Shown: piece by piece, positions 1 through 64,000 of the stretch
How positions within the stretch are numbered: position 1 is the stretch's first letter
How the letters are laid out: each line of letters begins with the position of its first letter
DNA from: a virus
Taxonomy: Duplodnaviria > Caudoviricetes
DNA length: 64,000 nucleotides
IMG/VR virus record: IMGVR_UViG_3300037400_006508
Location: 64,001 to 128,000 of that record
Strand: one strand, 5' to 3'
Position numbers and translations under genes: made by a program
The notes under the pieces: model-generated
Databases searched by the model: none
Told to the model about the DNA's origin: nothing
The model's input: the letters and a program-made list of their open reading frames with translations, nothing else

Positions 1-1
1 G

Positions 2-679
2 ATAGCGAAGCCGGTTCCGCCTCCGTCGGAGCCGCCCAGGACGGAGATACCTCCTCCGGCGGAGAAGCCGCTTGCGTACGATACCCGCCCTGCGACGGTC
101 GGGCAGCCCGTTCAAGTGCAGCCCATCGAGTTTCTTCCGGGGGGATTCGGCGAGCCTGTGGATACCAAGGGGTACGAGACGGGCGTCCAGTCTCGTCCGG
201 TTCCCCTTGCGTCGACCGTAAGGCCGTCCCATGCGGTTGAACAGCAGCAGCTTCAGTACCAGCCGGTGCAGGTCGTCGAGAAGCCGGTCTACGTCACCAA
301 GGAGGTTCCGGTATTCAAGGAGGTCGAAAAGATCGTCGAGAAGCCGGTCGAAAAGATCGTCGAGGTCGAGAAGCCGGTCGAGACGGAGTTTTCCAAGTGG
401 TACGCCAAGCGTTGCCGCGTTCAGCTGGCCACGCCCGAGATGACTTTCACGGTTTCGGCGATAGCCGTGTCCAGATCCATCCACGGCGTTACGGTTTTTC
501 TGGCCACGGAAGGCGATTCCATGACGTTCATACCGAGGGCCGGCACGCACATAAAGCTGGCGTTCGACGGCAAGGTGGAGTCGACTATCTTCACGGGCGT
601 CTCGTTCGAGATCGAGGACCTCAAGCTCATGGGTTTGTGCTTCCTGATCAGGGAGGACGGGACAGACGAGAAGAAATGA
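2..679 (+). CDS. Hypothetical protein, 5'-truncated by the window; Pro-rich N-part and VEKPVEKIVE repeats
   Basis: Frame +2 is open from position 2 to the TGA ending at 679; repeated (V/I)VEKP units at about 270-380. Confidence 0.75.
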   Translation: MAKPVPPPSEPPRTEIPPPAEKPLAYDTRPATVGQPVQVQPIEFLPGGFGEPVDTKGYETGVQSRPVPLASTVRPSHAVEQQQLQYQPVQVVEKPVYVTKEVPVFKEVEKIVEKPVEKIVEVEKPVETEFSKWYAKRCRVQLATPEMTFTVSAIAVSRSIHGVTVFLATEGDSMTFIPRAGTHIKLAFDGKVESTIFTGVSFEIEDLKLMGLCFLIREDGTDEKK

Positions 680-680
680 C

Positions 681-709
681 TTGCTTTAGAAGCGGATTTG
701 TGATATTTT
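681..709 (+). promoter_or_regulatory. Putative sigma70-type promoter TTGCTT-N17-TATTTT with extended TG
   Basis: TTGCTT at 681-686, TG at 701-702, TATTTT at 704-709, in an intergenic gap. Confidence 0.45.
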
Positions 710-736
710 AACCGGCGAACGAACGTTGAGAACAGC

Positions 737-1063
737 ATGGCCGCCCCGTACCAGCAGATGATGTCGATAAAGGTCCCCGATCGATTGGTCGCATTCGAGA
801 AGAGGGAGTTCGACGAACATGGAGAGAGTACAGCTGGGGTGGCCCTTTTCGGAGAACACGCGCAGTTCCGCGTGGCCGCGTCCGAGATCGGAAGGCGGGT
901 GGCCAACCGCCTGAGGGAGGCGAGGAGCAAGAGGGTCCGGAAGGTTCAGCTGGTAATGGAGTTCCCGATATCGGATTTTGTGAAGGTTGAAGACGATTTC
1001 AAGAAGGAACAGAAGGCTGAAGGAAGAACGAAAAGGAGGAAAAGAGATGAAGAAGAGAGCTGA
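737..1063 (+). CDS. Hypothetical protein
   Basis: 108-aa ORF with phage-like codon usage, downstream of the putative promoter. Confidence 0.7.
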   Translation: MAAPYQQMMSIKVPDRLVAFEKREFDEHGESTAGVALFGEHAQFRVAASEIGRRVANRLREARSKRVRKVQLVMEFPISDFVKVEDDFKKEQKAEGRTKRRKRDEEES

Positions 1064-2081
1064 TTCGAAGATGATTTCTCGTACGGGGGAGATGAAATTC
1101 CCCACGTACAGGTATACAACACCAACCCCCAATACAAAAGACATGGGAAAGAAAGACGAAAAGCCGGCCAAGCCGGAAAACAAGATCATGACTGTCGACG
1201 TGGCGTCCAAGGAGGGCAGGGAGATCCTTGCCAAGATGGGCGAGACGATCGCAAACGATCTTGCGCAGTACAAGCAGGCCGTCGGCGCCGCCAGGGCGCT
1301 GTGCGAGTTCCTGGAGGGCAGGCTCGCCAAGATCAGCAACGACGGAAAGGGCTTCTGCGCCGTGATGTCGAAGCTATTTCCGGACCTGGCTCCTTCGTGC
1401 GGGACGGAGCGCGGGGCCGGACTGCCGGAGATGCTGCTGGGCAGCACGAGGTTCAAGATCGACCCGAAGGACATCGAGTTCCGCCGTGTGCCGAAGTACG
1501 ACACCAAGGATTCGATCGCGTTCTGTGTCACGGTAAGGAGCTCGTCCGAGAAGGACGGCTGCACGGAGTCCGTGTCCGAGTCGTTCATTCTCAACGTCTC
1601 CAACAACTACCACGATTCTGTCGCCGCGTTCGACAAGGCGATCTCCGGTCTCGAGTTCGTCAAGTTCGAGGAGAAGACGGCCGACACGTGCAAGTGCAAG
1701 AAGGAATGCGCGGGAAAGTGCGACGGAAAATGCAAGACCGGAAAGAAGGACGTTTCCTTCTCCAAGGTGCTTGCATCCAGGAAGGCGCTCGAGGGCCTCA
1801 AGCAGTTTCTGCTGAAGGGTTCGAGCTACGCCGTGCCGTCCACCAGGTTCAAGGTCCTTTTCGACAAGGTCGACAGGAAGAGCCAGAAGTTCGTCTACGA
1901 GCTCCGTTTCTTCCAGAAGAACTACAGGAAGGACGAGACGCAGTCGTACGAGCGCGCCCTTCTCCGGATCCGGATGGACGGAGATTGCGGCGACCTCATA
2001 GTCAAGCGGTTCGACAAGGCTGTAGGAGAACTCAGGTTCAACGAGTTCCCGAAGAAGCCGGCCACACCCAGGAAGAAGTAA
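1047..2081 (+). CDS. Hypothetical protein with an internally duplicated domain and a Cys/Lys-rich linker
   Basis: ATG at 1047 follows AGGAGG. The two halves end in similar motifs (FDKAISGLEFVKF / FDKAVGELRFNEF) and are separated by CKCKKECAGKCDGKC. Confidence 0.75.
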   Translation: MKKRADSKMISRTGEMKFPTYRYTTPTPNTKDMGKKDEKPAKPENKIMTVDVASKEGREILAKMGETIANDLAQYKQAVGAARALCEFLEGRLAKISNDGKGFCAVMSKLFPDLAPSCGTERGAGLPEMLLGSTRFKIDPKDIEFRRVPKYDTKDSIAFCVTVRSSSEKDGCTESVSESFILNVSNNYHDSVAAFDKAISGLEFVKFEEKTADTCKCKKECAGKCDGKCKTGKKDVSFSKVLASRKALEGLKQFLLKGSSYAVPSTRFKVLFDKVDRKSQKFVYELRFFQKNYRKDETQSYERALLRIRMDGDCGDLIVKRFDKAVGELRFNEFPKKPATPRKK

Positions 2082-2087
2082 AAAAAG

Positions 2088-2426
2088 ATGTTCGGTATTG
2101 ACAAAAAGGAAAAAGATGGCATCCTTGTAAGAAACTGCTCCACAAGGAGCGTTCTCGAGCGTATGGGTGCCGCGTTGGGCGATTTCAAGCACGAGTCCGG
2201 CAGGTACGTGGTCTTCGGCGACGACGTCACGCTTGAATCGATCAGGAAGTGGTCCAACGACAACGGTTTCTATTCCAAGGTAAGCGAACTCGGTCCGGTC
2301 ACCGTGGTGGACATCATGGTCGACAGGGAGAAGGGAAACCTTCCGATGCACGGCAGGATACGCCGCCAGCGCCCGGACAGGAGGAAGCAGCAGGAGGAGT
2401 GGAACCCTTCGGACAACAACGACTAG
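2088..2426 (+). CDS. Hypothetical protein
   Basis: 112-aa ORF tightly following the previous gene. Confidence 0.65.
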   Translation: MFGIDKKEKDGILVRNCSTRSVLERMGAALGDFKHESGRYVVFGDDVTLESIRKWSNDNGFYSKVSELGPVTVVDIMVDREKGNLPMHGRIRRQRPDRRKQQEEWNPSDNND

Positions 2427-2557
2427 GTTTGGCGCACGTGGACTAATAACCGGTTTGTGAAGGATGAGTGATGCATGTTGGTTGACGGGAAAAGGACGGT
2501 AAGTCGGTGAGCAGATGCGGGTAAAGTCCCGCCGTGCGCCTTTGTTTGGTTGTTGAG

Positions 2558-3157
2558 ATGACGAAGAGGGAAGAGCTGAAGAGGAAGTACAAGAAGCTGG
2601 GCTGGGAGCTTCCGGCCCGCATGGAGCGCCTGTCCGAGGACGCGATAGCCAAGTACGTCGCAAGGGCCGACGCGGAGCTGTTCAAAAGGAAGAATCCGGA
2701 GGAGGACGATCTTTACTCCGCCCCTCCGGTGAAGCCTGCGCCGGTTCCGGAGGTCGATATCGACCTTGACGACGGCCTTTCGGACTGCGAGGACGAGATA
2801 CGGACCAAGCAGGTGCTGCCCGACCTGGTCGAAGAGTGCGCCGAGCACCTGAAGACGGCCCTCCGGCTTTACATCAAACGGAGGATGTGGCTTTCCACGT
2901 CAGACCACAGGAACGATCCGGAGGTCGTCGAATACCTGGCGCAGGCCAAGAAGGCCGTCGCACGCGCCGTATGCTGCATCGTTACGCAGGAGGGCAACGG
3001 ATACGAGCGCGGATCCAGGATGATGCAGCTGTTCGACACCGCCATAACGGAGATGAGGAACGAGTTCACGGACGCTCTGGTGGCCACCGCCGTGATGAAC
3101 ACCCTGCTGTCAGACAAGCATCAGGTCGAAATGGCCATGACGATGAGGAACAAGTAA
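2558..3157 (+). CDS. Hypothetical protein
   Basis: In-frame ATG at 2558 within ORF 2534..3157; stop overlaps the next start (TAATG). Confidence 0.7.
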   Translation: MTKREELKRKYKKLGWELPARMERLSEDAIAKYVARADAELFKRKNPEEDDLYSAPPVKPAPVPEVDIDLDDGLSDCEDEIRTKQVLPDLVEECAEHLKTALRLYIKRRMWLSTSDHRNDPEVVEYLAQAKKAVARAVCCIVTQEGNGYERGSRMMQLFDTAITEMRNEFTDALVATAVMNTLLSDKHQVEMAMTMRNK

Positions 3158-3372
3158 TGGAAAAGAGGAATGTTGCAACCTCCGTCAGGGAGGTCGATTC
3201 GTCCGACATAGACGACGCCATCGGGGATGCCGCCAAGGTCATCGCCGGTGTTTCGGACGAGGTCAAGAAGGCTTGCGCGGACATCGCCGCGGCCCGCGAG
3301 TCGGCCCGCAAGGCGAGGGAGGCGGACGAAGCCGCCGAACGCGGTCTGCTCGATATGGCGTCGGTAAAGTAG
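3157..3372 (+). CDS. Small Ala/acidic helical hypothetical protein
   Basis: ATG at 3157 is coupled to the upstream TAA; MEKRNVATSVREV...MASVK. Confidence 0.65.
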   Translation: MEKRNVATSVREVDSSDIDDAIGDAAKVIAGVSDEVKKACADIAAARESARKAREADEAAERGLLDMASVK

Positions 3373-3404
3373 GTTTTACGCAACAGCTGTATGATCATGC
3401 GCGA

Positions 3405-3434
3405 TTGACCTGTCGCGCATGCATGCTTTATAGT
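3405..3434 (+). promoter_or_regulatory. Putative sigma70-type promoter TTGACC-N18-TATAGT for tRNA/portal
   Basis: TTGACC at 3405-3410 and TATAGT at 3429-3434, immediately upstream of the tRNA. Confidence 0.55.
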
Positions 3435-3445
3435 GTATTGAGCAC

Positions 3446-3522
3446 TGCGGGGTAGAGCAACCCGGTAGCTCGGCAGATTCATAATCTGTAGGTTGTTGGT
3501 TCAAATCCAACCCCCGCAACCA
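3446..3522 (+). tRNA. tRNA-Met (CAU) with an initiator-like body and encoded CCA
   Basis: Cloverleaf: acceptor TGCGGGG/CCCCGCA, D arm GAGC/GCTC, anticodon arm GCAGA-TTCATAA-TCTGT, T arm GTTGG-TTCAAAT-CCAAC, 3' ACCA. Confidence 0.95.
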
Positions 3523-3547
3523 ATTTTTTCATCGCAAGGGACAAGAC

Positions 3548-6211
3548 ATGGCCGCAACACAGAACGCAAATCCATTCTCCGGAGGGGGATACGACTCGAT
3601 GCCGGATGCCTACAAGTATCCTAATCCGTTCTGCGACATAGCAAGCTTCTACACGCCGAACAATCTGAGCGACGCGTTCGAGTACATGGAGTTCCTGTTC
3701 CTTACGATGCCGCCGTTCATGGCGGTCACGAACAGGGTCGTTTCGTACTTCCTGACGGATATCGAGGTCAACGACGTGTCCGACGACGTTCGCGACAAGT
3801 ACGAGGACATCTTCGACGACAAGCTGCACATGATCCAGCGCCTGCAGGACATAGGCAAGGACTACTTCTGCTTCGGCGGGGACACGAAGGTCGTCACGCA
3901 CGAGGGATCGGTGCCGATACGGGATCTGGCCGGCAGGACCGTCCAGGTCCTTTCCATAGACGGGAAGTGGCATCCGGCCAGGTTCAGGTCGTACGGCGTG
4001 CAGCCGACGGTCGAGATAGAGTTCGGGACCGGAGTCAGGGTCAGGGCGACGAAGGAGCACGAATGGTGGGTGTCCAGACGGTACGGTTCGGAGCTGTCCA
4101 AGGTCACCACGGGCGAGATCAGAAAGTCACATCTAGTCCCGTACCAGCAGCCGCCAAGGCCCCGTCAGGGCAACAATTACGTCAGGGGCGCCCTCCACGG
4201 AATCGTCTTCGGGCTGAACAAGCCGGTGCTTGCGGGACATGAGCTCGAGTTCCTCGAGAACTTCGAGGAGCAGAGCGGGCTGAAGGCCGACAAATCCATG
4301 CGGAAGATACCGGATCCGAAGGAGAAGGCCGAGTTCTGGTACGGATTCTTCAGCGGAATAGCGGCCGTGTGCGGCTACTTCCAGGGGTCGTCCAGGCAGT
4401 TCTTCATCACGAACCGCAGCGAGAAGGCCCTGAAGGCCCTCAAGGCGGGAGCCGCGAAGGCCCACATCAGGACCAGGGCCGTCGTCAAGCGCAGGATCTT
4501 CAACGACAACCTCCGCTACTACCTTCCGATCAACCTGGCCGATCTTCAGGAGGACGATTTCCTCTGCGGGGACCAGAAGGAGTCGTTCGTCAAGTTCAAG
4601 ACGCAGCCCCACCGCAAGTACACGACGATCCGGTCGATCGGAACGGAGTGGAAGGAAGAGGAGGTGTTCTGCTGCGTCGAGCCGGATACGCATACGTTCA
4701 CGCTTGACGGCGGCGTGGTGACCGGAAACTGCTACGGAAACTCGTTCGTATCGCTGTACCTGCCGTTCGAGAGGTACCTGTGCTGCCCCAAATGCTTCAC
4801 GCAGTACAAGATAGACAATCTGAAGTACGAGTTCGACTCCAACAACGGGGAGTTCAAGGCCTATTGCCCGAAGTGCAAGGACAAGATGGTCATGAAGCGC
4901 GTCGACAGGCGCCTCCACGACCCTTCCAAGGTGCAGGTGATTCGCTGGAACCCGAAGCGCATCAAGCTGAAGGTGCACGACATCTCGGGCCAGGTCAAGT
5001 ACTACTACAAGCTGGACCCGAAGTTCGTGGACCATATCAGGAAGGGAGATCCGTTCTACCTCAACACGACCCAGTGGGGCTTCGTCGAGACGTGTCTCGG
5101 CAAGAAGTCCGGCTCCGAGGGCGAGCATCTGTTCGAGTTCGAGGACGACCAGATCTTCCATCTCAGGGACACGGTGTTCGCCGGTCTGTCCGACAAGATA
5201 AAGGGGTGGGCCATTCCGCCCCTGCTTCCGTATTTCAAGCTGGCGTACTACATCCAGCTCATGCGCCGCTACGACGAGGCGATCGCGCTGGACTTCATCG
5301 TACCTTTCCGGATCCTGTACCCGCAGGGGCAGGCCCCGGGCGGGCAGGACCCGCTCACGATGGTGTCCATGCAGACCTTCGTCGCCGCCATGTCGTCCAT
5401 GGTGGAGAAGAAGCGCAAGAACATGACCTCGATCGAGGTGTCGCCGTTCGCGATCGGCTACGAGATGATCGGCGGCGAGGCGCAGCAGCTTTCGCCGAAG
5501 GACAACATCCAGAACGCGGAGCAGGAGCTGCTCAACGCGATGGGATTCCCGCAGGAGCTGTTCGCGGGCACGCTTTCGCTGCAGGCCGCCCCGGTGGCCC
5601 TTCGTCTGTTCGAGCGCGAGTGGAACCCGTTCGTGGACGGAATGAACTCCGTTCTGCAGTGGATGACGGACGCGATCGCCAAGTACTTCATGTGGGACCA
5701 GGCGAAGGTCAGGCTGACGCCGATCACGCTCGCCGACGACATGGAGAAGAAGGGCATCATGCTGCAGATGGCCGCCGGCCAGCAGCTGTCCAACCAGACG
5801 GCGTTCCGTGCTCTCGGGTACGACTACCTCAAGGAGCAGGAGCGCATCATCCAGGAGCAGCAGGACGTCCAGAAGCTCCAGCAGAAGGCCATGGCGGAGG
5901 CCCAGGCCGAGCAGGCCAACGGCGCCATGGGCGGCTCGGGCGAGGGCGGCGCGGACGACAGCGGCATGAACGGTCCCGGCGGCAGCGTCGGGGCCACGCC
6001 AGGCTCCATCGAGGAGCAGGCGTCCCAGATCGCGCAGAACCTCGTCATGGCGAACAACCCGACGCAGTCCAGGCAGACGCTCGCTTCCGTCGAGCAGACG
6101 AATCCGACGCTGTACGCCATGGTAAAGGCCAAGATGCAGGAGATGCGGCAGCAGCTGTCGTCGGACGGGAAGCAGATGATGATACAGCAGATGCAGCAGC
6201 AGGGCGGGTAG
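3548..6211 (+). CDS. Portal protein (intein-interrupted) with Zn-ribbon insertion and Gln/Gly/Met-rich C-tail
   Basis: After intein removal the junction reads DYF-CYGNSFV. IFHLR..GWAIPPL and LLNAMGFPQELFAG resemble portal motifs. Two CxxC pairs; the gene sits at the start of the structural region. Confidence 0.75.
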   Translation: MAATQNANPFSGGGYDSMPDAYKYPNPFCDIASFYTPNNLSDAFEYMEFLFLTMPPFMAVTNRVVSYFLTDIEVNDVSDDVRDKYEDIFDDKLHMIQRLQDIGKDYFCFGGDTKVVTHEGSVPIRDLAGRTVQVLSIDGKWHPARFRSYGVQPTVEIEFGTGVRVRATKEHEWWVSRRYGSELSKVTTGEIRKSHLVPYQQPPRPRQGNNYVRGALHGIVFGLNKPVLAGHELEFLENFEEQSGLKADKSMRKIPDPKEKAEFWYGFFSGIAAVCGYFQGSSRQFFITNRSEKALKALKAGAAKAHIRTRAVVKRRIFNDNLRYYLPINLADLQEDDFLCGDQKESFVKFKTQPHRKYTTIRSIGTEWKEEEVFCCVEPDTHTFTLDGGVVTGNCYGNSFVSLYLPFERYLCCPKCFTQYKIDNLKYEFDSNNGEFKAYCPKCKDKMVMKRVDRRLHDPSKVQVIRWNPKRIKLKVHDISGQVKYYYKLDPKFVDHIRKGDPFYLNTTQWGFVETCLGKKSGSEGEHLFEFEDDQIFHLRDTVFAGLSDKIKGWAIPPLLPYFKLAYYIQLMRRYDEAIALDFIVPFRILYPQGQAPGGQDPLTMVSMQTFVAAMSSMVEKKRKNMTSIEVSPFAIGYEMIGGEAQQLSPKDNIQNAEQELLNAMGFPQELFAGTLSLQAAPVALRLFEREWNPFVDGMNSVLQWMTDAIAKYFMWDQAKVRLTPITLADDMEKKGIMLQMAAGQQLSNQTAFRALGYDYLKEQERIIQEQQDVQKLQQKAMAEAQAEQANGAMGGSGEGGADDSGMNGPGGSVGATPGSIEEQASQIAQNLVMANNPTQSRQTLASVEQTNPTLYAMVKAKMQEMRQQLSSDGKQMMIQQMQQQGG
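3869..4729 (+). mobile_element. Intein (287 aa) with a degenerate LAGLIDADG-like core, inserted in the portal
   Basis: Block A CFGGDTKV, block B RATKEHEWW (TxxH), blocks F/G VFCCVEPDTHTFTLDGGVVTGN followed by +1 Cys. Central helices GALHGIVFG and GFFSGIAAVCG. Confidence 0.9.
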
Positions 6212-6212
6212 C

Positions 6213-7004
6213 ATGAACGATCTTAGATGGCTTGAAAGGGCGGTTGATTCGTTCATTGAAAAGAGGGCTGATATTGAGAAGAAAGCCGATCCCCCCTTTA
6301 GAGGATTGAATGCCACGAATCCGTTAAAGAGATTTGTGTATAAGAAATATGGGTACGTACCGCAAGCCCCAATGACGTATCTCAGTACCCCTGATCAGAA
6401 GAGGGACTATAGGGATATGGTGAACGAAGTAGATTTTTTCGAGAAAAAACAGCCTTGGTACAATAAGGAGAACCCAACGCCGGAACAGAGGGCCGCACGA
6501 TTTGATCTTGACAGGGCAACCGGAAATGTGGGCAGCAGCTACACATCCAGATACGTTTCCATGGATTTGAACCGGGACTTTAAAGAAGGTCCGTGGGTTG
6601 TTCTTGGGTCGTATCCATCTTCCGAATCAGGTCTTAGACACGAGGTAGGCCATTATATGGACGATTTGAACTCCGGCGACCCGGAGAAGTTTTTTATGGA
6701 TACCAATCGAGTTGACAAAGAGACAAGAGCGTGGGATCTGGCAGGAATAGCGGCCGGCAATCCGCTTAGGGAAGCATGCCTAGACACGTATAGACTGGCT
6801 AAGAATCCTGAAAATTTTGTAGAGAAGGACAAACCTTTGCATAAAACTTTATCCAATCTTGTAGACAGGGTTAATGAAGAAGAAAGAAAGGTATATCGGC
6901 ATCCAGAAACGTACATTGACAAGTATAAGACTAATGGCATACCGGTAGTATATGACTATAATTCCGCATTGGAAGCGTCCAGAAATGGGTACGGTATACA
7001 TTGA
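6213..7004 (+). CDS. Putative zinc metallopeptidase-like protein (HExxH) with a KxA-type leader
   Basis: LRHEVGH followed by ETRAW; N-terminus ...SFIEKRADIEKKA; visibly AT-richer than its neighbours. Confidence 0.55.
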   Translation: MNDLRWLERAVDSFIEKRADIEKKADPPFRGLNATNPLKRFVYKKYGYVPQAPMTYLSTPDQKRDYRDMVNEVDFFEKKQPWYNKENPTPEQRAARFDLDRATGNVGSSYTSRYVSMDLNRDFKEGPWVVLGSYPSSESGLRHEVGHYMDDLNSGDPEKFFMDTNRVDKETRAWDLAGIAAGNPLREACLDTYRLAKNPENFVEKDKPLHKTLSNLVDRVNEEERKVYRHPETYIDKYKTNGIPVVYDYNSALEASRNGYGIH

Positions 7005-7028
7005 CTTCTATTTAAGTGATTCTACGAT
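7001..7028 (+). promoter_or_regulatory. Putative sigma70-type promoter TTGACT-N16-TACGAT
   Basis: TTGACT at 7001-7006, TACGAT at 7023-7028. Confidence 0.4.
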
Positions 7029-7041
7029 AGCATAGCTGACG

Positions 7042-7146
7042 ATGAGCGCGGACTACGAAACGTATCTGATGGCCATAGTTTTTTCAGCCCTTGCGATAGC
7101 GATACTGCTCGATTTCTTCGATGACAACAACGGGAGGTTCGGATGA
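7042..7146 (+). CDS. 34-aa single-pass membrane micro-protein (not in the ORF track)
   Basis: MSADYETYLMAIVFSALAIAILLDFFDDNNGRFG; its TGA overlaps the metacaspase ATG (ATGA). Confidence 0.5.
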   Translation: MSADYETYLMAIVFSALAIAILLDFFDDNNGRFG

Positions 7147-8003
7147 CTTTGGTCGAATGGGTTAAGGCGTTCCTGAAAGGGGATGTCGAGTCTACCGACG
7201 ACGTTTTCGCCGTTTGCGTCGGCATGGAGTCCAGCCGCAGCGCCGGATCCTGCCCGGGCGCCGGCGTCGACGCCCTCAGGATGAGGGATCTGCTCGGCAG
7301 GCACGCGAAGGCGGGGCTGAAGCTGCTGACAAACTCGCAGGCCACAGCGTCCGCGGTCAAGGCGGCTCTGTCGGAGGCTTTGGGCCACAAGCTGGCGATC
7401 TTATTCTACTCTGGCCACGGAGGCAGGGACGAGAAGGACAAGAACGCCGCGTTCGACCCGGACATGAGGGACGAGTACCTGTGCCTGTACGACAAAATGA
7501 TGCGGGACGACGAGGTGTGGTCGATCCTGCAGCAGGCCAAGGGACGCGTCGTGTGCATATTCGACTGCTGCCATTCCGGAACCATGTATAGATCTGCGGC
7601 CGTCGACGGCGGTTCGAGGTTCGAGATCGGCGGATACCCGTTTACGCTCAGGAAGTACAAGAGTTCTCTCGACATGGAGATGGAGACCCTCAGGAACCAG
7701 GCCGCCGACAACGCGGATGTCGGCATGTCCCACGAGGAGATCGAGCGGATCTACAGCAGGGGATGCGCGTACATACGCAGTACCACGCCGGATCTTCTTG
7801 TCTGGAGCGCATGCCAGGAGAACGAGTATTCCTACGGGGCCGGCACGGGAGGAATCTTCACGAATGCGCTTCTTTCCGCGTACGGCAAGGACAGAAGCTA
7901 CGGTTCCGTGTGGAAAAGGATATGCGGCAGGATGAAGAGGGAGCCCAATACGCCGGTCAGGACCGTATTCGGCAAAGGCTTTGGAGGAAAGGTGTTCAGA
8001 TGA
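7143..8003 (+). CDS. Caspase-like cysteine peptidase (peptidase C14, metacaspase/orthocaspase)
   Basis: Catalytic dyad motifs LFYSGHGG and IFDCCHSG; WSACQENEYSY...GGIFTNAL is typical of the C14 C-terminal region. Confidence 0.9.
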   Translation: MTLVEWVKAFLKGDVESTDDVFAVCVGMESSRSAGSCPGAGVDALRMRDLLGRHAKAGLKLLTNSQATASAVKAALSEALGHKLAILFYSGHGGRDEKDKNAAFDPDMRDEYLCLYDKMMRDDEVWSILQQAKGRVVCIFDCCHSGTMYRSAAVDGGSRFEIGGYPFTLRKYKSSLDMEMETLRNQAADNADVGMSHEEIERIYSRGCAYIRSTTPDLLVWSACQENEYSYGAGTGGIFTNALLSAYGKDRSYGSVWKRICGRMKREPNTPVRTVFGKGFGGKVFR

Positions 8004-8224
8004 GCGAGGAGAATGAGAAGACGCGTGGCGTGGTAGAGGTCTTCGGCAGGAACATCCTGCGCGGTCCGCTTCTTTCGTCCGACGACGCCACGACGATCGT
8101 CATACGGAAGAGGGATGGGAAGCCCATGGCCCTGTTCGCCAGACTGGTCGACGACACGTGGGCCTTCGGCAACGAGGGCGATTCCGACTGGGAGAACGTG
8201 AAGGCCAGGTTTGGAGTTTCCTAG
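8000..8224 (+). CDS. Small hypothetical protein
   Basis: ATG at 8000 overlaps the upstream TGA; MSEENEKTRGVVEVFG...FGVS. Confidence 0.65.
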   Translation: MSEENEKTRGVVEVFGRNILRGPLLSSDDATTIVIRKRDGKPMALFARLVDDTWAFGNEGDSDWENVKARFGVS

Positions 8225-8239
8225 GCATTTTGGTATCAT
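8211..8239 (+). promoter_or_regulatory. Putative promoter TTGGAG-N17-TATCAT (TTTTGG-TATCAT extended -10)
   Basis: Matches the recurring TTTTGGTAnnnT motif seen before several other genes. Confidence 0.4.
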
Positions 8240-8246
8240 GGGGCAA

Positions 8247-8570
8247 ATGTCAGAGGCATACAGGACTGGATTCTACGCGAAGTGCGCCGAGGCCGGCATC
8301 GATCCGATGCTGGCCGACGTTTTGTACAAAGCCGCCGAGAACGGGGACCCGAACATCGCCAGGGCCACCGAGATATTCAAGGACTATCTGACGAACAGGA
8401 GGGTTTGCGTACGGAACGGAGAGACGCTCTCCGGGATAGCCAGCCGCAACGGAAAGAGCCTCCAGGAGGTCATGGAGGCCAATGGGATGTCTTCGCCGTA
8501 CGTGAAGCCCGGCCAGGTGCTGAAGATCCCTCTGATGTCGGTAGGAAAGGCGGGTAGGGATGCCACCTAA
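8247..8570 (+). CDS. LysM-domain protein carrying the shared YxxGFxxKCAE...KxA leader
   Basis: VRNGETLSGIASRNGKSLQEVMEANGMSSPYVKPGQVLKIP is a canonical LysM; leader MSEAYRTGFYAKCAEAGIDPMLADVLYKAA. Confidence 0.85.
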   Translation: MSEAYRTGFYAKCAEAGIDPMLADVLYKAAENGDPNIARATEIFKDYLTNRRVCVRNGETLSGIASRNGKSLQEVMEANGMSSPYVKPGQVLKIPLMSVGKAGRDAT

Positions 8571-8793
8571 CAGGAAACTCGGGTACATACCGTTCGCGGA
8601 GCGGATGCTTACGAAGGTCGACATCGACAAGATGTTCGACGATCTCCGCGATGAAATACAGGAGCAATTCGACAAGATCGAGGTCATAACCGATCCGGAG
8701 CCCAACACAGTATACGAGATGTTGGCCAGGCAGGACAAGCTGGTCGCGAACCTGAACCAGCTTGCCGAATTCGGGGGCGACACCAACAACTAG
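8560..8793 (+). CDS. Small hypothetical protein
   Basis: 77-aa ORF overlapping the upstream stop, directly before the fibre gene. Confidence 0.6.
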   Translation: MPPNRKLGYIPFAERMLTKVDIDKMFDDLRDEIQEQFDKIEVITDPEPNTVYEMLARQDKLVANLNQLAEFGGDTNN

Positions 8794-8804
8794 GAGTCTT
8801 CAAG

Positions 8805-10862
8805 ATGCCACAGGAACTTGGAAACATACTTCTTAACACAACGATCCTCAACAAGGTCGAGGTATCGGGCGTAATCGCAGACACCATAAACAAGGTCGAA
8901 AACCTCGTTGCGGAGGCCGTGTCGACCGCATGGAAGGCCGGAGGGTCGCAGCCGGCGTCCGCTTTTAGCAGCAATACGCTGTTGACGGAGGCTAACGAGG
9001 GCAAGGTGTACAACCTGTCCGACGCCCTTACGATAACGGACCAGAACAAGCAGTACTTCACCGAGAACGCGGCGGGAACCTACCCGGCCGGCACGAACGT
9101 GGCCGTCATCCAGACCACGCCTCCGGTGTACGCGGCCGCATCCGGTACCGCCGTATCCGGTACGAAGTATTATTCTAAGATGGGAAATTTCTACACGGAG
9201 GTTCCGGTACCCGCCGGGGAATCCGTGGAGGGATTGTATATACGTACCTCGCAGCCCGTGTACAAGTACGACGTTCTTGCCGGTACCGACGCCGCCAACG
9301 TCAAGCAGATAAACGTAGGCAGTTCCGCGTATCCGTATTATCCGCAGAACGGCGTTATAACGATACCGATCGCCAGCGGAGTGGAGGGCAGCACCAAGGT
9401 CGACGGGTTCATGTCTTCCGGCCAGGCGACAAAGCTCGATGAAATCGAATCTGGAGCCAACGTAGGTTTTAACGATATATTTACGGACAGTTCATCCGAC
9501 GTCGTTGCGTCCAGTGACGATACCGCGATGGCTATCAGCGGAGAAGGCGGAATCTATACATACAGTGGATCTTCGAATCATTCGCTTCCAACAGTCGTAA
9601 TAAAGGCCAAGGAAGCGACGGAATCGTCTCCTGGCGTAGTAACGCTAGCATCGTCAAACACGTATGAGTGGTCAACCAGCGCAGCGGGCGTTGCAACAGC
9701 GTCCGATGTTGTTTACTATGTTGAGAACTATGTTAGCGACTATAATAATAGTCTTGGAAGGTTTGACGAGCTTACAGTAAACTATGCGGATCCAAACCAC
9801 CCGGGGCAGACTACTTCAAGCTCCCTTTCCACCAGCGGTGGAAACACGCTTGCGGTAACACTTGGTGAAAATATGACGGCAAGCAACTTCTATGACGGTC
9901 ATGACGATACCGACAGACTCGTCACCATAGACGCCATTGTACCGGTCAAGAAGGTCAAGGTCGCCGGATCCGCCAACAGCATTTCACCCGACGCAAGCGG
10001 AAGGGTCACAATCCCGTCGGGAACAACGTCAGCCAGGGGCGTTGTCAAGCTGTACACAAGCGCGTATGGAAGCAATACCGACGGTGCCGTGACGCAGAAG
10101 GCCGTATCGGGCGCGATAAAAGGGCTTAGGAATTTTTCCAAAATTACCGTATTTTCCGATCCGAACGGCGACACTTACAGCTCTGGAGATTTGATTCCAG
10201 ATTCAAATGCATCTCAGCTTAACGTTACTCTTGACAGACCGCTTACCGTATCGAGCCTGTCAAGCTATGAGGTTGTTATTGGCGTCGTTAACGCGACATC
10301 GTCGGCTCCTGGCGCCATGAAGCTGTATCCTTCGGCAAACGGAACGAACAAGGACGGAGCCGTGACGCAGAGCGGAGTGAAGGCGATAGCGGATTCGGTA
10401 ACGGCGCTGCGCAACTACAGCCAGATCACAGCGAAGTATCAAAAATGGAACTCAGGTGGAACAGCCGTGGAATGGGTTTCTGGTTCCATAACTCCGGTAA
10501 CAAACTCGTCCACTATTGCCGTATACGGTGTTGAGTCGGTACAGGTGTCTTCCAGTTCTAATACCGCCATAGCCATTTCTGTCGCAAGACCGGATAGCGA
10601 ACACGGTTGGCCTGGCGTTGTGACGCTGGAAGACGCCGTAGAGTCTAGTTCAGGTGCAAACAAAGGCATTGCGGCATCGCCGTTGATGGTTACAAACTCC
10701 ACGGCCACCCGTGTAAAGAAGAGCATCACGCTCTCTGGACTCCGCCAGGTGTCGAACGACACGCAGACCCCGATTCCCGCGTCGATCAACTCCACCGACA
10801 TACCGAACACGCTCTACGGACTCATCAAGGCGCTCAAGTTCGCCGCCAACCACGCGAGCTAA
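8805..10862 (+). CDS. Tail fibre protein, Ser/Thr-rich
   Basis: Repeated fibre motifs ATESSPGVVTL, GTTSARGVVKL..GAVTQ, ATSSAPGAMKL..GAVTQ and PGVVTL..AASP. Confidence 0.75.
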   Translation: MPQELGNILLNTTILNKVEVSGVIADTINKVENLVAEAVSTAWKAGGSQPASAFSSNTLLTEANEGKVYNLSDALTITDQNKQYFTENAAGTYPAGTNVAVIQTTPPVYAAASGTAVSGTKYYSKMGNFYTEVPVPAGESVEGLYIRTSQPVYKYDVLAGTDAANVKQINVGSSAYPYYPQNGVITIPIASGVEGSTKVDGFMSSGQATKLDEIESGANVGFNDIFTDSSSDVVASSDDTAMAISGEGGIYTYSGSSNHSLPTVVIKAKEATESSPGVVTLASSNTYEWSTSAAGVATASDVVYYVENYVSDYNNSLGRFDELTVNYADPNHPGQTTSSSLSTSGGNTLAVTLGENMTASNFYDGHDDTDRLVTIDAIVPVKKVKVAGSANSISPDASGRVTIPSGTTSARGVVKLYTSAYGSNTDGAVTQKAVSGAIKGLRNFSKITVFSDPNGDTYSSGDLIPDSNASQLNVTLDRPLTVSSLSSYEVVIGVVNATSSAPGAMKLYPSANGTNKDGAVTQSGVKAIADSVTALRNYSQITAKYQKWNSGGTAVEWVSGSITPVTNSSTIAVYGVESVQVSSSSNTAIAISVARPDSEHGWPGVVTLEDAVESSSGANKGIAASPLMVTNSTATRVKKSITLSGLRQVSNDTQTPIPASINSTDIPNTLYGLIKALKFAANHAS

Positions 10863-10885
10863 CGACACAACCAAAGGAAACGACC

Positions 10886-12307
10886 GTGGACATCCACGAA
10901 ATCTTCGAGAACGCGTACGTCGTGACGAACGGCGGCGAAAGGCTGGAGCAGTTCAAGTCCGTCTTCAAGGCGGCCGGGCTGCCCGAATGCAAGGAGTGGA
11001 GGGCCTGCATGATAAAGGGCGAGGGCCAGATGGGCAATTCCGTCTCGCAGTACTCGCTCGTAAGGCACGCCAAGGAGGCGAATCTTCCGTTCCTTGTCGT
11101 TTTCGAGGATGACGCGGTACCGTCGGACGATGCGGAGAAGGAGATCGTTTCCGCGTTCGAGAACAGGAAGGACGACTGCCTGTGCCTGACCCTTGGGTGG
11201 AGCTACGACTCAGACCCGGACGCTGGCGAGGACAAGTCCAAGCATAGGCGCGTGTACGGTTCCCACGCCTATGCACTGTTCGGGGAGAAGGCGTACGACG
11301 CATACGTTTCGCAGTGGCAGGAAAACGGTAGGGCGGATGTCGTCATATCGAAGATGGCCGGCGCGACCATGAATGGCAAGAACCTGTTCGCGCAGCATTC
11401 GGTCGGGGAGACGATACACCTTCCCCACGGATGGACGATCGATTCTGAGATGGAGCGCATGGTTGACAGGGAGGCCGGAGACAGGTTTTCGAAGGCAAGA
11501 GCCGCCGTTGATGCGGCAAAGGCCAAGGATACCATACACGTCGCGTACACGATCGACATCCAGGGCAAGGGCGCCCAGCAGTTCAACGACCAGCTGTACG
11601 TTTCCGCCAGGTCGCTCAAGCTGTCGAAGGCGAAGGATGACGACATCGTCGTCCATGTCATGTACAACGAGATCTCCGTCGACATGATGGAGCGTCTGCA
11701 CGCGCTGGAGTCCGACGGATTCAAGGTGGTGGGAAGGAAGCTTGCAAGGACGGACATGGACTACTGGCAGCAGTTCTCCAAGTACGACCCGGAGTCGCCG
11801 CAGAGGTCGTGGGGCGGCATTGTATATGCAAGGCTGTGGCTTCCGTTGCTTCTTCCTGACGTGAAGAGGTGCATATACCTGGATTCGGATACTTTGGTAA
11901 GGGCCAGCCTGAAGGATTTTTATTCGTCGGATCTGGAAGGGAAGCCGCTCGGCATGGTCATGGGCAGCATAGCCGAGTATGGGTACAATTCCGGTGTCAT
12001 GTTGATGGACCTGGAGGCCATGAGGTCGGATGGATCCGTCTACGGCAAGCTGGAGAAGTTCATGGCCGAGAACGCCAGGAAGTTCTATTGCCCCGACCAG
12101 ACCGTGATCAACAAGTTCTTCGAGGGCAGGATCAAGGAGTTCGGGCAGGAGTGGAACTACCCTCCGAACCAGGGCGTCGTGGACCAGTTCATGCCGAAGG
12201 CGAAGGTTCTTCATTTCTACAACGGCACGCAGAAGCCATACAATCTGTACGCGGACGACTTCGGCCGGTGCCTTGACGAATGGAACAGGATACTTCTGGG
12301 GAGGTAG
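10886..12307 (+). CDS. Two-domain glycosyltransferase (GT25-like N-domain + GT8 C-domain)
   Basis: N-domain LVVFEDDA and GSHAYAL; C-domain YARLWLPLLLP..CIYLDSDTLV, YNSGVMLMDL, DQTVIN, LHFYNG.KP. Confidence 0.85.
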   Translation: MDIHEIFENAYVVTNGGERLEQFKSVFKAAGLPECKEWRACMIKGEGQMGNSVSQYSLVRHAKEANLPFLVVFEDDAVPSDDAEKEIVSAFENRKDDCLCLTLGWSYDSDPDAGEDKSKHRRVYGSHAYALFGEKAYDAYVSQWQENGRADVVISKMAGATMNGKNLFAQHSVGETIHLPHGWTIDSEMERMVDREAGDRFSKARAAVDAAKAKDTIHVAYTIDIQGKGAQQFNDQLYVSARSLKLSKAKDDDIVVHVMYNEISVDMMERLHALESDGFKVVGRKLARTDMDYWQQFSKYDPESPQRSWGGIVYARLWLPLLLPDVKRCIYLDSDTLVRASLKDFYSSDLEGKPLGMVMGSIAEYGYNSGVMLMDLEAMRSDGSVYGKLEKFMAENARKFYCPDQTVINKFFEGRIKEFGQEWNYPPNQGVVDQFMPKAKVLHFYNGTQKPYNLYADDFGRCLDEWNRILLGR

Positions 12308-12308
12308 G

Positions 12309-12689
12309 ATGTCCAAGGAATACGCCGCATTTCAGCTCGACGAGCTCGTGCCGGAGGTATCCGACACGAGGTACACGATCTCCACACCGACGCAGACCAC
12401 ATCCGGTACTACCGTGTCGTTGACGTTGAACGACAAGTCGATCAACCAGGTGTCGCTGGCGCCAACCGTCACAGGTGTCACTGTTTCTTTCCCCGCGAAA
12501 GTTCCAGGTTACGCCAGGGACTTCTTCGTAAGGCTCGTGATCACCGGCACAACGGTTCCGGCCATCACGTGGCAGGAGGCCAACGGGGATCCGATCGACT
12601 TCGACGTGGACGACGACTCCTGGGCCGATATAGAGCAGGGCGTCAACATCCTGATGTTCACGGAGACGAGCCAGGCCGCACAGGCTTGA
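12309..12689 (+). CDS. Small beta-rich tail-fibre-associated protein
   Basis: ATG at 12309; Thr/Val-rich beta-strand pattern; lies in the fibre module. Confidence 0.6.
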   Translation: MSKEYAAFQLDELVPEVSDTRYTISTPTQTTSGTTVSLTLNDKSINQVSLAPTVTGVTVSFPAKVPGYARDFFVRLVITGTTVPAITWQEANGDPIDFDVDDDSWADIEQGVNILMFTETSQAAQA

Positions 12690-12699
12690 GGGGTGCACT

Positions 12700-15600
12700 A
12701 TGTATCCGATTCCGGCAAACGCGGCGCGTATCCAGTACCTCGAAAGTACCGGTACGCAGTACGTGGACACTGGGGTAGTTCCAACAATCAACACGAAGTT
12801 TGTTTATGACATGCGACTTACCGATGTTGAGAACACCAGCTATTTTGGATCTTTTAGTGCCAACAACAGATTCCAGCTGACTAACACATTAAGTAACTCT
12901 AGGACGGTTTTTCGTTTTGCGTGTGGTATTTCTTCAGATTCGGCCATAGATACTAATATCGCTGCCGACACGGATCGACATCTGTTCAGCATCGATCTAG
13001 GCGGAGGAAGCTGTGTTGTTTCTGTGGATGATTCAACCTTTACCAGAACAATAGGGACATCTTTAGTAGATGGCTACTCCGTTTATCTTCTTTCAAGACA
13101 CAATGTGAATGGCGCTTCTGCTTCGAAAGGCGCCCTGTATGCAGCCAAGCACTACGAGAACGGTATTTTGTGCCATGACTGGGTCCCAGTCCGTGTCGGA
13201 ACGGTTGGATATTTGTTCGACCGCATGAGCGGCCAGTTGTTCGGCAACCAGGGGACGGGAGACCCGTTCGTCCTCGGTCCGGACGACTTCTCGATCTTCT
13301 CGCATTCCGTGAAGCACGTCGAGGTTGTGAGCAGCAGGCCGTATGACGCCGAGGTGGAGTACATCGAGTCAACGGGAACACAGTACATTGATACGGGATT
13401 TGATTTTGCATCCAGTCATGATTTCACAATTTCATTATATTTTGACCTACTTAAGCGGAGGGATCCAAGTGAAAACAACTATCTTTTTTCTTGCATCGAT
13501 AGTTCAGCATGGTTATCATGTGAGATAGATCGGTCTTCTCCGTATCGGGCCTATGCAAACGTAGGAACAAAAACGCTTATATACTGTGGGCCATCCCCAT
13601 ATCCATTTAATTCATGGGATATCTTCACCTTTTCAGTAAATGTGAATTCGCAGCAATATACAATTGCTGGTGGTAATTGGTCAACGAGCGGAACGTACAC
13701 GGGTACTTTACCCAGTGGTCGTATCAATTTGCTTACGGGTCGAAATTTGGCGTCAACCGGATCAAGGCCATTTGTTAGGATCGGCTATGTTAAAATTTGG
13801 GACAATGGCACCCTCGTCCGTGACTTTGTTCCAGTCCGTGTGGGCACCGAATACTGCCTCTATGACAAAGCCAATCCGACAAGTGGGGACAATGGGGATG
13901 GGCTTTACCACAACAAGGGCACCGGCGCATTCCTCGGAGGCTCGGACACTGGTCCGAGCATAGTGCTGGCGGGCAGGGTCTTGGGCGACTCATCCGGTAC
14001 CGTGAAGGCCGTGCGCAAGCACTACGACATGCCGGTGCAGTACACGATCGACGAGTGCAACGGCAACGCGCCTACTGCCGTCAACGTGTATTTTCCTTCA
14101 GGAAAGTACAGTGCGCTGAACTACACGCCTACGTGGGAACACCATAGGTTCGTGGGATGGTATACATCCAGGTATGCTCCGCTGGAGTATGTGTACAAAG
14201 CAGCAGAAGCTGATGCCTACGTAGATTCCGGCATTGCAGCCGAAAACAAAGGAACATGGGAAACGGATATACGGTTTTCAACTTCCGGAAATTGCAGATA
14301 CATAGGTGTTGGGACTTCTGGGTCAACGGCAAAGATATCGGCAGGTCTACAGTCGCCGTCATCGACTACAATGATACCTTCGTGCTACGAAACGTGGAAC
14401 GATTCTCCGCTAACGACAATAGACACGACTACAAGACATTTTTTGAGATATGTGTTTCAACCCGGCAATCAGCAATTTTATTGCGACGGCGTTTTGCACA
14501 TGTCGTCAACTAAAACGTCTGTCACTGTTCCTAATTGCAATATAGGCATATTTGAATGCGTAAACCAAGATGGCACAAGACACACATATCATAAATCAAG
14601 AGCCGTGTATTTGTATGAGTGCAAGCTGTATAACAGCAGTGGAGTTCTTGTAAGGCATTTTCTGCCGGTCAGCGATTACTCTGGTGACGCTGCTCTTTAC
14701 GATCTCGTGTCCAATCAGCTGTTTTACTCGCAAACAAGTACGAAACTGGAAGCGGGGTCTGCTGAAACTGAGACGGCGGTGTCTCCATCCGATGCTGTAG
14801 TCTTCGATCGATCGACAGTGTACGCCAGATGGCAGCTTCCGACAACGGTGACCTTCGACGCCACGACCAATGGCGGCCAGATGCCGTCCGGCTGGGTGTC
14901 GCCGGATTACTACGAAGGGCAGCCGTATGGCATACTTCCGACACCAACCAAGTCAGGCGAGGTGTTCCTCGGGTGGTTTACTTCGGGCGGAACCAGGGTT
15001 ACAACGTCCAGCGTTGTTTCTGCCGGCACATTGACCGCACGGTACGCCGCAGTGACATACGACACATCGTTCCAGGTCACCACTACGTCGTCCTACCGCA
15101 AGACCGGAATCTATTCCGCCAACCGATATTCTTCCTCCGACCCGATTGTGGTTGACTGGGGAGATGGAACAACCGATGTTGTTTATGGCAACATCAGCCA
15201 GCTTGCGCACACCTATTCTGGCGCTTCTACATACACGGTCAAAATTTCCGACAACATTAGCACCTTCTGCCCATCATACAGCAACACCACATGGTATCAA
15301 ACGACATCGCAGAATCAGTATACCTTCAAGAAAGTGTTGACCCTCTCATCGAAGGTGACACAGCTGTCGTCATATGCGTTTTACTACTGCTCAGCCATGA
15401 CGGATGCGATCATCCCAAGCAAGGCGACCTCAATACCGACTTCTTGTTTCTATTATTGCTCACAGTTGAAGAGCTCCTCTGTGCAGCTTCCAAGCACGGT
15501 GACAAGCATTGGAAGTTACGCCTTCTACTATTGCAGAGGCAGTTCCTTTATCTCGATAATGATACCGGCGTCGGTGACTAGCATCGGGTCTTACGCTTTC

Positions 15601-16776
15601 GCGAACGACAATTACTTGAGAAATATAACCTTTGAGACGTCGAGTAGCACACTCACACTTAACACGTATGCCTTCAGTGCGTGCTTTTATAGTGGATCGA
15701 CGGCAGCCTCGATCGACCTTTCGCCGAGGAAGATTACTTCTATACCAAACTACTGCTTTAACAATTGCAGGTATTTGAAGGGCATAGTATGGCCTCAAGG
15801 ATTGACCAGTATTGGAGGATCTGCGTTCCGGTACTGCTTCTACTATACTGCTAGCACAGGCACTGTGGAAATCCCAGAGGGTGTTACGAACATCTCTGGC
15901 ACCTATGCGTTCGCCAACTGCCTATACTTGACCGCTGTGACATTGCCAAGCACATTGACCAACCTCAACAACTACACCTTCTATTATTGCACGAGGCTGG
16001 CGACCATCACTTCCAACAGGTCAACGGCTCCCACGGTGTCCTCCGCCACATTCGGCAACAGTTCAACTTACTATACGGGCAGGACATACTACTCGACGGG
16101 AAAGAACAGCCTATATGTGCCAGCAGGAGCAACCGGGTACAATGCATCTTACTGGTCGAGCGTTTTGTGCAACAGCTCCATGTGCGGATTTACTCTTATC
16201 GAGAATTCCATACAGGAGGTAGAATATATCACGCTTACGACAGCGCCTTCCGGAACAATGAGCACGAATGACGGAAACATTCTTCCGATCGACGTCGTTC
16301 CGGGCACTTCTACAGAGCTGGAGATAGACTGGGTTGTGAACAACTCTACAGGAAACATACTGTTTGGAATCTCGTCGTCCAGCGATTCTGCGGATTTCCG
16401 CATATTCTCAACCAACTCTAATTATTACTATGATAGGGGGTCCGGGAGGCTGAGTCCGTCGTATACCACGTTTGGAGTCGGGCTGGGTACGAGGTTCAAG
16501 ATAAAGGCCGGCAACTATTATCTTCAGAACGTGACGGGAGGATATACTGCAACAGGAACAAGTGCGGCGTATACACCGCAGTCTCCACAGTGTCTTGGAT
16601 TCTGGGGGTACACGACGATATACTCCTGCAAGGTGTGGGACGGTAATACGCTTGTCCGTAGTCTTACGCCGGCCAGAATAGGGCAGAACGGAGGATTGTA
16701 CGACTCCGTTTCAGGCAGATTCTTCAGGGTGATCGGTAATGGCGCGTACACGCTTGGATCCGATGTGACGCAGTAG
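12700..16776 (+). CDS. Multidomain adhesin / receptor-binding protein: four lectin/LamG-like repeats, InlB B-repeat-like, PKD-like and BspA-type LRR domains
   Basis: Repeats Y(L/I)ESTGTQY(V/I)DTG...LVRDFVPVR..LYD; TVTFDA..YGILPTPTKSGEVFLGWF; VDWGDGTT..HTYS; LPSTVTSIGSYAFYYC-type LRRs. Confidence 0.8.
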   Translation: MYPIPANAARIQYLESTGTQYVDTGVVPTINTKFVYDMRLTDVENTSYFGSFSANNRFQLTNTLSNSRTVFRFACGISSDSAIDTNIAADTDRHLFSIDLGGGSCVVSVDDSTFTRTIGTSLVDGYSVYLLSRHNVNGASASKGALYAAKHYENGILCHDWVPVRVGTVGYLFDRMSGQLFGNQGTGDPFVLGPDDFSIFSHSVKHVEVVSSRPYDAEVEYIESTGTQYIDTGFDFASSHDFTISLYFDLLKRRDPSENNYLFSCIDSSAWLSCEIDRSSPYRAYANVGTKTLIYCGPSPYPFNSWDIFTFSVNVNSQQYTIAGGNWSTSGTYTGTLPSGRINLLTGRNLASTGSRPFVRIGYVKIWDNGTLVRDFVPVRVGTEYCLYDKANPTSGDNGDGLYHNKGTGAFLGGSDTGPSIVLAGRVLGDSSGTVKAVRKHYDMPVQYTIDECNGNAPTAVNVYFPSGKYSALNYTPTWEHHRFVGWYTSRYAPLEYVYKAAEADAYVDSGIAAENKGTWETDIRFSTSGNCRYIGVGTSGSTAKISAGLQSPSSTTMIPSCYETWNDSPLTTIDTTTRHFLRYVFQPGNQQFYCDGVLHMSSTKTSVTVPNCNIGIFECVNQDGTRHTYHKSRAVYLYECKLYNSSGVLVRHFLPVSDYSGDAALYDLVSNQLFYSQTSTKLEAGSAETETAVSPSDAVVFDRSTVYARWQLPTTVTFDATTNGGQMPSGWVSPDYYEGQPYGILPTPTKSGEVFLGWFTSGGTRVTTSSVVSAGTLTARYAAVTYDTSFQVTTTSSYRKTGIYSANRYSSSDPIVVDWGDGTTDVVYGNISQLAHTYSGASTYTVKISDNISTFCPSYSNTTWYQTTSQNQYTFKKVLTLSSKVTQLSSYAFYYCSAMTDAIIPSKATSIPTSCFYYCSQLKSSSVQLPSTVTSIGSYAFYYCRGSSFISIMIPASVTSIGSYAFANDNYLRNITFETSSSTLTLNTYAFSACFYSGSTAASIDLSPRKITSIPNYCFNNCRYLKGIVWPQGLTSIGGSAFRYCFYYTASTGTVEIPEGVTNISGTYAFANCLYLTAVTLPSTLTNLNNYTFYYCTRLATITSNRSTAPTVSSATFGNSSTYYTGRTYYSTGKNSLYVPAGATGYNASYWSSVLCNSSMCGFTLIENSIQEVEYITLTTAPSGTMSTNDGNILPIDVVPGTSTELEIDWVVNNSTGNILFGISSSSDSADFRIFSTNSNYYYDRGSGRLSPSYTTFGVGLGTRFKIKAGNYYLQNVTGGYTATGTSAAYTPQSPQCLGFWGYTTIYSCKVWDGNTLVRSLTPARIGQNGGLYDSVSGRFFRVIGNGAYTLGSDVTQ

Positions 16777-16780
16777 ACGC

Positions 16781-18004
16781 ATGATTTCAGCAGCACACCA
16801 CACGTTGATGGGTCCTGATACGGGGATAAAGCTGCCGTACGACTGGTCGTACGACACGGTTATGGATCAGAGGGACGCGCTGGCCGCGAAGGTAACGAGA
16901 AATTCGACTCCAACGGTGACGGACACGTACATCGATCTTTCGGCTCTTGGAGTAGCTCAGGTCTTGCATCATCCTGTCCCATTGATTGACTACCCTGGAA
17001 AGGTTGGGATGGCGTTCAGATTCAGCGACGAGCCTGCTGTGTCTGAGTATTGTATCGTAGATCCAGAAGTTGGAACGGTTACACGAACGGGCGCAAAGAT
17101 GACTATTACGTCGAGCAACGTAAATACTCGTTTGTGTCTTGACAGATACGGAAAAATGTGTGGTGTCGTCAGATATGATGGTGGTGTCTACTCTTTTGGA
17201 CAGGACGGCAGCAATTGCACGAAGCACGGCACATGCGAGGCGTTTCCGACAAACAGAGGCTTCAGACTTGTACAGATACCTGAGGGCGGATTCATAGCGT
17301 ACGGTGAAGAGTCGACGACTAGGCACATGTACAAGATAGATGACAATTACAACCCGTCTCTCGCGTACACATGGGATCAGACGTCGTACTATCCGTACAG
17401 CGCAATTTTCATGCCGGATTATCTTGTGATCACAATTACGCTGGGTACGATACAGCGGTTCAAGAGAGACTTGTCCAGCGGTACCAGACTTTCTACGGTA
17501 ACGTATGGGTCGTATATTTCTCTTGCCGGCATGACAATGTGTCCGCTGACCAGGGGTGATATATTCTTTGGCATGTCTGGGAACAAGTATAGCAGCAAGA
17601 AGCTTGTAGGATACAAGGTGGGCACGAATGCGGCTGTTCTGTCCACAACGCTTGCGTCGAGCAACGGTACCGGAGAAAACACCGGGTGTTTTCTTCCGAC
17701 TGGAGAATTTTTCAGCCATGTTCAGTATGACGGCAACAATACGGCGCCAGTGAAAGGAAATCAATGGTATTTGTATAATTATGAAACTGACACGTTTACT
17801 AATGTTGGAGGAACACATGACGGAACTACTGCAGTCGGGTGGAGGGTCTGCATGCTTCCGACGGGGAAATGTCTTTCGTACAGGAACAATATAGGCAACG
17901 ACGGGAAGATCTATTTCAAGTTCCACGATTGGGGATTTAAGAAAAAGGACATACCGGCTAATTTGATAAGTGGCCCTTTCGGATTCAACAACACATGCTG
18001 TTAG
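16781..18004 (+). CDS. Beta-rich (possibly beta-propeller) tail-associated protein
   Basis: 407 aa, AT-richer, with repeated (L/M)PTG(E/K) and Y/G-rich strands; lies in the fibre module. Confidence 0.5.
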   Translation: MISAAHHTLMGPDTGIKLPYDWSYDTVMDQRDALAAKVTRNSTPTVTDTYIDLSALGVAQVLHHPVPLIDYPGKVGMAFRFSDEPAVSEYCIVDPEVGTVTRTGAKMTITSSNVNTRLCLDRYGKMCGVVRYDGGVYSFGQDGSNCTKHGTCEAFPTNRGFRLVQIPEGGFIAYGEESTTRHMYKIDDNYNPSLAYTWDQTSYYPYSAIFMPDYLVITITLGTIQRFKRDLSSGTRLSTVTYGSYISLAGMTMCPLTRGDIFFGMSGNKYSSKKLVGYKVGTNAAVLSTTLASSNGTGENTGCFLPTGEFFSHVQYDGNNTAPVKGNQWYLYNYETDTFTNVGGTHDGTTAVGWRVCMLPTGKCLSYRNNIGNDGKIYFKFHDWGFKKKDIPANLISGPFGFNNTCC

Positions 18005-18013
18005 GAGAAAAAC

Positions 18014-18517
18014 ATGTACGCGAAATACATCTCTGAAACAACGATCAATACGACGATCCCGAAATCTGGGCATGACGCGCAGGGACGCCTCGTGACCGGA
18101 GATCTGACGAACAGGCCGGACGTCCTGGCCCTGCTCAACTACTTTCCGGTGGTTGAGCAGGAGATGCCGTCCGAACCGATCGAAGGGTACCACTACGAGA
18201 AGCGGTACGCCCCTCCGGACAGCAACGACGGGATCGTACAATTCTGGGTTTCCGTCGAGGATCCTCCGCCCCCTCCGGAGCCGGTCAAGGTGTATTCCAA
18301 GCTCAAGATCCTGATGGCTGCTGACCAGGCCGGGATCATAGATCCGCTTATGGACCTTATCGAGTCGGACAGGAAGCTAAAGTACATCTGGGACGCGTCG
18401 AACACGATCGAGGACAACGCCCTTCTTTCCGCATACATCCCGAACATCGCCCAGGCGCTTGCAAAAACGGAGCAGGAGGTGTATGCTTTTCTCGACAACT
18501 ACTGCATTGCAGACTAG
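18014..18517 (+). CDS. Hypothetical protein, possibly a tail-fibre assembly/chaperone
   Basis: Follows the fibre genes; RBS AGGAG; PPPPEP linker. Confidence 0.55.
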   Translation: MYAKYISETTINTTIPKSGHDAQGRLVTGDLTNRPDVLALLNYFPVVEQEMPSEPIEGYHYEKRYAPPDSNDGIVQFWVSVEDPPPPPEPVKVYSKLKILMAADQAGIIDPLMDLIESDRKLKYIWDASNTIEDNALLSAYIPNIAQALAKTEQEVYAFLDNYCIAD

Positions 18518-18526
18518 GAGGACGAC

Positions 18527-18976
18527 ATGAAGAAGTGGTGGAAGAAGATCTGGAAGAAGATCAAGGAATGGCTCGAGGGCGACGAGAAGTTCGACTACCA
18601 GGGCCTGGACTGGTGCTACGGCGGCGAGAGGGCAAAGGGGGCCGTGGAGGACGTGTCCCAGAACGGGTTCAAGCTGAACTCGGTCTCGGCCGACGAGAAG
18701 GGCGTCAGGTTCTCCGGCGAGGGCAGGATGTGGGGGTACACCCACGACCATGCCGACGCACGCAACTGCATATTCTTCCTCGGCGACGACGGCGTCTGGC
18801 ACGGAGGATTCTGGGAATGGGGCTCCGTGGACAGGACCTACCGAGATTTCAACAACATCTACTCCGGGTACAAGGGGTGGAAGGTGCAGCCGTTCCTCAA
18901 GTCGAAGAGATGGCTGTTCTTCGTCATGACAAGGTCCGGGGATAAGAGGACCAACCTGATGTTCATCGACAGGTAG
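18527..18976 (+). CDS. Hypothetical protein with an amphipathic Lys/Trp N-terminal helix
   Basis: MKKWWKKIWKKIKEWL; RBS AGGAGG. Confidence 0.7.
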   Translation: MKKWWKKIWKKIKEWLEGDEKFDYQGLDWCYGGERAKGAVEDVSQNGFKLNSVSADEKGVRFSGEGRMWGYTHDHADARNCIFFLGDDGVWHGGFWEWGSVDRTYRDFNNIYSGYKGWKVQPFLKSKRWLFFVMTRSGDKRTNLMFIDR

Positions 18977-18985
18977 AAGTCCGGC

Positions 18986-19795
18986 ATGCCGGAAGGCGAA
19001 ATCAGGGTAGCCTACACGATAGACGTGCGGGGGGCCGGCGCTCAGCAGTTCTGCGACCAGCTCCTCGTCTCCGTGTATTCTCTTCTCAAGACGAAATCGC
19101 CGGACGACCGTATACGCGTGTCCGTGTTCTACGGGAGCATCCCATACGGGCTGGAGCAACGTGTGTCGTCGTTGGGAAGGGACGGATTCAAGGTCGAGTT
19201 CAACAGAATAGACGCAAATCTGCTTGCGAGGCTTGACAGATGTTCCGGAAGGGATCCTACCAAGGGAATACGGACTTTTTCCGGGATAACTTTCGTAAGG
19301 TTCTGCCTTCCGGACCTGATTCCGGACGCGGACAGGGTCGTATACCTGGATTGCGACACACTGGCCCGTTTTCCCATAAAGGATCTTTGGGACGTCGAAT
19401 TCGACGCTGGCTCCCTTATAGCGGCCACGCCGGGCGTCGTACCGGAGTACGGATTCAATTCCGGTACGATAGTTCTCGACCTGGCGGGGATGAGAAGGGA
19501 GGGGTGCGTGGAGCCGTTTCTCGAATATGCCGAAAAAGAGGCGAAGCTGTTCATGCTTCCCGACCAGACCGCCATGAATAAGTTCTTCGGCGGCAGGATA
19601 ACGGAGATTGACGGATCGTGGGTGTTCACTCCGTCCGTCGGAGGAAACAGCCCGTATCTAAGGTCTGCGAAGATGTTTCACTTCTATAACGGGCATAAAC
19701 CGTACCGTATAACCAGGGAAGATACCGGAAGGGTTCTTGTCATATGGAACAATCTTCTTTCCGAGGCGGAAAAGGAGGTGTCCGATGCCGGATAG
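18986..19795 (+). CDS. Glycosyltransferase family 8
   Basis: FVRFCLPDLIP..VVYLDCDTL, FNSGTIVLDL, DQTAMN, FHFYNGHKPY; paralogous to the C-domain of 10886..12307. Confidence 0.88.
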   Translation: MPEGEIRVAYTIDVRGAGAQQFCDQLLVSVYSLLKTKSPDDRIRVSVFYGSIPYGLEQRVSSLGRDGFKVEFNRIDANLLARLDRCSGRDPTKGIRTFSGITFVRFCLPDLIPDADRVVYLDCDTLARFPIKDLWDVEFDAGSLIAATPGVVPEYGFNSGTIVLDLAGMRREGCVEPFLEYAEKEAKLFMLPDQTAMNKFFGGRITEIDGSWVFTPSVGGNSPYLRSAKMFHFYNGHKPYRITREDTGRVLVIWNNLLSEAEKEVSDAG

Positions 19796-21419
19796 CGAAA
19801 ATGACGGCGCACCGAGCCCGATAGTGGATACGAGAACGGTAGATTATAACTGCGAATGCTGCAAATGCGGTCTTCTTAGCGTCGTTATCGAGTTTGATAA
19901 TGGTTGCAGGTGCCTGGGGATATACAGCAAGGAGGATTGCAGCGGTGATTGGTGGGAGAAAGAATGTCATTACGGCCCTTCCCATTTCGAAGTGGAGGTA
20001 TCTTTGTTGTATTGGGATTCGGAGCCGCCGCCCGGAACGGATCCCGTATCGGCAAGAGAGGTTGTTTTCTTCGAGTTTGACGCGGCGCATACCAGGTCCT
20101 CAGGTTATCTTTCATACTCGTCCCACGAGCAAATACCCGTTTGTTCGCCCGGCAAGTACAAAGTGGAGCTCCGTATATATGGAGACGGCATGAGCGTTAC
20201 CTTCGAGAAGGTTATTACCCTGTCGTCGATATACGGCCAGACCGTGGTTTTGAAGTATAGAAACATGGAATACCACGGGTGCTGCAATCCAACGCTGACT
20301 ATATCGTTGTACGATTTGTGCAGATCGAGAAAAACTCCCGATGGGGATGAAATTGCCGACGATCTGAAGGATTTTGACGACGTAGTAGTTACCATGGAGG
20401 ACGGTACGCAGTATACGCTCACTTACGATCCGGATGATTCATACACCTATTACTACAAGGATTTCGATCTGCCGTGCGGAAGCAGCTCCGGTGGGAGCGT
20501 TGAAAGCGTAACTATAGGCGGCGAGGAGGTTTCTCTTTATTGGGGGGATTTCTATTTTAACCCGTCCCAGCCGTACAATGCGTCTGAGTGGCATGAGGAT
20601 TGCAATTGGTATTTGATGCTCCGCTTGCCGCCCAGATACTATTTGTATCTCAGCATGGAGGGAAACGAATGCACTTCCGTGGGCGATACCATGACTTTGT
20701 ATGTAAAGGATTGCGATTATGGTTCGTGGCACATGACCGGGGTAACGCTTTCAAAGGTGCCCGGAAGTTCTAGCTTCGTATATTTCGACAGAGTTCCGCT
20801 TGAACATTTTAATCTTACCAGTTGCGACTGCAGGAGTCTGGATGTCTATCTTGATCAAGGGGGGAACACACTGGTTGGCCATGCCGATTTCCACGATGAG
20901 TACAATGGTGTTAGAAGCGTGTTCGTTTTGACTGGATCGGTCGACAATATAAAGCTCAGGAGAATAGTTGTAACCGCAAACGAGAAGGAGGATCATATAA
21001 CCGAGCCGTACACCATAACCGTTCACGTCAGTTACTACGACGGATACTCCACGCAGTATTTCACATGTACGCTTTCAAATCAGGGAGGAAGCGGAGGAAG
21101 CGGAAGTTCGGGGTCGTCCGGAAGTGGAAGCGGAGGCATAGGCCCCGGCGCAGGATGCAGCACCGTGGTGTGCATGGAGACGTATTCGTGCGGTGTAGAT
21201 TACATAGACGCCCCGCCCTTCATATACGCCGATTCAAATACAAGTTTTCCGTCGGACGATCTTGTGCAGATAGATATCGGTATCTATTACACCGGTCCAT
21301 ATTATCGTGGATTGCAAGAGCCCGAACCCGTGGTTAAGCTGTTGGAAGCACCGAAAAGCGATGTGGACGATGTATTCAGCGAAGGCGTCGTTGAAGAGTC
21401 AGAGAAAGGCGAAAAATGA
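19785..21419 (+). CDS. Cys/Tyr-rich acidic hypothetical protein, probably surface or structural
   Basis: ATG at 19785 follows AAGGAGG; CECCKC, many Cys/Tyr, a GGSGGSGSSG linker; AT-richer. Confidence 0.65.
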   Translation: MPDSENDGAPSPIVDTRTVDYNCECCKCGLLSVVIEFDNGCRCLGIYSKEDCSGDWWEKECHYGPSHFEVEVSLLYWDSEPPPGTDPVSAREVVFFEFDAAHTRSSGYLSYSSHEQIPVCSPGKYKVELRIYGDGMSVTFEKVITLSSIYGQTVVLKYRNMEYHGCCNPTLTISLYDLCRSRKTPDGDEIADDLKDFDDVVVTMEDGTQYTLTYDPDDSYTYYYKDFDLPCGSSSGGSVESVTIGGEEVSLYWGDFYFNPSQPYNASEWHEDCNWYLMLRLPPRYYLYLSMEGNECTSVGDTMTLYVKDCDYGSWHMTGVTLSKVPGSSSFVYFDRVPLEHFNLTSCDCRSLDVYLDQGGNTLVGHADFHDEYNGVRSVFVLTGSVDNIKLRRIVVTANEKEDHITEPYTITVHVSYYDGYSTQYFTCTLSNQGGSGGSGSSGSSGSGSGGIGPGAGCSTVVCMETYSCGVDYIDAPPFIYADSNTSFPSDDLVQIDIGIYYTGPYYRGLQEPEPVVKLLEAPKSDVDDVFSEGVVEESEKGEK

Positions 21420-21844
21420 GTTGCAACTGCGATAAGGACAAGTCTGCGAAAGTGGATTCGCGGTCATCCGGCTACAGCCAGCCAATGGCTTGCGGCAAGT
21501 GCCTTGCCAAGCATTTGTCGAAGGCTTCGGTCGAGTACTCGGAGGTGTTGGAGGACGCATCAAGGTACACCGAGCTGTCATTTTGCATAGGCGATCTGGC
21601 GTGTGCGGAGGACCATGCTTCCGCTCTCGGCTGGAGTGACATGAAGGACAAGATAAGATCCGCCAGGGAAAGCGTATATTCGTTCGAGAAGTCAACGTAC
21701 GACGATCTGGTGTCGCTTGCGTCCGAGGCGGTAGGCCGTATTGTGTCTAAGGACAAGGATAACATGAAGTTTGCGATGGAAATGGCCAAGGCTCGGGCGG
21801 CCGCCCGTGCGTCGGAGGACAGCAACGATGTCGGCGCACCCTGA
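21416..21844 (+). CDS. Hypothetical protein with a CxxCxxxH putative metal site
   Basis: MACGKCLAKHL...GDLACAEDH. Confidence 0.65.
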   Translation: MSCNCDKDKSAKVDSRSSGYSQPMACGKCLAKHLSKASVEYSEVLEDASRYTELSFCIGDLACAEDHASALGWSDMKDKIRSARESVYSFEKSTYDDLVSLASEAVGRIVSKDKDNMKFAMEMAKARAAARASEDSNDVGAP

Positions 21845-22322
21845 TTCGTTCGAGGAGGGAGACGGAACGGTCGAGTCCGTCACTAAGGACAAGACCGAGA
21901 AGCACGATGAGATCGTCGTCCGCCTCAAGGACGGAAGGCGGATCGTCATATCGAACAACACGGAGCTCGGGAAGCGCATACTTCCGGTTCTTGGTTCGAA
22001 GATAGGATACCACGGATACCGCGTAACCGGCACGAACGTCGTACACAGGACGCACCCGAACAGGGGGTCCAGGGGCGGATGGCTCGAGGAGAAGAAGGCG
22101 CAGTACTGGGGGGATGTCGATCTCTCGCGGGGCTCCGAGGCGCACGAAGGGCAGACCGTGATCGTGCTCGAAGGCCGGAGACAGCTTGAATTTGCGACTT
22201 TGGAGGACGCGGCCAACTATCTGGCAGGCGTAGGAATGCTGCCTAGGTCCGATGTGGAGACCATGCTGCGCAGCAGGGAGCCGCTGATCAACGGAAGACA
22301 GGTCTCCTATCCGGAGGGATAG
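21828..22322 (+). CDS. Hypothetical protein
   Basis: In-frame ATG at 21828 overlapping the upstream gene end. Confidence 0.6.
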   Translation: MSAHPDSFEEGDGTVESVTKDKTEKHDEIVVRLKDGRRIVISNNTELGKRILPVLGSKIGYHGYRVTGTNVVHRTHPNRGSRGGWLEEKKAQYWGDVDLSRGSEAHEGQTVIVLEGRRQLEFATLEDAANYLAGVGMLPRSDVETMLRSREPLINGRQVSYPEG

Positions 22323-22372
22323 CGCCGCATAGGTTTTTTTGGTTTAATCGCATAAACATCCTGGAGATCGAG

Positions 22373-22942
22373 ATGACACGTTACGAAAAGGGATTTCTTG
22401 CAAAGTGCGCGGAGTACGGGCTTCCGTACGAGAACGCGATCGGACTGTTCAAGTCTGCCAAGGTCACTGGACTCATGAGCGACGGAAGGGTCGTCACAAT
22501 AGACCATGGGAAGAAGACGGTAGGCGGCGGCAGGCCGATGCCGTCCTCGGGCGCCGGGTTCGTTTATACCGGTAAGTCCGATCCAAGGACCGTTGCGTCC
22601 GGAGGAGGGAGGTACAGATACGCTCCGGCTTCCTCGCAACCGGGCGCAAAGTTGGCGAAGAGGCAGCCTGACGGGAAGGGCGGATACCGCATGTCCGAGC
22701 CGGAGTGGAGGAAGACGTACGGCAACACGAAGAGACCGAACCTACCGCAGTCCGAGATCGACAGGATCCATGCGAAAAACGTATCGGCCATGAGGAGCGA
22801 TCCGGACTACATCGCCTGGAGCAACAGGGTCGACCGCGGAGTCAGGGAAGATCGCCTGCGTGCCGCCAGGGAGATGAACGAAATGGCTGAGAAGCTTCTA
22901 GCGGCACGCGCCGCGGCCAGGTCCCGTGGCGGAAGGTCGTAG
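22373..22942 (+). CDS. Leader-family protein with basic cargo
   Basis: Leader MTRYEKGFLAKCAEYGLPYENAIGLFKSA. Confidence 0.75.
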   Translation: MTRYEKGFLAKCAEYGLPYENAIGLFKSAKVTGLMSDGRVVTIDHGKKTVGGGRPMPSSGAGFVYTGKSDPRTVASGGGRYRYAPASSQPGAKLAKRQPDGKGGYRMSEPEWRKTYGNTKRPNLPQSEIDRIHAKNVSAMRSDPDYIAWSNRVDRGVREDRLRAAREMNEMAEKLLAARAAARSRGGRS

Positions 22943-22943
22943 G

Positions 22944-23519
22944 ATGACCCCGTACGAGTCCGGCTTCCTGTCCAGGTGCTCCGAACTTGGCGTTCCGGAG
23001 CGCCTTTCGTCGTCTTTGCTGAAGCGTGCGGCCGAGGTCGGTCTGAAGACGAACCTGACCACGCACGTGGACATGCCCTATGTACCTGCCGTCGATACGC
23101 CGGTTCCCGACAACCCTACGCCTCCTCCGTTCGACTGGTCGAAGCTGGAATGGAAGAAAAGGGAGCCGGGCCTCCTGACCCGTATACTGAACGGCAGGAG
23201 AATATCGAAGTATCCTGACTGGAAGGATCGCATGAACAGGGACGTCGAGGAGCACAACAAGGCCGTCAGCGACTGGTACGACGAGGCGTACAAGAAGCTT
23301 CCGCCGTTGCCCGGAGGACCGGTGCAGAAGCTCAGCGACATCTACGATTACGTACGGAGGCGGCATGCTTTCACGCCGCCGACCCATCTTATGAAGGAGC
23401 AGCCGTCCTTCTATTGGGACGACTCTCCGCAGGAATACAGGCCTCCCACGCGGGATGAAAGGTTCAAGGAGTGGAGGTTCCAGAATCCATGGACCCCCGC
23501 TTCCGAGTTCAAGGGGTAG
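22944..23519 (+). CDS. Leader-family protein with Pro/Trp-rich cargo
   Basis: Leader MTPYESGFLSRCSELGVPERLSSSLLKRA starting at ATG 22944. Confidence 0.75.
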   Translation: MTPYESGFLSRCSELGVPERLSSSLLKRAAEVGLKTNLTTHVDMPYVPAVDTPVPDNPTPPPFDWSKLEWKKREPGLLTRILNGRRISKYPDWKDRMNRDVEEHNKAVSDWYDEAYKKLPPLPGGPVQKLSDIYDYVRRRHAFTPPTHLMKEQPSFYWDDSPQEYRPPTRDERFKEWRFQNPWTPASEFKG

Positions 23520-23523
23520 CCGG

Positions 23524-26091
23524 ATGTCCGTAAAGTCAGCCCAGATTCCGGTGGACTTCATGGGCTGGGCCCAGGCCCAGGTTCCACATGACGTCGTGTC
23601 GTCCGTCGAGCGCAGCACGCCGGAGAACAAGATCGCGTTCGGTACAGGCAAGGGCGTGAAGGCCGGGTTGTCCCCGGAGGAGGCGAAGCTACGCGCCCTT
23701 CAGCACGAACTGGCGCTAAATCAGCAGGAGAACACGTCCACCGGTCTTGTGTCGGGACGGCCGTACAAGAATCACGAGTTTTTTGCAAGGACCAATATGC
23801 CGGAGAAGGTGTATGTCAATGTAGGCGGGTACGGGGAAGGGGAAGGCAACCCGCTTCTGTTCGGCGGATCGATTTCCCCCAATCCTGTCCTTGATCTGGC
23901 TACACCCGGAAAGATAGCCCCGGAGGACACCCTATCGTTTCAGCAATCGCAGGGAAGGGCGGCACAGAACGCGATAGATCTATTCAGGGCCGCCGGCGTG
24001 CCAGTCGAGTTGTTCGGGCATTCGTACGGAGGCGACACGGCCGCGCACCTGGCCGTTGCGAACCCGGACGTACCGACGCATGCAATAGATCCCGTCAGCA
24101 TGTTCAATCAGGTTCCTTCGGAGAAGAGGCCGTCGAACCTGACCGTGTATCAGCCGTACGGCAGCGCATGGAACGACGTTCCGTACGATTTCATCGCAAC
24201 CGTCGGAAACAAGTACGCCCCGGACAGGAACACCGTTCAGTACGAAGGCGGCCATGTCAAGGGGACAGGGCAGCTTGTCGACAGCATAATAGACGATTCA
24301 ACGGCGAAGCGGACGTCCGATGCCGCGGTTCCGGCGCCATCCGCGGTCGTTCCTCTAAAGAAGGCCGGAAGCGGCCTCGTAGGTCCGCACAACATAGGTT
24401 CCGTATTCATGAAGGCGGCCGCCAGCTATAGATGGGGAGACGCATCTGCAAAACCTATCGTACCGGCCGAGAAGCCGGCGGATCCGCCGGCGCAGCCGAA
24501 AGAAAAAGGATCCGGCGGGTTTTCCCTTTTCGACAATGCCGCTACAAGGGGCATAGCCGATGCGATAAACTGGGGAATCGACACAGGATCCAGGGTCGGA
24601 ACGCGCATGGGGTGGGTCGATCCGGACGCGAACGCAAGAAGGCTGAGGGACAGGGCCGCCCGCCGCGAGGCGGACGAGAACAACGGGGTCGTGACCGGAA
24701 AGTACTACCGCGAAGCCCTGGACAGCGCATTGGACGACTGGAACGCCGGACAGGGCGACAAGGCGTGGACGAGAACGCTTGACGACCATTTCAGGTGGGG
24801 GAACATAACTCCGCAGGAATACTACGGCATGTTGAAGGACCAGTACGGCAAGTATGCGTACATGTTCGGCATGCCGGGGGACATGTCTGCCGATCCTAAC
24901 GGGCAATTCCCGATTACCAGGGACGGGAAGCCGGTCATGGTTCTTGGAAATGGCAAAAACGAGCAAATGGCCGTCGACACCAGGCAGAGGCAGTATGCAT
25001 TCCAGAAGATGCTGGAGGGCGCGGGGCAGCATTTCGCCCATATGAAGGACGGTGATGTCGGATTCTTCGGTCCCTACACCCGTGCGGCTTCGTTCGCCAT
25101 AAACGAGGACAGGTCGTTGCACGATGGACCTTTTGTAGCGAACACCGACAATCTTTCCGATGTATATCCGGCTCCAGGAAGCATGCGGACCGGAAAGCCG
25201 TGGGGGTACAATCTTGCCGATCTTTCAGACAAGGCGAAACAGTTTCGCATGGATCGCGAGCTGGAGTGGTACGATAGACAGCTGGAGGAAAGTCGGAAGC
25301 TTCCGGAGTGGCAACGCGTCCCAGGTCTCGAAGAAAGCATCCTTTCGGCCAAAGAATCGGCAAAAAGGCCATGGGAGAAGTATTTTGTGGAGACCCCGGC
25401 GCGCCTCAAGAGCCTCAGCGACGGAATATCGATGAGAAAATACAATCTTGAAAACGGCGACGGCCTTACGCCGGAGGACAGGGATAGACTGCAATCGGAG
25501 ATAGACTCCATGCAGAAGGAGTACGACAGCCTGTATGAAGGCAGTCGCGAGCAGGATAAGATGGATTGGGCCAGGGTCGGAGACGCCGCCGGATTCGCGG
25601 TACCGTATCTTGCGTTTCCGACGTACGCCATACCGACCTACGGAATAAGCTCGGCTACGCGAAACCTGAACAAAGGAAACTACGCGTCAGCCGTCATGGA
25701 TGCCGCGACGGCGGCCATTCCTTTCGGGGTAGACAGACTCGGAATCAAAAACAAGGTAGGGCAGGTTGCGGCGAATCTCGTTCCGTTCGGCGTTGCGCAG
25801 ACGGCCGGCCCGCTCTTGGACGAGTATTCGTACGGCGGGTACAACGACGCGACTCCGGAGTATCAGGAGGCGATGTCCCGGATACAGAACGACATGCAGA
25901 GGACAAGGGACATATCCTCTCTTGCCGCGATGTTGTCGGGCTATGACCAGATGAGTCCGGAAGACCAGGCCGGTGTATGGAGGATGTTTAACAATCTGAC
26001 GGAATCCGAGATGGATCAGCTGGACGCATTCGTTAACCAAAATGGCGGGAAGATAGACATCCCATGGCGTACCCAGACCTATTTTAAGTAA
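23524..26091 (+). CDS. Large protein: alpha/beta-hydrolase-like domain plus an unknown helical domain with hydrophobic segments
   Basis: Nucleophile elbow LFGHSYGG, AIDP and a later GGH; starts MSVKSA; internal KKA/KAA between the domains. Confidence 0.65.
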   Translation: MSVKSAQIPVDFMGWAQAQVPHDVVSSVERSTPENKIAFGTGKGVKAGLSPEEAKLRALQHELALNQQENTSTGLVSGRPYKNHEFFARTNMPEKVYVNVGGYGEGEGNPLLFGGSISPNPVLDLATPGKIAPEDTLSFQQSQGRAAQNAIDLFRAAGVPVELFGHSYGGDTAAHLAVANPDVPTHAIDPVSMFNQVPSEKRPSNLTVYQPYGSAWNDVPYDFIATVGNKYAPDRNTVQYEGGHVKGTGQLVDSIIDDSTAKRTSDAAVPAPSAVVPLKKAGSGLVGPHNIGSVFMKAAASYRWGDASAKPIVPAEKPADPPAQPKEKGSGGFSLFDNAATRGIADAINWGIDTGSRVGTRMGWVDPDANARRLRDRAARREADENNGVVTGKYYREALDSALDDWNAGQGDKAWTRTLDDHFRWGNITPQEYYGMLKDQYGKYAYMFGMPGDMSADPNGQFPITRDGKPVMVLGNGKNEQMAVDTRQRQYAFQKMLEGAGQHFAHMKDGDVGFFGPYTRAASFAINEDRSLHDGPFVANTDNLSDVYPAPGSMRTGKPWGYNLADLSDKAKQFRMDRELEWYDRQLEESRKLPEWQRVPGLEESILSAKESAKRPWEKYFVETPARLKSLSDGISMRKYNLENGDGLTPEDRDRLQSEIDSMQKEYDSLYEGSREQDKMDWARVGDAAGFAVPYLAFPTYAIPTYGISSATRNLNKGNYASAVMDAATAAIPFGVDRLGIKNKVGQVAANLVPFGVAQTAGPLLDEYSYGGYNDATPEYQEAMSRIQNDMQRTRDISSLAAMLSGYDQMSPEDQAGVWRMFNNLTESEMDQLDAFVNQNGGKIDIPWRTQTYFK

Positions 26092-26094
26092 CAG

Positions 26095-26577
26095 ATGGCG
26101 TCCACCTTTTCATCCGTGATACAGCTTCTCCTGTCCGTGTTCGACTTCATAAGGGGCCGGTCGGACAGGAAGCGGAAAAGGCTTGACGTGCTGGAGGACA
26201 GGATAAAGGCGATCCAGCGCGATATTGCAAAAGCCCTGGAAGATGGTAGAATAACCGACGTAGCCACCCTGAGGATGGAGTTGGACGGATTGAAGAAGGA
26301 GTACGACAAGCTTGGAGGAAAACGCGCATCGGTGGCCGCCGCCACCGGCATGCTTCTTTTTTTAGCCATTACGCCGTTTTTGTCCGGATGCTTTTCGACC
26401 AGGTCGGATCCGTCGACCCCGTATGTGGTCGTCGGCGAGAGGATCATAATACTGGAGCCCGGTTCCGAGCTCGTTGTTCCGGAACTGGTTCCTCCGGCGA
26501 AGAAATGGTACCTGATAGACAACATAGGCCTTCAGGTCGGACTTGGCATACCGATGTTACTGGAGAACGACAGATGA
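26095..26577 (+). CDS. Membrane protein with a coiled coil and an internal lipobox (spanin-like?)
   Basis: Hydrophobic N-terminus, a coiled coil, then MLLFLAITPFLSG-C. Confidence 0.5.
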   Translation: MASTFSSVIQLLLSVFDFIRGRSDRKRKRLDVLEDRIKAIQRDIAKALEDGRITDVATLRMELDGLKKEYDKLGGKRASVAAATGMLLFLAITPFLSGCFSTRSDPSTPYVVVGERIIILEPGSELVVPELVPPAKKWYLIDNIGLQVGLGIPMLLENDR

Positions 26578-26930
26578 AGGACTTTTCCGGGCTTCTCAAG
26601 ATCGCCGGTGTCGGATACTCGCCCACGGTGGGCGACTTCATGAACAGATGGAACGGCGACATCAACGCGAATCCGTTCCAGAGGAGCGACGCGTTCAGCC
26701 GGATCAACAACGCCGGGCTCGACGTCAAGCAGCCGGCATCCAGGATACCGTATGTCCTTGGCGGCGGCGTTCTTGGAAGGGCCGCGGCATCATACCTGGG
26801 GGCCAATCCGTTCTGGAAGAACGTAGCCACGGTAGGCGGGGCCATGGTCGGAAATTCCATTTACAAGAAGAACAATCCGGATCCAAGGGCGATGCCGGTC
26901 GCACCAGGAGTGATAAGGAGAGGTTGGTAG
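26574..26930 (+). CDS. Small glycine-zipper protein with a short KxA leader
   Basis: ATG at 26574 (ATGA overlap); MKDFSGLLKIA; LGGGVLGRAAASYLG..VATVGGAMVG. Confidence 0.7.
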   Translation: MKDFSGLLKIAGVGYSPTVGDFMNRWNGDINANPFQRSDAFSRINNAGLDVKQPASRIPYVLGGGVLGRAAASYLGANPFWKNVATVGGAMVGNSIYKKNNPDPRAMPVAPGVIRRGW

Positions 26931-27290
26931 ATGTACAGGATAAACGAGTTCTTGACCCCCAGGGAGAGGGCCGAGGCGATAAGGGTCGGCGCTCTTCGCA
27001 AACTTGCTTCTTTGGGCATGACGCCGTCCGATTTTTCCCGCCAGATGAAAAAATCGGCCCTTGCCGGGGCCGCAGCCGGCGTCGGGGCTGCCGCGGCCGG
27101 CAAGATGGCGCCGCTTCTGTCCCCGAAGACGCTGTTTTCGCTTGCCATCTACCTTGGAATTCCGCTTGGGGCGCTGAGCTACGGCCTAAAGAGCTCGTTC
27201 TCCCCGGAGACAAGCGCAAACAGCGATCTGAAGACCAAGCTTGACGAGATGAACGACATCGTCGAGCAGTACAGGAGGCAGCTCGGCTAA
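26931..27290 (+). CDS. Small membrane protein with a divergent leader ending KKSA
   Basis: AIRVGALRKLASLGMTPSDFSRQMKKSA, then AGAAAGVGAAAAG and LAIYLGIPLGALSYGL. Confidence 0.7.
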   Translation: MYRINEFLTPRERAEAIRVGALRKLASLGMTPSDFSRQMKKSALAGAAAGVGAAAAGKMAPLLSPKTLFSLAIYLGIPLGALSYGLKSSFSPETSANSDLKTKLDEMNDIVEQYRRQLG

Positions 27291-27682
27291 TGAACCAGGG
27301 CATGCCGTCGTGGGCCGAGCTGATGGCCCGTATGCCGAAGTCCTCGGTCTTTCCACAGCCCAGCGAGGTTGCGCACGGGCTTGAGACGATCAAGTACAAG
27401 AAGACCCCCGTCGTGGTATCCGAGTACCATGTGGAGGTGTTCGACATGGAGTCGAAGAAGGACAGGGAGGACTACTGCAAGCTGATGCTGGACCTTGCGA
27501 ACAAGGTTCAGAACTCGCAGTGCATGATCGGCAGGCAGGAGCTTGAGAAGATGACTTCCAAGGACGGATCCACCACGTGGAAGAGGTATGTTGAGTGGTT
27601 CGACTACAAGCTGAACGATACCAGCACGACCACGAAGACGGAGGACGAGGAGAAAGATGGAGATGAATCAGAAAATGGCTGA
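27290..27682 (+). CDS. Hypothetical protein
   Basis: TAATG coupling; 130 aa. Confidence 0.7.
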   Translation: MNQGMPSWAELMARMPKSSVFPQPSEVAHGLETIKYKKTPVVVSEYHVEVFDMESKKDREDYCKLMLDLANKVQNSQCMIGRQELEKMTSKDGSTTWKRYVEWFDYKLNDTSTTTKTEDEEKDGDESENG

Positions 27683-29621
27683 GTTGGACACGGCCGCCTG
27701 GGCCGAGAGACATCCTGTCCTCGACACGATGGGAAAGGCCGGCCTCACGGGGGCCGGCGTAGCCGCGCTGTCGTCCATCCTGGCTGACTTCATAGAGGCG
27801 AGAAGGCAGGCCAAGAAGCAGCGCGAGCGCGACAAGATGAACAATAGCGAAGACGCCATAGTATTCCATGTGCGCGACGCGTCCGAGAAGGCGGCGGAGG
27901 ACTGTGTCGGGTCGTGCGATTCGCATCCGTGCGAGGATACGAACGTCACCGTCGTTTCCGAGGAGTCCGGAAAGAGCATAAAGTACCAGAACGGATCGGA
28001 CCAGATGCGGGAGACGAACGGCCGTTTCTCCGGTTTTGGGAAGAGCGCCGGGGGGTGGGGAGACGTTCCGGTGGACACGTTGAAGATCCTCGGATCCGTC
28101 GCGGCGTTCCCCGTCGGGTACATGGCCGTGTCCAAGATACACGAGAGGATGGAGAGGAACCGCCTCAAGAAGCAGATCGCCGCGGCGCAGCAGGAGTACA
28201 TAGACCTGCTCGACGGAAGGCGCGAGGAGAAGACCGCCGAGTTCTGCGACATGTTCATGATGGACGATCCGTATCTCGGTACCGGAATCGTAAAGTCCGC
28301 CGAGAAGAACCCGGCCGACTACAACGCGCTAGACAGGGCGGCCGCCTGGGTTGGAAACGGTCTGTCCTCCGTCAACAAGGATGCGCAGAACGTTTCAGCA
28401 GCCACCCTTGCGGCCGCCCTCCTTACTTCGGGAGTGTCCGCATGGGTCGTGCACAAGCTTCTCGCAGAGCGGTTCGACAAGAAGGACAATGACGCGGAGC
28501 CGCGCAGGGACATGAAGATCATGTTCAAGTCCAGTTCCGCGGACGAGCTGGAGATATCGCCGGAGCAGTTCATGGCAACGATAGTCGTGATGCGCGACTG
28601 CATAAGGGATTCGAAGCCAATGTCCAAGGAGGCGCAGTACTATTTCAACCACCCAAAGGCGCAGTATGACGACGAGGCGATGCAGCATGTGCTAAGGACG
28701 TACGCCCATGATAATTTGGGCGTTAAGTACGACAAAGCGAACGATACCGCCCTTCAGGCTAAACTGCTTGTGAGCTCCGGTCTGGCTAAACCAAAGGACA
28801 TAGTGCGGGCCGCAGTGGACGAAAAGGAAGCGGCCCGCCTAAAGTCATTGGCTCCGGACGTCAAGGACAGCGTAATGAACTACATGCTGGCCAATCCCGT
28901 CGGATGGCTTCGCATGATAGGGGCCAAGGAGAACAGGGACATCCTGGAGGCTGCAGTAAACAGGGGTATATCCGATATGCAGGGCAAGGGAGGCTTCATA
29001 GGAACGTTGATGGGCGTTCCGGTCCTCGGAGACGTGATGAAAAGCATCATGAGGTGGTACTCCATGAATACGGAGGCCGGAAGGCGCATGGTTGCCAACA
29101 GGATGCTGGAAGGCGCCGGCATGACGGACGCGGAGGAGAGGAACAGAGTGCTCAGGAACGATATGAATTTCAGCACAGGGTTCAACGCCGCAGATCCTAA
29201 GGCGGTAGTCGGATCGCCCATGGCCGCCAGACCGAAACAGATAGTCGCGCCCCCTCCTCCGCCACAAGTTCAGCCCGGAGCCGGAAACGGCGTGAATCCG
29301 CCCGAGATGAAAACAGATCTGGACACGGCTGGCGCCGGTCCCGGAATGACGGCAAATGCGTCCGCAGGCATGGGAAAGTCGTCTGGCGTCATCGGAGACA
29401 TAAAGTCGAACGTCGACTTCTTCGCGAACATGAAGACCCTTTCCGATATGACGAACAAGGATCTTGGAAGAACTATGAAGAAAACCAAGAAGGGAAAGTC
29501 GTCCAAGAACGAGCCGCAGGTCGAAGTGGACTTCGACAATGTTCTCATGGAGCACCTTACCGACGAGCAGCGCAGGAGGCTGTACGAAATAGCTGCGAGG
29601 ATAGCGGCCAAGAGGAAGTAG
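27657..29621 (+). CDS. Multi-segment protein with several Gly/Ala-rich hydrophobic helices separated by KxA motifs (candidate internal/ejection protein)
   Basis: KMA, KAA, KSA, KTA, KSA and KEA lie between hydrophobic helices such as GLTGAGVAALSSIL, ILGSVAAFPVGYMAV and AATLAAALLTSGVSAWVV. Confidence 0.6.
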   Translation: MEMNQKMAELDTAAWAERHPVLDTMGKAGLTGAGVAALSSILADFIEARRQAKKQRERDKMNNSEDAIVFHVRDASEKAAEDCVGSCDSHPCEDTNVTVVSEESGKSIKYQNGSDQMRETNGRFSGFGKSAGGWGDVPVDTLKILGSVAAFPVGYMAVSKIHERMERNRLKKQIAAAQQEYIDLLDGRREEKTAEFCDMFMMDDPYLGTGIVKSAEKNPADYNALDRAAAWVGNGLSSVNKDAQNVSAATLAAALLTSGVSAWVVHKLLAERFDKKDNDAEPRRDMKIMFKSSSADELEISPEQFMATIVVMRDCIRDSKPMSKEAQYYFNHPKAQYDDEAMQHVLRTYAHDNLGVKYDKANDTALQAKLLVSSGLAKPKDIVRAAVDEKEAARLKSLAPDVKDSVMNYMLANPVGWLRMIGAKENRDILEAAVNRGISDMQGKGGFIGTLMGVPVLGDVMKSIMRWYSMNTEAGRRMVANRMLEGAGMTDAEERNRVLRNDMNFSTGFNAADPKAVVGSPMAARPKQIVAPPPPPQVQPGAGNGVNPPEMKTDLDTAGAGPGMTANASAGMGKSSGVIGDIKSNVDFFANMKTLSDMTNKDLGRTMKKTKKGKSSKNEPQVEVDFDNVLMEHLTDEQRRRLYEIAARIAAKRK

Positions 29622-29622
29622 G

Positions 29623-32600
29623 ATGGCGGACGGCCTTCCAGAGGGACTTCGTGAATTCGACGACGCGAAGGCGACGCGGAAGCTCATTTACGACAATGTG
29701 CTTTCCGCGGTGCAGAAGCGTTTTCCTGTAGAGGACGACAACTACAGGCTCGAGCTCCTCGACGCCAGGTACGGCGGTCCGCAGGAGTATACGCTGGCTC
29801 AGCAGAAGAACGCCATCTTGCGCAATAGAAACCTAAGGACTCCGATTGTCGGCAAGTGGCGTCTGACGGACAAGAAGACCGGCCAGGTGCTCGACGAACG
29901 CGAGGACCAGGTCATGCAGGTCCCGTACTGGACCGACCGCGGCACCATCATCAACAACGGGTCCGAGTACACGGTCATCACGCAGTCCAGGCTCCGTCCG
30001 GGCGTGTACGCCAGGCGCAAGACGAACGGAGGCCTGGAGGCGCAGTTCAACATCGATCCAAGGACGGGTCATTCGTTCAGGATAGGCCTGAACCAGCAGA
30101 CCGGCGTGTTCGACGTATCCGTAGGGCAGGGCCACATACCTCTGTACCAGGTTCTTCGCGGTCTCGGCGTCGACGACAAGGAGATCATCAGGAACTGGGG
30201 CGCGGATCTTACGGCGGCCAATGCGCAGAAGTCGGATCCGCAGGCGTGGAGGAAGCTCTACGAGCGTATGGCCGGGTACAGGGCGGATCCGAATTTGACC
30301 GACGCGGACAGGATGGAGTATGTCAGGAACGGTCTTACGTCGTATAAGGTCGATCCGGACATCGTCGAGAGGACGATGGGACTCCGCAACGTGTCCGGAG
30401 TCACCCCGCAGCTGCTCATGCGTGCGTCGCAGAAGCTTCTTAACATATCTCGCGGCGACGAGAAGCCGGACAATCGCGACAATCCAAGGTTTTCGGCTTA
30501 CTACTCGATCGAGGACTTCCTCAAAGAGCGCGTTGACAAGGATGCTGGTCGTCTCACAAAGTCGCTTCTGTTCAGGGCAAGGAGAAATAGAAACCTGAAG
30601 GGAGTCCGCAGGGACGCCCTCGCCCCGTATGTGGATGCGTTCATCCAGGGATCCGGCCTTGCGATGCCGGGAGAGGAGGCGAATCCGCTCTCCACGCTCG
30701 AGCAGATGTCCAGGATATCCAAGTTCGGCGAAGGAGGAATCCAGTCCGAAGAAGCCGTAACCATGTCCGCCCGCGAGGTGAACGGGGACTACCTCGGGTT
30801 CGTAGATCCGGTAGCCGGTCCCGAATCGGGCAGGATCGGCGTTGACGTCAGGGCCACCTACCATACGTACAAGGGCAAGGACAACAAGATCTATGGCGAA
30901 TTCCTGGATGCAAAGACGGGAAAGACGGCGTACGTCGACATCGGAACCGCCGCTGACAGAAAGATAGCCTTCCCGGGTCAGGACATGTCGAAGCCGTACG
31001 TGTATATCATGAAGGACGGCGTTCCGCAGATGGCTCCGACGTCGGAAGTGCAGTATATTGTTCCGAACTACGGGCGTGTCGTCGGGTCGAACACCAACAT
31101 GAATCCGTTTCCGACGGCCGTCCAGCCGAACAGGCAGTTCTACGCGTCGAAGTTCTGGACGCAGTATCTGCCGCAGGCGAAGGGCGAGGTGCCGTTGGTG
31201 GACTCGCTTATGCCGGACGGGAAGCAGACCTGGAGCGAGTACTACGGCAGGAAGGTCGGAGCCGTCAAGTCCGATGTAGACGGAGTCGTTACGCGTGTCA
31301 CGGACGACTCGGTCACCATCAAGGACAACACGGGCAAGACGCACAAGGTGGAGCTCGTCAAGAATCTTCCGTTCAACAGGCTGTCCGGCATTTCGTTCAG
31401 TCCGTCCGTCGAAGTCGGGCAGGACGTGAAGTCCGGCGACATGATCGCCCATTCCAACTTCACGGACAAGAAGACCGGTGCGATCAACATGGGCCAGAAC
31501 CTGCATGCGGCGATCATACCGTACAGGGGATACTCGTTCGAGGACGCCCACGTCATATCGGAGTCCGCCGCGAAGAGGCTTGCGACGGACAGGCTGTACA
31601 GTTTCGACCATGATTCAAGAAACGGCGTCATACTGGACAAAAAGAAATACATATCCGCGTTTCCGTCCAAGTTCACCAAGGATCAGATAGAGACGCTTGA
31701 CGACAATGGCCTTGTAAAGCCGGGTACGATACTCCACAGGGGAGATCCCATTGTAACTTCTCTCGGGCCAAAGGTTCTTACCTCGTCTGACAAGGCTCTC
31801 GGCAAACTGTCCAAGGCGCTGAGGAATTCGTATACGGACCGCACGGAGACATGGGAGCACGACTACGAGGGGAAGGTCGTAGACGCCGTAAGGACGGCCG
31901 GAGGCGCGAAGGTGAACGTCGTTGCGCAGCCGCCGGTCAGGGCCGGGGATAAGCTTTCCGGAAGGTTCGGGCTGAAGGGTGTCGTCGGAAAGGTCGTTCC
32001 GGACGACGAGATGCCGAGGGACGCCACAACGAACCAGCCGTACGACATGCTCATCAATCCGATGGGCTTTCTTTCGCGAGTGGCGCCGGGCCAGATCATG
32101 GAGATGGCCATGGGCAAGGTCGCCAAGGCGACCGGAAAGCAGGTTCGCATACCGCAGCTTCCACCGCCGGAGGGATGGTACGAGTGGACGAAGAACCAGC
32201 TTGCTCAGAACAATCTAACGGACTCGGCCAATGTGTTCGATCCGACCACCGGAAAGACCATAAACAACATAGGCGACGGGTATCTGTTCATATCGGCGTT
32301 CCACCATCTGGCCGAGAAGAAGGAGTCGATGCGGGGCGCCGGAGACGCCGCGTATACGCAGGACGAGCAGCCGGCGAAGGGCGGAAAGACCGGCGCGAAA
32401 CGTTCGTCCGGCCTGGACAACTGGGCCATGCTGTCGCATGGGGCCACGGACGTGCTGAAGGACGCCGTTCTGATCAGAGGAACGAGGAACGACAATTATT
32501 GGAACTCCCTTAAGCTCGGCCTTCCTCTTCCCGAACCGGAATCTCCGTTCATCTACAAGAAGTTTCTCAATACGCTCAGGGCCGGCGGCATCAACGTAGT

Positions 32601-34005
32601 CGAGAAGGGAAATATCACCAAGATCATACCGCAGACCGACAAGGATGTCGAACAGCTCGCGAACGGCCGGGTCATATCGTCGTCCGAGATGGTCGATTCG
32701 TCGTTCGATCCCGTAAAGGGCGGTTTGTTCGATCTTGGAAAGACCGGCGGAATGGCCGGCAACCAGTGGTCGATGATCGAACTTCCGGAGCCGGTTCCGA
32801 ATCCGATAATGGAGGAGCCGGTCAGGAGGGTTCTCGGTCTTACCGTGTCCAAGATGGAGGATGTTCTTGCCGGAAGAGAGAAGATCGACGGAAAGACCGG
32901 CGGCGAGGCGCTGAAGTCCGCGTTGGCGAAGGTTGACGTCGACAAGAAGATCGCCGACGCGAAGAGGGACATACTCGGCCAGCGTGGGGCGAAGAGAGAC
33001 GACGCCGTCAAGGTATATAGGTACCTGACGGCCATGAAGGAGCAGGGTCTCAGCCCGCAGGATTGGATGGTGTCGAAGGTTCCCGTCATACCGCCTGCGT
33101 TCAGGCCGGTGTCCAAGATGGGAGACGTAGCCCTTGTGTCCGACATGAACGACCTGTACAAGGACATCATAGAGAACGCGAACAACTTCAGGGAGCTGAA
33201 GAAAGACGTTTCCGACGAAGGCGTTGCCGACGAGAGGATCAATATATACAACTCCGTCAAGGCCGCGTACGGCCTGGGACAGCCGATCACGCCGGAGAAC
33301 GCCGCAAAGGGCGTCAAGGGCGCACTGAGGCAGGTCATCGGGTCGAGTCCGAAGTTCGGACAGTTCCAGTCGAAGGTTCTATCGAAAACGCTCGATAACG
33401 TAGGGCGCGGCGTCGTGACGCCGGATCCGAATTTGGACATGAACCAGGTTGGAGTTCCGGAGAACATGGCCTGGGAGATGTACAAGCCGTATGTGTTGCG
33501 AGGGCTCGTGCGGACGGGATATCCGTCGGCCACCGCCGTTAAAATGGTCGCCGACAAGACGGATACGGCCAGGCATATACTGGAGAAGGAGATGGAGGAG
33601 CGTCCTATCATCATGGATCGCGCCCCGACGTGGCACAAGTTCAATTTCCTTGCCTTCACTCCGCATATAACGCAGGACGAAACGATACGCGTATGTCCTC
33701 TTATAGTAAGCGGGTTCAACATGGACTTTGACGGTGACACGGTGAACATGCACGTACCGTCGTCACAGAAGGCGGTTGACCAGGCCAAGCGCATAATGAT
33801 GCCGTCGGAGAATTTGATTTCTACCACCGACCTTTCCTCTCCCATGCACTCCCCGTCGAAGGAGCAGATCTTTGGGCTGTACGCCGCTACGTCGAAGGTG
33901 AACCAGAAGCCAGTCAAGGTGTTCAACACCGTTTCCGAGGCCAAGAGGGCGTATGCGGCCGGCGAGATAGAGATGAACGACCCGATAGAGATTCTACAGA
34001 AATGA
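29623..34005 (+). CDS. Phage DNA-directed RNA polymerase: beta subunit fused to the N-terminal (catalytic) half of beta'
   Basis: Beta motifs GYSFEDA, GDKLSGRFGLKGVV, NPMGFLSR, HHLAEKK, QPAKGG. Beta' motifs GGLFD, PVIPPAFRP, SDMNDLY, DRAPTWH and catalytic FNMDFDGD (NMDFDGD at 33718-33738). Confidence 0.95.
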   Translation: MADGLPEGLREFDDAKATRKLIYDNVLSAVQKRFPVEDDNYRLELLDARYGGPQEYTLAQQKNAILRNRNLRTPIVGKWRLTDKKTGQVLDEREDQVMQVPYWTDRGTIINNGSEYTVITQSRLRPGVYARRKTNGGLEAQFNIDPRTGHSFRIGLNQQTGVFDVSVGQGHIPLYQVLRGLGVDDKEIIRNWGADLTAANAQKSDPQAWRKLYERMAGYRADPNLTDADRMEYVRNGLTSYKVDPDIVERTMGLRNVSGVTPQLLMRASQKLLNISRGDEKPDNRDNPRFSAYYSIEDFLKERVDKDAGRLTKSLLFRARRNRNLKGVRRDALAPYVDAFIQGSGLAMPGEEANPLSTLEQMSRISKFGEGGIQSEEAVTMSAREVNGDYLGFVDPVAGPESGRIGVDVRATYHTYKGKDNKIYGEFLDAKTGKTAYVDIGTAADRKIAFPGQDMSKPYVYIMKDGVPQMAPTSEVQYIVPNYGRVVGSNTNMNPFPTAVQPNRQFYASKFWTQYLPQAKGEVPLVDSLMPDGKQTWSEYYGRKVGAVKSDVDGVVTRVTDDSVTIKDNTGKTHKVELVKNLPFNRLSGISFSPSVEVGQDVKSGDMIAHSNFTDKKTGAINMGQNLHAAIIPYRGYSFEDAHVISESAAKRLATDRLYSFDHDSRNGVILDKKKYISAFPSKFTKDQIETLDDNGLVKPGTILHRGDPIVTSLGPKVLTSSDKALGKLSKALRNSYTDRTETWEHDYEGKVVDAVRTAGGAKVNVVAQPPVRAGDKLSGRFGLKGVVGKVVPDDEMPRDATTNQPYDMLINPMGFLSRVAPGQIMEMAMGKVAKATGKQVRIPQLPPPEGWYEWTKNQLAQNNLTDSANVFDPTTGKTINNIGDGYLFISAFHHLAEKKESMRGAGDAAYTQDEQPAKGGKTGAKRSSGLDNWAMLSHGATDVLKDAVLIRGTRNDNYWNSLKLGLPLPEPESPFIYKKFLNTLRAGGINVVEKGNITKIIPQTDKDVEQLANGRVISSSEMVDSSFDPVKGGLFDLGKTGGMAGNQWSMIELPEPVPNPIMEEPVRRVLGLTVSKMEDVLAGREKIDGKTGGEALKSALAKVDVDKKIADAKRDILGQRGAKRDDAVKVYRYLTAMKEQGLSPQDWMVSKVPVIPPAFRPVSKMGDVALVSDMNDLYKDIIENANNFRELKKDVSDEGVADERINIYNSVKAAYGLGQPITPENAAKGVKGALRQVIGSSPKFGQFQSKVLSKTLDNVGRGVVTPDPNLDMNQVGVPENMAWEMYKPYVLRGLVRTGYPSATAVKMVADKTDTARHILEKEMEERPIIMDRAPTWHKFNFLAFTPHITQDETIRVCPLIVSGFNMDFDGDTVNMHVPSSQKAVDQAKRIMMPSENLISTTDLSSPMHSPSKEQIFGLYAATSKVNQKPVKVFNTVSEAKRAYAAGEIEMNDPIEILQK

Positions 34006-34175
34006 AGAAGTACGATCTTAGTTACCATATCTTGTTGAAGATGGCCGGTCTTGAGAAGGACGCATGGCCGTGGAGCAGCCGTGCGCCCGCGTTCGACTAT
34101 TCCAAGGCGCAGATAGACACGTCGGTCGGCAACAACGCGTATAGAAGCTTCAACAAAGCGTACGCCGGTGCGTGA
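34002..34175 (+). CDS. 57-aa protein with KxA motifs (not in the ORF track)
   Basis: ATGA overlap with the RNAP stop; MKKYDLSYHILLKMAGLEKDAWPW... Confidence 0.55.
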   Translation: MKKYDLSYHILLKMAGLEKDAWPWSSRAPAFDYSKAQIDTSVGNNAYRSFNKAYAGA

Positions 34176-34187
34176 TTGGGGGCTAAA

Positions 34188-34673
34188 ATGACACCATACG
34201 AACTTGGTTTTTTGAAAACTGCGCGGGCCAAGCTGTCTGACAGCGACGTGGAAGCCTTGCGCGAGATGATGGCGCAGCAGAAGGAGAACGCGAGGCAGCG
34301 CGAGCTGCGTCGTACCGCAAGGTTCGACAAGAACCGCAAGGAGCGCGTAAGGGATGCGAAGAACTACATGATGATAATCCTCGGCCTTGCCGGATTCATG
34401 GGCGGAAGGCTTGCGGGAGGCGCAATCGGAAAGTCGATCGGACAGCCCGGAGACATGACGCACAACAAGGGTGCTCTCATCGGGTCGCTGTCTGGGTTGG
34501 TTGCCGGAGGAATAGGCGGACGTTACTTCGGAGAAGGGGCAGGAAACAGGACCGCCGACAGGATGGAGCAGATCGAGAAGGACACCGGGATACGAGTCAA
34601 CGAGCAGGAGACGGAGAACCTGGCCCGCACGACGAACAACCTGATGCTCTACAACACGTTTTTCAAACACTAG
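34188..34673 (+). CDS. Glycine-zipper membrane protein with a truncated leader
   Basis: MTPYELGFLKTA; GLAGFMGGRLAGGAIG..GALIGSLSGLVAGGIGG. Confidence 0.75.
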   Translation: MTPYELGFLKTARAKLSDSDVEALREMMAQQKENARQRELRRTARFDKNRKERVRDAKNYMMIILGLAGFMGGRLAGGAIGKSIGQPGDMTHNKGALIGSLSGLVAGGIGGRYFGEGAGNRTADRMEQIEKDTGIRVNEQETENLARTTNNLMLYNTFFKH

Positions 34674-34703
34674 TTGCCTACATCGGCACATTTTTGGTAA
34701 AGT
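34674..34703 (+). promoter_or_regulatory. Putative promoter TTGCCT-N18-TAAAGT (TTTTTGG-TAAAGT)
   Basis: Intergenic; shares the TTTTGGTAnnnT motif. Confidence 0.45.
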
Positions 34704-34729
34704 AGATGTCAAGCAAGGAAGGACACAAC

Positions 34730-35272
34730 ATGTTCGACTACAAAGGATACAAGGAACTTCAGGACGTACTGTCCAAGAAGGCCCAGTTCGTGCCGATGGG
34801 CGGAGACCCTGCGGCGGGTGGAATGCCTCCGGGCGATCCGGCGGCTGGTGGAATGCCTCCGGGCGATCCGGCTGCGATGGGCGGCGCGATGCCTCCTGAC
34901 GCCGGTGGAATGCCTCCGGTAGATCCCGCCGCAATGGGAGGAGACCCCATGGCCGGTGGAATGCCGCCGGTGGATCCGGCGATGATGGGAGGGGCGATGC
35001 CGCCAGGGGCCGATCCAATGGCCGGTATGCCCGATCCTGCGGCTGGCGACGTTTCTCCGTCAGGTGAGCCGTACATGAAGATAACGCCGACGCAGCTCAG
35101 CAAGCTGTTCAAGCAGTTCGCAGAGGTGTTCAAGAGCGTGCTTGGAATACAGCAGCCGGCCGGTGCTGCTCCGGCGGCTCCGGCGGCTCCGCAGCAGGAT
35201 CCTAATCTAGCGGCGAAAGTCACCGAAGTCGACGCGAAGCTCAATGCTCTAATAAACCAGATCGGAGGTTAA
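34730..35272 (+). CDS. Low-complexity Gly/Pro/Met protein with a KxA leader
   Basis: MFDYKGYKELQDVLSKKA followed by GGMPPGDPAA repeats. Confidence 0.75.
   Translation: MFDYKGYKELQDVLSKKAQFVPMGGDPAAGGMPPGDPAAGGMPPGDPAAMGGAMPPDAGGMPPVDPAAMGGDPMAGGMPPVDPAMMGGAMPPGADPMAGMPDPAAGDVSPSGEPYMKITPTQLSKLFKQFAEVFKSVLGIQQPAGAAPAAPAAPQQDPNLAAKVTEVDAKLNALINQIGG
34795..35050 (+). repeat. Imperfect tandem coding repeat (GGMPP(G/V)DPAA units)
   Basis: Repeated ggtggaatgcctccgggcgatccggc-like units. Confidence 0.85.
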
Positions 35273-35276
35273 TTAC

Positions 35277-36254
35277 ATGAAGAGGGAAAATCTTGTCAAG
35301 ATCGCATCTGCCGTACGCAGGCGCCAGTGCAAGAACGCGCTATTGAAGGTTGCGCAGAAGTACAGTTTTACCCCGACTGGCGCCGGGGAAGACACGGATG
35401 CAATAGCTGCAGCCAAGGCGGAAGAACTCAGGAGGCAGATGATTGATGCCGATGTCGCCGAGGAGAGAGCGCAGGAGGCGGCAAGAAAAGCGCAGGAAGA
35501 AGCGGATACCAGGGCTTTTATGCGGGAACACGAACTGGATAAGATAAAAAGTCCGTGGGATAAACCACAATCAGACTTGTCCGCAAACGCTATTTACGAC
35601 GTAGATCCGGAGGAACCAATAGACTGGAATAGTCCGGAGTTCAAGGAGCTTTCAAATCTTACGCCGAATGAAACCGATTGGCCTGTAGGCATCGTTGCCA
35701 TGGATTCAAATGGCAGGATCAGACCCACAATGCCAGCGGAGCAGGCCTCCGAGATAGTAAAAAATCTTAATCTTCCAAAACCTGCACCGGAAGCAAAACC
35801 TGCCCCTGCAGCAAAACCTGCCCCTGCAGCAAAACCTGCACCTGCCGCAGCTCCTGCAGCAAAACCTGCACCTGCCGCAGCTCCTGCAGCAAAACCTGCA
35901 CCTGCCGCAGCTCCTGCAGCAGCAGCCCCTGCAGCAGCCCCTGCAGCAGCCCCTGCAGCGAAGCCGAATAAGGCGCCGTCTGCCTGGTCGAAGGGCCTGT
36001 CGTCAATCAGAAGCGGTCTTTCAGACGTAGGAAACGCAATCGGATCTGCAGCCGGATCACCGGTTGGACGCGGAATAGCGGCGGGCGGAGTTGCAGGTGC
36101 CGTCCTCCTCGCGCTCAGCGAAATGAACAAGAAGAAGGAGCGTAGGAATTATCTTCGTAGCGCCATCCTTGGACTTCTTGCCGGCGGAATGTTCGGTGCC
36201 GCCGCGGGGCATTATGCCCCAGGGGCGTTTACCGCCAAGCCAACCACGGCGTAG
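35277..36254 (+). CDS. Protein with a KxA leader, an Ala/Pro/Lys repeat linker and two C-terminal glycine-zipper helices
   Basis: LVKIA...LLKVA; AKPAPA repeats; GIAAGGVAGAVLLAL and AILGLLAGGMFGAAAG. Confidence 0.75.
   Translation: MKRENLVKIASAVRRRQCKNALLKVAQKYSFTPTGAGEDTDAIAAAKAEELRRQMIDADVAEERAQEAARKAQEEADTRAFMREHELDKIKSPWDKPQSDLSANAIYDVDPEEPIDWNSPEFKELSNLTPNETDWPVGIVAMDSNGRIRPTMPAEQASEIVKNLNLPKPAPEAKPAPAAKPAPAAKPAPAAAPAAKPAPAAAPAAKPAPAAAPAAAAPAAAPAAAPAAKPNKAPSAWSKGLSSIRSGLSDVGNAIGSAAGSPVGRGIAAGGVAGAVLLALSEMNKKKERRNYLRSAILGLLAGGMFGAAAGHYAPGAFTAKPTTA
35777..35965 (+). repeat. Tandem coding repeat (AKPAPA / AAPA; 18- and 30-nt units)
   Basis: gcaaaacctgcacctgccgcagctcctgca occurs three times, plus shorter units. 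Confidence 0.9.
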
Positions 36255-36256
36255 AG

Positions 36257-38116
36257 ATGCCGACAACGATCGGCCAGATCTACGTAAATGAAGCCCTTCC
36301 TCCGGAGTACCGTGACTACAACAGGGTCATGGGCGCTCCGGAGATGAAGGGCATTCTGACCGACATAATCAATAACCACCCGGACAAGTACAGGGAGGTA
36401 TCGGCCGCCCTCATGCGAGCAGGAAACAAGTTCGCGTACGAGGGAGGTACGACCCTTAGGCTGTCCGACGTGGCTCCGCCCTTTGACAGAAAGCCGCTGT
36501 ACGCGTCGATAGAGAAGGCCGAGAACGCGATACGTTCATCCAGGCTGTCCGACGACGAGAAGAACGAGCAGCTTAAGTCCCTCTACGAAAAGGCGTACGA
36601 AGCCATAAAGGGCGATACGTACGACGTGGCTCTTGCCGCCAACAATCCGTTCGCCCTGCAGGTGAAGTCGAAGGCGAGAGGCGACCCAAACCAGTTGTCG
36701 GCCATGCTGTCAACGCCAGGCGTGTATGCGAACAGCAAGGGCGAGACGATCCCCATGTTCATCAAGCATAGCTACGCGGAGGGGCTTTCACCGGCGGAGA
36801 TATGGGCCGGAGCGTACGGCGCCAGACTAGGAACAGTGTCGACGAAGTTCGCGACGAGGCAGGCCGGAGAGCTTGGAAAGCTCCTTACGTCCGCGTCGAT
36901 CGATCAGGTAGTTACGGAGGATGACTGCGGTACGATCAACGGGATGCCGGCAAGCGTTGACGACAACGACAACATAGGCGCCCTTCTGGCGTCTCCAGCC
37001 GGCGGATACGATGCCGGTACGATCATAACGAAATCGGTTCTGTCCGATATAAGGAAGTCGGGCGCCACCGACATACTGGTCAGGTCTCCGATAACATGCG
37101 GTGCCAAGAACGGGGTATGTTCGCATTGCGCCGGGGTCAGGGAGACCGGAGGCCTTCCGCCCGTCGGGTACAACCTCGGTACGAACGCTGCGGCGGCTCT
37201 AGCCGAGAGGCTGGCCCAGGGTTCTTTGAACGTAAAGCACAGCGGAAAGAAGAACAAGGGCGCCGGACAGTACCAGGGGTTCGAGATGATCAAGCGCATG
37301 GCGACGGTGCCGAAGAACTATGCGGACCGCGCCACCGTTGCCGAGCTGGACGGAACGGTCGACAAGATAGTCAACGCCCCCCAGGGAGGCCATTTCGTAG
37401 TAATAGGCGACCAAAAGCACTATGTTCCTTCCGGGTATGACATTCTGGTCAAGGAGGGCGATTCCGTCGAGGCGGGAGACCAGCTTTCTGATGGGGTCAT
37501 CAGTCCGGCCGACGCCGTCAGGCTCAAAGGCATCGGCGAAGGCCGCAGGTACTTTGCGAACAGGTTCACGAAGGCGTTCAGGGATTCGGGCTACGCCGTG
37601 AACAGAAGGAACGCCGAGGCCGTCGCAAAGGCGCTCATAAACAATGTGGTGGTCGAGAGCGAGGACGCCGAGGCGCAGATGCTGCCGGGCGATACCGTCA
37701 CCTACGGCAGATGGTCATGGGGATACAAGCCGCGTCCGAATTCGACGCAGCTGTCGCCGAAGGCGGCGATAGGGCAGTATCTCGAACAGCCGGCCCTTCA
37801 CTATACGATAGGCACCAGGATCACAAAGAAGGTCGCGGACGAGCTTACGAAGTTCAAGGTACCGGCCGTGTTGGCGAACAAGTCGGCCGTCGGAGTACGT
37901 CCGGAGATGCAGTCCGTCGTGCAGACGACAGGAAACACCGACGACTGGATGGCGAGGCTGGGCACCACGTATCTCGGCAAGAGACTGACGGAGGACGTAC
38001 AGCGCGGCGCCGAGTCCAACGTCCATGGGACGAATCCGTACCCCGGTATAGCGAAGGGTACCGAGTTCGGACAATGGGGTTCGCCCGGACACAGGGACGG
38101 GCCGTACTATTACTAG
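36257..38116 (+). CDS. Phage RNA polymerase beta' C-terminal half (bridge helix, Zn site, trigger loop, SBHM)
   Basis: Starts TTIGQ..N..LP; SKARG..Q; SYAEGLS..E...AYGARLG..T..AG.L..L...VVTEDDCGT; VRSPITC...GVC..CAG; AAAALAERLAQGSLNVKHSG; EGDSVEAGDQLSDG. Confidence 0.93.
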   Translation: MPTTIGQIYVNEALPPEYRDYNRVMGAPEMKGILTDIINNHPDKYREVSAALMRAGNKFAYEGGTTLRLSDVAPPFDRKPLYASIEKAENAIRSSRLSDDEKNEQLKSLYEKAYEAIKGDTYDVALAANNPFALQVKSKARGDPNQLSAMLSTPGVYANSKGETIPMFIKHSYAEGLSPAEIWAGAYGARLGTVSTKFATRQAGELGKLLTSASIDQVVTEDDCGTINGMPASVDDNDNIGALLASPAGGYDAGTIITKSVLSDIRKSGATDILVRSPITCGAKNGVCSHCAGVRETGGLPPVGYNLGTNAAAALAERLAQGSLNVKHSGKKNKGAGQYQGFEMIKRMATVPKNYADRATVAELDGTVDKIVNAPQGGHFVVIGDQKHYVPSGYDILVKEGDSVEAGDQLSDGVISPADAVRLKGIGEGRRYFANRFTKAFRDSGYAVNRRNAEAVAKALINNVVVESEDAEAQMLPGDTVTYGRWSWGYKPRPNSTQLSPKAAIGQYLEQPALHYTIGTRITKKVADELTKFKVPAVLANKSAVGVRPEMQSVVQTTGNTDDWMARLGTTYLGKRLTEDVQRGAESNVHGTNPYPGIAKGTEFGQWGSPGHRDGPYYY

Positions 38117-38121
38117 GCAAA

Positions 38122-38150
38122 TTGCAACAAGTTGTTTCTTTTGGTACGAT
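38122..38150 (+). promoter_or_regulatory. Putative sigma70-type promoter TTGCAA-N17-TACGAT with extended TG
   Basis: TTGCAA at 38122-38127; TTTTGG-TACGAT ending at 38150; intergenic. Confidence 0.6.
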
Positions 38151-38175
38151 GAAATAAATCCGAAGGGGATAAGGG

Positions 38176-40671
38176 ATGGCGAATAAATTCAGTTTCAAGT
38201 CGCTTCTTGCCGACGACCGGCTTGTTCCGGATCTGTGGCTTCACAAGGAGGCGCAGGAGCAGCCGGACGAGACGCAGTTCGCGCAGGACTTCGCTAACTT
38301 GGCGTTCCAGTTCATGCAGGACAGGGCGCCGGCCATGATGAAGTACCTTCTGGGCTTCGAGGTCGTGGACCGTGCGGAGAACGGAACGCGTGCCGTCGGT
38401 ATTTTCGGGTTCAAGATCGACGGGGACTATTTCTACGTTCCGGCGTTCTTCCTGAACTCCCAGGTCAAGGGCATCGATTCCATTCTTTCCAAGCGGACCA
38501 ATTCGTTCGTGCCCCTTACGGAGGAATGGATCAACTATATCATCAACAGGAAGGCGAACGAGCTTGGCAAGGAGGCCCCCAAGGAGACAACCGACGGAGA
38601 CGGCCAGGCCGAGTTCGAGAATCCGAACTTCGATTTCCTCCGTACGCCGACCGTAGGTCCGCTCGGAGGATACAATTCCAGCTACAAGATAGCGGAGGAC
38701 AAGTCCCCGTGGACCTTCGCGAAGGCGTGGGAGGTAATGAAGTCCGGTACCGAGGAGCATATGGAGAAGGACTCGGAGCTCCGCGAGGCGTTCGTCGGAT
38801 TCTGCTGCGCCGTGAAGGGCGTCAGGTCGCCTATGCACAAATCCGCTTCTTCCCCGATACAGGAATTCATATCGAAGGTCGGCGGCCCTGCGTCCGAGCG
38901 CACGTTCATGCGTTCGCTGAAGAACGTCAAGATGGCGAACGCCGCGTTGGAGTTCTACACCGGCCCGGAGGCGTTCCACGTGTCGTCCTACCCGAACCGC
39001 GGAAAGGACTGCTACCTTCTACGGAAGAAGGCCGAGGAGATTTCCGAGAAGGCCCCGAAGGTTGAAATCACCGACGACTCGCAGAGCGAGGAGGAGGCAC
39101 GCGACGTAATAGAGGACGGATTCACGGTGAGAGACAGACGCGACGAGGCGGAGAAGTCCGACGTCGTGTCTACCGACTACGAGAAGTCGTTCCAGAATCC
39201 GGACAAGCCAGGCGCGTACGACGTTCTTGTCACCGGAGGCGTCACGAAGAGGGCCTACGTGTTCGCGGCCGATCGCATGTTCCATCGCGGCGAGCGCGGT
39301 ACGATGGTCGTCTACTTCCCGGACAACAAGCAGGTCATCACGGCCAGGAACCGCGACATCTTCACCGAGGGCGGCTGCCAGGAGGAGATGCAGGACGTGT
39401 ACGGAAAGGGCAAGGACATACAGGACTGCGCCCTTCATGGTAAGTACATCTTCATCGGAAAGAACGGTGTATCCCTTCCCGAGTTCTACGTCAGCAATCT
39501 GAAGAGGGACAAGGGCGAGCGTCCTGTCATTTCCGGCAATTTCGAGTACTTCTCGGATCCAGACTGGCGTCCGGACTTCGACGACGATTTCACCAATTAT
39601 TGGAAGGGTGACGAGTTCCATCACAGGAACGGCCTTACGAAGATTCGTCCGTCTGAAATGTCGTTCTGCGATGTAGAGCTTGCTTCGTTCACCGGATCGC
39701 CGAAGTTCACCGGAAGTTCGGTCGTGATGCCGTCCGATTGGAAGGCCCTGCAGGTCGGCGAGATCGAGCGCGGGTGGGACGAGTACGAGCCGATGTCCTC
39801 GACCGAGGAGGCGTTGAAGAACAAGGACAAGGTGACCTACAAGCTGGGTTCGCTTGATTCCCTGTCGTTCGACCTCCGCAAGGAGGGTGCCGCAAGGCTC
39901 GATCTACGCTCCGATGACGGTACCACGTTCTATTTCAACATGGACAAGGCCCCGTCGTTCACGAGGCCGGTAGGGTACAAGCAGGCCGCGATTTCGCTCG
40001 TGACGAAGCTTGGACTCCGTTATCCGGATGCCAAGAAGCTGCTCAAGACGGCTGCTGTCGAAAGGAAGGCCGTGTGCCTCGTCAAGTTCGCGCAGATGTC
40101 TCCTCTGGTCGGTGTTTCGACCGGAGTACCTACCGAGCAGACGCCGGGCGTCGATCCGTACACGGGAATACCGGCGTACGATCTGCCGTTCATCGACAAG
40201 ACCACGATGCCGTTCAACGGCGTCGAGCTTCCTCCGCAGGACAACCCGTACGGCGAGAACCTCGATGGCGAGATCTCGAGGCAGTCCGAGTCCGCAGGAG
40301 ACGGTCAGGGGGAGGCGGAGTTCGACGAGGAAGCCGCAGGACTCGCGCAGGACGCTGCGAAGCTCGGGCAGAAGCATGTGTTCGACAAGGCGGCGATCGG
40401 CGGTCTGGCGAAGGTGTACGACACAGGAGCCGTGATCGACTCCTATATACCGGAGTTCCTGACCGCCGTAGACAGGCTTGGTCGCGTGCTGTTTCTCTAC
40501 TATTGGAAGCACAACGATTTCATCGAAAGGTACGGTACGGACGACGTCATCGAGATGGAGGACGTCCTTCGTGGTACCTTCAAGCAACTTGGGAAGCTTA
40601 CGCTCGACCTCAAAAGGAAAGCCGTTGGCGGTGGGGATTCGGACGCCAGCATAGACACGATTGGAGCATAA
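38176..40671 (+). CDS. Large hypothetical protein rich in KxA motifs (candidate head core/internal protein)
   Basis: 831 aa; LHKEA, YKIA, HKSA, KMA, RKKA, KTA and VKFA fall at apparent segment boundaries. Confidence 0.6.
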   Translation: MANKFSFKSLLADDRLVPDLWLHKEAQEQPDETQFAQDFANLAFQFMQDRAPAMMKYLLGFEVVDRAENGTRAVGIFGFKIDGDYFYVPAFFLNSQVKGIDSILSKRTNSFVPLTEEWINYIINRKANELGKEAPKETTDGDGQAEFENPNFDFLRTPTVGPLGGYNSSYKIAEDKSPWTFAKAWEVMKSGTEEHMEKDSELREAFVGFCCAVKGVRSPMHKSASSPIQEFISKVGGPASERTFMRSLKNVKMANAALEFYTGPEAFHVSSYPNRGKDCYLLRKKAEEISEKAPKVEITDDSQSEEEARDVIEDGFTVRDRRDEAEKSDVVSTDYEKSFQNPDKPGAYDVLVTGGVTKRAYVFAADRMFHRGERGTMVVYFPDNKQVITARNRDIFTEGGCQEEMQDVYGKGKDIQDCALHGKYIFIGKNGVSLPEFYVSNLKRDKGERPVISGNFEYFSDPDWRPDFDDDFTNYWKGDEFHHRNGLTKIRPSEMSFCDVELASFTGSPKFTGSSVVMPSDWKALQVGEIERGWDEYEPMSSTEEALKNKDKVTYKLGSLDSLSFDLRKEGAARLDLRSDDGTTFYFNMDKAPSFTRPVGYKQAAISLVTKLGLRYPDAKKLLKTAAVERKAVCLVKFAQMSPLVGVSTGVPTEQTPGVDPYTGIPAYDLPFIDKTTMPFNGVELPPQDNPYGENLDGEISRQSESAGDGQGEAEFDEEAAGLAQDAAKLGQKHVFDKAAIGGLAKVYDTGAVIDSYIPEFLTAVDRLGRVLFLYYWKHNDFIERYGTDDVIEMEDVLRGTFKQLGKLTLDLKRKAVGGGDSDASIDTIGA

Positions 40672-40770
40672 AAGATGACAAGGTACGAACAAGGATTCCT
40701 CACCAAGTGCGCTTCGGCCAGAGTTCCGAAGAACGTAGCCTTCGCCCTTCTGAAGAGGGCGCAGGAAGCC
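40671..40770 (+). repeat. About 100-nt direct repeat, copy 1 (copy 2 at about 41851-41950), encoding the shared leader
   Basis: atgacaaggtacgaacaagg...ccaagtgcgcttcgg...gttccgaagaacgtagccttcgcccttctgaagagggcgcagga is nearly identical at both sites. Confidence 0.9.
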
Positions 40771-41463
40771 GGCTCGCAGGACGCGCAGCTCGGCTCACTG
40801 GATCAGGCCGAAAACGATTATCTTAAGCAACTTGGTAGGATGGAGAGTCTTGGCGAAGTTGATGACGATGGAAGTGGCAGCTCGGTAACTTTAAATCCGT
40901 TAGGCCATATATTTATGGACAGAGTGAAACGCATGGGTCTTACTGGTGGTCAGTACGATCAGCTATCGTATCCAGACGCACTTGCGAATATCCCGTGGAG
41001 TAATAAATTCGGACGCACTGTGCATAGCGTGGTGGATCCGATTTATAGCGCATTTGTATCAGATCCGCTAGAGAGATCAATAACGAGTCCGAGGATAACG
41101 ATGGACGAGCTTGAAGCCGCAAGGGCTGCGCAGGCTGAATGGGGTGCAAATCAGATATTCCCGGCTGGAACGAGGGCCAACAAGAAGATACAGGAGAGCC
41201 TTATAAACGCCGGCAGGAAGAATTACCAGAATTGGCTTGACTGGGGTACGGGTGCGCCGAGAGACAAGTACGATCCTACAGGAATAGAAGGCATGAATCT
41301 TGGTGAACCTCCGGAGCCCGGTGTGGATTACACCGAGCGGTTTGATTACGGCTCAGGCGTCAATTCTCTTACGCCGAGGAATATCCCGAAGCAGGAACTT
41401 CTCAGGCAGTATCAGAATTCAATGGTAAGAAACGGGTCTGGCAATAGGTCTGGGGTGGCGTGA
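40675..41463 (+). CDS. Leader-family protein, paralog of 41855..42469
   Basis: Leader MTRYEQGFLTKCASARVPKNVAFALLKRA; C-region LINAGRKN..RDKYDPTGIE..QNSMVRN. Confidence 0.8.
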   Translation: MTRYEQGFLTKCASARVPKNVAFALLKRAQEAGSQDAQLGSLDQAENDYLKQLGRMESLGEVDDDGSGSSVTLNPLGHIFMDRVKRMGLTGGQYDQLSYPDALANIPWSNKFGRTVHSVVDPIYSAFVSDPLERSITSPRITMDELEAARAAQAEWGANQIFPAGTRANKKIQESLINAGRKNYQNWLDWGTGAPRDKYDPTGIEGMNLGEPPEPGVDYTERFDYGSGVNSLTPRNIPKQELLRQYQNSMVRNGSGNRSGVA

Positions 41464-41464
41464 G

Positions 41465-41836
41465 ATGGACGAAGACGAGAAGCAGGAGAAATTCCGCGAG
41501 GAGGTAAGGGAGTTTCTCGCAAGGGACAAGTTGACCCTGGATAATCTTGTTATGAGGGTCGACAAGCTTGAGAAGACAGTGGTTCACGGCAATGGCGATC
41601 CGCCCCTTACGACTCAGATAGCCGCCATGCAGGTGCAGATGAACAATTTCAGGGACGAGCTGAAGGAAGTAAAGGACAAGATGGGCAAGCTGGATCAGAT
41701 GTGCGTTGACGTGGCCAGCATAAACGCAAAGCTTACGGCTAGGGCAAGCAGCAATGGCATGTGGATATGGGCGATCATCACGGTAGGAGCCGTAGTTTTG
41801 ACGCCGATTCTAGAGCATTTCCTGTTCGGAAAGTAA
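41465..41836 (+). CDS. Coiled-coil protein with a C-terminal TM helix (holin/XhlA-like architecture)
   Basis: VHGNGDP, a coiled coil, then WIWAIITVGAVVLTPIL. Confidence 0.55.
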   Translation: MDEDEKQEKFREEVREFLARDKLTLDNLVMRVDKLEKTVVHGNGDPPLTTQIAAMQVQMNNFRDELKEVKDKMGKLDQMCVDVASINAKLTARASSNGMWIWAIITVGAVVLTPILEHFLFGK

Positions 41837-41854
41837 AAGAGACAAGGAGAAAAA

Positions 41855-42469
41855 ATGACAAGGTACGAACAAGGGTTTCTAACCAAGTGCGCTTCGGTCC
41901 GTGTTCCGAAGAACGTAGCCTTCGCCCTTCTGAAGAGGGCGCAGGAGGCGAAGAATGATGACGCCGGTATAGGCGGTTACTCCGCTAATGGAATAAATTG
42001 GCTGGATACCGATCATGTTTTGGCGCCTAATCACAACTCATACGCAGGAAGACTTCTAGGGAATGCGAGAGGTGCTGAACGGATGGATTCCGGTAGATCA
42101 GGTATCAAAGCACCCAGATACTCTCCTGCCACTAATCTCTATTATGCAATGCCATCTTCAGACAATACCAATTCAGGTCCAATAAGCCAGCGTAGTCTTG
42201 ACGGGATTAGAAGTAGTCAGGCCCATCAGAACGCCGCGTCTATTGGATACTTCGGAGTTCCTCGAGATCGTATCATAAATAACCTTATTGAGGCAGGAAA
42301 GAAAAACCAGCAGAGCTACATCGATACCGGAACAGTCCCGAAGCGCGATACGCTCGATAGGACCGGCATAGAGACGCTGCAGCTCAGCCCGGAGGACGAG
42401 GCCCAGCTTCTGGAGATGCAGAATACCATGGCTAGGAATTCAAGACGTGGTACGAACGTGACGGCGTAA
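41855..42469 (+). CDS. Leader-family protein, paralog of 40675..41463
   Basis: Leader MTRYEQGFLTKCASVRVPKNVAFALLKRA; C-region LIEAGKKN..RDTLDRTGIE..QNTMARN. Confidence 0.8.
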   Translation: MTRYEQGFLTKCASVRVPKNVAFALLKRAQEAKNDDAGIGGYSANGINWLDTDHVLAPNHNSYAGRLLGNARGAERMDSGRSGIKAPRYSPATNLYYAMPSSDNTNSGPISQRSLDGIRSSQAHQNAASIGYFGVPRDRIINNLIEAGKKNQQSYIDTGTVPKRDTLDRTGIETLQLSPEDEAQLLEMQNTMARNSRRGTNVTA

Positions 42470-42488
42470 TGTCTTTAGTGAAACCAAA

Positions 42489-42839
42489 ATGACACAGAAC
42501 TACGTAAACGGATTTTTCACCAAGTGCGCGGAACAAAGGGTTCCGTACGATATCGCCGTTGCGCTGTACAAGAAAGCAGGTACTACAGGATTGTACGAGG
42601 CTCCTGTAACTCCAGCTGTACGCGCTGCCTACAATACGGGCGCTGCGCTTGGTACGGCAACCCGTGCAATGATGCCCGGTGGCAAGACCGAGATGGTGAG
42701 AAGGGGTCTTGTGTCGTATCTTAAGAACAGAGCAACTAGAGCAGCGATGAAAAAGCGTGAGGCGCAGAAAGTTCCGGCGAATAACGCTGCGGACAAAGCG
42801 GCCAGAGCCGCTGCCGTTATGATGGGCACGCAGAAGTAG
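42489..42839 (+). CDS. Leader-family protein with basic Ala-rich cargo
   Basis: Leader MTQNYVNGFFTKCAEQRVPYDIAVALYKKA. Confidence 0.78.
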   Translation: MTQNYVNGFFTKCAEQRVPYDIAVALYKKAGTTGLYEAPVTPAVRAAYNTGAALGTATRAMMPGGKTEMVRRGLVSYLKNRATRAAMKKREAQKVPANNAADKAARAAAVMMGTQK

Positions 42840-42860
42840 TCCACACCGGCCAAGTAATGC

Positions 42861-43796
42861 ATGCGGATCAACGATACGGTCATAGTCACTCCGATCGACA
42901 ATCCGGGTCAATTCGACCCGGATTGGCGTAATTCTATAGCATTAGCCCTGTCCGATTCGTCGGAGCGGATCGACCCGGTGTACATAAGGTACAAGTCGGA
43001 TCCGTGGATACAGAAGCAGATGGCCTATTTTCGGGCCGTCAAGCGCGGTTTGACGTTGACAAGGGAGCAGACCCAGTTCAGACTTGCGTACCTGTGGTTC
43101 CAGGGAACGAACCTATCAGATGTCAGATTCAGGCTGGAGCCGTTGCTGCTTACTGCGGTCCCATACGATATCATAGCTTTGGATATACTTGGAGAGTGCG
43201 ACGATATCCAGGCGATCAAGGCGTACGAGAAGCTGTATTTCAACATCCGGGACGCGGAAGGCAGGCTGTCCAGGTCGTGCCAGCTGAAACAGTACTTCTC
43301 GCTTCCTTCCGGGCAGTTCGACAGGGACACTCCTCCGGAGCAGATGTGGAAGATGGTCGCATCCCTCATGGGGTACGACACGCTTGTGTCGATATGGCTG
43401 TGGAAGGACGCGCACGGGATAAAGAACAATTCGCAGGAGTATCTTCTTGACGAGATGTGGCGCTTGGCGCAGTCCAGGTTGTTTATGTCCATGTTCGCCG
43501 ACAGGGTCGGGCACGAGTCCATGGCGAAGCTTCTTTCGGCCGTATCCTCGCAGCAGAAGCTTCTGCGCGAGGGCAAGCACGAGGATGACAACGGAATCGA
43601 GACCATGCGTGCGTTGCAGGACATGCTGTATCTCGTGTCTCCCAGGGTCATAGACTCCACGGCGAAGGAGGTAGACGAGAAGATGAAGAGGGAGCAGGCC
43701 GTCCAGGCCCGCATGGATACCGAGAAGGCCGTTGACGCCGTAGTATTGGACGAGACAGGCAAGAATGGTGTAAAATTGATAGAAGAAAGGGCGTAA
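42861..43796 (+). CDS. Hypothetical protein
   Basis: 311-aa ORF in the operon. Confidence 0.72.
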   Translation: MRINDTVIVTPIDNPGQFDPDWRNSIALALSDSSERIDPVYIRYKSDPWIQKQMAYFRAVKRGLTLTREQTQFRLAYLWFQGTNLSDVRFRLEPLLLTAVPYDIIALDILGECDDIQAIKAYEKLYFNIRDAEGRLSRSCQLKQYFSLPSGQFDRDTPPEQMWKMVASLMGYDTLVSIWLWKDAHGIKNNSQEYLLDEMWRLAQSRLFMSMFADRVGHESMAKLLSAVSSQQKLLREGKHEDDNGIETMRALQDMLYLVSPRVIDSTAKEVDEKMKREQAVQARMDTEKAVDAVVLDETGKNGVKLIEERA

Positions 43797-43797
43797 C

Positions 43798-45249
43798 ATG
43801 TCTTTCAAGGAACAGCTTAAAAACGAGATACTGCCTAAGGCGGTTGAGTACTACAATAGTGGTACCGGGATCAACGAGTCGATCGTCAAGGCGGCGTCCG
43901 ACTTCAATCTCAATCTGGAGCAGACGTACCGTCTCCTGGAGACGATGAACACGGCCAGGACGATCGCGCACTACGAGAAGAACGCGGAGGACAGGACGCA
44001 GAACTTCGACATAGCCGACAAGGACGTTGTTCGGAGGATGCTGTTCTCGGACGGTACCGAAAAGAAGGCGTCAGCCGACCAAGGCGGCTGGTTCGACTAC
44101 TCTTCGTACGACTCGCCGGAGCGAGACTACCTGGAGGAAAGGACGGACGGTTCCGTGTTCACGAAGGCCGCCGAAGCCAACGAGCCTGGAGTCAAGGAGT
44201 TCTCGCGCAGGCAGGTCATCGAGAAGGTTGCGTCGTACAAGAACGAGCTGACAGAGCAGCACAATTTCGCTTCTGGCCGCGAAGAGATGGCCAAAGACTG
44301 GCTTGCTACGTCCATATCCAAGCTTGCATCCGATCTGTCCCGCGGGTACGAGCCGGAGAGGCGGTACGCCATGTTCAAGGTGGCTTGCGGGAGGGGGGAT
44401 GTCGTTTCTGCCGTCGAGAAGGCGATGCATCCGTCGATCGTCAAGGACGCCGCCCCCCATGTCAAGACGCTAAGGCGTTCCAATGTTTTCGACCCTTCCG
44501 AGGTGGAGGAGCAGCTCAAGCTTGCAGAGGAGGTCTACGAGGGGTCCAAGCTGGTTGACAGGATACACTCCGTAGTCGAGTCGCTTTCCAGGAAGGAAGC
44601 GGAGGCTAGGGATCTCCTTGCCAAGTATCAGGCTACGCAGACGGAGGGAAAGCTCGATTTTTTCGGCTATAAGGAAGCCCAGCAGGGACCGGCCGGGCAC
44701 CCGAGAAACCCACCGGGTAGAAATGGAAGGAACGGCGGCAACAACGACGATGACGACCATCATCACCATCGGGGGGCATGGTTTGGACGCGGCATAAAGG
44801 CAACGTACAACGCGCTTGCACCGGATGTACGCGGAAATACTCTACAGACGAACATAAACGACTACATCTCCGGCAGCCTGCTCACTCCCGAGGCCATCAG
44901 CAAGATACTGGACAAGGAAGACAAGAAGGAGGACAGGACCCTTCGCGAAGAGATAGACAATATGCGCCGTAGCGCCATTCTTTCCGAATTGTACGCCGAC
45001 GACGATATCATCAAGGAGGCCGACCCCAACGATGTTGCCAGTGCGTATAAGACCCTGGTGATGGCGGCTCCGGATCTTTCGCTCAACAAGGAGGCGGTAA
45101 GATCGGTCCTGCGCCAGTCCGTCAATTCGGTAGCCGTGTCTCCGTTCGATGTCAAGCAGTGGGCCGATTACGACAAGACGGTTGCCGAGGCAAGGGAACA
45201 CGGACTGAAGGCCGACTATTACGAGAGAGGACTGTTCAGGCAGGCATGA
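43798..45249 (+). CDS. Helical KxA-rich hypothetical protein (candidate head core protein)
   Basis: VKAA, EKKA, TKAA, EKVA, SKLA, VKDA, LKLA, YKEA; a DDDDHHHH tract follows KEA. Confidence 0.65.
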   Translation: MSFKEQLKNEILPKAVEYYNSGTGINESIVKAASDFNLNLEQTYRLLETMNTARTIAHYEKNAEDRTQNFDIADKDVVRRMLFSDGTEKKASADQGGWFDYSSYDSPERDYLEERTDGSVFTKAAEANEPGVKEFSRRQVIEKVASYKNELTEQHNFASGREEMAKDWLATSISKLASDLSRGYEPERRYAMFKVACGRGDVVSAVEKAMHPSIVKDAAPHVKTLRRSNVFDPSEVEEQLKLAEEVYEGSKLVDRIHSVVESLSRKEAEARDLLAKYQATQTEGKLDFFGYKEAQQGPAGHPRNPPGRNGRNGGNNDDDDHHHHRGAWFGRGIKATYNALAPDVRGNTLQTNINDYISGSLLTPEAISKILDKEDKKEDRTLREEIDNMRRSAILSELYADDDIIKEADPNDVASAYKTLVMAAPDLSLNKEAVRSVLRQSVNSVAVSPFDVKQWADYDKTVAEAREHGLKADYYERGLFRQA

Positions 45250-45653
45250 AAATCAACGTGAAGCAGAACAGGATCAACTCGGTCCTGAGCGTGATCGTGT
45301 CCACGTCGGATTGGTCGAGGCACGAGCTGGATTCCATCGTAAGGTTCGGGGAGCCGACGATACAGATCGGCGGAAAGTTCGTCAAGCTGTGCACAAGATG
45401 CCTCGTACCGAGGTGCCCGTTCGATGACAGCAACGATCTTCCTGAGAACTGCGAATTCTACGTCGCCGAGGCCGAGAAGAAGGTACGGAGCGACTTCCCG
45501 ATCATGGTGGAGTTCGGCCCGGACGATTTCGACGAGCCGGAACTCTGCGCCAGGTCGTGGACAGACGAGATAGTAGGCAGGATCGTAGACGCCGTCAGGG
45601 AGCTTCGGCAGACTTCAGCCGACATAGTAAGGGAAGAGACGTACGAGGTCTAG
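45246..45653 (+). CDS. Hypothetical protein
   Basis: ATG at 45246 overlaps the upstream TGA; CTRC..RCPFDDSNDLP. Confidence 0.65.
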   Translation: MKINVKQNRINSVLSVIVSTSDWSRHELDSIVRFGEPTIQIGGKFVKLCTRCLVPRCPFDDSNDLPENCEFYVAEAEKKVRSDFPIMVEFGPDDFDEPELCARSWTDEIVGRIVDAVRELRQTSADIVREETYEV

Positions 45654-45659
45654 CAGGAA

Positions 45660-46976
45660 ATGAACGAGATCGATGTAACCAGAAGCGACGTCGACCAGCT
45701 GTACAAGCTGGCGTTCCACAGTCGTTCCGGCCTAGAGAAGCAGGCGGACGGCGGAAATCCGTTGTACGGTGCGCTGATAGGCGGTGGTCTGGGGCTTATA
45801 AACCATGCGATAACGCCCAAGGATGAGGACGAGTCCGAGATCGGCAGGCTTCTCAGGCATGTGCTCGGAGGGGCCGCTCTTGGCGGACTCGCCGGATATG
45901 GCGTAGACGCGTTCAAGAGTTCCGGTGTCGGTCGTACCGTAAACAGCGTTGTGTCAGGCGACGATTCCGCCGGCGACAGCAAGCCAACGCAGAACTTACT
46001 AGACGTTCTTGGCCTTGGGAACAAGCCGGCACCGGCGGCCGATTCGTCTTCCGCAAGTGGAGCCGGCGGTGCATCAGCGGGAGGATCTTCATCGGGAGCA
46101 TCCGGCGGTTCGTCCGGAAACGGCGGCCCGTCTTCCGGTGGCGGTTCGTCGCCGGCACCTGCGAAGGAGTATGATCCGAAAAAGTATCCGGAAAACGGAA
46201 ATGCGGGCGAGATTTTCCAGTGGGGGCTGGATAATAAGGTTATTCCGGCAGCTATAACAGGAGTATCCGCAGAGGTAGCTCCAGCGGCCGCCGGTGCTGT
46301 ATTGAAGGCAGACGCGAGGCGTGCGTCGCAAGCTGTCATAGACAGGGCTACAGCTGCTTCGAGGGAACCTGTTTCATTGGAAGTTACAAGGGACCCAACA
46401 ACAGTTACTTTTGATCCGCCTCCGGCGCACGATATTGCGGGTAGAAACATAAATCCAAGGTCTGGCGGAGAAAATCCGCAACAAAGGACGGTAAGGGGCA
46501 GGCACGGCAGCACGGTTACTACAACTGTGACGAATACGGAGCGGTTCAGCGACCTTCTTGATGCATCTAGACAAAATTTAAAAGGCGATAGACTTGTACA
46601 GCATCTTGTAGACAGAGGGTTGATAGATAGAGATATGGTCGATGGACTCCAGAGACTTAGATCTGGCAATAGAGCGGATAGGAGATTTGCTCGCCGTGTA
46701 GTCAGAGACTATGAAAGAGCTGTCGAGAAGGCAAGAAAAATTGAAAGAAGCGTAGATACTGTAGCAAGAAGGGGTACCTGGGGGTCTAAAGCGCGCATTG
46801 GTACAGAACGAACGCTGGGCAAAGTACTAGCTAGTGGATTTCTACGCCATTCGTTGGCTGTTATTGGAGTTGGATACGAATTTTGGACCAATAATCACAT
46901 GTCGCCGACGGGAACTGAAGTTGAAAACGCCTTCGATAAAGCAACGCGTTCGTTCGGTGGAGGAAACGGACTGTAA
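45660..46976 (+). CDS. Glycine-zipper protein with a KxA leader, a Gly/Ser linker and a basic AT-richer C-half
   Basis: LYKLA..LEKQA, then GALIGGGLGLI and VLGGAALGGLAGYG. Confidence 0.7.
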   Translation: MNEIDVTRSDVDQLYKLAFHSRSGLEKQADGGNPLYGALIGGGLGLINHAITPKDEDESEIGRLLRHVLGGAALGGLAGYGVDAFKSSGVGRTVNSVVSGDDSAGDSKPTQNLLDVLGLGNKPAPAADSSSASGAGGASAGGSSSGASGGSSGNGGPSSGGGSSPAPAKEYDPKKYPENGNAGEIFQWGLDNKVIPAAITGVSAEVAPAAAGAVLKADARRASQAVIDRATAASREPVSLEVTRDPTTVTFDPPPAHDIAGRNINPRSGGENPQQRTVRGRHGSTVTTTVTNTERFSDLLDASRQNLKGDRLVQHLVDRGLIDRDMVDGLQRLRSGNRADRRFARRVVRDYERAVEKARKIERSVDTVARRGTWGSKARIGTERTLGKVLASGFLRHSLAVIGVGYEFWTNNHMSPTGTEVENAFDKATRSFGGGNGL

Positions 46977-48394
46977 TGAGCCTTGTAAAACTGATTCATT
47001 CATCGTCCTGGGATCCGACCATAGGAGTCGGCGCAGAAATCGTCAGGCGCGAGGGGGAGCTCAACAAGCAGGCCTCCACGATCTTCGGCAAGGAATACGA
47101 CGAATTGAAGCCGGACGACAAGTCCGTGGGCATACATGTCGTGGCTCTCGGGGACGCCGAGCATTACGGCATGAACAGGAACGGCGACCTGTTCTCCAAG
47201 AAGGCGTGCGTCGAGTACCATCCGACGTTCCTGGACGGATGCGTGTACAGGCACCACAGGAACAAGGATCCGGAGACGCAGGGCATCGGAAAGATCGCCG
47301 CGGCCACGTACAACGAGGACATGGGCCGCGTCGAGCTGTTCATACACGCGGACAAGGAAAAGGCGGCTCCGGAGCTGGAACGCCTAGAAAAGGAGGGCGA
47401 GATCCCGTTCTCCATGGCCTGCGTGGTACCGAACGACCGCTGCTCTATCTGCGGGTCTCTCAGGAAGTCGGCCGGTGACGAGTCCGAGTGCGAGCATGTC
47501 AGGGACCATCTCGGGGAGCAGTGGGACGACGGAAGGAAGGTCGGCACGTTCAACGACCAGCCGAAGTTCTTCGACATCAGCTTCGTCGGTCGCCCCGCGG
47601 ACAGGATCGCCTGGAATCTCAAAGTCGCTTCTGCCCTTGACCTTGATTCCGTGAAGTACGCCGAATACGAGGGAGTGACGGCGCCGGACGATCTAATGGT
47701 GGAAAAGGAGTCCTCCGTCAGGAAGCTCGGATACGCAAGGGATATCGTAGACATGCAGAACTCCTTCCGCGGGTGGTTGACCAAGTCCGCGTCCGTCGTT
47801 ACGGCCAGGGACGGGTATCTTTACGAATTCAGGAAGATCGCCGCGGACTCTCTCGACGATGCCACGTTGTCCAGGCTCAGGGAGCTTCCGGTCAAGTCCG
47901 CCATGTCCATACTTTCCAGACGCGGAATAGTGATGGACGTGCCGACATTCTTCAAGTACGCCACGGGCGACGACTACAAGTCGGTCGTCGAACCGTACAT
48001 GGAGCCGGTAGAACGCACAATTCCACATCTTGTCGAATCGCTTGTTAAGACTTCGTCTGTATCCCCTCTTTGCAACGATGACACTTACGATTCGTACGAT
48101 CCGTCGGTACCCGTTTCCGTTCCATCCGCGTTGGAGTCCATGCTAGCGAAGCATGCGTCCAGCGTGGGTGACAGGATAATGGATGCGACTATGGACGATT
48201 CCGTCTGCCGGCCTGTGTACTTTGTTGACACGAAAGCGGATAAATGCGTAAATGGTGGCGTCGTGCAGAAGCTGGCTTCTGCGTATCTTTCTTATCAGCT
48301 TTCCGCGATAGACGCGGTAGTGAACGGCCATAGTGGCATCAGCAAAACAGACGCGGAGGCGCTGGCTTCCGTAAACAACCTACAAAAGAAGTAA
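46976..48394 (+). CDS. Prohead maturation protease (HK97/assemblin-like serine protease with a Zn-binding insertion)
   Basis: NRNGDLF, YRHH, FSMACVVPNDRCSICG, FFDISFVGRPAD; lies directly upstream of the scaffold and capsid genes. Confidence 0.78.
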   Translation: MSLVKLIHSSSWDPTIGVGAEIVRREGELNKQASTIFGKEYDELKPDDKSVGIHVVALGDAEHYGMNRNGDLFSKKACVEYHPTFLDGCVYRHHRNKDPETQGIGKIAAATYNEDMGRVELFIHADKEKAAPELERLEKEGEIPFSMACVVPNDRCSICGSLRKSAGDESECEHVRDHLGEQWDDGRKVGTFNDQPKFFDISFVGRPADRIAWNLKVASALDLDSVKYAEYEGVTAPDDLMVEKESSVRKLGYARDIVDMQNSFRGWLTKSASVVTARDGYLYEFRKIAADSLDDATLSRLRELPVKSAMSILSRRGIVMDVPTFFKYATGDDYKSVVEPYMEPVERTIPHLVESLVKTSSVSPLCNDDTYDSYDPSVPVSVPSALESMLAKHASSVGDRIMDATMDDSVCRPVYFVDTKADKCVNGGVVQKLASAYLSYQLSAIDAVVNGHSGISKTDAEALASVNNLQKK

Positions 48395-48398
48395 CCAC

Positions 48399-49580
48399 AT
48401 GGCTACACTGATCAGAGACCTGATGAACCAGGTAGAGGCTTTCTGCAAGGAGGCCGGAGAGCGCGAATCCGAGAACATCACCGGACAGGATCCGGACTCG
48501 ATGCCCGGTTCCGAGAACGACAAGAACATCCCCGAGGGCGCTACCAAGGACGATCCGAAGGTGAAGGACGAGACCATCAACAACACGGACGCCCGCAACC
48601 TGGATGGCGCTACGCCTGGATCCGACGCCCCAGTAGTCGAAAAGGGGCTCGAGTCGTCCGAGGCTGTGCTCAATCCCGACAAGAAGCCCCTCGACACGGC
48701 CGATGCCAACGCCAAGGAGGCGTCCGCGCTCGGCAACAACCTCGTCAGCATGATCCTCGGCGCCAAGAAGGCCGCCGCAGAAAAGAAGGCCGCAGAGGAG
48801 AAGAAGGCGGCTCCGGCCGAGAAGAAGGCCGAGCCCTCCGCCAAGATCACCGTCGACATGGCCATGATGGCCAAGATCGCCGCGATCACCCTTGCGGACG
48901 AGGAGGGCCAGCTCGCCGTACAGTCGGCTCTGACAAAGAGGGCCGGTGCAGAGTTTGCGGCAGAGGTGTTCGGCATCCTGGAGAAGCGCGCAGCCGAGGA
49001 GAGGGCCCGCTACGAGTTCGAAAAGGGCGCGCAGGACGCGGAGGCAATGATCGGAGACCTGCAGGAGGCGCAGGGCGCAGCAGATGCGGAAGCAGCTTTG
49101 GCTGGAGCCGCCGATGCCGCACCAGCGGAGCCTGCAATGGGAGCCGACGAGGCAGCAGCGGCGCTTAATGACTTTTCGGCCGACGAGGTCGCAGAGGCCG
49201 TCCAGGAGCTTGCCGACGAGGGACAGATCGATCCGGCGACAGCCCAGCAGGTCGCAGAGGCCGTACAGGGTGCCGCAGCCGCGGAAGGCGCATCGACGGA
49301 TGTTTCTGAGGATGATCTTGCCGACGCCCTTACCGAGGCAATCGATTCTGGCGAGCTTACCGTAGAGGATGCGCAGGCCCTTATCTCTTCTCTTTCCGAA
49401 GGTGCGTCCGATGGCGCGGCCGTCGAGGAGCTGAAGAGCGATGTGGCAGGCGACGCCGCACCGGCGGAGGCTGCTCCGGAGGAGTCACCCGAGGCCGAGA
49501 AGGCGGCTGCGGTGAAGAAGGCCGCGGCGAAGGAGATGGCGACCAAGCTCGTGGACGCCATCAAGAGCATGAAGAAGTAA
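48399..49580 (+). CDS. Putative scaffolding protein
   Basis: Acidic, Ala-rich and helical; between protease and capsid; many KxA motifs. Confidence 0.65.
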   Translation: MATLIRDLMNQVEAFCKEAGERESENITGQDPDSMPGSENDKNIPEGATKDDPKVKDETINNTDARNLDGATPGSDAPVVEKGLESSEAVLNPDKKPLDTADANAKEASALGNNLVSMILGAKKAAAEKKAAEEKKAAPAEKKAEPSAKITVDMAMMAKIAAITLADEEGQLAVQSALTKRAGAEFAAEVFGILEKRAAEERARYEFEKGAQDAEAMIGDLQEAQGAADAEAALAGAADAAPAEPAMGADEAAAALNDFSADEVAEAVQELADEGQIDPATAQQVAEAVQGAAAAEGASTDVSEDDLADALTEAIDSGELTVEDAQALISSLSEGASDGAAVEELKSDVAGDAAPAEAAPEESPEAEKAAAVKKAAAKEMATKLVDAIKSMKK

Positions 49581-49589
49581 TAGGCTGCA

Positions 49590-49973
49590 ATGGACAAGGA
49601 CTACGATACGCTCGCTGAGAAGGTCGCCGAGTATATCGGCGTCGTCCAGCCGCAGCTCGACGAGCTCGAGAATCTTCGCAAGTCGGCCGCCGAAAGGAAG
49701 GCCGGCTTCGCGAAGAAGGCGACGGAGGCCCTCACGCTTCTTGCGGACGAGGGCCTCATGTCGCGCAACGACGTTTCCGCATGGGTCGACAAGTCCGCGG
49801 AGGACCCGTCGTCTGTGTGGGACCTTGTGACCAAGGTCGCATCGGCCGTGAAGCCGTCAGACATCGGCCACAGGTCAGACGAGAAAACAGCTTCCGCCAC
49901 GCCCCGGGATCCCTGGGAGCGCGAGTTCGGCGGCTACAGTAACAACAGTGCCGACAACGGCATGATTGACTAA
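49590..49973 (+). CDS. Small KxA-rich head assembly protein
   Basis: KVA, KSA, KKA, KSA, KVA and KTA within 127 aa. Confidence 0.6.
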   Translation: MDKDYDTLAEKVAEYIGVVQPQLDELENLRKSAAERKAGFAKKATEALTLLADEGLMSRNDVSAWVDKSAEDPSSVWDLVTKVASAVKPSDIGHRSDEKTASATPRDPWEREFGGYSNNSADNGMID

Positions 49974-49988
49974 ACAGGAGACAAACAC

Positions 49989-50549
49989 ATGGCACACCTG
50001 AGCCCCCTGAAGGGAGGATTCCCTCACAAGGACCAGCACGACCGCAGCGCGCTTGTCACCACCGACGAAGCCTCGAAGGCTATCGAGCGTGGCACCATCA
50101 TCTGCGTGAACGAGGACGGACGCTTCCAGATTGCGGCTGATACTTCGATCCAGCCCCTGTACATCGCGCTCCAGGACTACGACGACCTCCAGGCCGTCTT
50201 CGCCGGAACGTTCTCGATCGGAAAGGGCGAGGCCGTCGACGGCGCGACCGGAACGCATACGCTCGCGCAGCATCCCGACGTGTCGCTCAACGCCCCGAAG
50301 ATCACCGGCATCCACATGGACGACGGCGATGTCTGGGAGACCGACATGTTCGACGAGAAGGCCGAGTACAAGATCGGCGCTCCCCTCACCGTCAAGGACG
50401 GCCTCGTGACCGCCGCCGGTGAGAACGACGACGTGGTCGGATACGTCTACAAGGAGCCGTACACCCGTTACGCGAACGACGCCGTCGTTCTCGCCGGCAT
50501 GATGACCGGTGGAATGATCCGCGTGATCGCCTACCAGTGCGGCAAGTAA
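49989..50549 (+). CDS. Putative head decoration / capsid-stabilising protein
   Basis: Immediately upstream of the MCP; strongly biased codon usage; YKIGAPLTVKDG...VVGYV beta pattern. Confidence 0.6.
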   Translation: MAHLSPLKGGFPHKDQHDRSALVTTDEASKAIERGTIICVNEDGRFQIAADTSIQPLYIALQDYDDLQAVFAGTFSIGKGEAVDGATGTHTLAQHPDVSLNAPKITGIHMDDGDVWETDMFDEKAEYKIGAPLTVKDGLVTAAGENDDVVGYVYKEPYTRYANDAVVLAGMMTGGMIRVIAYQCGK

Positions 50550-50567
50550 GGAGAGGAGACCACAGAA

Positions 50568-51542
50568 ATGGAAACCCAGAACGTCAGCATAATCAACTCC
50601 CAGATCCTGGAGAGCCTGAAGAACGACGACGCCGCCACCTTCGAGAAGAAGGCGCAGGCCGCCGCCACGAACTACACCCGCATCCAGGTCCGCGAAGGCT
50701 CGTTCGCCTTCAAGGTCCTCCCGCCCGAGAAGGCGACGGACGAGATGCTCAAGTACGACCTGACCGAACACCTCGGCGTCGTATGGGAGCGCGAGCCCGA
50801 TTCGCCCGCGGCGAAGTGGGTCCCGCTCGAGACGGTGCCGGACGGCGAGTACATCAAGTCGTCCCGCTACATCATTCCGTTCGCCCGCGTGCTCACGCCC
50901 GACTTCCGCAAGGACATCGCCGAGCTCCGCACGACCCGCCAGGACATCAGGAAGATCCTCACGGACAACTCCATCAAGGACGGCCTCGCCGAGATCGACT
51001 CCAAGTTCATCTACACGGTCAACTCGATCGTGTTCGACGCGGACGCCGCCGGCAAGCCCAACCACATGTCCGGCAAGGTCCAGTGGATGGACTTCGAGGA
51101 TCCGCTCAACCGCGACACGTTCGCGGAGGCGACCAAGATGCTTCCGTCCGGCAACGCCGAGGGCAAGTTCGTCAACCGCAACTACTGCTGCCTGATGAAC
51201 GAGATCACGGCCCGCGACCTGCTCAAGCTCGATCGCACCGCGGTCGGCGGCGACAAGGCCCAGGACTTCTTCCTGAACGGCCTCACCACGGACACCGTCA
51301 TGGGACTGAAGTGCCTCTTCACGATCAAGAACCATCTGGTTCCCACGAACTGGATCTACTTCTTCGCGGAGCCCGACTTCCTCGGAAAGTGCTTCTACCT
51401 CGACGACTGGACGATGTACGTCAAGAAGGAGGCGTACTTCATCTCCATGTTCTCGTACTGGATGGGCGGCTTCGCCTTCGGCAACACCGCAGGCATGGCG
51501 CTCGCCAGGTTCAACGTGGACGCGGACGAGTCGAACACGTAG
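50568..51542 (+). CDS. Major capsid protein
   Basis: 324 aa with the strongest codon bias in the window; strong RBS; follows protease, scaffold and decoration genes and precedes a stable hairpin; N-terminal 29 aa end in KKA. Confidence 0.8.
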   Translation: METQNVSIINSQILESLKNDDAATFEKKAQAAATNYTRIQVREGSFAFKVLPPEKATDEMLKYDLTEHLGVVWEREPDSPAAKWVPLETVPDGEYIKSSRYIIPFARVLTPDFRKDIAELRTTRQDIRKILTDNSIKDGLAEIDSKFIYTVNSIVFDADAAGKPNHMSGKVQWMDFEDPLNRDTFAEATKMLPSGNAEGKFVNRNYCCLMNEITARDLLKLDRTAVGGDKAQDFFLNGLTTDTVMGLKCLFTIKNHLVPTNWIYFFAEPDFLGKCFYLDDWTMYVKKEAYFISMFSYWMGGFAFGNTAGMALARFNVDADESNT

Positions 51543-51550
51543 CCAGGAAA

Positions 51551-51584
51551 CCCCGCACCGGTTCCACACGGGGCCGGTGCGGGG
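51551..51584 (+). terminator. Strong GC-rich hairpin after the MCP (terminator or mRNA stabiliser)
   Basis: CCCCGCACCGG-TTCC-ACAC-GGGG-CCGGTGCGGGG; no immediate U-tract. Confidence 0.6.
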
Positions 51585-51615
51585 GACCCCTACCCGTTCA
51601 ACGGAGGCTTTTTGC

Positions 51616-51960
51616 ATGCATCCGAAGCTTGCGGAGTACAGAAAGTCCATTAGATCGAATCCCGATGCATTCGTGCAGGGGATTCGTTCTTTTTGCAAGA
51701 CGGCCCAGTACAAGGAAGAGGAGAAGAGCCTATTCGACAAGATATTGCCGTGGGCTCTCGCCATCGGCGGAGGGTATCTAGCGCTCAAGGGCGGAGAGTA
51801 CTGGGGAAGGCACGCGCATGCTACAAATAACCAAAACGGACCTGTAAAGGGACCGATCGTAGGCTTCCTGAAGGCGCTTCTTCCAAAGGGGAAAAAGCCA
51901 AAGGAACCCGCGGATCCGACGGTGCCTTGGTCCATCGCCACGGGCGGCGGATACTATTGA
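51616..51960 (+). CDS. Small membrane protein with a leader ending FCKTA
   Basis: ATG at 51616; AFVQGIRSFCKTA; WALAIGGGYLAL. Confidence 0.62.
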   Translation: MHPKLAEYRKSIRSNPDAFVQGIRSFCKTAQYKEEEKSLFDKILPWALAIGGGYLALKGGEYWGRHAHATNNQNGPVKGPIVGFLKALLPKGKKPKEPADPTVPWSIATGGGYY

Positions 51961-51961
51961 C

Positions 51962-52393
51962 ATGCCCAATCCGAAGGGAAGCGACACCTACCTGACGGAC
52001 ATTGACGTCAGGATATGGCTCCGGGACAACGATCCCGAGGCCAACAAGCTTCTTGACGACTACGAGTTTTCGCCGGAGGAGATACGTACGGCGATGACGC
52101 TTACGGTGGACTACTGGAACGACCAGCCACCATATATAAGGTCTTACGACTATGACAAGTTCCCGTTCAGATCGCAGCTTCTTACGGGGACTGCCGCGAA
52201 TCTTCTTTTCATAGCGGCGAACAGGTACAGGAGGGACTCTCTCCAGTACAGCGCCGGAGGCCTGACCGTACAGGATCAGGAGAAATACCAGCAGTACGAC
52301 ATGGCCGGGGACAGGCTGTGGGCGCAATACAAGGACTGGGCTATAAGGAACAAGCGTTCGTTGAACGCTGAAAACGGGTTTGCGACACTATGA
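51962..52393 (+). CDS. Putative head-tail adaptor (neck) protein
   Basis: Position after the MCP; helical 143 aa with YSAGGLTV. Confidence 0.6.
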   Translation: MPNPKGSDTYLTDIDVRIWLRDNDPEANKLLDDYEFSPEEIRTAMTLTVDYWNDQPPYIRSYDYDKFPFRSQLLTGTAANLLFIAANRYRRDSLQYSAGGLTVQDQEKYQQYDMAGDRLWAQYKDWAIRNKRSLNAENGFATL

Positions 52394-53187
52394 ACGACCC
52401 GGCCATAGCCAGGTTCGACGTTCTGCCCGACTACGGTCGCGGTTTCGTGTTCCATTGGAGGATGAGGGGCGGTTTCAACGACCCATCACCGTGGGAGTTC
52501 CGTATCCAGATGGCGCCTACGCAGGAGGGCGAATGGAAAGACGTCTCCCCTGTTATAGTTGATTCCATGTCGTATAAGTCCAAAGGATCGCTTCGCGTCA
52601 ACAAGAGCGATATACTGTTTTTCAGGCTATTTTGCCATACTCCGCGTGGAGACTACTTCACAGAGGCGAGGACTCCGTACGGGGACCTTTCACGGAGCGA
52701 GTTCCTTCTAGCCAGGGAGGTTATGCGCAAGGAGGTTTTGCACATGCGCGGAATGGCCGGCGTAGAGTGCGACGTATGGAGCGTGTCGAACTTTGGTCCA
52801 AGGTGCATGCATTGCCTGGACCCGGTTACGGGCCATACCAGGGACAGCCACTGCAAGTTCTGCTTCGGTACGGGGTTCTACCCGGCTTACCGTGGACCTT
52901 TCCGCGTGTGGTGCATGTTCTCCGAGAACAACCAGCACAAGGTTTCCGAAGGCAACGAGGGCAACGGCGTCGATGAAGAAAAGCGCTTCTCCGTCAGGAT
53001 GGTAAGTTCCATTCCTACAAAGAAGAACGACATATTGCACGATGTACGTTCCGGCAAGAGGTACTACGTCGGTGCGTCGGAGGTTGCTGCGGAGCTAAGG
53101 AGAGTGCCAATCGTGCAGACGCTTGACGTCAGTGAAATAGCGACAAGCGACGCCGCTTATTCAGTGGGGGTGCGTCATGGCGCTTGA
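52390..53187 (+). CDS. Putative head closure/neck protein with a Zn finger
   Basis: GPRCMHCLDPVTG...CKFCFGTGF; DILHDVRSGKRYYV. Confidence 0.55.
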   Translation: MNDPAIARFDVLPDYGRGFVFHWRMRGGFNDPSPWEFRIQMAPTQEGEWKDVSPVIVDSMSYKSKGSLRVNKSDILFFRLFCHTPRGDYFTEARTPYGDLSRSEFLLAREVMRKEVLHMRGMAGVECDVWSVSNFGPRCMHCLDPVTGHTRDSHCKFCFGTGFYPAYRGPFRVWCMFSENNQHKVSEGNEGNGVDEEKRFSVRMVSSIPTKKNDILHDVRSGKRYYVGASEVAAELRRVPIVQTLDVSEIATSDAAYSVGVRHGA

Positions 53188-53905
53188 GCTCAAGGTTTCG
53201 CCGGAGGAGACGCATGATGTCCATGAACTTGCAGGTCACGAGTTGATCTGCGAGCTCAGGAAGACTAGCATGGTTCTGTATGGTATGTTCGTAGAACTTG
53301 TACGGAAGTTTTACAGGTTCGAGTCTCCATATATCATCGGGTGCCCCGACATCAAATGGGATCCCGATCCGCAGAATACCGGGATATGGATAGACTCGGA
53401 GTTGAACTGGAATCCTGAACATCCGGAGTTCGTTCCGGCCGTATACGTGAAACTTGGCGGAATAGAGTACGGAAGCATATTCGGTCCCGGCGCACCAACG
53501 CCCAGTGGGATGGTGCTTAAGGATGCCATATACAAGAGATCGAGGATCGGAAGGACGAACGTTACGTTCGTTCATGTCGGAGGGACGGCCGGAGAGGCGT
53601 GCACGCTGTGTGACAACACAAGATCGTATCTATCCGATTTTGGTCCTGTGGTAGCGAGGGATTTGATACTTACGAAATTTTACGAGGCGCAAGCGGTTCC
53701 GCTTCAGCCGTACAAGCCCGATTCGAAGGAAAAGTGGAAAAGTTCCGTGACTTATGCTGTAGAATGGGCTGAGGAAACACTCTTGAAGCTAGAGTCCCCG
53801 ATCCTACGGGCGGTAGACTTCGATGCTTTACAAGAACACAGAAAGTATGGTTTACTGTCTGCAAGGAAGGGTAAACCAGACCAACACTTAGGAGAACAAA
53901 GATAA
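53177..53905 (+). CDS. Putative tail terminator/completion protein
   Basis: Directly upstream of the sheath; FVPAVYVKLG. Confidence 0.5.
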   Translation: MALELKVSPEETHDVHELAGHELICELRKTSMVLYGMFVELVRKFYRFESPYIIGCPDIKWDPDPQNTGIWIDSELNWNPEHPEFVPAVYVKLGGIEYGSIFGPGAPTPSGMVLKDAIYKRSRIGRTNVTFVHVGGTAGEACTLCDNTRSYLSDFGPVVARDLILTKFYEAQAVPLQPYKPDSKEKWKSSVTYAVEWAEETLLKLESPILRAVDFDALQEHRKYGLLSARKGKPDQHLGEQR

Positions 53906-56556
53906 TGGCTAAATACATTGTCCCACAAGTTCTGATCAATCAGCTGATCTCCGAGGTCAGCATGAACACGATCAAGAACCAGAATGTTCTGGTCATAGGA
54001 CCGAACTACGAGTTGTTCCGATTCACCGAAGCTGACGAAAAGCAGAAGTGCTACATCGGAGACTACACAGACCCGACCGGTCAGGAAGGCGGCGGAACCG
54101 TCGTCGACGAGGGCGAGCGCGAGTACTCGGTAGAGAACGGAAACGCGTACGCCAACGTCAAGCTGAAGGTCGACAACCTCGCCGGACGCGTGGTCATCCC
54201 GTACCCGGGACAGGCTTCCACGACGATTCCGGACGCCAACTACACGAAGGTGTTCGCGGACGAGGTGATCATCAAGCTCGCGTCTCTTGGAAGCTTCTAC
54301 TTCCTGGACGACAAGGAGACCGCCGGACTCGACGCACGCCTGCGCTTCCCGTTCGCCCTTGCCGGCGACAAGCGCGGTTTTGCGACGAAGTACGTCTGCC
54401 GCTGCTACGTGGAGCCAACGGACGGAAAGTGCGTCGACGGTTGCGGAAAGGACCTTCAGCCCTACTTCGCCATCAGCTGGGCAGACGACTACGTCGATCC
54501 GACTGGCGCGCTGAAGCCCGGCCAGATGAAGAATTTCCCGCGCAGCATCAATCCTGGCGACGCGATCCGCATTCCGTACGTCGGAACCGACGGTGCGGCC
54601 CATGTCTACAAGTCCACGATCGTCGAGGTGTTCGAATCCGTCAAGGAGAGCGGAATCTTCGACTCGGTGCAGCTTGCCGACACCCTTCCGGATGACTTCC
54701 CGAAGGACACTGTCACGATTCCGGCCGACCCGACCGACAAGTACTCGATCGCCTACGAGACCGAGCACTTCACGGCAGTCGAGGACAATACGATCCACCC
54801 GGTGTACCCGTGGGATCCGGGCGAGTGCGACAGCAACGATCTGGACAGCAACGACGACGGTACCGACATCCTCGGCGCCGTGCAGCTCTGCGCCCAGTTC
54901 TCCGACGTGGAGATCTCGCGCAAGACCGGCGTTCGCCATGTCTGGAACTGGGACACCTACGCCGACACGGATCCAGGCAACGACGAGGACATCTTCGGCG
55001 TTGTCATCTCCGGCAACCTCAAGGCCCGCTACTCCAACTGGGATTCTTCGGATCCAGTCACGGGTCTCTCGCCGGAGTACCGCGTCCTGTCCGCACGTCT
55101 GTTCGTTCAGCACCGAGACCTTATCGTCTCGTCTGCCGGCGACATCACGTCGATCGCGTCCCACACGCTCGTCGAGCAGACGCTCGGCAAGCTGCATCCT
55201 GACAATCCGCTGGCGTTCGGCGTCTACATGGCGGCTCTCAACTCCGGCGACAGGATCGTCTACTACTGCGGCATCCCGACCGACGATCTTTCCGGCTACA
55301 ACGTGGCCCTCGGAAAGGCGACGATGACGGACGACGTCTACTTCATCGTTCCTCTGTCCGGAGACGAGATGGTCGTTGATTCCGTCAAGGCCCACGTCGA
55401 GGAGATGTCAACCGCCGAGAACAAGCTCTGGCGCGTCGGATTCGTCTCGCAGACGCCGCCGAAGATCGACATGATCTACGACCAGACCAACAACCCGAGC
55501 AAGGAGGACTTCTACGTGCAGTTCAAGCTCGCGAAGGGTCGCGACTGGTACACGGACGGCGCCAACCTCATCCAGTTCATGAAGGACGAGGACATCGACG
55601 ACGACAGCATCAACGTGGATGTAAAGTGCCTCAAGGACGTGAAGGTGGGAGACGTCGTCAAGATCTGGCTGGACAACAGCGACGACGACTGGGACGAAAC
55701 CCCGCACTACACGGAGCGCTACGTCAAGAAGATCGTGTCCAACAGCGTGCTCCAGCTGGCCAAGCCGGTCTACCTGTGCGCTGGCGAAGAGACGATCGAC
55801 GACGGAAACGAGAGCAACGACTACTGCTACCCGGACATGATCCCGAACGGCAAGACCCGCAACCACTTCAAGGTCGAGGTCTACCGCAAGCTGACGGCAA
55901 CGCAGCAGGTACAGTACATCGCGGACATGTCCAGCTCCCTGGCCACACGCCGCATGTACAACGTGTTCCCGTCCGTTGCGTCGACCGACGGAATCGTCTT
56001 CACCGGCGAGTTCCTCGCGGCGGCGGCAGCCGGACTTGCTTCGTCCGTTCTGCCCCAGCAGCCTCTGACGAACGTCGAGCTCAACGGCGTCGGCGACCTG
56101 CCCATCGTGTACCAGACGTACACGAGGGAGCAGCTCAACACGATCGCCGCCGGCGGTACGTTCATCATCATGCAGGAACGCCCGGGGTCGCAGGTCTACG
56201 TACGTCACCAGATTTCGACCGACTACACGAGCAACAATCTGCTCAAGGCCGAGCTCTCGATCACGAAGAACCTTGACTCCATCTCTTACTACTTCGCGGA
56301 GCTGTTCGCCCCGATGATCGGTAAGTACAACATCACGCCGGAGCTCATCGGAGTTCTTCGCGTGAAGCTGGAGCAGGGCCTCAGGATGCTCGAGACCTCC
56401 ACCGCGGCAGGCCTTTACGGCCCGCAGGTTCTGGCCGAAGGCACGGAGATCCTGGAGCTGCACCAGGACGAGGTACACAGGGACCATGTCTACGCAAAGG
56501 TCCACCTGAACCTGCCTGTGCCGTTCAACTACTTCGACCTCGATCTTGAAATCTAA
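53905..56556 (+). CDS. Contractile tail sheath protein
   Basis: 883 aa; N-terminus YIVPQVLINQ; C-domain AAAAAGLAS..PQQPLTN, LNTIAAGG, VRHQIST, ELSITKNLD, VPFNYFDLDL. Confidence 0.85.
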   Translation: MAKYIVPQVLINQLISEVSMNTIKNQNVLVIGPNYELFRFTEADEKQKCYIGDYTDPTGQEGGGTVVDEGEREYSVENGNAYANVKLKVDNLAGRVVIPYPGQASTTIPDANYTKVFADEVIIKLASLGSFYFLDDKETAGLDARLRFPFALAGDKRGFATKYVCRCYVEPTDGKCVDGCGKDLQPYFAISWADDYVDPTGALKPGQMKNFPRSINPGDAIRIPYVGTDGAAHVYKSTIVEVFESVKESGIFDSVQLADTLPDDFPKDTVTIPADPTDKYSIAYETEHFTAVEDNTIHPVYPWDPGECDSNDLDSNDDGTDILGAVQLCAQFSDVEISRKTGVRHVWNWDTYADTDPGNDEDIFGVVISGNLKARYSNWDSSDPVTGLSPEYRVLSARLFVQHRDLIVSSAGDITSIASHTLVEQTLGKLHPDNPLAFGVYMAALNSGDRIVYYCGIPTDDLSGYNVALGKATMTDDVYFIVPLSGDEMVVDSVKAHVEEMSTAENKLWRVGFVSQTPPKIDMIYDQTNNPSKEDFYVQFKLAKGRDWYTDGANLIQFMKDEDIDDDSINVDVKCLKDVKVGDVVKIWLDNSDDDWDETPHYTERYVKKIVSNSVLQLAKPVYLCAGEETIDDGNESNDYCYPDMIPNGKTRNHFKVEVYRKLTATQQVQYIADMSSSLATRRMYNVFPSVASTDGIVFTGEFLAAAAAGLASSVLPQQPLTNVELNGVGDLPIVYQTYTREQLNTIAAGGTFIIMQERPGSQVYVRHQISTDYTSNNLLKAELSITKNLDSISYYFAELFAPMIGKYNITPELIGVLRVKLEQGLRMLETSTAAGLYGPQVLAEGTEILELHQDEVHRDHVYAKVHLNLPVPFNYFDLDLEI

Positions 56557-56575
56557 AGAAAAGGAGAGCTAGAAA

Positions 56576-57058
56576 ATGGCTGACGATTCAACAGACGTGT
56601 TTGGCTACAAGAGCACCCTTCCAGTCAGGCAGCCCGGATTCAAGGATCCGGCTTCCAGCGAAGGCCTGCTCAAGCTGGACAGCAAGCCTGTAGCGCTCAT
56701 CCAGAACTGGTCGGTCCAGTACCAGATGAACGTTACCCCGATCTACGAATGTGGTTCATCCACTGTCACGTGGTCCGCGAAACATGGAAGCGGAACTCTG
56801 CAGATAGGAAGGATCATAAACGAGGATCCCACAGAGACGCTCGCGTCCCTCGGTACGGTCTGCGTACCGAAAGATCCACAGATCACCGCGTACTCCGGGT
56901 GCGACAACGTCGGAAAACCTGTCGTTCTCACGCTGACCGGATGTGTTGCGGCTAGCATCGGTTTCTCGGGGCAGGCGCAGAACGCCTACATCTCCGAGGA
57001 CATCGGCGCGCAGTTCGCGATGCTGAAGGTGTCAGGCGGCGGACAGCAGGGCGGCTAA
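56576..57058 (+). CDS. Tail tube protein
   Basis: 160 aa following the sheath; IQNWSVQYQMNVTPIYECGS, GTLQIGRI, LTLTGC. Confidence 0.8.
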   Translation: MADDSTDVFGYKSTLPVRQPGFKDPASSEGLLKLDSKPVALIQNWSVQYQMNVTPIYECGSSTVTWSAKHGSGTLQIGRIINEDPTETLASLGTVCVPKDPQITAYSGCDNVGKPVVLTLTGCVAASIGFSGQAQNAYISEDIGAQFAMLKVSGGGQQGG

Positions 57059-57103
57059 GGACCAGATGGCCCGTAGACAGACCATTCGGTTCGTCTAACA
57101 CGG

Positions 57104-57137
57104 CAAAAAGACCCGGGGTTCGCCCCGGGTCTTTTTG
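57104..57137. terminator. Intrinsic, bidirectional-type terminator
   Basis: CAAAAAGACCCGGGG-TTCG-CCCCGGGTCTTTTTG, a perfect inverted repeat with a U-tract. Confidence 0.92.
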
Positions 57138-57147
57138 TATCATAAAG

Positions 57148-57176
57148 TTGACTCTATACATGCCATGTGCTAATAT
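57148..57176 (+). promoter_or_regulatory. Sigma70-type promoter TTGACT-N17-TAATAT with extended TG
   Basis: TTGACT at 57148-57153, TG at 57168-57169, TAATAT at 57171-57176, right after the terminator. Confidence 0.65.
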
Positions 57177-57196
57177 ACGCCGCAAGGAACGACACC

Positions 57197-59578
57197 ATGT
57201 TTTGGAAGAAAAGAAGAGACAGCTCCTCTCGGCAGCTAAATTCTCAGGTTGGCGCATCGACGGGGGCGGCTCCGGTAGGGTACGACCCAACCGGCGGTGC
57301 TGCGAGGATGGCAATCTATGGCGAGACGAAGCTCGTAATAGAGGAGGGGATCGTCATACGCGGCGGCGTAGGCGGGTACGACTGCACCGTAAAGATACGC
57401 GGACAGCTGATACCGTGTTCCACCCTGTCAAGGCAGCAGTCTTTGGCTTTCGGCGTAGGAGAGGGAAACATTCCCGTCGAGGGAACCCATGTTCTTGTGA
57501 TCCTGAACGACAGGAACCCGAGCTTCGGGTGGATCGTTTCGGCGGCCCCGATGGGTCAGCATGTGCTGAACCAGGAGGACGCGACAAAAAGGCGCGTTCA
57601 TTCGTTCTATCCGAATGACAAGTTCAGGATCTATAGTGAAAACTGCGCGTATATCGTTCCGTTCATGGATAAGAAGTGGAGCGGCAAGAAGTGGCTGAAC
57701 ACCAACCGCGCCAACGATATACTCCCCGGCGAGTCGATGATGGAGAACGAGAGCCACGCCGGGATGCTCGTATCCATGTACCAGTCGGAAATAACGGCGG
57801 GTGACAGTTTCGTACGCGTAGATAGAATGGACGACGCTATAAGGGAGCGGTCCACCAATTTCACGCATTGGTCCAACGAGCATGCGGTAAGCGAGTTCAA
57901 TGACGGAGGCCATATATCAGCAGAGGGAAGGTACTATTCATATCAGGGCGAGCTTCTTGGCACGGAGGGGCACAAGGGCCCGCATTATCACTTGCCAAGC
58001 GAAACGGAGAACAGGGAGCCAAGGCCGAGAATACGTTTTTGGAAGAGCTTCCTTGGAAATCTTCTTAGCTACTTCGTTGTTAGGGCTAGAAGAACAAAGA
58101 GTGATTTTGATACGACGCTGGCCAGTATGCATGTGAGTCAGGCCGGGAATGTCATTATAAAGGCTGGCGGTGGCGTATCTCTTGAGAGGTACGAGAGGAT
58201 TCCTACGCCGAAGAGGCTCAAGCACGCCTGGGATCCGCAGGGAGACAGGGAGGTGCCCTGTCCGCACGAGCCGTTCAAGCCGTTTATCGTCGAAAATCCG
58301 CATGACAGAGGTTTGGCAGAGGCCAGTAAACAAGCATGGGAAGTGAAAACCCACTACCAAAGATGGGATGAGCTCAAGAAGGATTTCAAGGTTCAGAACG
58401 AGGATGAGGTAAAGTTGCCTCAGGATGACGATGAGGACCCAAAGCATTCAAACGAGATAAGGTACACCAAGTATAGGGATAGGCATGCAGGTTTGTTCAT
58501 AGGAGATGACGGCTCAATCATTATACGTGATACATGGGGGTCAGAGATCGTAATGCTGGGAGGAAACATCCTTATCAATTCGCCCGGCAATGTTATTACA
58601 ACTACGAACAAGGACATAGTCTCTATAGCTCGCGGTACGGTAGCCATGCGCGGCACGGAGTCTGCCGAGCTTACTTCTGAGGAAAAACACGTAAGAATAC
58701 ACGCCAAGCAGCTCGTTGAAATAGCCGGCGGCATAGACAGCGAAACCGGTGGAGTTTTGATTGAGTCCGTGGCTAAGGGATCTATTGTAAAGGCTCCGGA
58801 GGAGGCTGGGGAAAAGGCCAGGATAGCCGGCGTAGTTGTACGTTCCGAGAACGCCGGATGCTCGATTAGCGGGAATAACACTTATGTTACCGGGCGTGAC
58901 AACGTGTTTATTACCGGTGGTCCTGATGGGGCGATCCGGGAGGGCAACGTGTTCATCGACGGTAAAATGGTAATTGAGACGGCGGACAAGACGTATGCGG
59001 CCGTGTCGCACCAGACCATAGAAATAATAACCGAGAACGTTGCCGCGATGGCGTCTCCCAACTACGCCCTTCTAGCGGGTGACAAGGGTGCAACGATCCT
59101 CAATGCACGTAAAATCACAATACCGTGGATACGTGTCGATGCGGATCTTAGCAAGTTGTTCGCCGACGCACAGGAGATATTCGACCGGTTGCAGGACTCC
59201 GCTATAATCATGCCTTTCTCCTGGGATAATCTGTGTGCCAATGCGGTGTTCTCGTTCCGTTCGGCTGTTGAAGCCAAGACAAACGAGGGCATAGAGCCAT
59301 GGAAAAAGAACGAAAACTTCACCATGTACGAGCCGTGGTGGCAGGTTATGAAGAAGCTAGGAGACCCGAATATAGAGAAGGCTACCCCGTATCATCCGAA
59401 GGCCGAGACCGTGCATAAGACAAAGTGCTGGCCCTATCTTCCGTCGATAGAGGAGGGCGACTTCAGAAACGTCGAGCTTCCTGTCAACATAAAGGTATGG
59501 TGGTCGAAGCCAAGGGAAGACCTGGCCAACACGGAGGAGAATTTGAAGGACTATCCTATGTCTGAATTCATGGTCTAG
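57197..59578 (+). CDS. Baseplate central spike (gp5/VgrG-like: OB-fold plus beta-helix)
   Basis: ATG at 57197 follows AAGGA; OB-fold-like IPVEGTHVLVIL..GWIV; C-terminal short beta repeats (GNILINSPGNVITT..). Confidence 0.65.
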   Translation: MFWKKRRDSSSRQLNSQVGASTGAAPVGYDPTGGAARMAIYGETKLVIEEGIVIRGGVGGYDCTVKIRGQLIPCSTLSRQQSLAFGVGEGNIPVEGTHVLVILNDRNPSFGWIVSAAPMGQHVLNQEDATKRRVHSFYPNDKFRIYSENCAYIVPFMDKKWSGKKWLNTNRANDILPGESMMENESHAGMLVSMYQSEITAGDSFVRVDRMDDAIRERSTNFTHWSNEHAVSEFNDGGHISAEGRYYSYQGELLGTEGHKGPHYHLPSETENREPRPRIRFWKSFLGNLLSYFVVRARRTKSDFDTTLASMHVSQAGNVIIKAGGGVSLERYERIPTPKRLKHAWDPQGDREVPCPHEPFKPFIVENPHDRGLAEASKQAWEVKTHYQRWDELKKDFKVQNEDEVKLPQDDDEDPKHSNEIRYTKYRDRHAGLFIGDDGSIIIRDTWGSEIVMLGGNILINSPGNVITTTNKDIVSIARGTVAMRGTESAELTSEEKHVRIHAKQLVEIAGGIDSETGGVLIESVAKGSIVKAPEEAGEKARIAGVVVRSENAGCSISGNNTYVTGRDNVFITGGPDGAIREGNVFIDGKMVIETADKTYAAVSHQTIEIITENVAAMASPNYALLAGDKGATILNARKITIPWIRVDADLSKLFADAQEIFDRLQDSAIIMPFSWDNLCANAVFSFRSAVEAKTNEGIEPWKKNENFTMYEPWWQVMKKLGDPNIEKATPYHPKAETVHKTKCWPYLPSIEEGDFRNVELPVNIKVWWSKPREDLANTEENLKDYPMSEFMV

Positions 59579-59601
59579 CAAAAGAAACGGAAAACAAAGA
59601 A

Positions 59602-60390
59602 ATGGAAATCGTAGGCGACAAGGACGCACTGAACCAGAATACGGTCGATGCCAGGCCGGCAGACCCAGCGGGTGACGCTGGTACCGAACAAAGCAGAGAA
59701 GCTGTAATAAACAACTTTAATTTCGCGATGGCGGAGGCGCATGCCGAGGCCGATGCCGCAGTCGCAAAGTCGGCGCAAAGCGAGCCGGAGAGCGGCGGTA
59801 TGGTCGGCAAGTCCGTTGATGTTGTCGATCATGTTTCGTCCGACTCGGATTTGAAATCAGCCCTCATAGACAAGATGAAGGAGCTTGATTCCATGTCATC
59901 GAAGGACCGTACGGTCAAGATAGAACAGAAGCACAAGGACGCGTTTTTGGACTGCATCGTCAGCGGTGAAAGGTACATGGAGGAGTTTAGTCTTTTCGGC
60001 GGCAAGATACGAGTCAAGGTAAGGTGCCGCAGCTCCGAAGAGACAGACGCTATCGAGGCGTATGCAAGGCGCGAGATATCGGCCGGCAGAATAACGCTAA
60101 ATTCCGAATACGCGACTCTTATGAGAAAGTTGCTTCTAGCCGCTCAAATAGAGGAGGTAAACGGCGTGAAATATGATACTCTCAAGAAGCCGTTGTTCTA
60201 TATTGAGACCAAGGACGGTCTGACGCCTCCGGCGTGGTCCGACCAGATAGACTTGTGGGCTTCCAAGCCAGATTACCTGGTAGCCAGTCTGTTTGAATGC
60301 ATCATAGGTTTCGAAGCCAGGTACTGGGGTATGATACGGGAGTCCAAAAATGAAAATTTTTGGAAATCCGGCGAGTCTACCGGGGCATAG
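59602..60390 (+). CDS. Tail assembly chaperone (G-like)
   Basis: Two ORFs upstream of the tape measure gene; slippery site near its 3' end. Confidence 0.65.
   Translation: MEIVGDKDALNQNTVDARPADPAGDAGTEQSREAVINNFNFAMAEAHAEADAAVAKSAQSEPESGGMVGKSVDVVDHVSSDSDLKSALIDKMKELDSMSSKDRTVKIEQKHKDAFLDCIVSGERYMEEFSLFGGKIRVKVRCRSSEETDAIEAYARREISAGRITLNSEYATLMRKLLLAAQIEEVNGVKYDTLKKPLFYIETKDGLTPPAWSDQIDLWASKPDYLVASLFECIIGFEARYWGMIRESKNENFWKSGESTGA
60354..60360 (+). other. Programmed -1 frameshift slippery heptamer A AAT TTT
   Basis: X XXY YYZ pattern in frame with 59602..60390; the -1 frame is ORF 60360..60767. Confidence 0.75.
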
Positions 60391-60767
60391 AGGAGTCTGC
60401 ACTCCTTGGTAGGTACGACGGGCTGGTGTATCCGCATTCCTACCTTGCGCGTAATCTCCGTTTCAGGTACCGGGAGTACAGGGACCTCATGGAAAGGTCG
60501 TACTTCAGGATGGTATCGCTATCTTCGTTGTACGGTAACCCAAAAACGGATATCAAGGCCGGAAACAGGTCGTTCAAGAACAACCTAGAGCTGGCAAGCA
60601 GATTCATTCCGTACTATAATGCAAACAAGTCCGCTTCTACGGTGGTGTCAGAGCGAGAAAGAGGCGTAGCCCTGTTCAACGCGATAAAGAAGAGGATAAC
60701 TTCGAAAATGCTTGACGATTACAACAAGGCGATTTCAGCAGGTACTGCATCCGTTAAGTTTTCATGA
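60360..60767 (+). CDS. Tail assembly chaperone frameshift extension (T-like)
   Basis: The -1 frame opens right after a TGA at 60351-60353; no convincing start or RBS of its own; its stop overlaps the tape measure ATG. Confidence 0.7.
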   Translation: MEIRRVYRGIEESALLGRYDGLVYPHSYLARNLRFRYREYRDLMERSYFRMVSLSSLYGNPKTDIKAGNRSFKNNLELASRFIPYYNANKSASTVVSERERGVALFNAIKKRITSKMLDDYNKAISAGTASVKFS

Positions 60768-63700
60768 GCGAGTTAGACATAGGAAAATTGGCTGACGAGC
60801 TCGTGGAGCGAATGAAGCCGAAGACCATGCAGGTCCAGGACTATAGTTTCTCTGGATATGCATCGCCGATGTCCGGCGTTGGCGGAAATCCGTACGATCT
60901 TGCCTCGCTCCAGCCGGAGCCAGATAGCTTTCTTGGGTTTTTAGGCGGGTTTGGCGGCATAGTCGCCAAGCTGCTTGGCCTCACTGCGGAAGACAAGAAC
61001 GGAACGGAGGTACCTATATTCAAGACGAACTTCCGTATGCAGGACAGAAATCTGCCTGCGTTCAAGAACAGCATGCTTGGCAACAACAGGCGTGTCATGG
61101 GAAGCGCGTCGTCCGGCTCATCCCCTCTGGCCGTCAACGCCCTTACCAGGCTGTTCGATGACGATTCCGTCTTCGGCAGGTGGCTGAACGAGACGGACAG
61201 CAACGGAAAACCGGTTCTGCCGGATGCTGACAGGGCGTTTTTCGGCGGTATACAGAATGTCGTTCGGAACGAGAACGTCGCACCTATGTTGATCCCGCTT
61301 ATGAATATGCTGACCGGACAGGACCGGGGGCTCAGCGCCAATGTGATGAACGCGAGTTCGTTCCAGATGGTAGGGGGTCTGGGGTCTACGCATGGATTCG
61401 GCTACAACACGGATACAGGTCGAAACAAGTTCAACCTAGACAGCGTATTTGGAGACGACTATACGAGGCAGCGCATGGCGGCTGCAAGGATGGGTTCGCA
61501 GGCGGCGTACGATCTGACATGGGATGGCCTGGTAAGGAGGGACAGCGTCCATGGCGCGTCGGAGACGCTCGTCGGACAGATTGTCAGCGATGCCATAAGG
61601 ACTGGTGCCCTCGACAAGGATCTTGGCCGGTTCACCGTAGGAAGGTATGACGAGACTGGCGGAAGCCGGGAGGATGTTGAGTTCCATAGGCTTGGGGCGG
61701 AAGAAAGGCTTAAGGCAGCCGAGAGAACCGGAGACAGGGAATCAGCGAAGAAACTGCGGGAGGAGATTCGCAGGTACGACGATCGTCTTTCATATTTTGG
61801 AGCCATGGACGACAAGGCCGATATACAGGATAAGAAGGTAGATGCAGAGGCAAGGCTCCGTACCGCCGTTCAAGAAGGAAACTATGACGAAGAAAGGCGC
61901 ATAAGGGAGGAGATAACCGGGTACGACGATCGTCTGGCGTATCTTGAAAATTCCGGATCCAGGGAGGACAGGGGCAGGGCTGCCGACAGAACGTCGGATA
62001 TGATAAGACGGCAGGGAGAGCTTCGCAGGAAGAGATTTGACGCCGAAAAGAGGCTGTCCGCCGCCGAGGAAGCCGGGAATGAAGACGAGGCGGCCAGGAT
62101 ACAGGACGAGCTGTCCGGTTACGAGCAGCAGTTGGATACGCTAAGTCCGGAGATAGACAACAGGCTGTCGGATGTAGGCAGAAGCGTAAATGGCCTTGAT
62201 ACCAGGGATGTAAACGACAGGATAGCCACCCTAATCCGTCACCAGGACGATTTGCGCGGCGCGAAACTGGAGCTTGGACAGTCCAGACGAGACGCGGAAA
62301 GCCGCGGAGATGCAGACGCTGTAAAGGAGATAGACGATCAGATAAGGGAGTATGACGTAAAGATAAACGCCCTTTCCGCTCAGATAAAAAGCCTTGGCGA
62401 CAGGGTACGGGATGCTGCTGAACCGCTGGTCGATGCTGTCACGGGGGTGGTTGACTCGTTGAAGGACTTCTACGGGTCGGAGGAGGAATCCAAGAAAGCC
62501 CTCGACCAGATGACGGGTGGAGAGGGGTCAAAGAATGCGGAAGCCGCAAGGACGCTTACAAGGCAGCTTGACGAGATAAAGATGACCGGATTGATGGCCG
62601 GTTTCGATCCGTCGCAGACCGGCGCGTTCATGAACGAGATGATGGCTCGTTCTTTTAACGACGAGAGGAGCGCTCTGGCCGCCGGAAGCAATGCGCAGTC
62701 CCAGTTTGGAATGGCGCTTACAGGCATGTCTCTTAGAGCCGCATCCGGTATAGCCGATACAAGGGAGAGGCGGCTTTACATGAATGCCGCCAGGGAGTAT
62801 GCGTCGTCGGCCGATAAATCTCGTGGTAAAAATCTTAGTTTCTCCCTGGAGGCAATGAGGCGGGAGGGTATGGTAGGCGGGGAAGAATACGCGTCTCTAA
62901 ACGATATGCTTACATCGGGAAGAAAGGGTACGATAAACCAAGCCGAGAGAAGGATTGCACAGCTGCTTGGAGGCGGTTCCGTCGAGGAGGGCATGAGGAT
63001 GCTCAACGATCCTTCGTCGATGGCGCGGCTTGCCGGATCGTTGAATCTCGAGGATGCAAAGACGGCCAGCGAGCGGTTCGACCTCATGCACAGGAACGAG
63101 CTTGACGTTGTCGGAAGGGCTGCAGCTCGAAGGGCCGATGTACGCAGGGGCAAGTCTGCTTTGGTTGACGCCGGCATGAAGAGGCGCGACGTGGACAATA
63201 GCGTTGAGCTGGCAAGATCGGGAGCCTTGAGATCCGAGCTCGACAGCATCATACAGACCGAGGGCATTGACTCCGAGACTTTAAAGTCCGCGAATGCGGC
63301 CCTCGCGCAGTACGATATAGATTACAAGGATGGTCTGGATAGATACAACGGAGACAAGGCGAAGGCTGCGGAGTATGCCAATCAGAGGTTTAGGGCCAAT
63401 TATGAGACGATGCTGCCACCGGAGGTTCGGGAAAGGATAAGGAACGCCGAGCATGACGCCTCCATGGATACCCTGAACGGTCTCAGGGATTTCAGGGACG
63501 AAGAAGGAAACGTGGTTGACGTAACCACCACCGGAAACGGAAATCTTGATATGTATCTAGAGGGCGTCGGCGCGTTTGGCACCGACCATCGTATGAACAG
63601 GAGCGCGTTCACGAAGGTGTATACCCAGACGTTGGACACGCTTCTCAGGAATGATACGCTGCGCGATAAGGACGGCAACAAGTTCGATAGAAAATATCTG

Positions 63701-64000
63701 CAGGACACGAAGGAGAAGATAGATGCCGCCATGGCGGCGGGCGACCGATCTACTGCGTTTTCGCTCTTTGCGGAGTTGCAGGACAAGATGGGCGGCCCGT
63801 ATTCGACTACGGCAACGATAGCGGGGTCCAATGTAAGGAAGAGCGGAATATACGGTACGGACCAGGCGGCGCAGGAAATCATGTCCAGGCTGTCCGACGA
63901 CTTCTCCGATGCAGACCAGAAGGAGGCGTTTTCAAAAGCCAACTCGGAGTACGAAAGGTCCGAGGCTACGTTGTCGTCCCTGGAAAGAAAGAAGAGGGAC
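60764..64000 (+). CDS. Tape measure protein, 3'-truncated by the window
   Basis: ATG at 60764 (ATGA overlap). The same frame is coding wherever checked up to 64000, and its absence from the ORF track fits no stop in the window. Helical, with (L/I)REEI..YDDRL repeats; follows the chaperone pair. Confidence 0.75.
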   Translation, partial: MSELDIGKLADELVERMKPKTMQVQDYSFSGYASPMSGVGGNPYDLASLQPEPDSFLGFLGGFGGIVAKLLGLTAEDKNGTEVPIFKTNFRMQDRNLPAFKNSMLGNNRRVMGSASSGSSPLAVNALTRLFDDDSVFGRWLNETDSNGKPVLPDADRAFFGGIQNVVRNENVAPMLIPLMNMLTGQDRGLSANVMNASSFQMVGGLGSTHGFGYNTDTGRNKFNLDSVFGDDYTRQRMAAARMGSQAAYDLTWDGLVRRDSVHGASETLVGQIVSDAIRTGALDKDLGRFTVGRYDETGGSREDVEFHRLGAEERLKAAERTGDRESAKKLREEIRRYDDRLSYFGAMDDKADIQDKKVDAEARLRTAVQEGNYDEERRIREEITGYDDRLAYLENSGSREDRGRAADRTSDMIRRQGELRRKRFDAEKRLSAAEEAGNEDEAARIQDELSGYEQQLDTLSPEIDNRLSDVGRSVNGLDTRDVNDRIATLIRHQDDLRGAKLELGQSRRDAESRGDADAVKEIDDQIREYDVKINALSAQIKSLGDRVRDAAEPLVDAVTGVVDSLKDFYGSEEESKKALDQMTGGEGSKNAEAARTLTRQLDEIKMTGLMAGFDPSQTGAFMNEMMARSFNDERSALAAGSNAQSQFGMALTGMSLRAASGIADTRERRLYMNAAREYASSADKSRGKNLSFSLEAMRREGMVGGEEYASLNDMLTSGRKGTINQAERRIAQLLGGGSVEEGMRMLNDPSSMARLAGSLNLEDAKTASERFDLMHRNELDVVGRAAARRADVRRGKSALVDAGMKRRDVDNSVELARSGALRSELDSIIQTEGIDSETLKSANAALAQYDIDYKDGLDRYNGDKAKAAEYANQRFRANYETMLPPEVRERIRNAEHDASMDTLNGLRDFRDEEGNVVDVTTTGNGNLDMYLEGVGAFGTDHRMNRSAFTKVYTQTLDTLLRNDTLRDKDGNKFDRKYLQDTKEKIDAAMAAGDRSTAFSLFAELQDKMGGPYSTTATIAGSNVRKSGIYGTDQAAQEIMSRLSDDFSDADQKEAFSKANSEYERSEATLSSLERKKRD

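Follow-up and report, generated by a model that had tools for sequence, protein, structure and literature searches.

A conserved N-terminal leader on otherwise unrelated proteins of an uncultivated phage: a candidate capsid-loading propeptide

Six plus-strand genes of an uncultivated phage with a genome of 143,525 bp (143.5 kb) encode proteins that begin with the same 29-30 amino acids. All six lie in the window analyzed here, a 64,000-nt stretch of record IMGVR_UViG_3300037400_006508. What purpose a common N-terminus might serve on proteins that otherwise differ is the question raised by this locus. Most likely, the leader is a removable tag on capsid-loaded proteins. It is comparable to the capsid-targeting sequence (CTS) that phage T4 uses, though it is longer and had not been described.

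The leader module and its cargos

The leader genes, at positions 8247, 22373, 22944, 40675, 41855 and 42489 (Table 1), had been picked out by a sequence-only reading, with which the translations agree. A profile built from the six leaders and searched against all six frames of the genome matched the same six genes and no others (E 1e-16 to 1e-20); the next-best match had an E value of 0.13. The consensus, M-T-x-Y-E-Q-G-F-L-T-K-C-A-E-x-G-V ... L-L-K-x-A, contains the invariant residues Y4, G7, F8, K11 and C12 and, at Cys12, a second K-x-A triplet (K-C-A) within the leader. The copy at 22944 has R-C-S in place of this K-C-A. The likeness is at the protein level: codons differ at 3-9 of the 11-17 identical residues shared by each pair, and nucleotide identity per pair is 46-68%, except for 93% between 40675 and 41855.

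That similarity ends at the K-x-A tripeptide, as first proposed, is evident across 138 cluster representatives, in which information content is 3.97 bits at the Ala and falls to 0.82 and then 0.33 directly after it. The leader end carries L or M at position -2 of the triplet, and 132 of the 138 representatives have L, I, V, M or F there. The leader is confidently predicted to be a two-helix hairpin. In the AF2 model of the 8247 product, helices at residues 3-15 and 20-31 are joined by a turn (pLDDT 87-94) and followed by a weaker linker and then the LysM domain. A Sec/Tat or lipoprotein signal was rejected, as charged residues occur throughout the leader (E5, K11, E14, K27), which lacks a hydrophobic core of 10 or more residues, and Lys rather than a lipobox directly precedes the Cys.

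The cargos differ from one another, as the sequence-only reading had held. Those of 40675 and 41855 share 34% identity over 88 amino acids (E 4e-10), and all other pairs among the six gave E > 0.7. The LysM assignment at 8247 was likewise upheld (PF01476, 4e-14). This cargo is kept as an orthologue in five genomes, the one studied and four relatives (G001-G004); the other five cargos have no orthologue in those relatives.

Beyond this genome, the leader profile matches at least 347 protein clusters at E<=1e-3, in genomes of 38-60% GC; each related genome has about 10-12 copies. The expectation of a strictly N-terminal module was largely but not wholly realized: the leader starts at residue 1 in 142 of the best 150 cluster representatives, whereas 17 copies are internal or C-terminal, and the module is sometimes repeated. 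Diversity of cargo, by comparison, holds family-wide, with 141 cargos falling into 95 BLAST groups, 79 of them singletons. Cargos are small, mostly basic (87% have a net positive charge) and disordered. In Pfam searches of the 150 representatives, the only cargo domains were LysM, glycine zippers, SH3_3 and collagen. No Pfam or PHROG entry covered leader residues 1-30 with E<=0.001; the top matches, with E values of 0.05-0.35, were at chance level. The motif was not found in the literature, the leader is absent from INPHARED isolates, among which no cultivated phage carries it, and species-representative bacterial genomes contain no true copy. The earlier impression of an undescribed family is thus supported; the leader is so far known only from metagenomes.

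Table 1. Leader genes and neighboring head-block genes in the window (all on the + strand).
Coordinates	Product	Leader	Basis and remarks
3548..6211	Portal protein		phrog_2739 at 2e-8, synteny; upstream border of the block holding all leader genes
8247..8570	Leader, linker and LysM cargo, 107 aa	8247-8336, 30 aa	Translation, profile, Pfam, AF2
22373..22942	Leader and basic cargo (pI 10.7) without known family	22373-22459, 29 aa	Translation, profile, Pfam/PHROG
22944..23519	Leader and cargo without known family	22944-23030	Translation, profile
29623..34005	RNA polymerase beta fused to N-terminal part of beta'		Rpb2_6 9e-43, Rpb1_2 1.5e-24 (Pfam); among leader genes
34188..34673	Putative short form and glycine-zipper protein		Residues 1-12 resemble leader positions 1-13, end K-T-A; Gly-zipper match weak
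36257..38116	Remainder of RNA polymerase beta'		PHROGs; homologue of Arash gp216
38176..40671	Conserved 831-aa head-block protein		Enriched in K-x-A; x varies in the conserved N-terminal triplet
40675..41463	Leader and acidic cargo, paralogue of 41855	40675-40761	
41855..42469	Leader and cargo, paralogue of 40675	41855-41941	
42489..42839	Leader and basic Ala-rich cargo (pI 11.1)	42489-42578, 30 aa	
43798..45249	K-x-A-rich head-block protein, scaffold/core candidate		13 K-x-A vs 3.4 expected
46976..48394	Predicted 472-aa prohead protease, gp21-like fold (residues ~1-209) and helical C-terminal half		AF2, Foldseek, VIA
48399..49580	K-x-A-rich helical protein, scaffold candidate		16 K-x-A vs 7.3 expected
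49590..49973	Small K-x-A-rich protein		6 K-x-A vs 1.3 expected
50568..51542	Major capsid protein (MCP)		K-K-A at residues 27-29; Atlas features 0.98 'major capsid protein'

The head-gene block and its prohead protease

In three genomes, 6 of 6, 9 of 10 and 11 of 12 leader genes are located between the portal and MCP genes (P 1e-3 to 1e-6). The nearest isolate to the leader-bearing clade is phage Arash, whose annotated MCP is 27% identical to the product of 50568..51542. Arash gp206 is a homologue of the RNA polymerase encoded at 29623..34005, and gp218, termed a 'structural protein', is a homologue of the 831-aa protein. Mass spectrometry of Arash virions found gp206 to be the most abundant protein and RNA polymerase subunits to be the top virion proteins (PMC10585845).

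As judged from its modeled structure, the leader-bearing phage encodes a gp21-fold protease within this block. PHROG and Atlas leads to a protease were weak for this protein. Its AF2 model (pLDDT 84.8) had T4 gp21 (5jbl) as its three top Foldseek matches (probability 0.99). Comparison with the same structure in VIA gave a Z of 11.6 and an rmsd of 3.1 A (147/164 residues), against 5.8 for the next unrelated match.

K-x-A is overrepresented in this part of the genome. The protease itself contains 13 triplets against 2.6 expected (z 7), and seven of them persist in 82-99% of 120 homologues, the middle residue being variable. The protease-scaffold and neighboring proteins are enriched in each of the three genomes (z up to 7), and over the whole head block the ratio is 1.58 (z 9.7). 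Near the N-terminus, within residues 4-36, the triplet occurs in 16 of 27 head-block proteins, compared with 5.6 expected, whereas outside the block it occurs in 14 of 81 (11.7 expected). In the MCP it persists in 108 of 121 homologues (89%), with indels just upstream. The 43798 product has an N-terminal K-A-A at residues 31-33 that is shared by G001 and G002, with a similar one in Arash gp220. Arash shows the same K-x-A pattern. Triplets within the block have L, I, V, M or F at -2 in 50% of cases versus 28% (p 1e-8), a preference shared by the leader end.

Cargo parts, on the other hand, are poor in K-x-A (94 vs 158 expected, z -5.5), and K-x-G and K-x-S are likewise avoided. No such avoidance was seen in cargo parts for A-x-K, K-x-x-A, KA or R-x-A, nor in ORFs outside the head block for K-x-A. 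Avoidance by cargos would be expected only if they meet the protease. However, the RNA polymerase subunits, which are presumably packaged, are not depleted of K-x-A, so not all contents of the head avoid it.

Readings of the leader

We lean, though not heavily, toward the leader as an N-terminal propeptide that would mark cargos for incorporation into the prohead and then be cut off by the gp21-like protease. Its putative removal at K-x-A has strong indirect support in the protease fold, the enrichment and conservation of the triplet and its avoidance by cargos. From the gene position, analogy with T4 and P1, and the types of cargo (LysM, SH3, glycine zippers), we infer an address tag that may load the prohead and serve delivery to the host; we likewise infer the cleavage, core or shell partner binding, virion presence and ejection of leader proteins. 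In such a scheme, the hairpin of 29-30 residues would direct fast-evolving small, mostly basic, disordered proteins to the core of the assembling prohead, where the protease would cleave a hydrophobic-x-K-x-A site behind its Ala. Once released, the cargos, including peptidoglycan binders, glycine-zipper proteins and many of no known family, would remain inside the head together with packaged RNA polymerase and probably exit with the DNA at infection.

A capsid-loading tag of this kind would define a large family, of at least 347 clusters and about 10-12 genes per related genome, of internal or ejected proteins in myoviruses of 140-200 kb with virion RNA polymerase, a widespread clade. The leader and its hydrophobic-x-K-x-A maturation site would together form an annotation rule that predicts mature N-termini. 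The opposite K-x-A statistics of scaffold (enrichment) and cargo (avoidance) could also offer a general route to protease codes and head contents of uncultivated phages.

Other head-block proteins have an N-terminal K-x-A without any leader. A cleavage site therefore needs no 30-aa module, and the specific role of the leader as an address is presumptive. The leader could instead be a propeptide removed at K-x-A that keeps disordered, basic cargo inactive, soluble or unfolded until maturation, or just presents the protease site, with entry into the prohead by other means. We regard this as rather unlikely. A hairpin with five invariant residues, conserved over 347 clusters and this range of GC content, goes far beyond the needs of a tripeptide site and suggests a specific binding surface, and a module found on 95 cargo groups with no relation to one another cannot act as an inhibitor of one particular cargo.

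The propeptide model does not account for the invariant Cys12 and the K-C-A inside the leader, and internal or C-terminal copies are not what a purely N-terminal signal would lead one to expect. There is perhaps some small chance, about as slight as for a propeptide without address, that the conserved module exceeds a passive address, either as an excised Cys peptide of ~30 residues with K-x-A on both sides or as a pseudo-substrate handle, whose internal K-C-A would tether cargos to the prohead protease-scaffold until the protease fires. If true, this would represent a new loading-and-release mechanism, linked to a cleavage code that is novel among gp21-type proteases.

A stable docking domain, retained on the mature protein and anchoring cargos to a common partner such as the portal, inner capsid wall, RNA polymerase or tail lumen, would make K-x-A merely the end of the domain. 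The confidently predicted fold, the C-terminal or repeated copies and the interleaving of leader genes with RNA polymerase genes would suit such a role. Nevertheless, we think it unlikely, as the terminal K-x-A of the leader agrees with the extended in-block motif, cargos avoid the triplet, and K-x-A occurs just upstream of 12 of the 17 internal copies (7.9% background), all of which fits processing at module borders.

The excised ~30-residue peptide might itself be the product, with the genes as precursors delivering it to the head, for example as a Cys-bearing internal peptide or as a pseudo-substrate keeping cargo bound to the protease-scaffold until activation. No cargo comes close to the module in conservation, internal copies have K-x-A both before and after them, and an invariant Cys, within a K-C-A triplet, stands in otherwise Cys-free proteins. 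We find this improbable all the same: it has no precedent in such form and no known partner or activity, and the LysM orthologue in five genomes indicates that at least this cargo is under its own selection.

Last, glycine zippers or peptidoglycan-binding domains in some cargos might recall a module of intracellular host-takeover or membrane-targeted proteins encoded by chance near head genes, but such a role outside the virion is very improbable given the clustering between portal and MCP in three genomes, the shared strand and tight spacing with late structural genes, the avoidance of K-x-A by cargos, and a charged leader without a hydrophobic signal-peptide core.

Known packaging signals and short forms

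The favored reading of the leader as a removable loading tag has its closest parallel in T4. The T4 CTS is an N-terminal propeptide of 10-19 aa, cut by gp21, on diverse and poorly conserved internal proteins, and its residues 4 and 7 matter for targeting (PMC9026906). Because T4-type phages already share such a signal among diverse internal proteins, the concept of a leader is not itself new (PMC9026906). Like the CTS of IPI-III, Alt and others, the leader occupies the very N-terminus of proteins that are otherwise unrelated, evolve fast and are often basic, in a phage with a gp21-like protease. The K-x-A at its end is the putative cleavage motif of that protease. In both, position 4 is aromatic and Phe stands at 7 or 8, with the site soon after; T4 IPII/IPIII begin M-K-T-Y-Q-E-F-I-A-E. 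However, the leader is three times longer (29-30 vs 10 aa), is predicted to form a two-helix hairpin, includes an invariant Cys as well as two K-x-A triplets, and is sometimes internal or repeated. Its putative site code is hydrophobic-x-K-x-A, whereas that of T4 is L/I-x-E. No sequence homology to the CTS could be detected: the leader HMM had no match in the T4 genome at E<=10, and with a PSSM of leader positions 2-10, IPII/IPIII ranked 8-9 of 1326 T4 Met starts, with negative scores.

In P1, the N-terminal 30 residues of DarB suffice for encapsidation, for delivery to the host (PMC9024508). This signal resembles the leader in its length of about 30 N-terminal residues but is known from one protein rather than a multi-gene family, and P1 has no site code comparable to K-x-A. 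Beside the T4 CTS and the DarB signal, the leader could become a second, structurally defined packaging tag for loading foreign proteins into phage heads.

In phiKZ-like giant phages such as SPN3US, internal or ejection proteins are reported to be processed by a gp21-like protease at a simple motif of tripeptide type (PMC5694885, PMC7411985). These phages are large myoviruses, as is the leader-bearing phage, and carry RNA polymerase in the virion along with numerous internal or ejection proteins, as it presumably does too. Unlike the leader, phiKZ-like propeptides are not known to form one conserved module, and their motif ends in Glu; the two groups are unrelated in sequence.

Encapsulin cargo-loading peptides and the helix-turn-helix coat-binding domain of P22 scaffolding protein show that a short shared peptide or helical hairpin can dock diverse cargo or scaffold inside an HK97-fold shell. 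Those elements, however, are usually C-terminal, are not known to be removed by a protease and have no sequence relation to the leader.

Of three shorter or divergent leaders initially proposed, two proved not to be homologous. The leader profile did not detect 26931, profile-profile comparison by hhalign gave 51616 a probability of 0.2%, and both have in common with the leader only N-proximal K-x-A triplets. The third, 34188, stood as a partial match, to profile positions 1-9 only (E 0.13-0.77). By its sequence, it reads as a possible truncated leader ending at its first K-x-A, and a comparable short form is present in G002 (23886-24209).

The leader module, its copies and its cargos

The N-terminal leader that the sequence-only reading described on six genes (at 8247, 22373, 22944, 40675, 41855 and 42489) is borne out. 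All six translations agree with that description, and an HMM built from the first 31 columns of the leaders recovers exactly these six matches, at E values of 1e-16 to 1e-20, from a six-frame translation of the whole genome. Shorter or divergent copies had also been proposed. At 34188, the N-terminus (M-T-P-Y-E-L-G-F-L-K-T-A) does resemble leader residues 1-13, the similarity ending at the first K-x-A, but the HMM match covers positions 1-9 only. The HMM does not pick up the genes at 26931 and 51616, and homology of the latter to the leader is rejected by a profile-profile test (hhalign). Synonymous codons vary freely among the copies, which rules out an explanation of the repeat at the DNA or RNA level and places selection on the peptide.

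In the AlphaFold2 model of the 8247 protein, the leader forms a helix (residues 3-15), a turn and a second helix (residues 20-31) at pLDDT 87-94, followed by a less confident linker and then the LysM domain. Across 129 N-terminal copies, Y4, F8 and C12, the last within a K-C-A triplet, are invariant, and T2, G7, K11 and A13 are nearly so. For the Ala that closes the terminal K-x-A, information content is 3.97 bits, dropping to 0.8 and then 0.3 bits at the next positions. Leu or Met stands two residues before the Lys of this site in 132 of 138 cases.

Searched with a leader profile, 1.84 billion cluster representatives yielded 347 clusters at E<=1e-3, and the module begins at residue 1 in 142 of the best 150. 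Among related metagenomic virus genomes, G001 has 10 copies and G002 has 12 (six-frame search, E<=1e-3), with three full copies on the partial contig G003 and three copies on the fragment G004. Eight leader genes of G002 (IMGVR_UViG_3300045988_110837) bear near-identical short-form leaders ending Y-K-Q-A; this near-identity is a sign that duplication or gene conversion took place recently inside that genome. The contigs carrying the distant metagenomic leader proteins P0019 and P0028 are just 1-1.4 kb long. The leader has no match in Pfam or PHROGs, INPHARED phage isolates yielded none for the region (megablast) or the leader (tblastn), and no paper on the motif was found. Among 185,579 species-representative bacterial genomes, a degenerate leader DNA pattern gave 20 pattern-only hits, approximately the number expected by chance, and no true copy.

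Internal or C-terminal copies of the module number 17. K-x-A lies within 20 residues upstream in 12 of these, and K-x-S or K-x-G in 3 more, against a background of 7.9%, which suggests polyprotein-like processing or a separate role for the excised peptide. A DUF3008-like domain (PF11450 in one case) forms the N-terminus ahead of the leader module in the metagenomic proteins P0028, P0039 and P0134, and K-x-A stands immediately before the module in P0028 and P0134.

The cargos, meaning the protein parts downstream of the leader, had been called mutually unrelated except for one pair, and only those of 40675 and 41855 do show a relationship. In the wider family, 141 cargos fall into 95 BLAST groups, 79 of them singletons. 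Ala, Gly, Arg and Pro are abundant in the cargos, which contain about 0.1 Cys each and carry a net positive charge in 87% of cases. The only Pfam domains recognised in leader proteins are LysM, glycine zippers, SH3_3, collagen and DUF3008.

The portal-to-capsid block and its protease

The window covers bases 64,001-128,000 of a linear IMG/VR virus record, 143,525 bp long and about 95% complete, and all convincing genes of the window lie on the plus strand. The order of its markers is common to two complete relatives, G001 (176,839 bp) and G002 (150,989 bp, only 38% GC). G003 shares the stretch with the portal and RNA polymerase genes; its apparent lack of the protease is uninformative because the contig stops inside the head block. 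G004 carries leader genes, yet none of the tested markers. In three genomes, 6/6, 9/10 and 11/12 of the leader genes fall between the portal and major capsid protein (MCP) genes (P 1e-3 to 1e-6).

Marker genes of the window, in gene order
Feature	Position	Strand	Remark
Portal	3548-6211	+	first marker
RNA polymerase beta + N-terminal part of beta' (fusion)	29623-34005	+	
Remainder of RNA polymerase beta'	36257-38116	+	
Protease-scaffold protein, 472 aa	46976-48394	+	
Major capsid protein	50568-51542	+	
Tail sheath	53905-56556	+	last marker

Among isolates, Salmonella phage Arash comes closest, with 27% identity in the MCP, 32% between the polymerase fusion and gp206, and 29% between the remainder of beta' and gp216. 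Mass spectrometry of Arash virions found its homologues of the polymerase subunits to be more abundant than any other protein (PMC10585845). It follows that the genes from portal to MCP very probably specify proteins of the head and its interior. Small genes, including the short-leader gene 34188, lie between the two polymerase genes. The region 8805-21844, which interrupts a leader-gene run that in G001 comes after the portal, looks like an inserted accessory module. Its GC content is 0.50-0.52 versus 0.57-0.60, and its genes have hardly any counterparts, if any, in G001 or G002. Encoded there are a protein of 1358 aa, one (10886) that is weakly glycosyltransferase-like, and small Cys-rich proteins.

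The predicted fold of the protease-scaffold protein (pLDDT 84.8) matches T4 gp21, the prohead protease, over its first ~209 residues (Foldseek probability 0.99; VIA Z 11.6, rmsd 3.1 A over 147 residues, next unrelated match 5.8). Herpesvirus proteases are among the listed matches too, and the C-terminal half of the protein adopts a helical fold. A phmmer search of PDB sequences with this 472-aa protein and a 311-aa protein gave no matches. Complex prediction with the leader alignment against the protease-scaffold and MCP, run without controls, scored 0.00, which speaks neither for nor against binding. Within an insertion in the protease domain, C156, C159, C172 and H174 (window-protein numbering) are invariant across the gp21-like family and could form a Cys3-His metal site, which is not known from T4 gp21. 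Ser146 of the window protein, also invariant, is the presumed catalytic nucleophile.

K-x-A triplets in head proteins and cargos

Relative to composition-preserving shuffles, K-x-A triplets are over-represented in the protease-scaffold protein (13 versus 2.6 expected, z 7), the 43798 protein (13 versus 3.4 expected) and the proteins at 48399, 49590 and 38176, and the orthologues of these proteins in G001 and G002 are likewise enriched. At seven sites of the protease protein, K and A are kept in 82-99% of 120 homologues and the middle residue is variable. Within residues 4-36, K-x-A is present in 16 of 27 head-block proteins (5.6 expected), a count that leaves out the leader proteins and one non-syntenic insert, versus 14 of 81 in the rest of the genome (11.7 expected). 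The N-terminal sites of head-block proteins are conserved in G001 and G002, again with x variable, and that of the MCP, at residues 27-29, persists in 108 of 121 homologues even though indels occur directly before it. Moreover, L, I, V, M or F stands two residues before the Lys at 50% of in-block sites versus 28% outside (p 1e-8). The K-x-A pattern is repeated in Arash gp220, which carries a V-K-V-A site, and in gp222, gp223 and gp225, and the Arash MCP, gp226, has K27-E-A29.

Cargo parts avoid K-x-A (94 observed versus 158 expected, z -5.5), as they do K-x-G and K-x-S. There is no such avoidance of A-x-K, K-x-x-A, KA, R-x-A, E-x-A or Q-x-A in cargos, nor of K-x-A in ORFs outside the block. 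A maturation-protease code predicts just these features: enrichment in scaffold-type proteins, conserved sites near the N-termini, and avoidance in the mature parts. The avoidance implies that cargos would be exposed to that protease and hence located inside the prohead.

Outside the portal-MCP block, the relatives encode a protein of 350-560 aa that is rich in K-x-A (10-12 sites, z 3.7-5.1) and adjoins leader genes (G001:52251-53579, minus strand; G002:97361-98425, plus strand; G003:33850-35142; G004:14315-15994). An internal segment of it resembles leader helix 1, including K-C-A-E-Y-G, and no homologue was found in the window's genome. The 34706-35272 protein, kept in G001 and G002, has a conserved N-terminal K-x-A, then Q-F-V-P-M and Gly/Pro/Met-rich repeats.

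Comparison with capsid targeting in T4 and P1

The best reading of the leader, plausible from several independent sequence statistics, is a propeptide like the T4 capsid targeting sequence (CTS). The leader hairpin would carry the precursor into the prohead core, the gp21-like protease would then cut after K-x-A, and the freed cargo would remain in the head. The core observation of the sequence-only reading, a common leader with a K-x-A end, stands, and packaging and cleavage are plausible. Since other head proteins have an N-terminal K-x-A without the leader, we infer its specific role as an address from conservation of the module alone. The concept is already known from T4; novelty lies in the module, in its predicted structure and distribution, and in the K-x-A code that accompanies it.

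The logic of a propeptide is supported by the literature. T4 internal proteins have N-terminal propeptides of 10-19 residues with affinity for the core; residues 4 and 7 play a part in targeting, residues 8 and 10 in processing, and in related phages CTS-like sequences are joined to other basic proteins (PMC9026906). In P1, the first 30 residues of DarB are enough for encapsidation (PMC9024508). Homology between the leader and the T4 CTS is not demonstrable, and the likeness is one of design: leader residues 1-13 feature Tyr4 and Phe8 and then K-C-A, where the N-termini of IPII and IPIII in the T4 record have Tyr4 and Phe7 and then an I-x-E site.

Follow-up and report, generated by a model that had tools for sequence, protein, structure and literature searches.

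Where does the prohead protease of this phage cut the proteins of its head? T4 gp21 and phiKZ gp175 process many head proteins at short motifs ending in Glu (PMC5694885, PMC10052503), and as far as we have found, the phage rules described for this protease fold all end in that residue. A sequence-only reading of the window (the whole stretch of DNA analysed, 64 kb of a 143-kb phage genome), which had correctly taken the Glu-ending motifs as its background, noted instead that Lys-x-Ala (K-x-A) closes the N-terminal segments of many head proteins, and held that the protease encoded at 46976 cuts after it. The observation holds up, and more strongly than first claimed; Lys-x-Ala also dots the head-assembly proteins of hundreds of related phages. 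Each quoted motif lies where it was reported, in the major capsid protein (MCP), the scaffold, the protease and genes 23524, 26574, 27657, 34002, 34706/34730, 35277, 38176, 45660 and 6213 (genes are named by their start coordinate in the window, and all features described here lie on the + strand). In our reading, K-x-A is probably what this phage's own prohead protease recognises and cuts.

The head block comprises 28 genes (22373-51960), and composition is controlled for because expected counts come from shuffling within each protein. Measured against such shuffles, the check attached to the original claim, the head block lies far beyond chance and the other genes are flat. K-x-A occurs 130 times in the block against 69.8 expected (z 8.0), and the strict motif, [LIFMVY]-x-K-x-A (hydrophobic-x-K-x-A), 70 times against 18.0 (z 12.5). 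Counted genome-wide, the strict motif is found 66 times in the head region (17.4 expected), whereas the other 143 genes show no excess (45 against 46.5 expected). Shuffle counts are flat in upstream genes (8 against 8.4) and tail genes (4 against 5.0), and the RNA polymerase subunits 29623 and 36257 have neither K-x-A enrichment nor an N-terminal site; the sequence-only reading had likewise noticed no such N-terminal pattern in tail or polymerase genes. Position is biased as well. A K-x-A falls within the first 35 residues of 21 of the 28 head-region proteins (6.4 expected), and with automatic start calls an N-terminal K-x-A is present in 16 of 26 head proteins (3.3 expected) against 15 of 144 non-head genes (14.7 expected); the bias is robust to the choice of start codon.

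When all 400 residue pairs separated by one position are ranked, K.A comes first in the head block (z 8.5) and L.K second (z 5.4). Lys and Ala are not enriched at gaps of 0, 2 or 3 (z 0.5, 0.1 and 0.9), Glu-ending pairs are flat in head proteins (I.E z 0.3, A.E 0.8, S.E -0.6, G.E -0.9), and the herpes-type pairs V.A and L.A show no enrichment there. The scan is supported by a positive control, since the identical blind scan of T4 head genes recovers the proven gp21 motif I/L-x-E, with I.E at rank 1 and L.E at rank 3. K.A also ranks first in the head modules of Salmonella phage Arash and Vibrio phage D69, against ranks of 353 and 242 in the rest of their genomes, in Bacillus phage G, and in 63 of 80 IMG/VR loci with a homologue of protease 46976, or 44 of 52 clusters after clustering at 70% identity. 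In the pooled counts, K.A is found 3504 times against 1885 expected (z 37), L.K, M.K and F.K reach z of 11-18, and R.A, K.S, K.G and K.T are all depleted.

A functionless by-product of Lys/Ala-rich helices or of common ancestry would not be expected to behave in this way. Lys/Ala-rich low-complexity runs in the scaffold and in 35277 do add some K-x-A, but the strict motif leaves such runs out with its z still at 12.5, and only the one-residue spacing is enriched while the helical i+3 and i+4 spacings are flat. Paralogy among the head proteins is limited to a leader described below and no internal repeats were found, and from these sequence comparisons the enrichment does not appear to be due to either. 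Together with the recurrence of the signal in divergent clusters, the spacing and the repeat and paralogy tests effectively refute this explanation, which we consider scarcely credible.

The presumed enzyme, a prohead (head-maturation) protease of 472 aa (46976..48394), is assigned by its fold and by a weak PHROG match (phrog_18299, head maturation protease). It is placed among core, scaffold and capsid genes as in gp21-type systems, in the order 43798 (core), 45660, protease, putative scaffold, 49590, decoration protein and MCP, and the order of the head genes is identical in Arash and D69. T4 gp21 (5jbl) is the top Foldseek match of its AlphaFold2 model (pLDDT 87.6; match probability 0.96), with 146 of 164 residues aligned onto model residues 1-207 (VIA-align Z 11.3, rmsd 3.3 Å); the HSV-1 protease gives a Z of 5.4. 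On this model the catalytic domain, residues 1-207 (nt 46976-47596), has the T4 gp21 fold (MEROPS clan SH). The modelled relation to the gp21 family is at the level of fold only: the protease finds no Pfam family at E <= 0.01, its sequence has no match in the PDB, and hhalign against T4 gp21 is not significant (probability 0.5%). H54, H93, H94, S146 and H174 are invariant in a sequence comparison of 120 homologues, and S146 lies within the F-S-M-A-C motif named in the sequence-only reading, which is found at residues 145-149. Inteins in protease relatives adjoin Ser146. The enzyme is set apart from T4 gp21, in which we know of no Cys/His cluster like the conserved one of 46976, and also by a helical C-terminal extension of 265 residues (208-472).

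K-x-A is dense in this protease, with 13 copies against 2.6 expected from within-protein shuffles. Those of the tail end at Ala218, 229, 272, 289, 309, 329, 394 and 434, the first of them (N-L-K-V-A) directly past the catalytic domain, and an N-terminal L-N-K-Q-A ends at Ala33. The C-terminal domain carries 10.1 K-x-A against 2.7 expected over the 120 homologues, in which sites 218, 229, 289, 329 and 434 are 82-99% conserved. Not every K-x-A would be cuttable, since conserved sites also lie within the predicted catalytic domain (Ala33, 77, 108 and 166) and, once, within the mature capsid protein (Ala289).

The MCP (50568..51542, 324 aa) is an HK97-fold protein by Foldseek, with a probability of 1.00 against many phage capsid proteins, and is 27% identical to the annotated Arash MCP gp226. 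Its N-terminal segment closes with F-E-K-K-A (Lys27-Lys28-Ala29, nt 50646-50654), and across 120 homologues of 62-91% identity the Lys is kept in 108 aligned columns and the Ala in 108, the remaining homologues having K-V-A shifted by one column. Scaffold and core proteins have many sites, and decoration, tail and portal proteins do not. The putative scaffolding protein between protease and MCP (48399..49580, 393 aa, Lys/Ala/Glu-rich), named for its position and composition, has a first site, F-C-K-E-A, at Ala19 and strict sites at 161, 182, 198, 211 and 376 (K-x-A 16 against 7.5 expected; strict motif 6 against 1.4). The head-core protein 43798 (43798..45249, 483 aa) has 13 K-x-A about 20-60 residues apart and no internal repeats (3.5 expected; strict motif 9 against 0.9), and its homologues keep the site density (9 against 0.8 in Arash gp220, 9 against 1.1 in D69). 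Six sites fall in the 127-aa protein 49590 (49590..49973; 1.3 expected; strict motif 4 against 0.29), whose enrichment is repeated in the relative loci L002 and L003, and eleven in the 831-aa head-module protein 38176 (38176..40671), at Ala26, 134, 173, 224, 254, 286, 360, 604, 626, 639 and 740 (4.9 expected; strict motif 8 against 1.4, p 0.0005). The putative decoration protein (49989..50549, weak phrog_766 match), although within the head block, has 0 K-x-A against 1.16 expected.

The proposal that some of these proteins are polyproteins cut into several mature pieces fared less well. The multi-site set consists of 43798, the protease tail, the scaffold, 49590 and the N-terminal halves of 23524, 27657 and 38176, and cutting at every site would yield computed fragments of mostly 11-60 residues, which favours clearance over polyprotein release. 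These look like scaffold, core and propeptide regions degraded for clearance, as described for T4 and SPN3US (PMC5694885).

Other head proteins have one or two sites near the N-terminus. Genes 23524, 26574, 26931 and 27657 (23524..29621) have them at Ala6, 11, 26 and 8, the further sites of 23524 and 27657 being limited to the N-terminal part and leaving C-terminal bodies of 410 and 328 residues free of strict sites. In 34002, 34188, 34706 and 35277 (34002..36254) they lie at Ala15/21, 12, 26 and 10/26, in the 438-aa protein directly upstream of the protease (45660..46976) at Ala18 and Ala29, and in a 263-aa protein adjoining the portal gene (6213..7004) as a tandem of I-E-K-R-A (Ala19) and I-E-K-K-A (Ala25; strict motif 2 against 0.34 expected). 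Seven otherwise unrelated proteins share a leader of about 30 residues with the pattern Y-x-x-G-F-x-x-K-C-A ... L-h-K-x-A. It ends at Ala29/30 in 40675, 41855 and 42489 (40675..42839), at Ala29 in both 22373 and 22944 (22373..23519), and at Ala33 in a protein outside the head block (8238..8570), where it resembles the 42489 leader and precedes a LysM domain (Pfam E 4.5e-14). An h-h-K-x-A at Ala29-33 thus closes six of the seven leaders; 34188 carries a partial leader with the Ala12 site only. BLASTP similarity among the leader proteins ends at residues 30-37, except between the full-length paralogues 40675 and 41855, and in the relative loci L002, L003 and L043 the leaders mostly end in the motif as well.

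If the motif is cut, the bond is most likely that after Ala, with Lys at P3, any residue at P2 and Ala at P1, since this layout reproduces the P3-x-P1 of every characterised clan member. Upstream, P5 (in some sites P4) is then usually Leu, Phe, Ile or Met, and the residue after the cut is usually Ser, Glu, Gln or Ala. An alternative is that the protease cuts after Lys (hydrophobic-x-Lys / x-Ala), a charge-reversed copy of the T4 hydrophobic-x-Glu rule with Ala required at P2'. The hydrophobic residue two before Lys (L.K, M.K, F.K) does mirror T4, with its Leu or Ile at P3 and charged P1, but a strict P2' Ala beside a free P1' would be unusual, the Ala is as invariant as the Lys with Ser, Gly and Thr replacements depleted, and the residue after Ala has a preference of its own (Ser, Glu) that resembles a P1' position. 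Assemblin, the herpesvirus protease that shares this fold, cuts between Ala and Ser, and so resembles the proposed enzyme in its P1 Ala and frequent P1' Ser; it has Val or Leu at P3, where Lys appears obligatory here, R.A being depleted. We regard cleavage after Lys as unlikely. K-x-A might also be an uncut docking or targeting motif for the capsid interior, scaffold or portal, as its N-terminal position and the shared leader would suit. Some ten copies in the protease tail and 13 in the core protein suit degradation better, the capsid protein itself has the motif at its N-terminus, the motif goes with this family of proteases in phages that differ widely, and three residues of which the middle one is free are a typical subsite pattern of the clan (PMC5694885, PMC10052503), so that we give docking little credence. 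What stands of the claim that 46976 cuts after K-x-A is the motif's confinement to head genes, its N-terminal placement, its conservation, the flat Glu pairs and the modelled protease fold; the cutting by 46976, and the bond, we infer.

On the pattern of T4 and the phiKZ-type phages, the head-internal proteins, scaffold, protease and capsid protein would co-assemble in the procapsid. Cleavage after K-x-A would then trim the first 29 residues off the capsid protein and leaders of 6-33 residues off about 20 others, remove the shared leader, which probably doubles as a capsid-targeting tag, from its seven proteins, and reduce the scaffold, the core proteins and the protease's own C-terminal tail to small peptides able to exit the shell. 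T4 comes close in its protease fold and gene neighbourhood, in a three-residue motif whose middle position is free, in the short leaders of its internal proteins, in scaffold and core proteins with many sites, and in its blind-scan signature. Its capsid targeting sequence is likewise one leader on unrelated proteins ending in the protease motif, a likeness seen here in the sequences. The systems differ in motif (L/I-x-E in T4), in the lack of detectable sequence similarity between the proteases, and in the MCP, a small 324-aa HK97-type protein unlike T4 gp23. With phiKZ gp175 (S/A/G-x-E) and SPN3US gp245 (A-x-E) the phage would share many processed head proteins, motif-rich long propeptides and C-terminal self-cutting of the protease, all predicted here; C-terminal auto-cleavage and multi-site propeptides are described for SPN3US, phiKZ and T4 (PMC5694885). 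A multisubunit RNA polymerase among the head genes, packaged, is a further likeness (PMC5694885, PMC10052503, PMC10585845). Those enzymes cut after Glu, whereas here P1 is most likely Ala with Lys at P3, and the polymerase subunits here, in a further difference, lack an N-terminal motif. Arash virions contain the RNA polymerase subunits in abundance (PMC10585845), and since these subunits show neither enrichment nor an N-terminal site, packaging does not need K-x-A.

On balance we favour extending the reading from this phage to a whole uncharacterised branch of gp21-fold proteases, for which K-x-A with a hydrophobic P5 would be the code, coupled in part of the branch to a modular leader that loads cargo. 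The branch so read comprises ~2,700 clusters at 50% identity and spans gut phages, Arash, Vibrio phages and megaphage G, perhaps also cluster C mycobacteriophages. A short, readable prohead-protease motif makes the mature virion proteome predictable from sequence alone, including mature N-termini, head-internal proteins and proteins destroyed after assembly. A Lys-x-Ala rule, if true, would open to such prediction a large set of phages of 140-500 kb, most of them uncultured, which package an RNA polymerase along with other cargo. The subsite specificity of the fold could then change from an acidic residue at P1 to Ala there and a basic residue at P3, and the shared leader would become a candidate packaging tag for engineering. 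The paper on the Arash virion proteome (PMC10585845) makes no mention of head-protein processing, and its 'coverage' column, which reads 100% for proteins with 2 unique peptides, cannot be sequence coverage in the strict sense; the supplement holds annotation only. Cultured relatives are at hand in Arash, the Vibrio D69 group and phage G, and an LC-MS/MS data set of Arash virions has already been acquired.

The sequence-only reading proposed that K-x-A is the cleavage code of the prohead protease, and each of the motifs it quoted is found in the sequence. Across the 28 genes of the head block (22373-51960), K-x-A occurs 130 times where within-protein shuffles predict 69.8 (z 8.0), an excess beyond Lys/Ala composition, and the strict form [LIFMVY]-x-K-x-A occurs 70 times versus 18.0 expected (z 12.5). 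That reading did not notice the N-terminal pattern in the tail genes or the RNA polymerase, and this holds: the shuffle control outside the head block gives 8 versus 8.4 for 21 upstream genes and 4 versus 5.0 for nine tail genes, and the multisubunit-type RNA polymerase, whose two subunits of 1460 and 619 aa are encoded inside the head block by two genes (29623-38116, + strand), has neither enrichment nor an N-terminal site. Over the whole genome (143,525 bp, with the long genes all on the + strand and the window covering bases 64001-128000), the head block holds 66 copies of the strict motif versus 17.4 expected, and the other 143 genes (32,877 residues) hold 45 versus 46.5. A further landmark is the tail sheath gene (53905, + strand), and a weak glucosyltransferase match (phrog_854; 10886-12307) lies among the genes of the tail-fibre region.

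An abundance of Lys and Ala, or helical periodicity, could make such a motif a compositional artefact. When all 400 residue pairs were scanned blind at spacings of 0 to 3, K.A (the dot marking one free residue) ranks first in the head genes (z 8.5), followed by L.K (z 5.4), with the other Lys/Ala spacings flat (KA, z 0.5; K..A, z 0.1; K...A, z 0.9), and it is only 88th in the remaining genes. Because the one-gap spacing alone is enriched, Lys/Ala richness and helical periodicity are excluded, and the artefact is essentially excluded as an explanation. No internal repeats were found in the multi-site proteins, and paralogy among head proteins is restricted to a leader of ~30 residues and one pair of paralogues. 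Gene 35277 (35277-36254) has two N-terminal sites and then a run of K-P-A-P-A-A repeats, whose K-x-A counts are probably not sites. As a control, the blind scan of T4 genes 20, 67, 68, 21, 22, 23 and 24 puts I.E at the top (z 4.5) and L.E in third position, and the two take ranks 1 and 2 when the T4 core proteins are scanned alone; I.E/L.E is the experimentally established motif of T4 gp21.

The sites are placed as well as numerous. K-x-A falls within the first 35 residues of 21 of the 28 head-block proteins (6.4 expected), and with automatically called starts an N-terminal K-x-A is found in 16 of 26 head proteins versus 3.3 expected, compared with 15 of 144 non-head genes versus 14.7. Numbered for a cut after Ala, 131 sites have Leu, Phe or Ile at P5 (~3.5-fold enriched), often Glu at P4, a free P2 and a preference for Gln, Glu or Ser at P1′. 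In the major capsid protein (MCP, 50568; Ala29), 6213, 26574, 26931, 34002, 34706, 45660 and 51616, the first ~30 residues hold one or two sites and the body that follows has none, and the same layout is seen in seven proteins with a common leader, Y-x-x-G-F-x-x-K-C-A ... L-h-K-x-A. In 23524 and 27657 the sites are spread over the N-terminal part and the C-terminal domain is clean, while 43798 (13 sites), 49590 (6), the putative scaffold (48399), 38176 and the C-terminal tail of the protease have sites throughout. K-x-A is absent from the putative decoration protein 49989 and occurs once, versus 4.2 expected, in the portal (3548-6211, + strand; phrog portal match), which sits inside the prohead and possibly avoids the motif. 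The portal of phage G, in contrast, carries it near the N-terminus.

The MCP (+ strand; 27% identity to the protein annotated as MCP in Salmonella phage Arash) has the HK97 fold, with Foldseek matches to many capsid proteins at probability 1.00; its model (pLDDT 63, with residues 1-41 low) confirms the fold but is not reliable for the N-terminal segment, and a profile search of its family against the PDB returned nothing relevant. A second strict site in this protein, V-K-K-E-A (residues 287-289; 51426-51434), lies in the mature part and is invariant or nearly so in homologues of 62-91% identity but missing from the Arash MCP. This site probably lies buried and is not cut, and some other conserved sites fall within folded domains, where they are probably protected.

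The putative prohead protease (46976-48394, + strand; 472 aa) has the T4 gp21 fold in residues 1-207. Its AlphaFold2 model (pLDDT 87.6) aligns with T4 gp21 (5jbl) in VIA-align with Z 11.3 and an rmsd of 3.3 Å over 146 residues, and the HSV-1 protease comes second (Z 5.4). Pfam gave no sequence link to T4 gp21, the hhalign comparison fell short of significance, and a profile search of the family (2,699 representatives at 50% identity, E <= 0.001) found nothing relevant in the PDB. Ser146 (in F-S-M-A-C), His54, His93, His94 and His174 do not vary across 120 homologues; this invariance, together with adjoining inteins in relatives, marks candidate catalytic residues. The most conserved functional sites are the usual targets of inteins. 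Many homologues, including P0241, P0244 and P0297, reach 830-1190 aa owing to inteins (Hint and LAGLIDADG domains) inserted at ~residue 150, beside the F-S-M-A-C motif of Ser146, or at ~60-66, ahead of an invariant N-R-N-G-D. Also invariant is Cys156-x-x-Cys159 ... Cys172-x-His174 (residues 156-174; 47441-47500), possibly a zinc site. The C-terminal tail has eight K-x-A sites after residue 207. Homologues (n=120, 45-78% identity) have 11-19 K-x-A each, with 10.1 in the tail versus 2.7 expected, and sites 33, 218, 229, 289, 329 and 434 are kept in 82-99% of them, the middle residue varying at several.

The close relatives L002 and L003 show the pattern as in the window, and [V/I/L/F]-(x)-K-x-A-Q is retained at an equivalent N-terminal position in 120 MCP homologues (62-91% identity), behind a segment of varying length. 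The MCPs of Arash and Vibrio phage D69, only 27% identical to that of the window, both have G-L-[VT]-K-E-A and then G-A-A-M-S. Genome-wide scans pick out the head modules of these phages (Arash gp220, gp222, gp223 and gp225, and the syntenic D69 genes) plus one homologous gene each, and K.A ranks first in both modules versus 353rd and 242nd in the rest of the genomes. A far-off gene of ~285 aa, homologous in the two (Arash 174465-175335; D69 170871-171723), has the strict motif 8-9 times versus ~1 expected, and 7 copies versus 2.3 expected are found in Arash gp4, a 1097-aa protein of high abundance in virions. Homologues of the protease domain further off include Bacillus phage G gp19 (39% identity) and those of cluster C mycobacteriophages; in Mycobacterium phage Bxz1 (locus L026, 8842-12954) the domain is the N-terminus of the 1370-aa gp95. 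K.A ranks first in phage G gp7-gp28 and, with z 3.3, second in the head genes of Bxz1, so that cluster C mycobacteriophages may also follow the K-x-A rule.

A search of IMG/VR with the protease alignment gave 80 loci of 322 matches (29-78% identity), and K.A is the top pair within ±8 kb in 63 of these 80 and in 44 of the 52 clusters formed at 70% identity. Four low-ranking loci (L048, L057, L059 and L086), read by eye, have K-x-A leaders on their head proteins, and their low rank is due to surrounding ORFs that are spurious or not head genes; we saw no evidence among the low-ranking loci that any sub-branch uses another code. In 66 pooled loci, with the window and its near kin excluded, K.A occurs 3504 times versus 1885 expected (z 37), R.A, K.S, K.G and K.T are all depleted, and the context is that of the window, with Met, Leu or Phe at P5, Glu at P4 and Ser, Glu or Ala at P1′. 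The pooled excess of C..C and C.H in relatives (z 37 and 13) may be partly due to the Cys/His cluster of the protease. The leader Y-x-x-G-F-x-x-K-C-A-E-H occurs three times at 567-3700 of L043, a relative of 190 kb with a protease of only 36% identity, indicating that this leader family is older than the window's immediate lineage.

Because the motif is limited to head-module genes, where it lies at N-termini and in proteins that are degraded in known systems, and because it accompanies a single protease family in phages that differ widely, K-x-A is probably the cleavage motif of protease 46976. We favour a cut that would fall after the Ala, given the clan-wide P3-x-P1 layout, an Ala as strict as the Lys, and a following residue with its own Ser/Glu preference, as at the Ala|Ser sites of herpesviruses; cleavage after the equally strict Lys is unlikely. 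The herpes-type pairs V.A and L.A are not enriched in the window. It is well established that head proteins are processed at short motifs, that the protease processes itself and that leaders target proteins to the capsid. A reading of K-x-A as a docking signal that stays uncut is less likely; the sites are found in the protease tail as well as in leaders. T4, phiKZ, 201phi2-1 and SPN3US all cleave after Glu, in such systems the prohead protease cleaves itself at its C-terminus, and extra propeptide sites probably yield fragments small enough to exit the capsid (PMC5694885, PMC10052503), whereas the window's head proteins have no enrichment of Glu-ending pairs. The literature searched, with limited coverage, describes neither a prohead-protease motif of Lys-x-Ala or another non-Glu type nor the protease branch itself.

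The sequence-only reading is thus supported in part. Its cleavage motif stands as the probable one, but its suggestion that some ORFs are polyproteins finds little support: were every strict site cut, most fragments from 43798, from 49590, from the protease tail and from the N-terminal regions of 23524, 27657 and 38176 would be 11-60 residues long, predicted sizes that match clearance of scaffold, core and propeptide and not polyproteins releasing several working proteins.

The K-x-A rule is directly testable in cultured relatives. The text of the Arash virion proteome does not mention the protease or cleavage, its supplement is a gene annotation only, without peptides, and the 'coverage' of its Table 2 is not sequence coverage, since proteins represented by 2 unique peptides reach 100%, which makes the 86.64% for the capsid protein uninformative (PMC10585845). 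Processing is not mentioned in the 2025 phage G paper or the tail paper, nor are mature N-termini given in the Myrna and actinobacteriophage capsid papers. The Arash counterparts of the RNA polymerase are the most abundant proteins of the virion preparation (PMC10585845); packaged without such a leader, they must enter the head by another route.

Follow-up and report, generated by a model that had tools for sequence, protein, structure and literature searches.

A phage-encoded, bacterial-type RNA polymerase with beta fused to the front half of beta-prime, a sigma-70-family gene of the same phage, and a possible place in the virion

The window analysed here is a 64,000-nucleotide stretch from the genome of an uncultured phage (143.5 kb, estimated 95% complete). 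It contains two genes that encode the large chains of a multisubunit RNA polymerase (Table 1). The original prediction had put beta and the beta-prime N-terminal half into one open reading frame (ORF) and the beta-prime C-terminal half into another, and both ORFs lie at the predicted coordinates, on the + strand. We refer to them as P0001 and P0002.

Table 1. Features of the polymerase locus and the distant sigma gene
Feature	Position	Strand	Basis or remark
Fused gene P0001, 1460 aa: whole beta, then beta-prime N-terminal half	29623..34005	+	Pfam, PDB phmmer, BLAST
Beta part of P0001, residues 1 to ~996	29623..32610	+	Alignments, BLAST
Rifampicin pocket equivalent, residues 345-368	30655..30726	+	Alignment to T. 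thermophilus beta 381-452
Fusion junction: GINVVEKG (last beta strand) + NITKII (first beta-prime strand), head to tail, linker-free	32590..32631	+	Alignments A1/A3; AF2 strands 97-102, 105-110
Beta-prime N half of P0001, ~E. coli 16-550: clamp helices, lid, catalytic double-psi barrel	32611..34002	+	phmmer, BLAST, AF2 fold matches
Site of the missing beta-prime Zn ribbon, now 'PVKGGLFDLGKTGGMAGNQWSMIELPE'	32710..32790	+	Alignments of relatives
Catalytic loop NMDFDGD, Mg-binding Asp triad, residues 1366-1372	33718..33738	+	
Four intervening ORFs, 57, 165, 188 and 325 aa	34002..36254	+	Not conserved in family
Beta-prime C half P0002, 619 aa: bridge helix ~186-212, Zn site, trigger loop ~310-345, C-terminal clamp part	36257..38116	+	
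Four-Cys site of P0002: C224, C281, C288, C291	36926..37129	+	
Conserved neighbour, 831 aa	38176..40671	+	Weak homologue of Arash virion protein gp218
Sigma-70-family gene	genome 132329-133168, outside window		Pfam Sigma70_r3, PHROG 351, Arash gp10 homology

Pfam detected Rpb2_6 at residues 552-920 (E 9e-43) and Rpb1_2 at residues 1255-1393 of P0001. In phmmer searches of the PDB, residues 67-1013 matched bacterial beta (E 5e-59) and residues 1085-1458 bacterial beta-prime (E 2e-51). BLAST against Salmonella RpoB and RpoC aligned residues 28-992 with beta 51-1337, the two proteobacterial insertions SI1 and SI2 being absent, and residues 1086-1457 with beta-prime 174-550. The enzyme is 25-32% identical to bacterial subunits (PDB E-values 1e-45 to 1e-59), and its sequence is bacterial-like more than phiKZ-like, as had been proposed. 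The C-terminal beta strand GGINVVEKG (to about residue 996, nt ~32610) directly abuts 'NITKIIPQTDKDVEQLA', which on visual alignment corresponds to the beginning of E. coli beta-prime. In the AF2 model, whose best fold matches were gamma chains, the two junction strands form one hairpin; the hairpin and the direct abutment of the strands together show that the earlier estimate of the junction, about 32580-32730, was right.

The active-site residues are intact. Lysines K777 and K785 of the beta double-psi barrel, in 'GDKLSGRFGLKG', were invariant among 26 aligned relatives. The catalytic NMDFDGD lies in the 1460-aa ORF as predicted, and the three Asp of DxDGD were kept in nearly all of about 120 relatives checked, the remaining positions being variable (NMDHDGD, NADFDGD and TADFDGD; AADYDGD in Salmonella phage Arash). 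P0001 ends 95 residues past DxDGD. The fused protein ends 75-99 aa past this motif in 211 of 246 relatives, and most of the others have an insertion of about 500-650 aa straight after it, which we read as an intein. The four-Cys N-terminal Zn ribbon of beta-prime is replaced by 'DLGKTGGMAGNQ', a Gly-rich loop of about 12 residues; no Cys was found at this position in any of the 26+26 aligned relatives, in agreement with the earlier statement that this domain is missing.

By phmmer and BLAST, P0002 covers beta-prime residues ~575-1347 and lacks the SI3 insertion, and the bridge helix, Zn site and trigger loop that had been ascribed to it were all located. Across 58 relatives both the bridge helix and the trigger loop are conserved, and K327 and H328 of the loop never vary. 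The full four-Cys set is present in only 14 of these 58 and missing as a set in 44. In the rifampicin pocket, converted to E. coli numbering, Q510, Q513, F514, D516 and H526 become G345, M348, P349, E351 and Q361 in P0001, while R529 and S531 are retained. The enzyme is predicted to be rifampicin-insensitive.

In 72 of 80 loci the beta-prime C gene is found downstream of the fused gene and shares its strand. The two genes are not adjacent in this phage, four ORFs standing between them, and these ORFs have few or no homologues among the 80 loci, the sole Pfam match being a weak glycine zipper. Because the two polymerase genes overlap as TAATG in one relative (L008) and the intervening ORFs have so few homologues, the latter are probably an insertion between two once-adjacent genes. 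The 831-aa neighbour gene comes next after the beta-prime C gene in 61 of the 80 loci; no Pfam or PHROG family was found for its product, and a fold search gave no informative match.

Relatives of the fused protein were found on 116 IMG/VR contigs, and all 80 IMG/VR loci fetched matched P0001 nearly full length where the contig allowed (37-73% identity). The fused form is conserved in more than 150 clusters at 50% identity; the best 150 representatives were all fused, the one at rank 150 still having E 1e-136. Cultured phages with the same two genes are Salmonella Arash and Vibrio D69, D148 and D181. These comparisons confirm the fusion as real and common to hundreds of phages. An assembly error, a sequencing frameshift or a recently captured host rpoBC operon is so improbable that it can be set aside: the same uninterrupted ORF turns up in cultured phages and in hundreds of assemblies made independently, peptides cover 100% of Arash gp206 (PMC10585845), and identity to any bacterial subunit is only 25-32%. 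Insertions that we read as inteins recur at about four conserved sites in the fused protein, which suggests selection on an essential enzyme. We found no published description of the beta::beta-prime(N) plus beta-prime(C) layout.

Fusions of beta to beta-prime exist in Helicobacter and Wolbachia (RpoBC) and in engineered E. coli rpoB::rpoC, where the C-terminus of beta is joined to the adjacent N-terminus of beta-prime; these proteins extend through all of beta-prime, Zn ribbon included, and alpha and omega are still part of the enzyme. A full fusion of the Helicobacter type was ruled out here, as the chain stops at about beta-prime 550 and the C half was found in none of the 268 family proteins searched for it. 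In cyanobacteria and plastids, beta-prime is likewise divided past the catalytic barrel and ahead of the bridge helix, into gamma (RpoC1) and beta-prime (RpoC2), but beta is separate and the break comes some 20-70 residues later (P0001 1455 aligns with gamma residue 556 of 626, and P0002 residue 22 with RpoC2 residue 5). The original prediction called the architecture unusual, which does not hold for the split of beta-prime among phages: YerA41, RP13 and IME392 have a separate beta-prime N half of about 520-560 aa, and phiKZ-type enzymes likewise split beta-prime after the catalytic barrel (PMC7824862). The distinctive part is the fusion with whole beta.

The phiKZ/AR9/YerA41-type polymerases resemble the present one in being phage-encoded, free of alpha and omega, and split in the same place, and one version of them is packaged in the virion for early transcription. 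However, their beta is cut into two or three unfused pieces, their divergence is far greater (24-29% identity, 74-112 bits), they lack a sigma-70-family factor (PMC7824862), and there are two paralogous enzymes per genome, whereas we found one polymerase copy in the 95%-complete genome. The whole fused beta, the presence of a sigma gene and the single copy ruled out assignment to the phiKZ/AR9 type. The mReC phages and Kleczkowskaviridae are also medium-large tailed phages with beta and beta-prime recognisable as bacterial-like from sequence. In every row covered, from one part of the mReC table, beta (~920-1560 aa) and beta-prime (~900-1370 aa, not split) are two different proteins, and the phages have T4-like structural genes (Weinheimer & Aylward 2020, PMC7481178); Rhizobium phage RHph_Y65 (Kleczkowskaviridae) has one 1127-aa beta-prime in its replication module. 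Membership of mReC was rejected on the different architecture and on a portal resembling that of Arash, and Pfam gave no match to T4 families for those large structural ORFs that were tested. Both groups fell outside the fused family in a small beta-prime(N) tree, where it formed one long-branched clade apart from three bacteria and from other phage lineages; the bacterial derivation inferred originally is putative.

Arash (OQ632216) and Vibrio D69, D148 and D181 fall in the same clade as our phage (support 100/99), on a deep sister branch. Arash has the same two-gene layout: its fused protein of 1525 aa matches 98% of P0001 at 32% identity, its back half of 606 aa is 29% identical to P0002, and its sigma and structural neighbours are homologous. 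It differs in its catalytic loop, in a portal gene just upstream, and in a second sigma, gp196, in which region 2 is detected and of which no counterpart was found in the genome studied here. In the Arash paper the proteins are labelled 'beta' and 'beta-prime', and neither the fusion nor the lack of a Zn ribbon, alpha and omega is brought up (PMC10585845).

No alpha, omega or sigma gene was found within the window, confirming the earlier reading. Pfam, which is blind to divergent non-homologous subunits such as phiKZ gp68, found no alpha (PF01000) or omega (PF01192) in the whole 143.5-kb genome, with control genomes positive. The search of the whole genome for sigma and alpha homologues was thus negative for alpha, and it revealed one sigma-70-family gene outside the window. 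The proposed two-chain enzyme therefore stands for the two core chains and falls as a bare two-chain enzyme. The product of this gene matches Pfam Sigma70_r3 at 42.6 bits (cut-off 25.3) and PHROG 351 'RNA polymerase sigma factor'. Arash gp10 is a homologue of it, and the gene occurs in five of five complete relatives tested. An alpha-like or second polymerase gene may lie in the missing part of the record, and host alpha and omega subunits may be used.

Complex prediction of the sigma protein with P0001 1020-1460 scored 0.45 against 0.07 for the best of three controls, a weak pass: 58 of 80 solved complexes attain this mark, as do 2 of 110 mismatched pairs, and passes at 0.60 or below comprise only 7 of the 80 solved complexes plus both passing mismatched pairs. 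The runs agreed in at least 50% of contacts with a partner pLDDT of at least 65, and the pass may reflect likeness to already solved sigma/beta-prime complexes. Intergenic k-mer counts gave no shared promoter motif, and the phage sigma could instead serve the host polymerase. In bacterial holoenzymes the beta-prime Zn ribbon is part of the clamp surface adjoining sigma. Its loss from P0001, the weak complex prediction and the failure of Pfam to detect region 2 in the phage sigma would fit a sigma unrelated to the fused enzyme, with initiation sigma-free or through an unrecognised phage factor as in the phiKZ/AR9 enzymes. We regard this as quite unlikely, given the co-occurrence of sigma in all five relatives, the presence of sigma and polymerase together in the Arash virion (PMC10585845), the conserved clamp helices of P0001, and the 2.2-like and 2.4-like segments seen by eye in the sigma alignment (A2). 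Promoters would most likely be recognised by the phage's own sigma-70-family protein, with regions 2, 3 and 4.

The polymerase genes lie within a late structural block, flanked by homologues of the Arash portal and of the virion proteins gp218, gp220, gp222 and gp233-236. In mass spectrometry of Arash virions the fused gp206 had a spectral count of 3516, the highest of all virion proteins and above the major capsid protein, and the back half gp216 (1210) and the sigma gp10 (467, 100% coverage) were also detected; the authors cautioned that abundant late enzymes may merely co-purify with particles (PMC10585845). A large subclade of the family carries an N-terminal InPase on the fused protein, with or without LysM and phage tail lysozyme, and such domains have been assigned to head-packaged, injected proteins (PMC5512222). 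P0001 itself is not extended by lysozyme or InPase, no InPase occurs anywhere in the genome, and the Arash homologue belongs to the deep sister branch, only 32% identical to P0001. K-x-A motifs, a proposed head-protease signature, were enriched in the neighbours and not in the two polymerase chains (z 1.1 and 0.9).

The enzyme might be an unpackaged, intracellular middle or late polymerase, with the Arash detection being carry-over; early genes would then be left to the host polymerase, which the phage sigma may redirect. The co-purification caveat (PMC10585845), the want of an envelope-breaching or targeting domain in P0001 and the K-x-A counts speak for it. We judge it unlikely, because the spectral count of gp206 tops even the major capsid protein, the fused gene sits within the structural module in both phages, and tail-lysozyme and LysM fusions make little sense for a purely intracellular enzyme. 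Delivery of a polymerase with the DNA, which we only infer here, has precedents in the N4 virion polymerase, other polyvalent head-packaged enzymes and P23-45, and the joining of polymerase to lysozyme or InPase modules in our family recalls the polyvalent enzymes (PMC5512222). Neither precedent has a sigma-70 factor: the N4 enzyme is single-subunit and T7-like, and that of P23-45, a two-barrel polymerase of high divergence, is joined to the tape measure (PMC10770324).

Taking these data together, we favour, with somewhat more than even confidence, a virion-packaged, sigma-dependent polymerase for early transcription. The two genes encode its catalytic core, that of a bacterial-type multisubunit RNA polymerase in two polypeptides. 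The covalent link of beta to beta-prime(N) probably replaces the alpha dimer in uniting beta and beta-prime, so that alpha and omega would not be needed, and the beta-prime C half would add the bridge helix and trigger loop to complete the active centre. By analogy with Arash, the enzyme would be produced late and packaged in the head together with sigma; on ejection along with the DNA it would transcribe early genes without the host polymerase. More broadly, and at about even odds, the phages may form a large and essentially undescribed lineage of 140-225-kb tailed phages with a complete capsid-borne, DNA-co-ejected, sigma-70-dependent holoenzyme that lacks alpha and omega and is composed of beta::beta-prime(N), beta-prime(C) and sigma. 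The covalent link would stand in for the alpha-dimer platform, and many members would carry the enzyme as a polyvalent ejection protein with pyrophosphatase and cell-wall hydrolase; this would be the smallest known sigma-dependent polymerase of cellular type.

The phage multisubunit polymerases studied so far (phiKZ, AR9, crAss and P23-45) are so diverged that they tell us little about the bacterial enzyme. Sequences of the fused family align with their bacterial counterparts, beta and beta-prime, and a sigma can be recognised, while the family lacks alpha, omega and the N-terminal Zn ribbon, and most members also lack the second Zn site. The conserved, long, intein-rich fused gene is well suited as a phylogenetic marker of this lineage, which is common in metagenomes but has hardly been annotated. 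The cultured member Arash, growing on Salmonella Typhimurium, makes the packaging and assembly readings testable. If packaged, the enzyme would give the first example of a polymerase of the bacterial sigma type carried in a virion, and the lysozyme and pyrophosphatase fusions would extend the idea of the 'polyvalent injected protein' to a cellular-type polymerase. As a natural minimal sigma-dependent core, it would bear on the need for alpha and omega in assembly and on whether a covalent tether can substitute for them.

The source record is 143,525 bp long with a CheckV completeness of 95%, and the window covers its positions 64,001-128,000. Most of the long ORFs in the window were on the + strand. 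Pfam identified Rpb2 domains plus Rpb1 domains 1-2 in the fused protein (P0001) and Rpb1 domain 5 in the separate beta-prime C-terminal half (P0002). Against PDB sequences, residues 67-1013 of P0001 matched bacterial beta (E 5e-59) and residues 1085-1458 matched beta-prime, while for P0002 the match was to the beta-prime C-terminal half (E 1e-45); bit scores were alike across the bacterial chains matched, which we take to represent several phyla. In alignments with the Salmonella proteins, P0001 28-992 corresponded to RpoB 51-1337 without the stretches holding SI1 and SI2, P0001 1086-1457 to RpoC (beta-prime) 174-550, and P0002 130-554 to beta-prime 720-1347 without the SI3 stretch. These matches confirmed the architecture claimed in the original prediction, with beta and beta-prime(N) in one chain and beta-prime(C) in another.

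Features of the polymerase locus and its surroundings (window positions unless stated)
Feature	Position	Strand	Description
tRNA-Met (CAT) gene	3446-3522	+	just upstream of the portal homologue
Portal homologue	3548-6211		887 aa, homologue of Arash gp204
LysM domain ORF	8211-8570	+	separate small ORF, 53.9 bits
Family-8 glycosyltransferase domain	10886-12307	+	late gene block
Repeat protein	12700-16776	+	1358 aa, late gene block; BspA-type leucine-rich repeats and Listeria-Bacteroides repeats
P0001, fused gene	29623-34005	+	1460 aa
Four ORFs between polymerase genes	34002-36254		unconserved across family
P0002, beta-prime C half	36257-38116	+	619 aa
Second Zn site, four Cys	36926-37129	+	P0002 residues 224, 281, 288 and 291, all present
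Conserved neighbour	38176-40671	+	831 aa; after the beta-prime(C) gene in 61/80 related loci
g150, g154, g155	43798-49580	+	K-x-A strongly enriched (z 5.6, 6.4, 3.8)
Sigma-70-family gene	132329-133168 (genome)		279 aa, just past window end; Pfam, PHROG 351, Arash gp10 homology

The same two-gene layout is found in the cultured Salmonella phage Arash (OQ632216; gp206 fused, gp216 back half) and Vibrio phage D69. In the family of phages with such a polymerase, the beta catalytic lysines were invariant, the DxDGD triad was retained in nearly all of about 120 relatives checked with differing neighbouring residues, and the bridge helix and trigger-loop Lys-His of P0002 were conserved. Only one polymerase copy was found in the genome, in which it differs from phiKZ-type phages.

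The fusion is no artefact, and beta-prime is split at a fixed position. A megablast search with the locus as query found no match among 50,697 phage records. More than 580 relatives were found through a word-index search, and all 120 listed were fused where full-length; when 1.84 billion cluster representatives were searched exhaustively, at least 150 fused proteins (E up to 1e-136) were among the matches listed. A relative was encoded on 116 IMG/VR contigs, the fetched ones reaching 226 kb, and the records sampled were complete genomes with terminal repeats. These IMG/VR matches, 37-73% identical, spanned nearly the whole fused protein. All 268 family proteins lacked a beta-prime(C) part. The protein ended 75-99 residues past DxDGD in 211 of 246, and most of the remaining 35 had an insertion of about 500-650 aa directly after DxDGD, read as an intein. 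Insertions of about 150-650 aa recurred at about four conserved sites (P0001-equivalent ~402, ~740-790, ~928 and ~1352-1372), one of them directly after DxDGD; some had LAGLIDADG or intein-splicing Pfam matches, and we read the recurrent insertions as inteins. The C-half gene was downstream on the same strand in 72/80 loci, at a distance of 3 nt to 8.4 kb, and in one related locus (L008, 73% identical) the two polymerase genes overlapped as TAATG.

At the junction, the beta C-terminal strand 'GGINVVEKG' was followed directly by 'NITKIIPQTDKDVEQLA...PVKGGLFD' (family alignments A1 and A3), which we aligned by eye to E. coli beta-prime 'FDAIKIALASPDMIRSW...ERDGLF'. Because the end strand of beta abuts the start of beta-prime in the alignment, the fusion is head to tail and linker-free. 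An AF2 model of P0001 residues 894-1460 (pLDDT 76) placed both junction strands in one hairpin, and its fold matches were bacterial beta-prime and cyanobacterial gamma chains. The four-Cys N-terminal zinc-binding domain of beta-prime is indeed missing, as originally proposed: 'DLGKTGGMAGNQ' stands in place of the Zn ribbon between 'GLF' and 'HIEL', and no aligned relative had a Cys at this position. The Cys quartet of the second site was all-or-none across relatives, complete in 14/58 and absent in 44/58; therefore, both beta-prime Zn sites are lost in most of the family.

Substitutions at certain rifampicin-pocket positions confer resistance in bacteria. Aligned to T. thermophilus beta, P0001 had an altered pocket at these positions with M348, P349, E351 and Q361, replacing what we take to be Q513, F514, D516 and H526 in E. 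coli numbering; P349 and Q361 were invariant in the family. From the pocket residues, we predict that this polymerase would be insensitive to rifampicin.

The mReC phages compared (Weinheimer & Aylward 2020, PMC7481178) have a separate beta, an unsplit beta-prime and T4-like virion genes; on this description, architecture and structural genes ruled out membership in that clade. Rhizobium phage RHph_Y65 and Vibrio phage Va2 also have a whole beta-prime, whereas in YerA41, RP13 and IME392 beta-prime(N) is a separate protein of about 520-560 aa, so the beta-prime split is common in phages. The distinguishing mark of the fused family is the beta fusion and not the beta-prime split. In a beta-prime(N) tree (30 rows, LG+C20+F+G4), the 22 sequences with the fusion, Arash and D69 among them, grouped in one clade (100/99), set off by long branches from other phage lineages and three bacteria, a bacterial sample too thin for nesting or origin. 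No description of the layout was found in an incomplete literature search including jumbo-phage reviews and the mReC paper.

Pfam gave no match to alpha, omega or sigma region 2 in the whole genome, while control genomes gave matches. The originally noted lack of alpha and omega in the window thus extends to the genome, but that of sigma does not, the gene being just past the window end. In Pfam, this gene exceeded the cut-off for sigma-70 region 3 and had a weak score for region 4; it also matched PHROG 351 'sigma factor', and 2.2-like and 2.4-like segments were recognised by eye (sigma alignment A2). It was homologous to Arash gp10 and present in 5/5 complete relatives sampled (32-60% identity). 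Complex prediction of sigma with P0001 1020-1460 weakly supported an interaction: the score was 0.45, with the best of three controls at 0.07, at least 50% of contacts agreed between runs, and the partner pLDDT was at least 65. The mark was reached by 58/80 solved complexes and 2/110 mismatches, and only 7/80 solved complexes, plus both passing mismatches, did so with a score of 0.60 or less; the pass may also reflect likeness to known structures, because sigma/beta-prime complexes are already solved. As a promoter motif, intergenic k-mer enrichment gave only a weak CCTTGCGA signal, mostly within genes, and it was rejected.

The four ORFs between the polymerase genes are an unconserved insertion, and this lack of conservation ruled them out as polymerase subunits. 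PHROGs and Pfam gave almost no matches for the flanking and intervening ORFs, which therefore could not be named as extra subunits. The 831-aa neighbour showed weak homology to gp218, an abundant virion protein of Arash, and was enriched in K-x-A (z 3.1); ESM Atlas, an AF2 model (pLDDT 64) and a BFVD fold search gave no function. One possible role of this neighbour is as an ejection or internal head protein with a functional link to the polymerase. Further downstream, g150 and g154 matched Arash virion proteins gp220 and gp222, and the K-x-A enrichment in g150, g154 and g155 fits the idea of a head-protease cleavage code. Neither polymerase chain was enriched in K-x-A, so the motif is uninformative on packaging of the enzyme. 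In the late gene block, the glycosyltransferase and the repeat protein are possibly host-recognition proteins.

Virion mass spectrometry of Arash detected gp206 more abundantly than any other protein (3516 spectra, 100% coverage) and also detected gp216 and sigma gp10, with 1210 and 467 spectra, though the authors warn of possible carry-over (PMC10585845). Our phage shares the Arash portal, and matches to Arash virion proteins gp218, gp220, gp222, gp233-236 and gp13 flank its polymerase and sigma genes. The interpretation in the original prediction thus holds in part: it described the architecture correctly and missed the sigma factor, the probable virion role, the cultured relative Arash and the very large family. 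In a large subclade, a pyrophosphatase (InPase) domain (E 1e-50) lies ahead of the polymerase, in some members together with LysM and phage tail lysozyme (Phage_lysozyme2); P0060, P0066 and P0098 are examples, with InPase at residues 37-169. InPase was absent from the genome of our phage, and P0001 has no InPase, LysM or lysozyme extension. Iyer et al. (PMC5512222) placed this clade of InPase domains among polyvalent proteins that are packaged in the head and injected, and suggested that it removes pyrophosphate for early transcription; the polymerases in the fusions they described were N4-type only, with no cellular-type. Judged by domain content, the long-form relatives are polyvalent proteins with a cellular-type polymerase module. 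The enzyme of our phage is a multisubunit phage polymerase, probably a virion-borne one.
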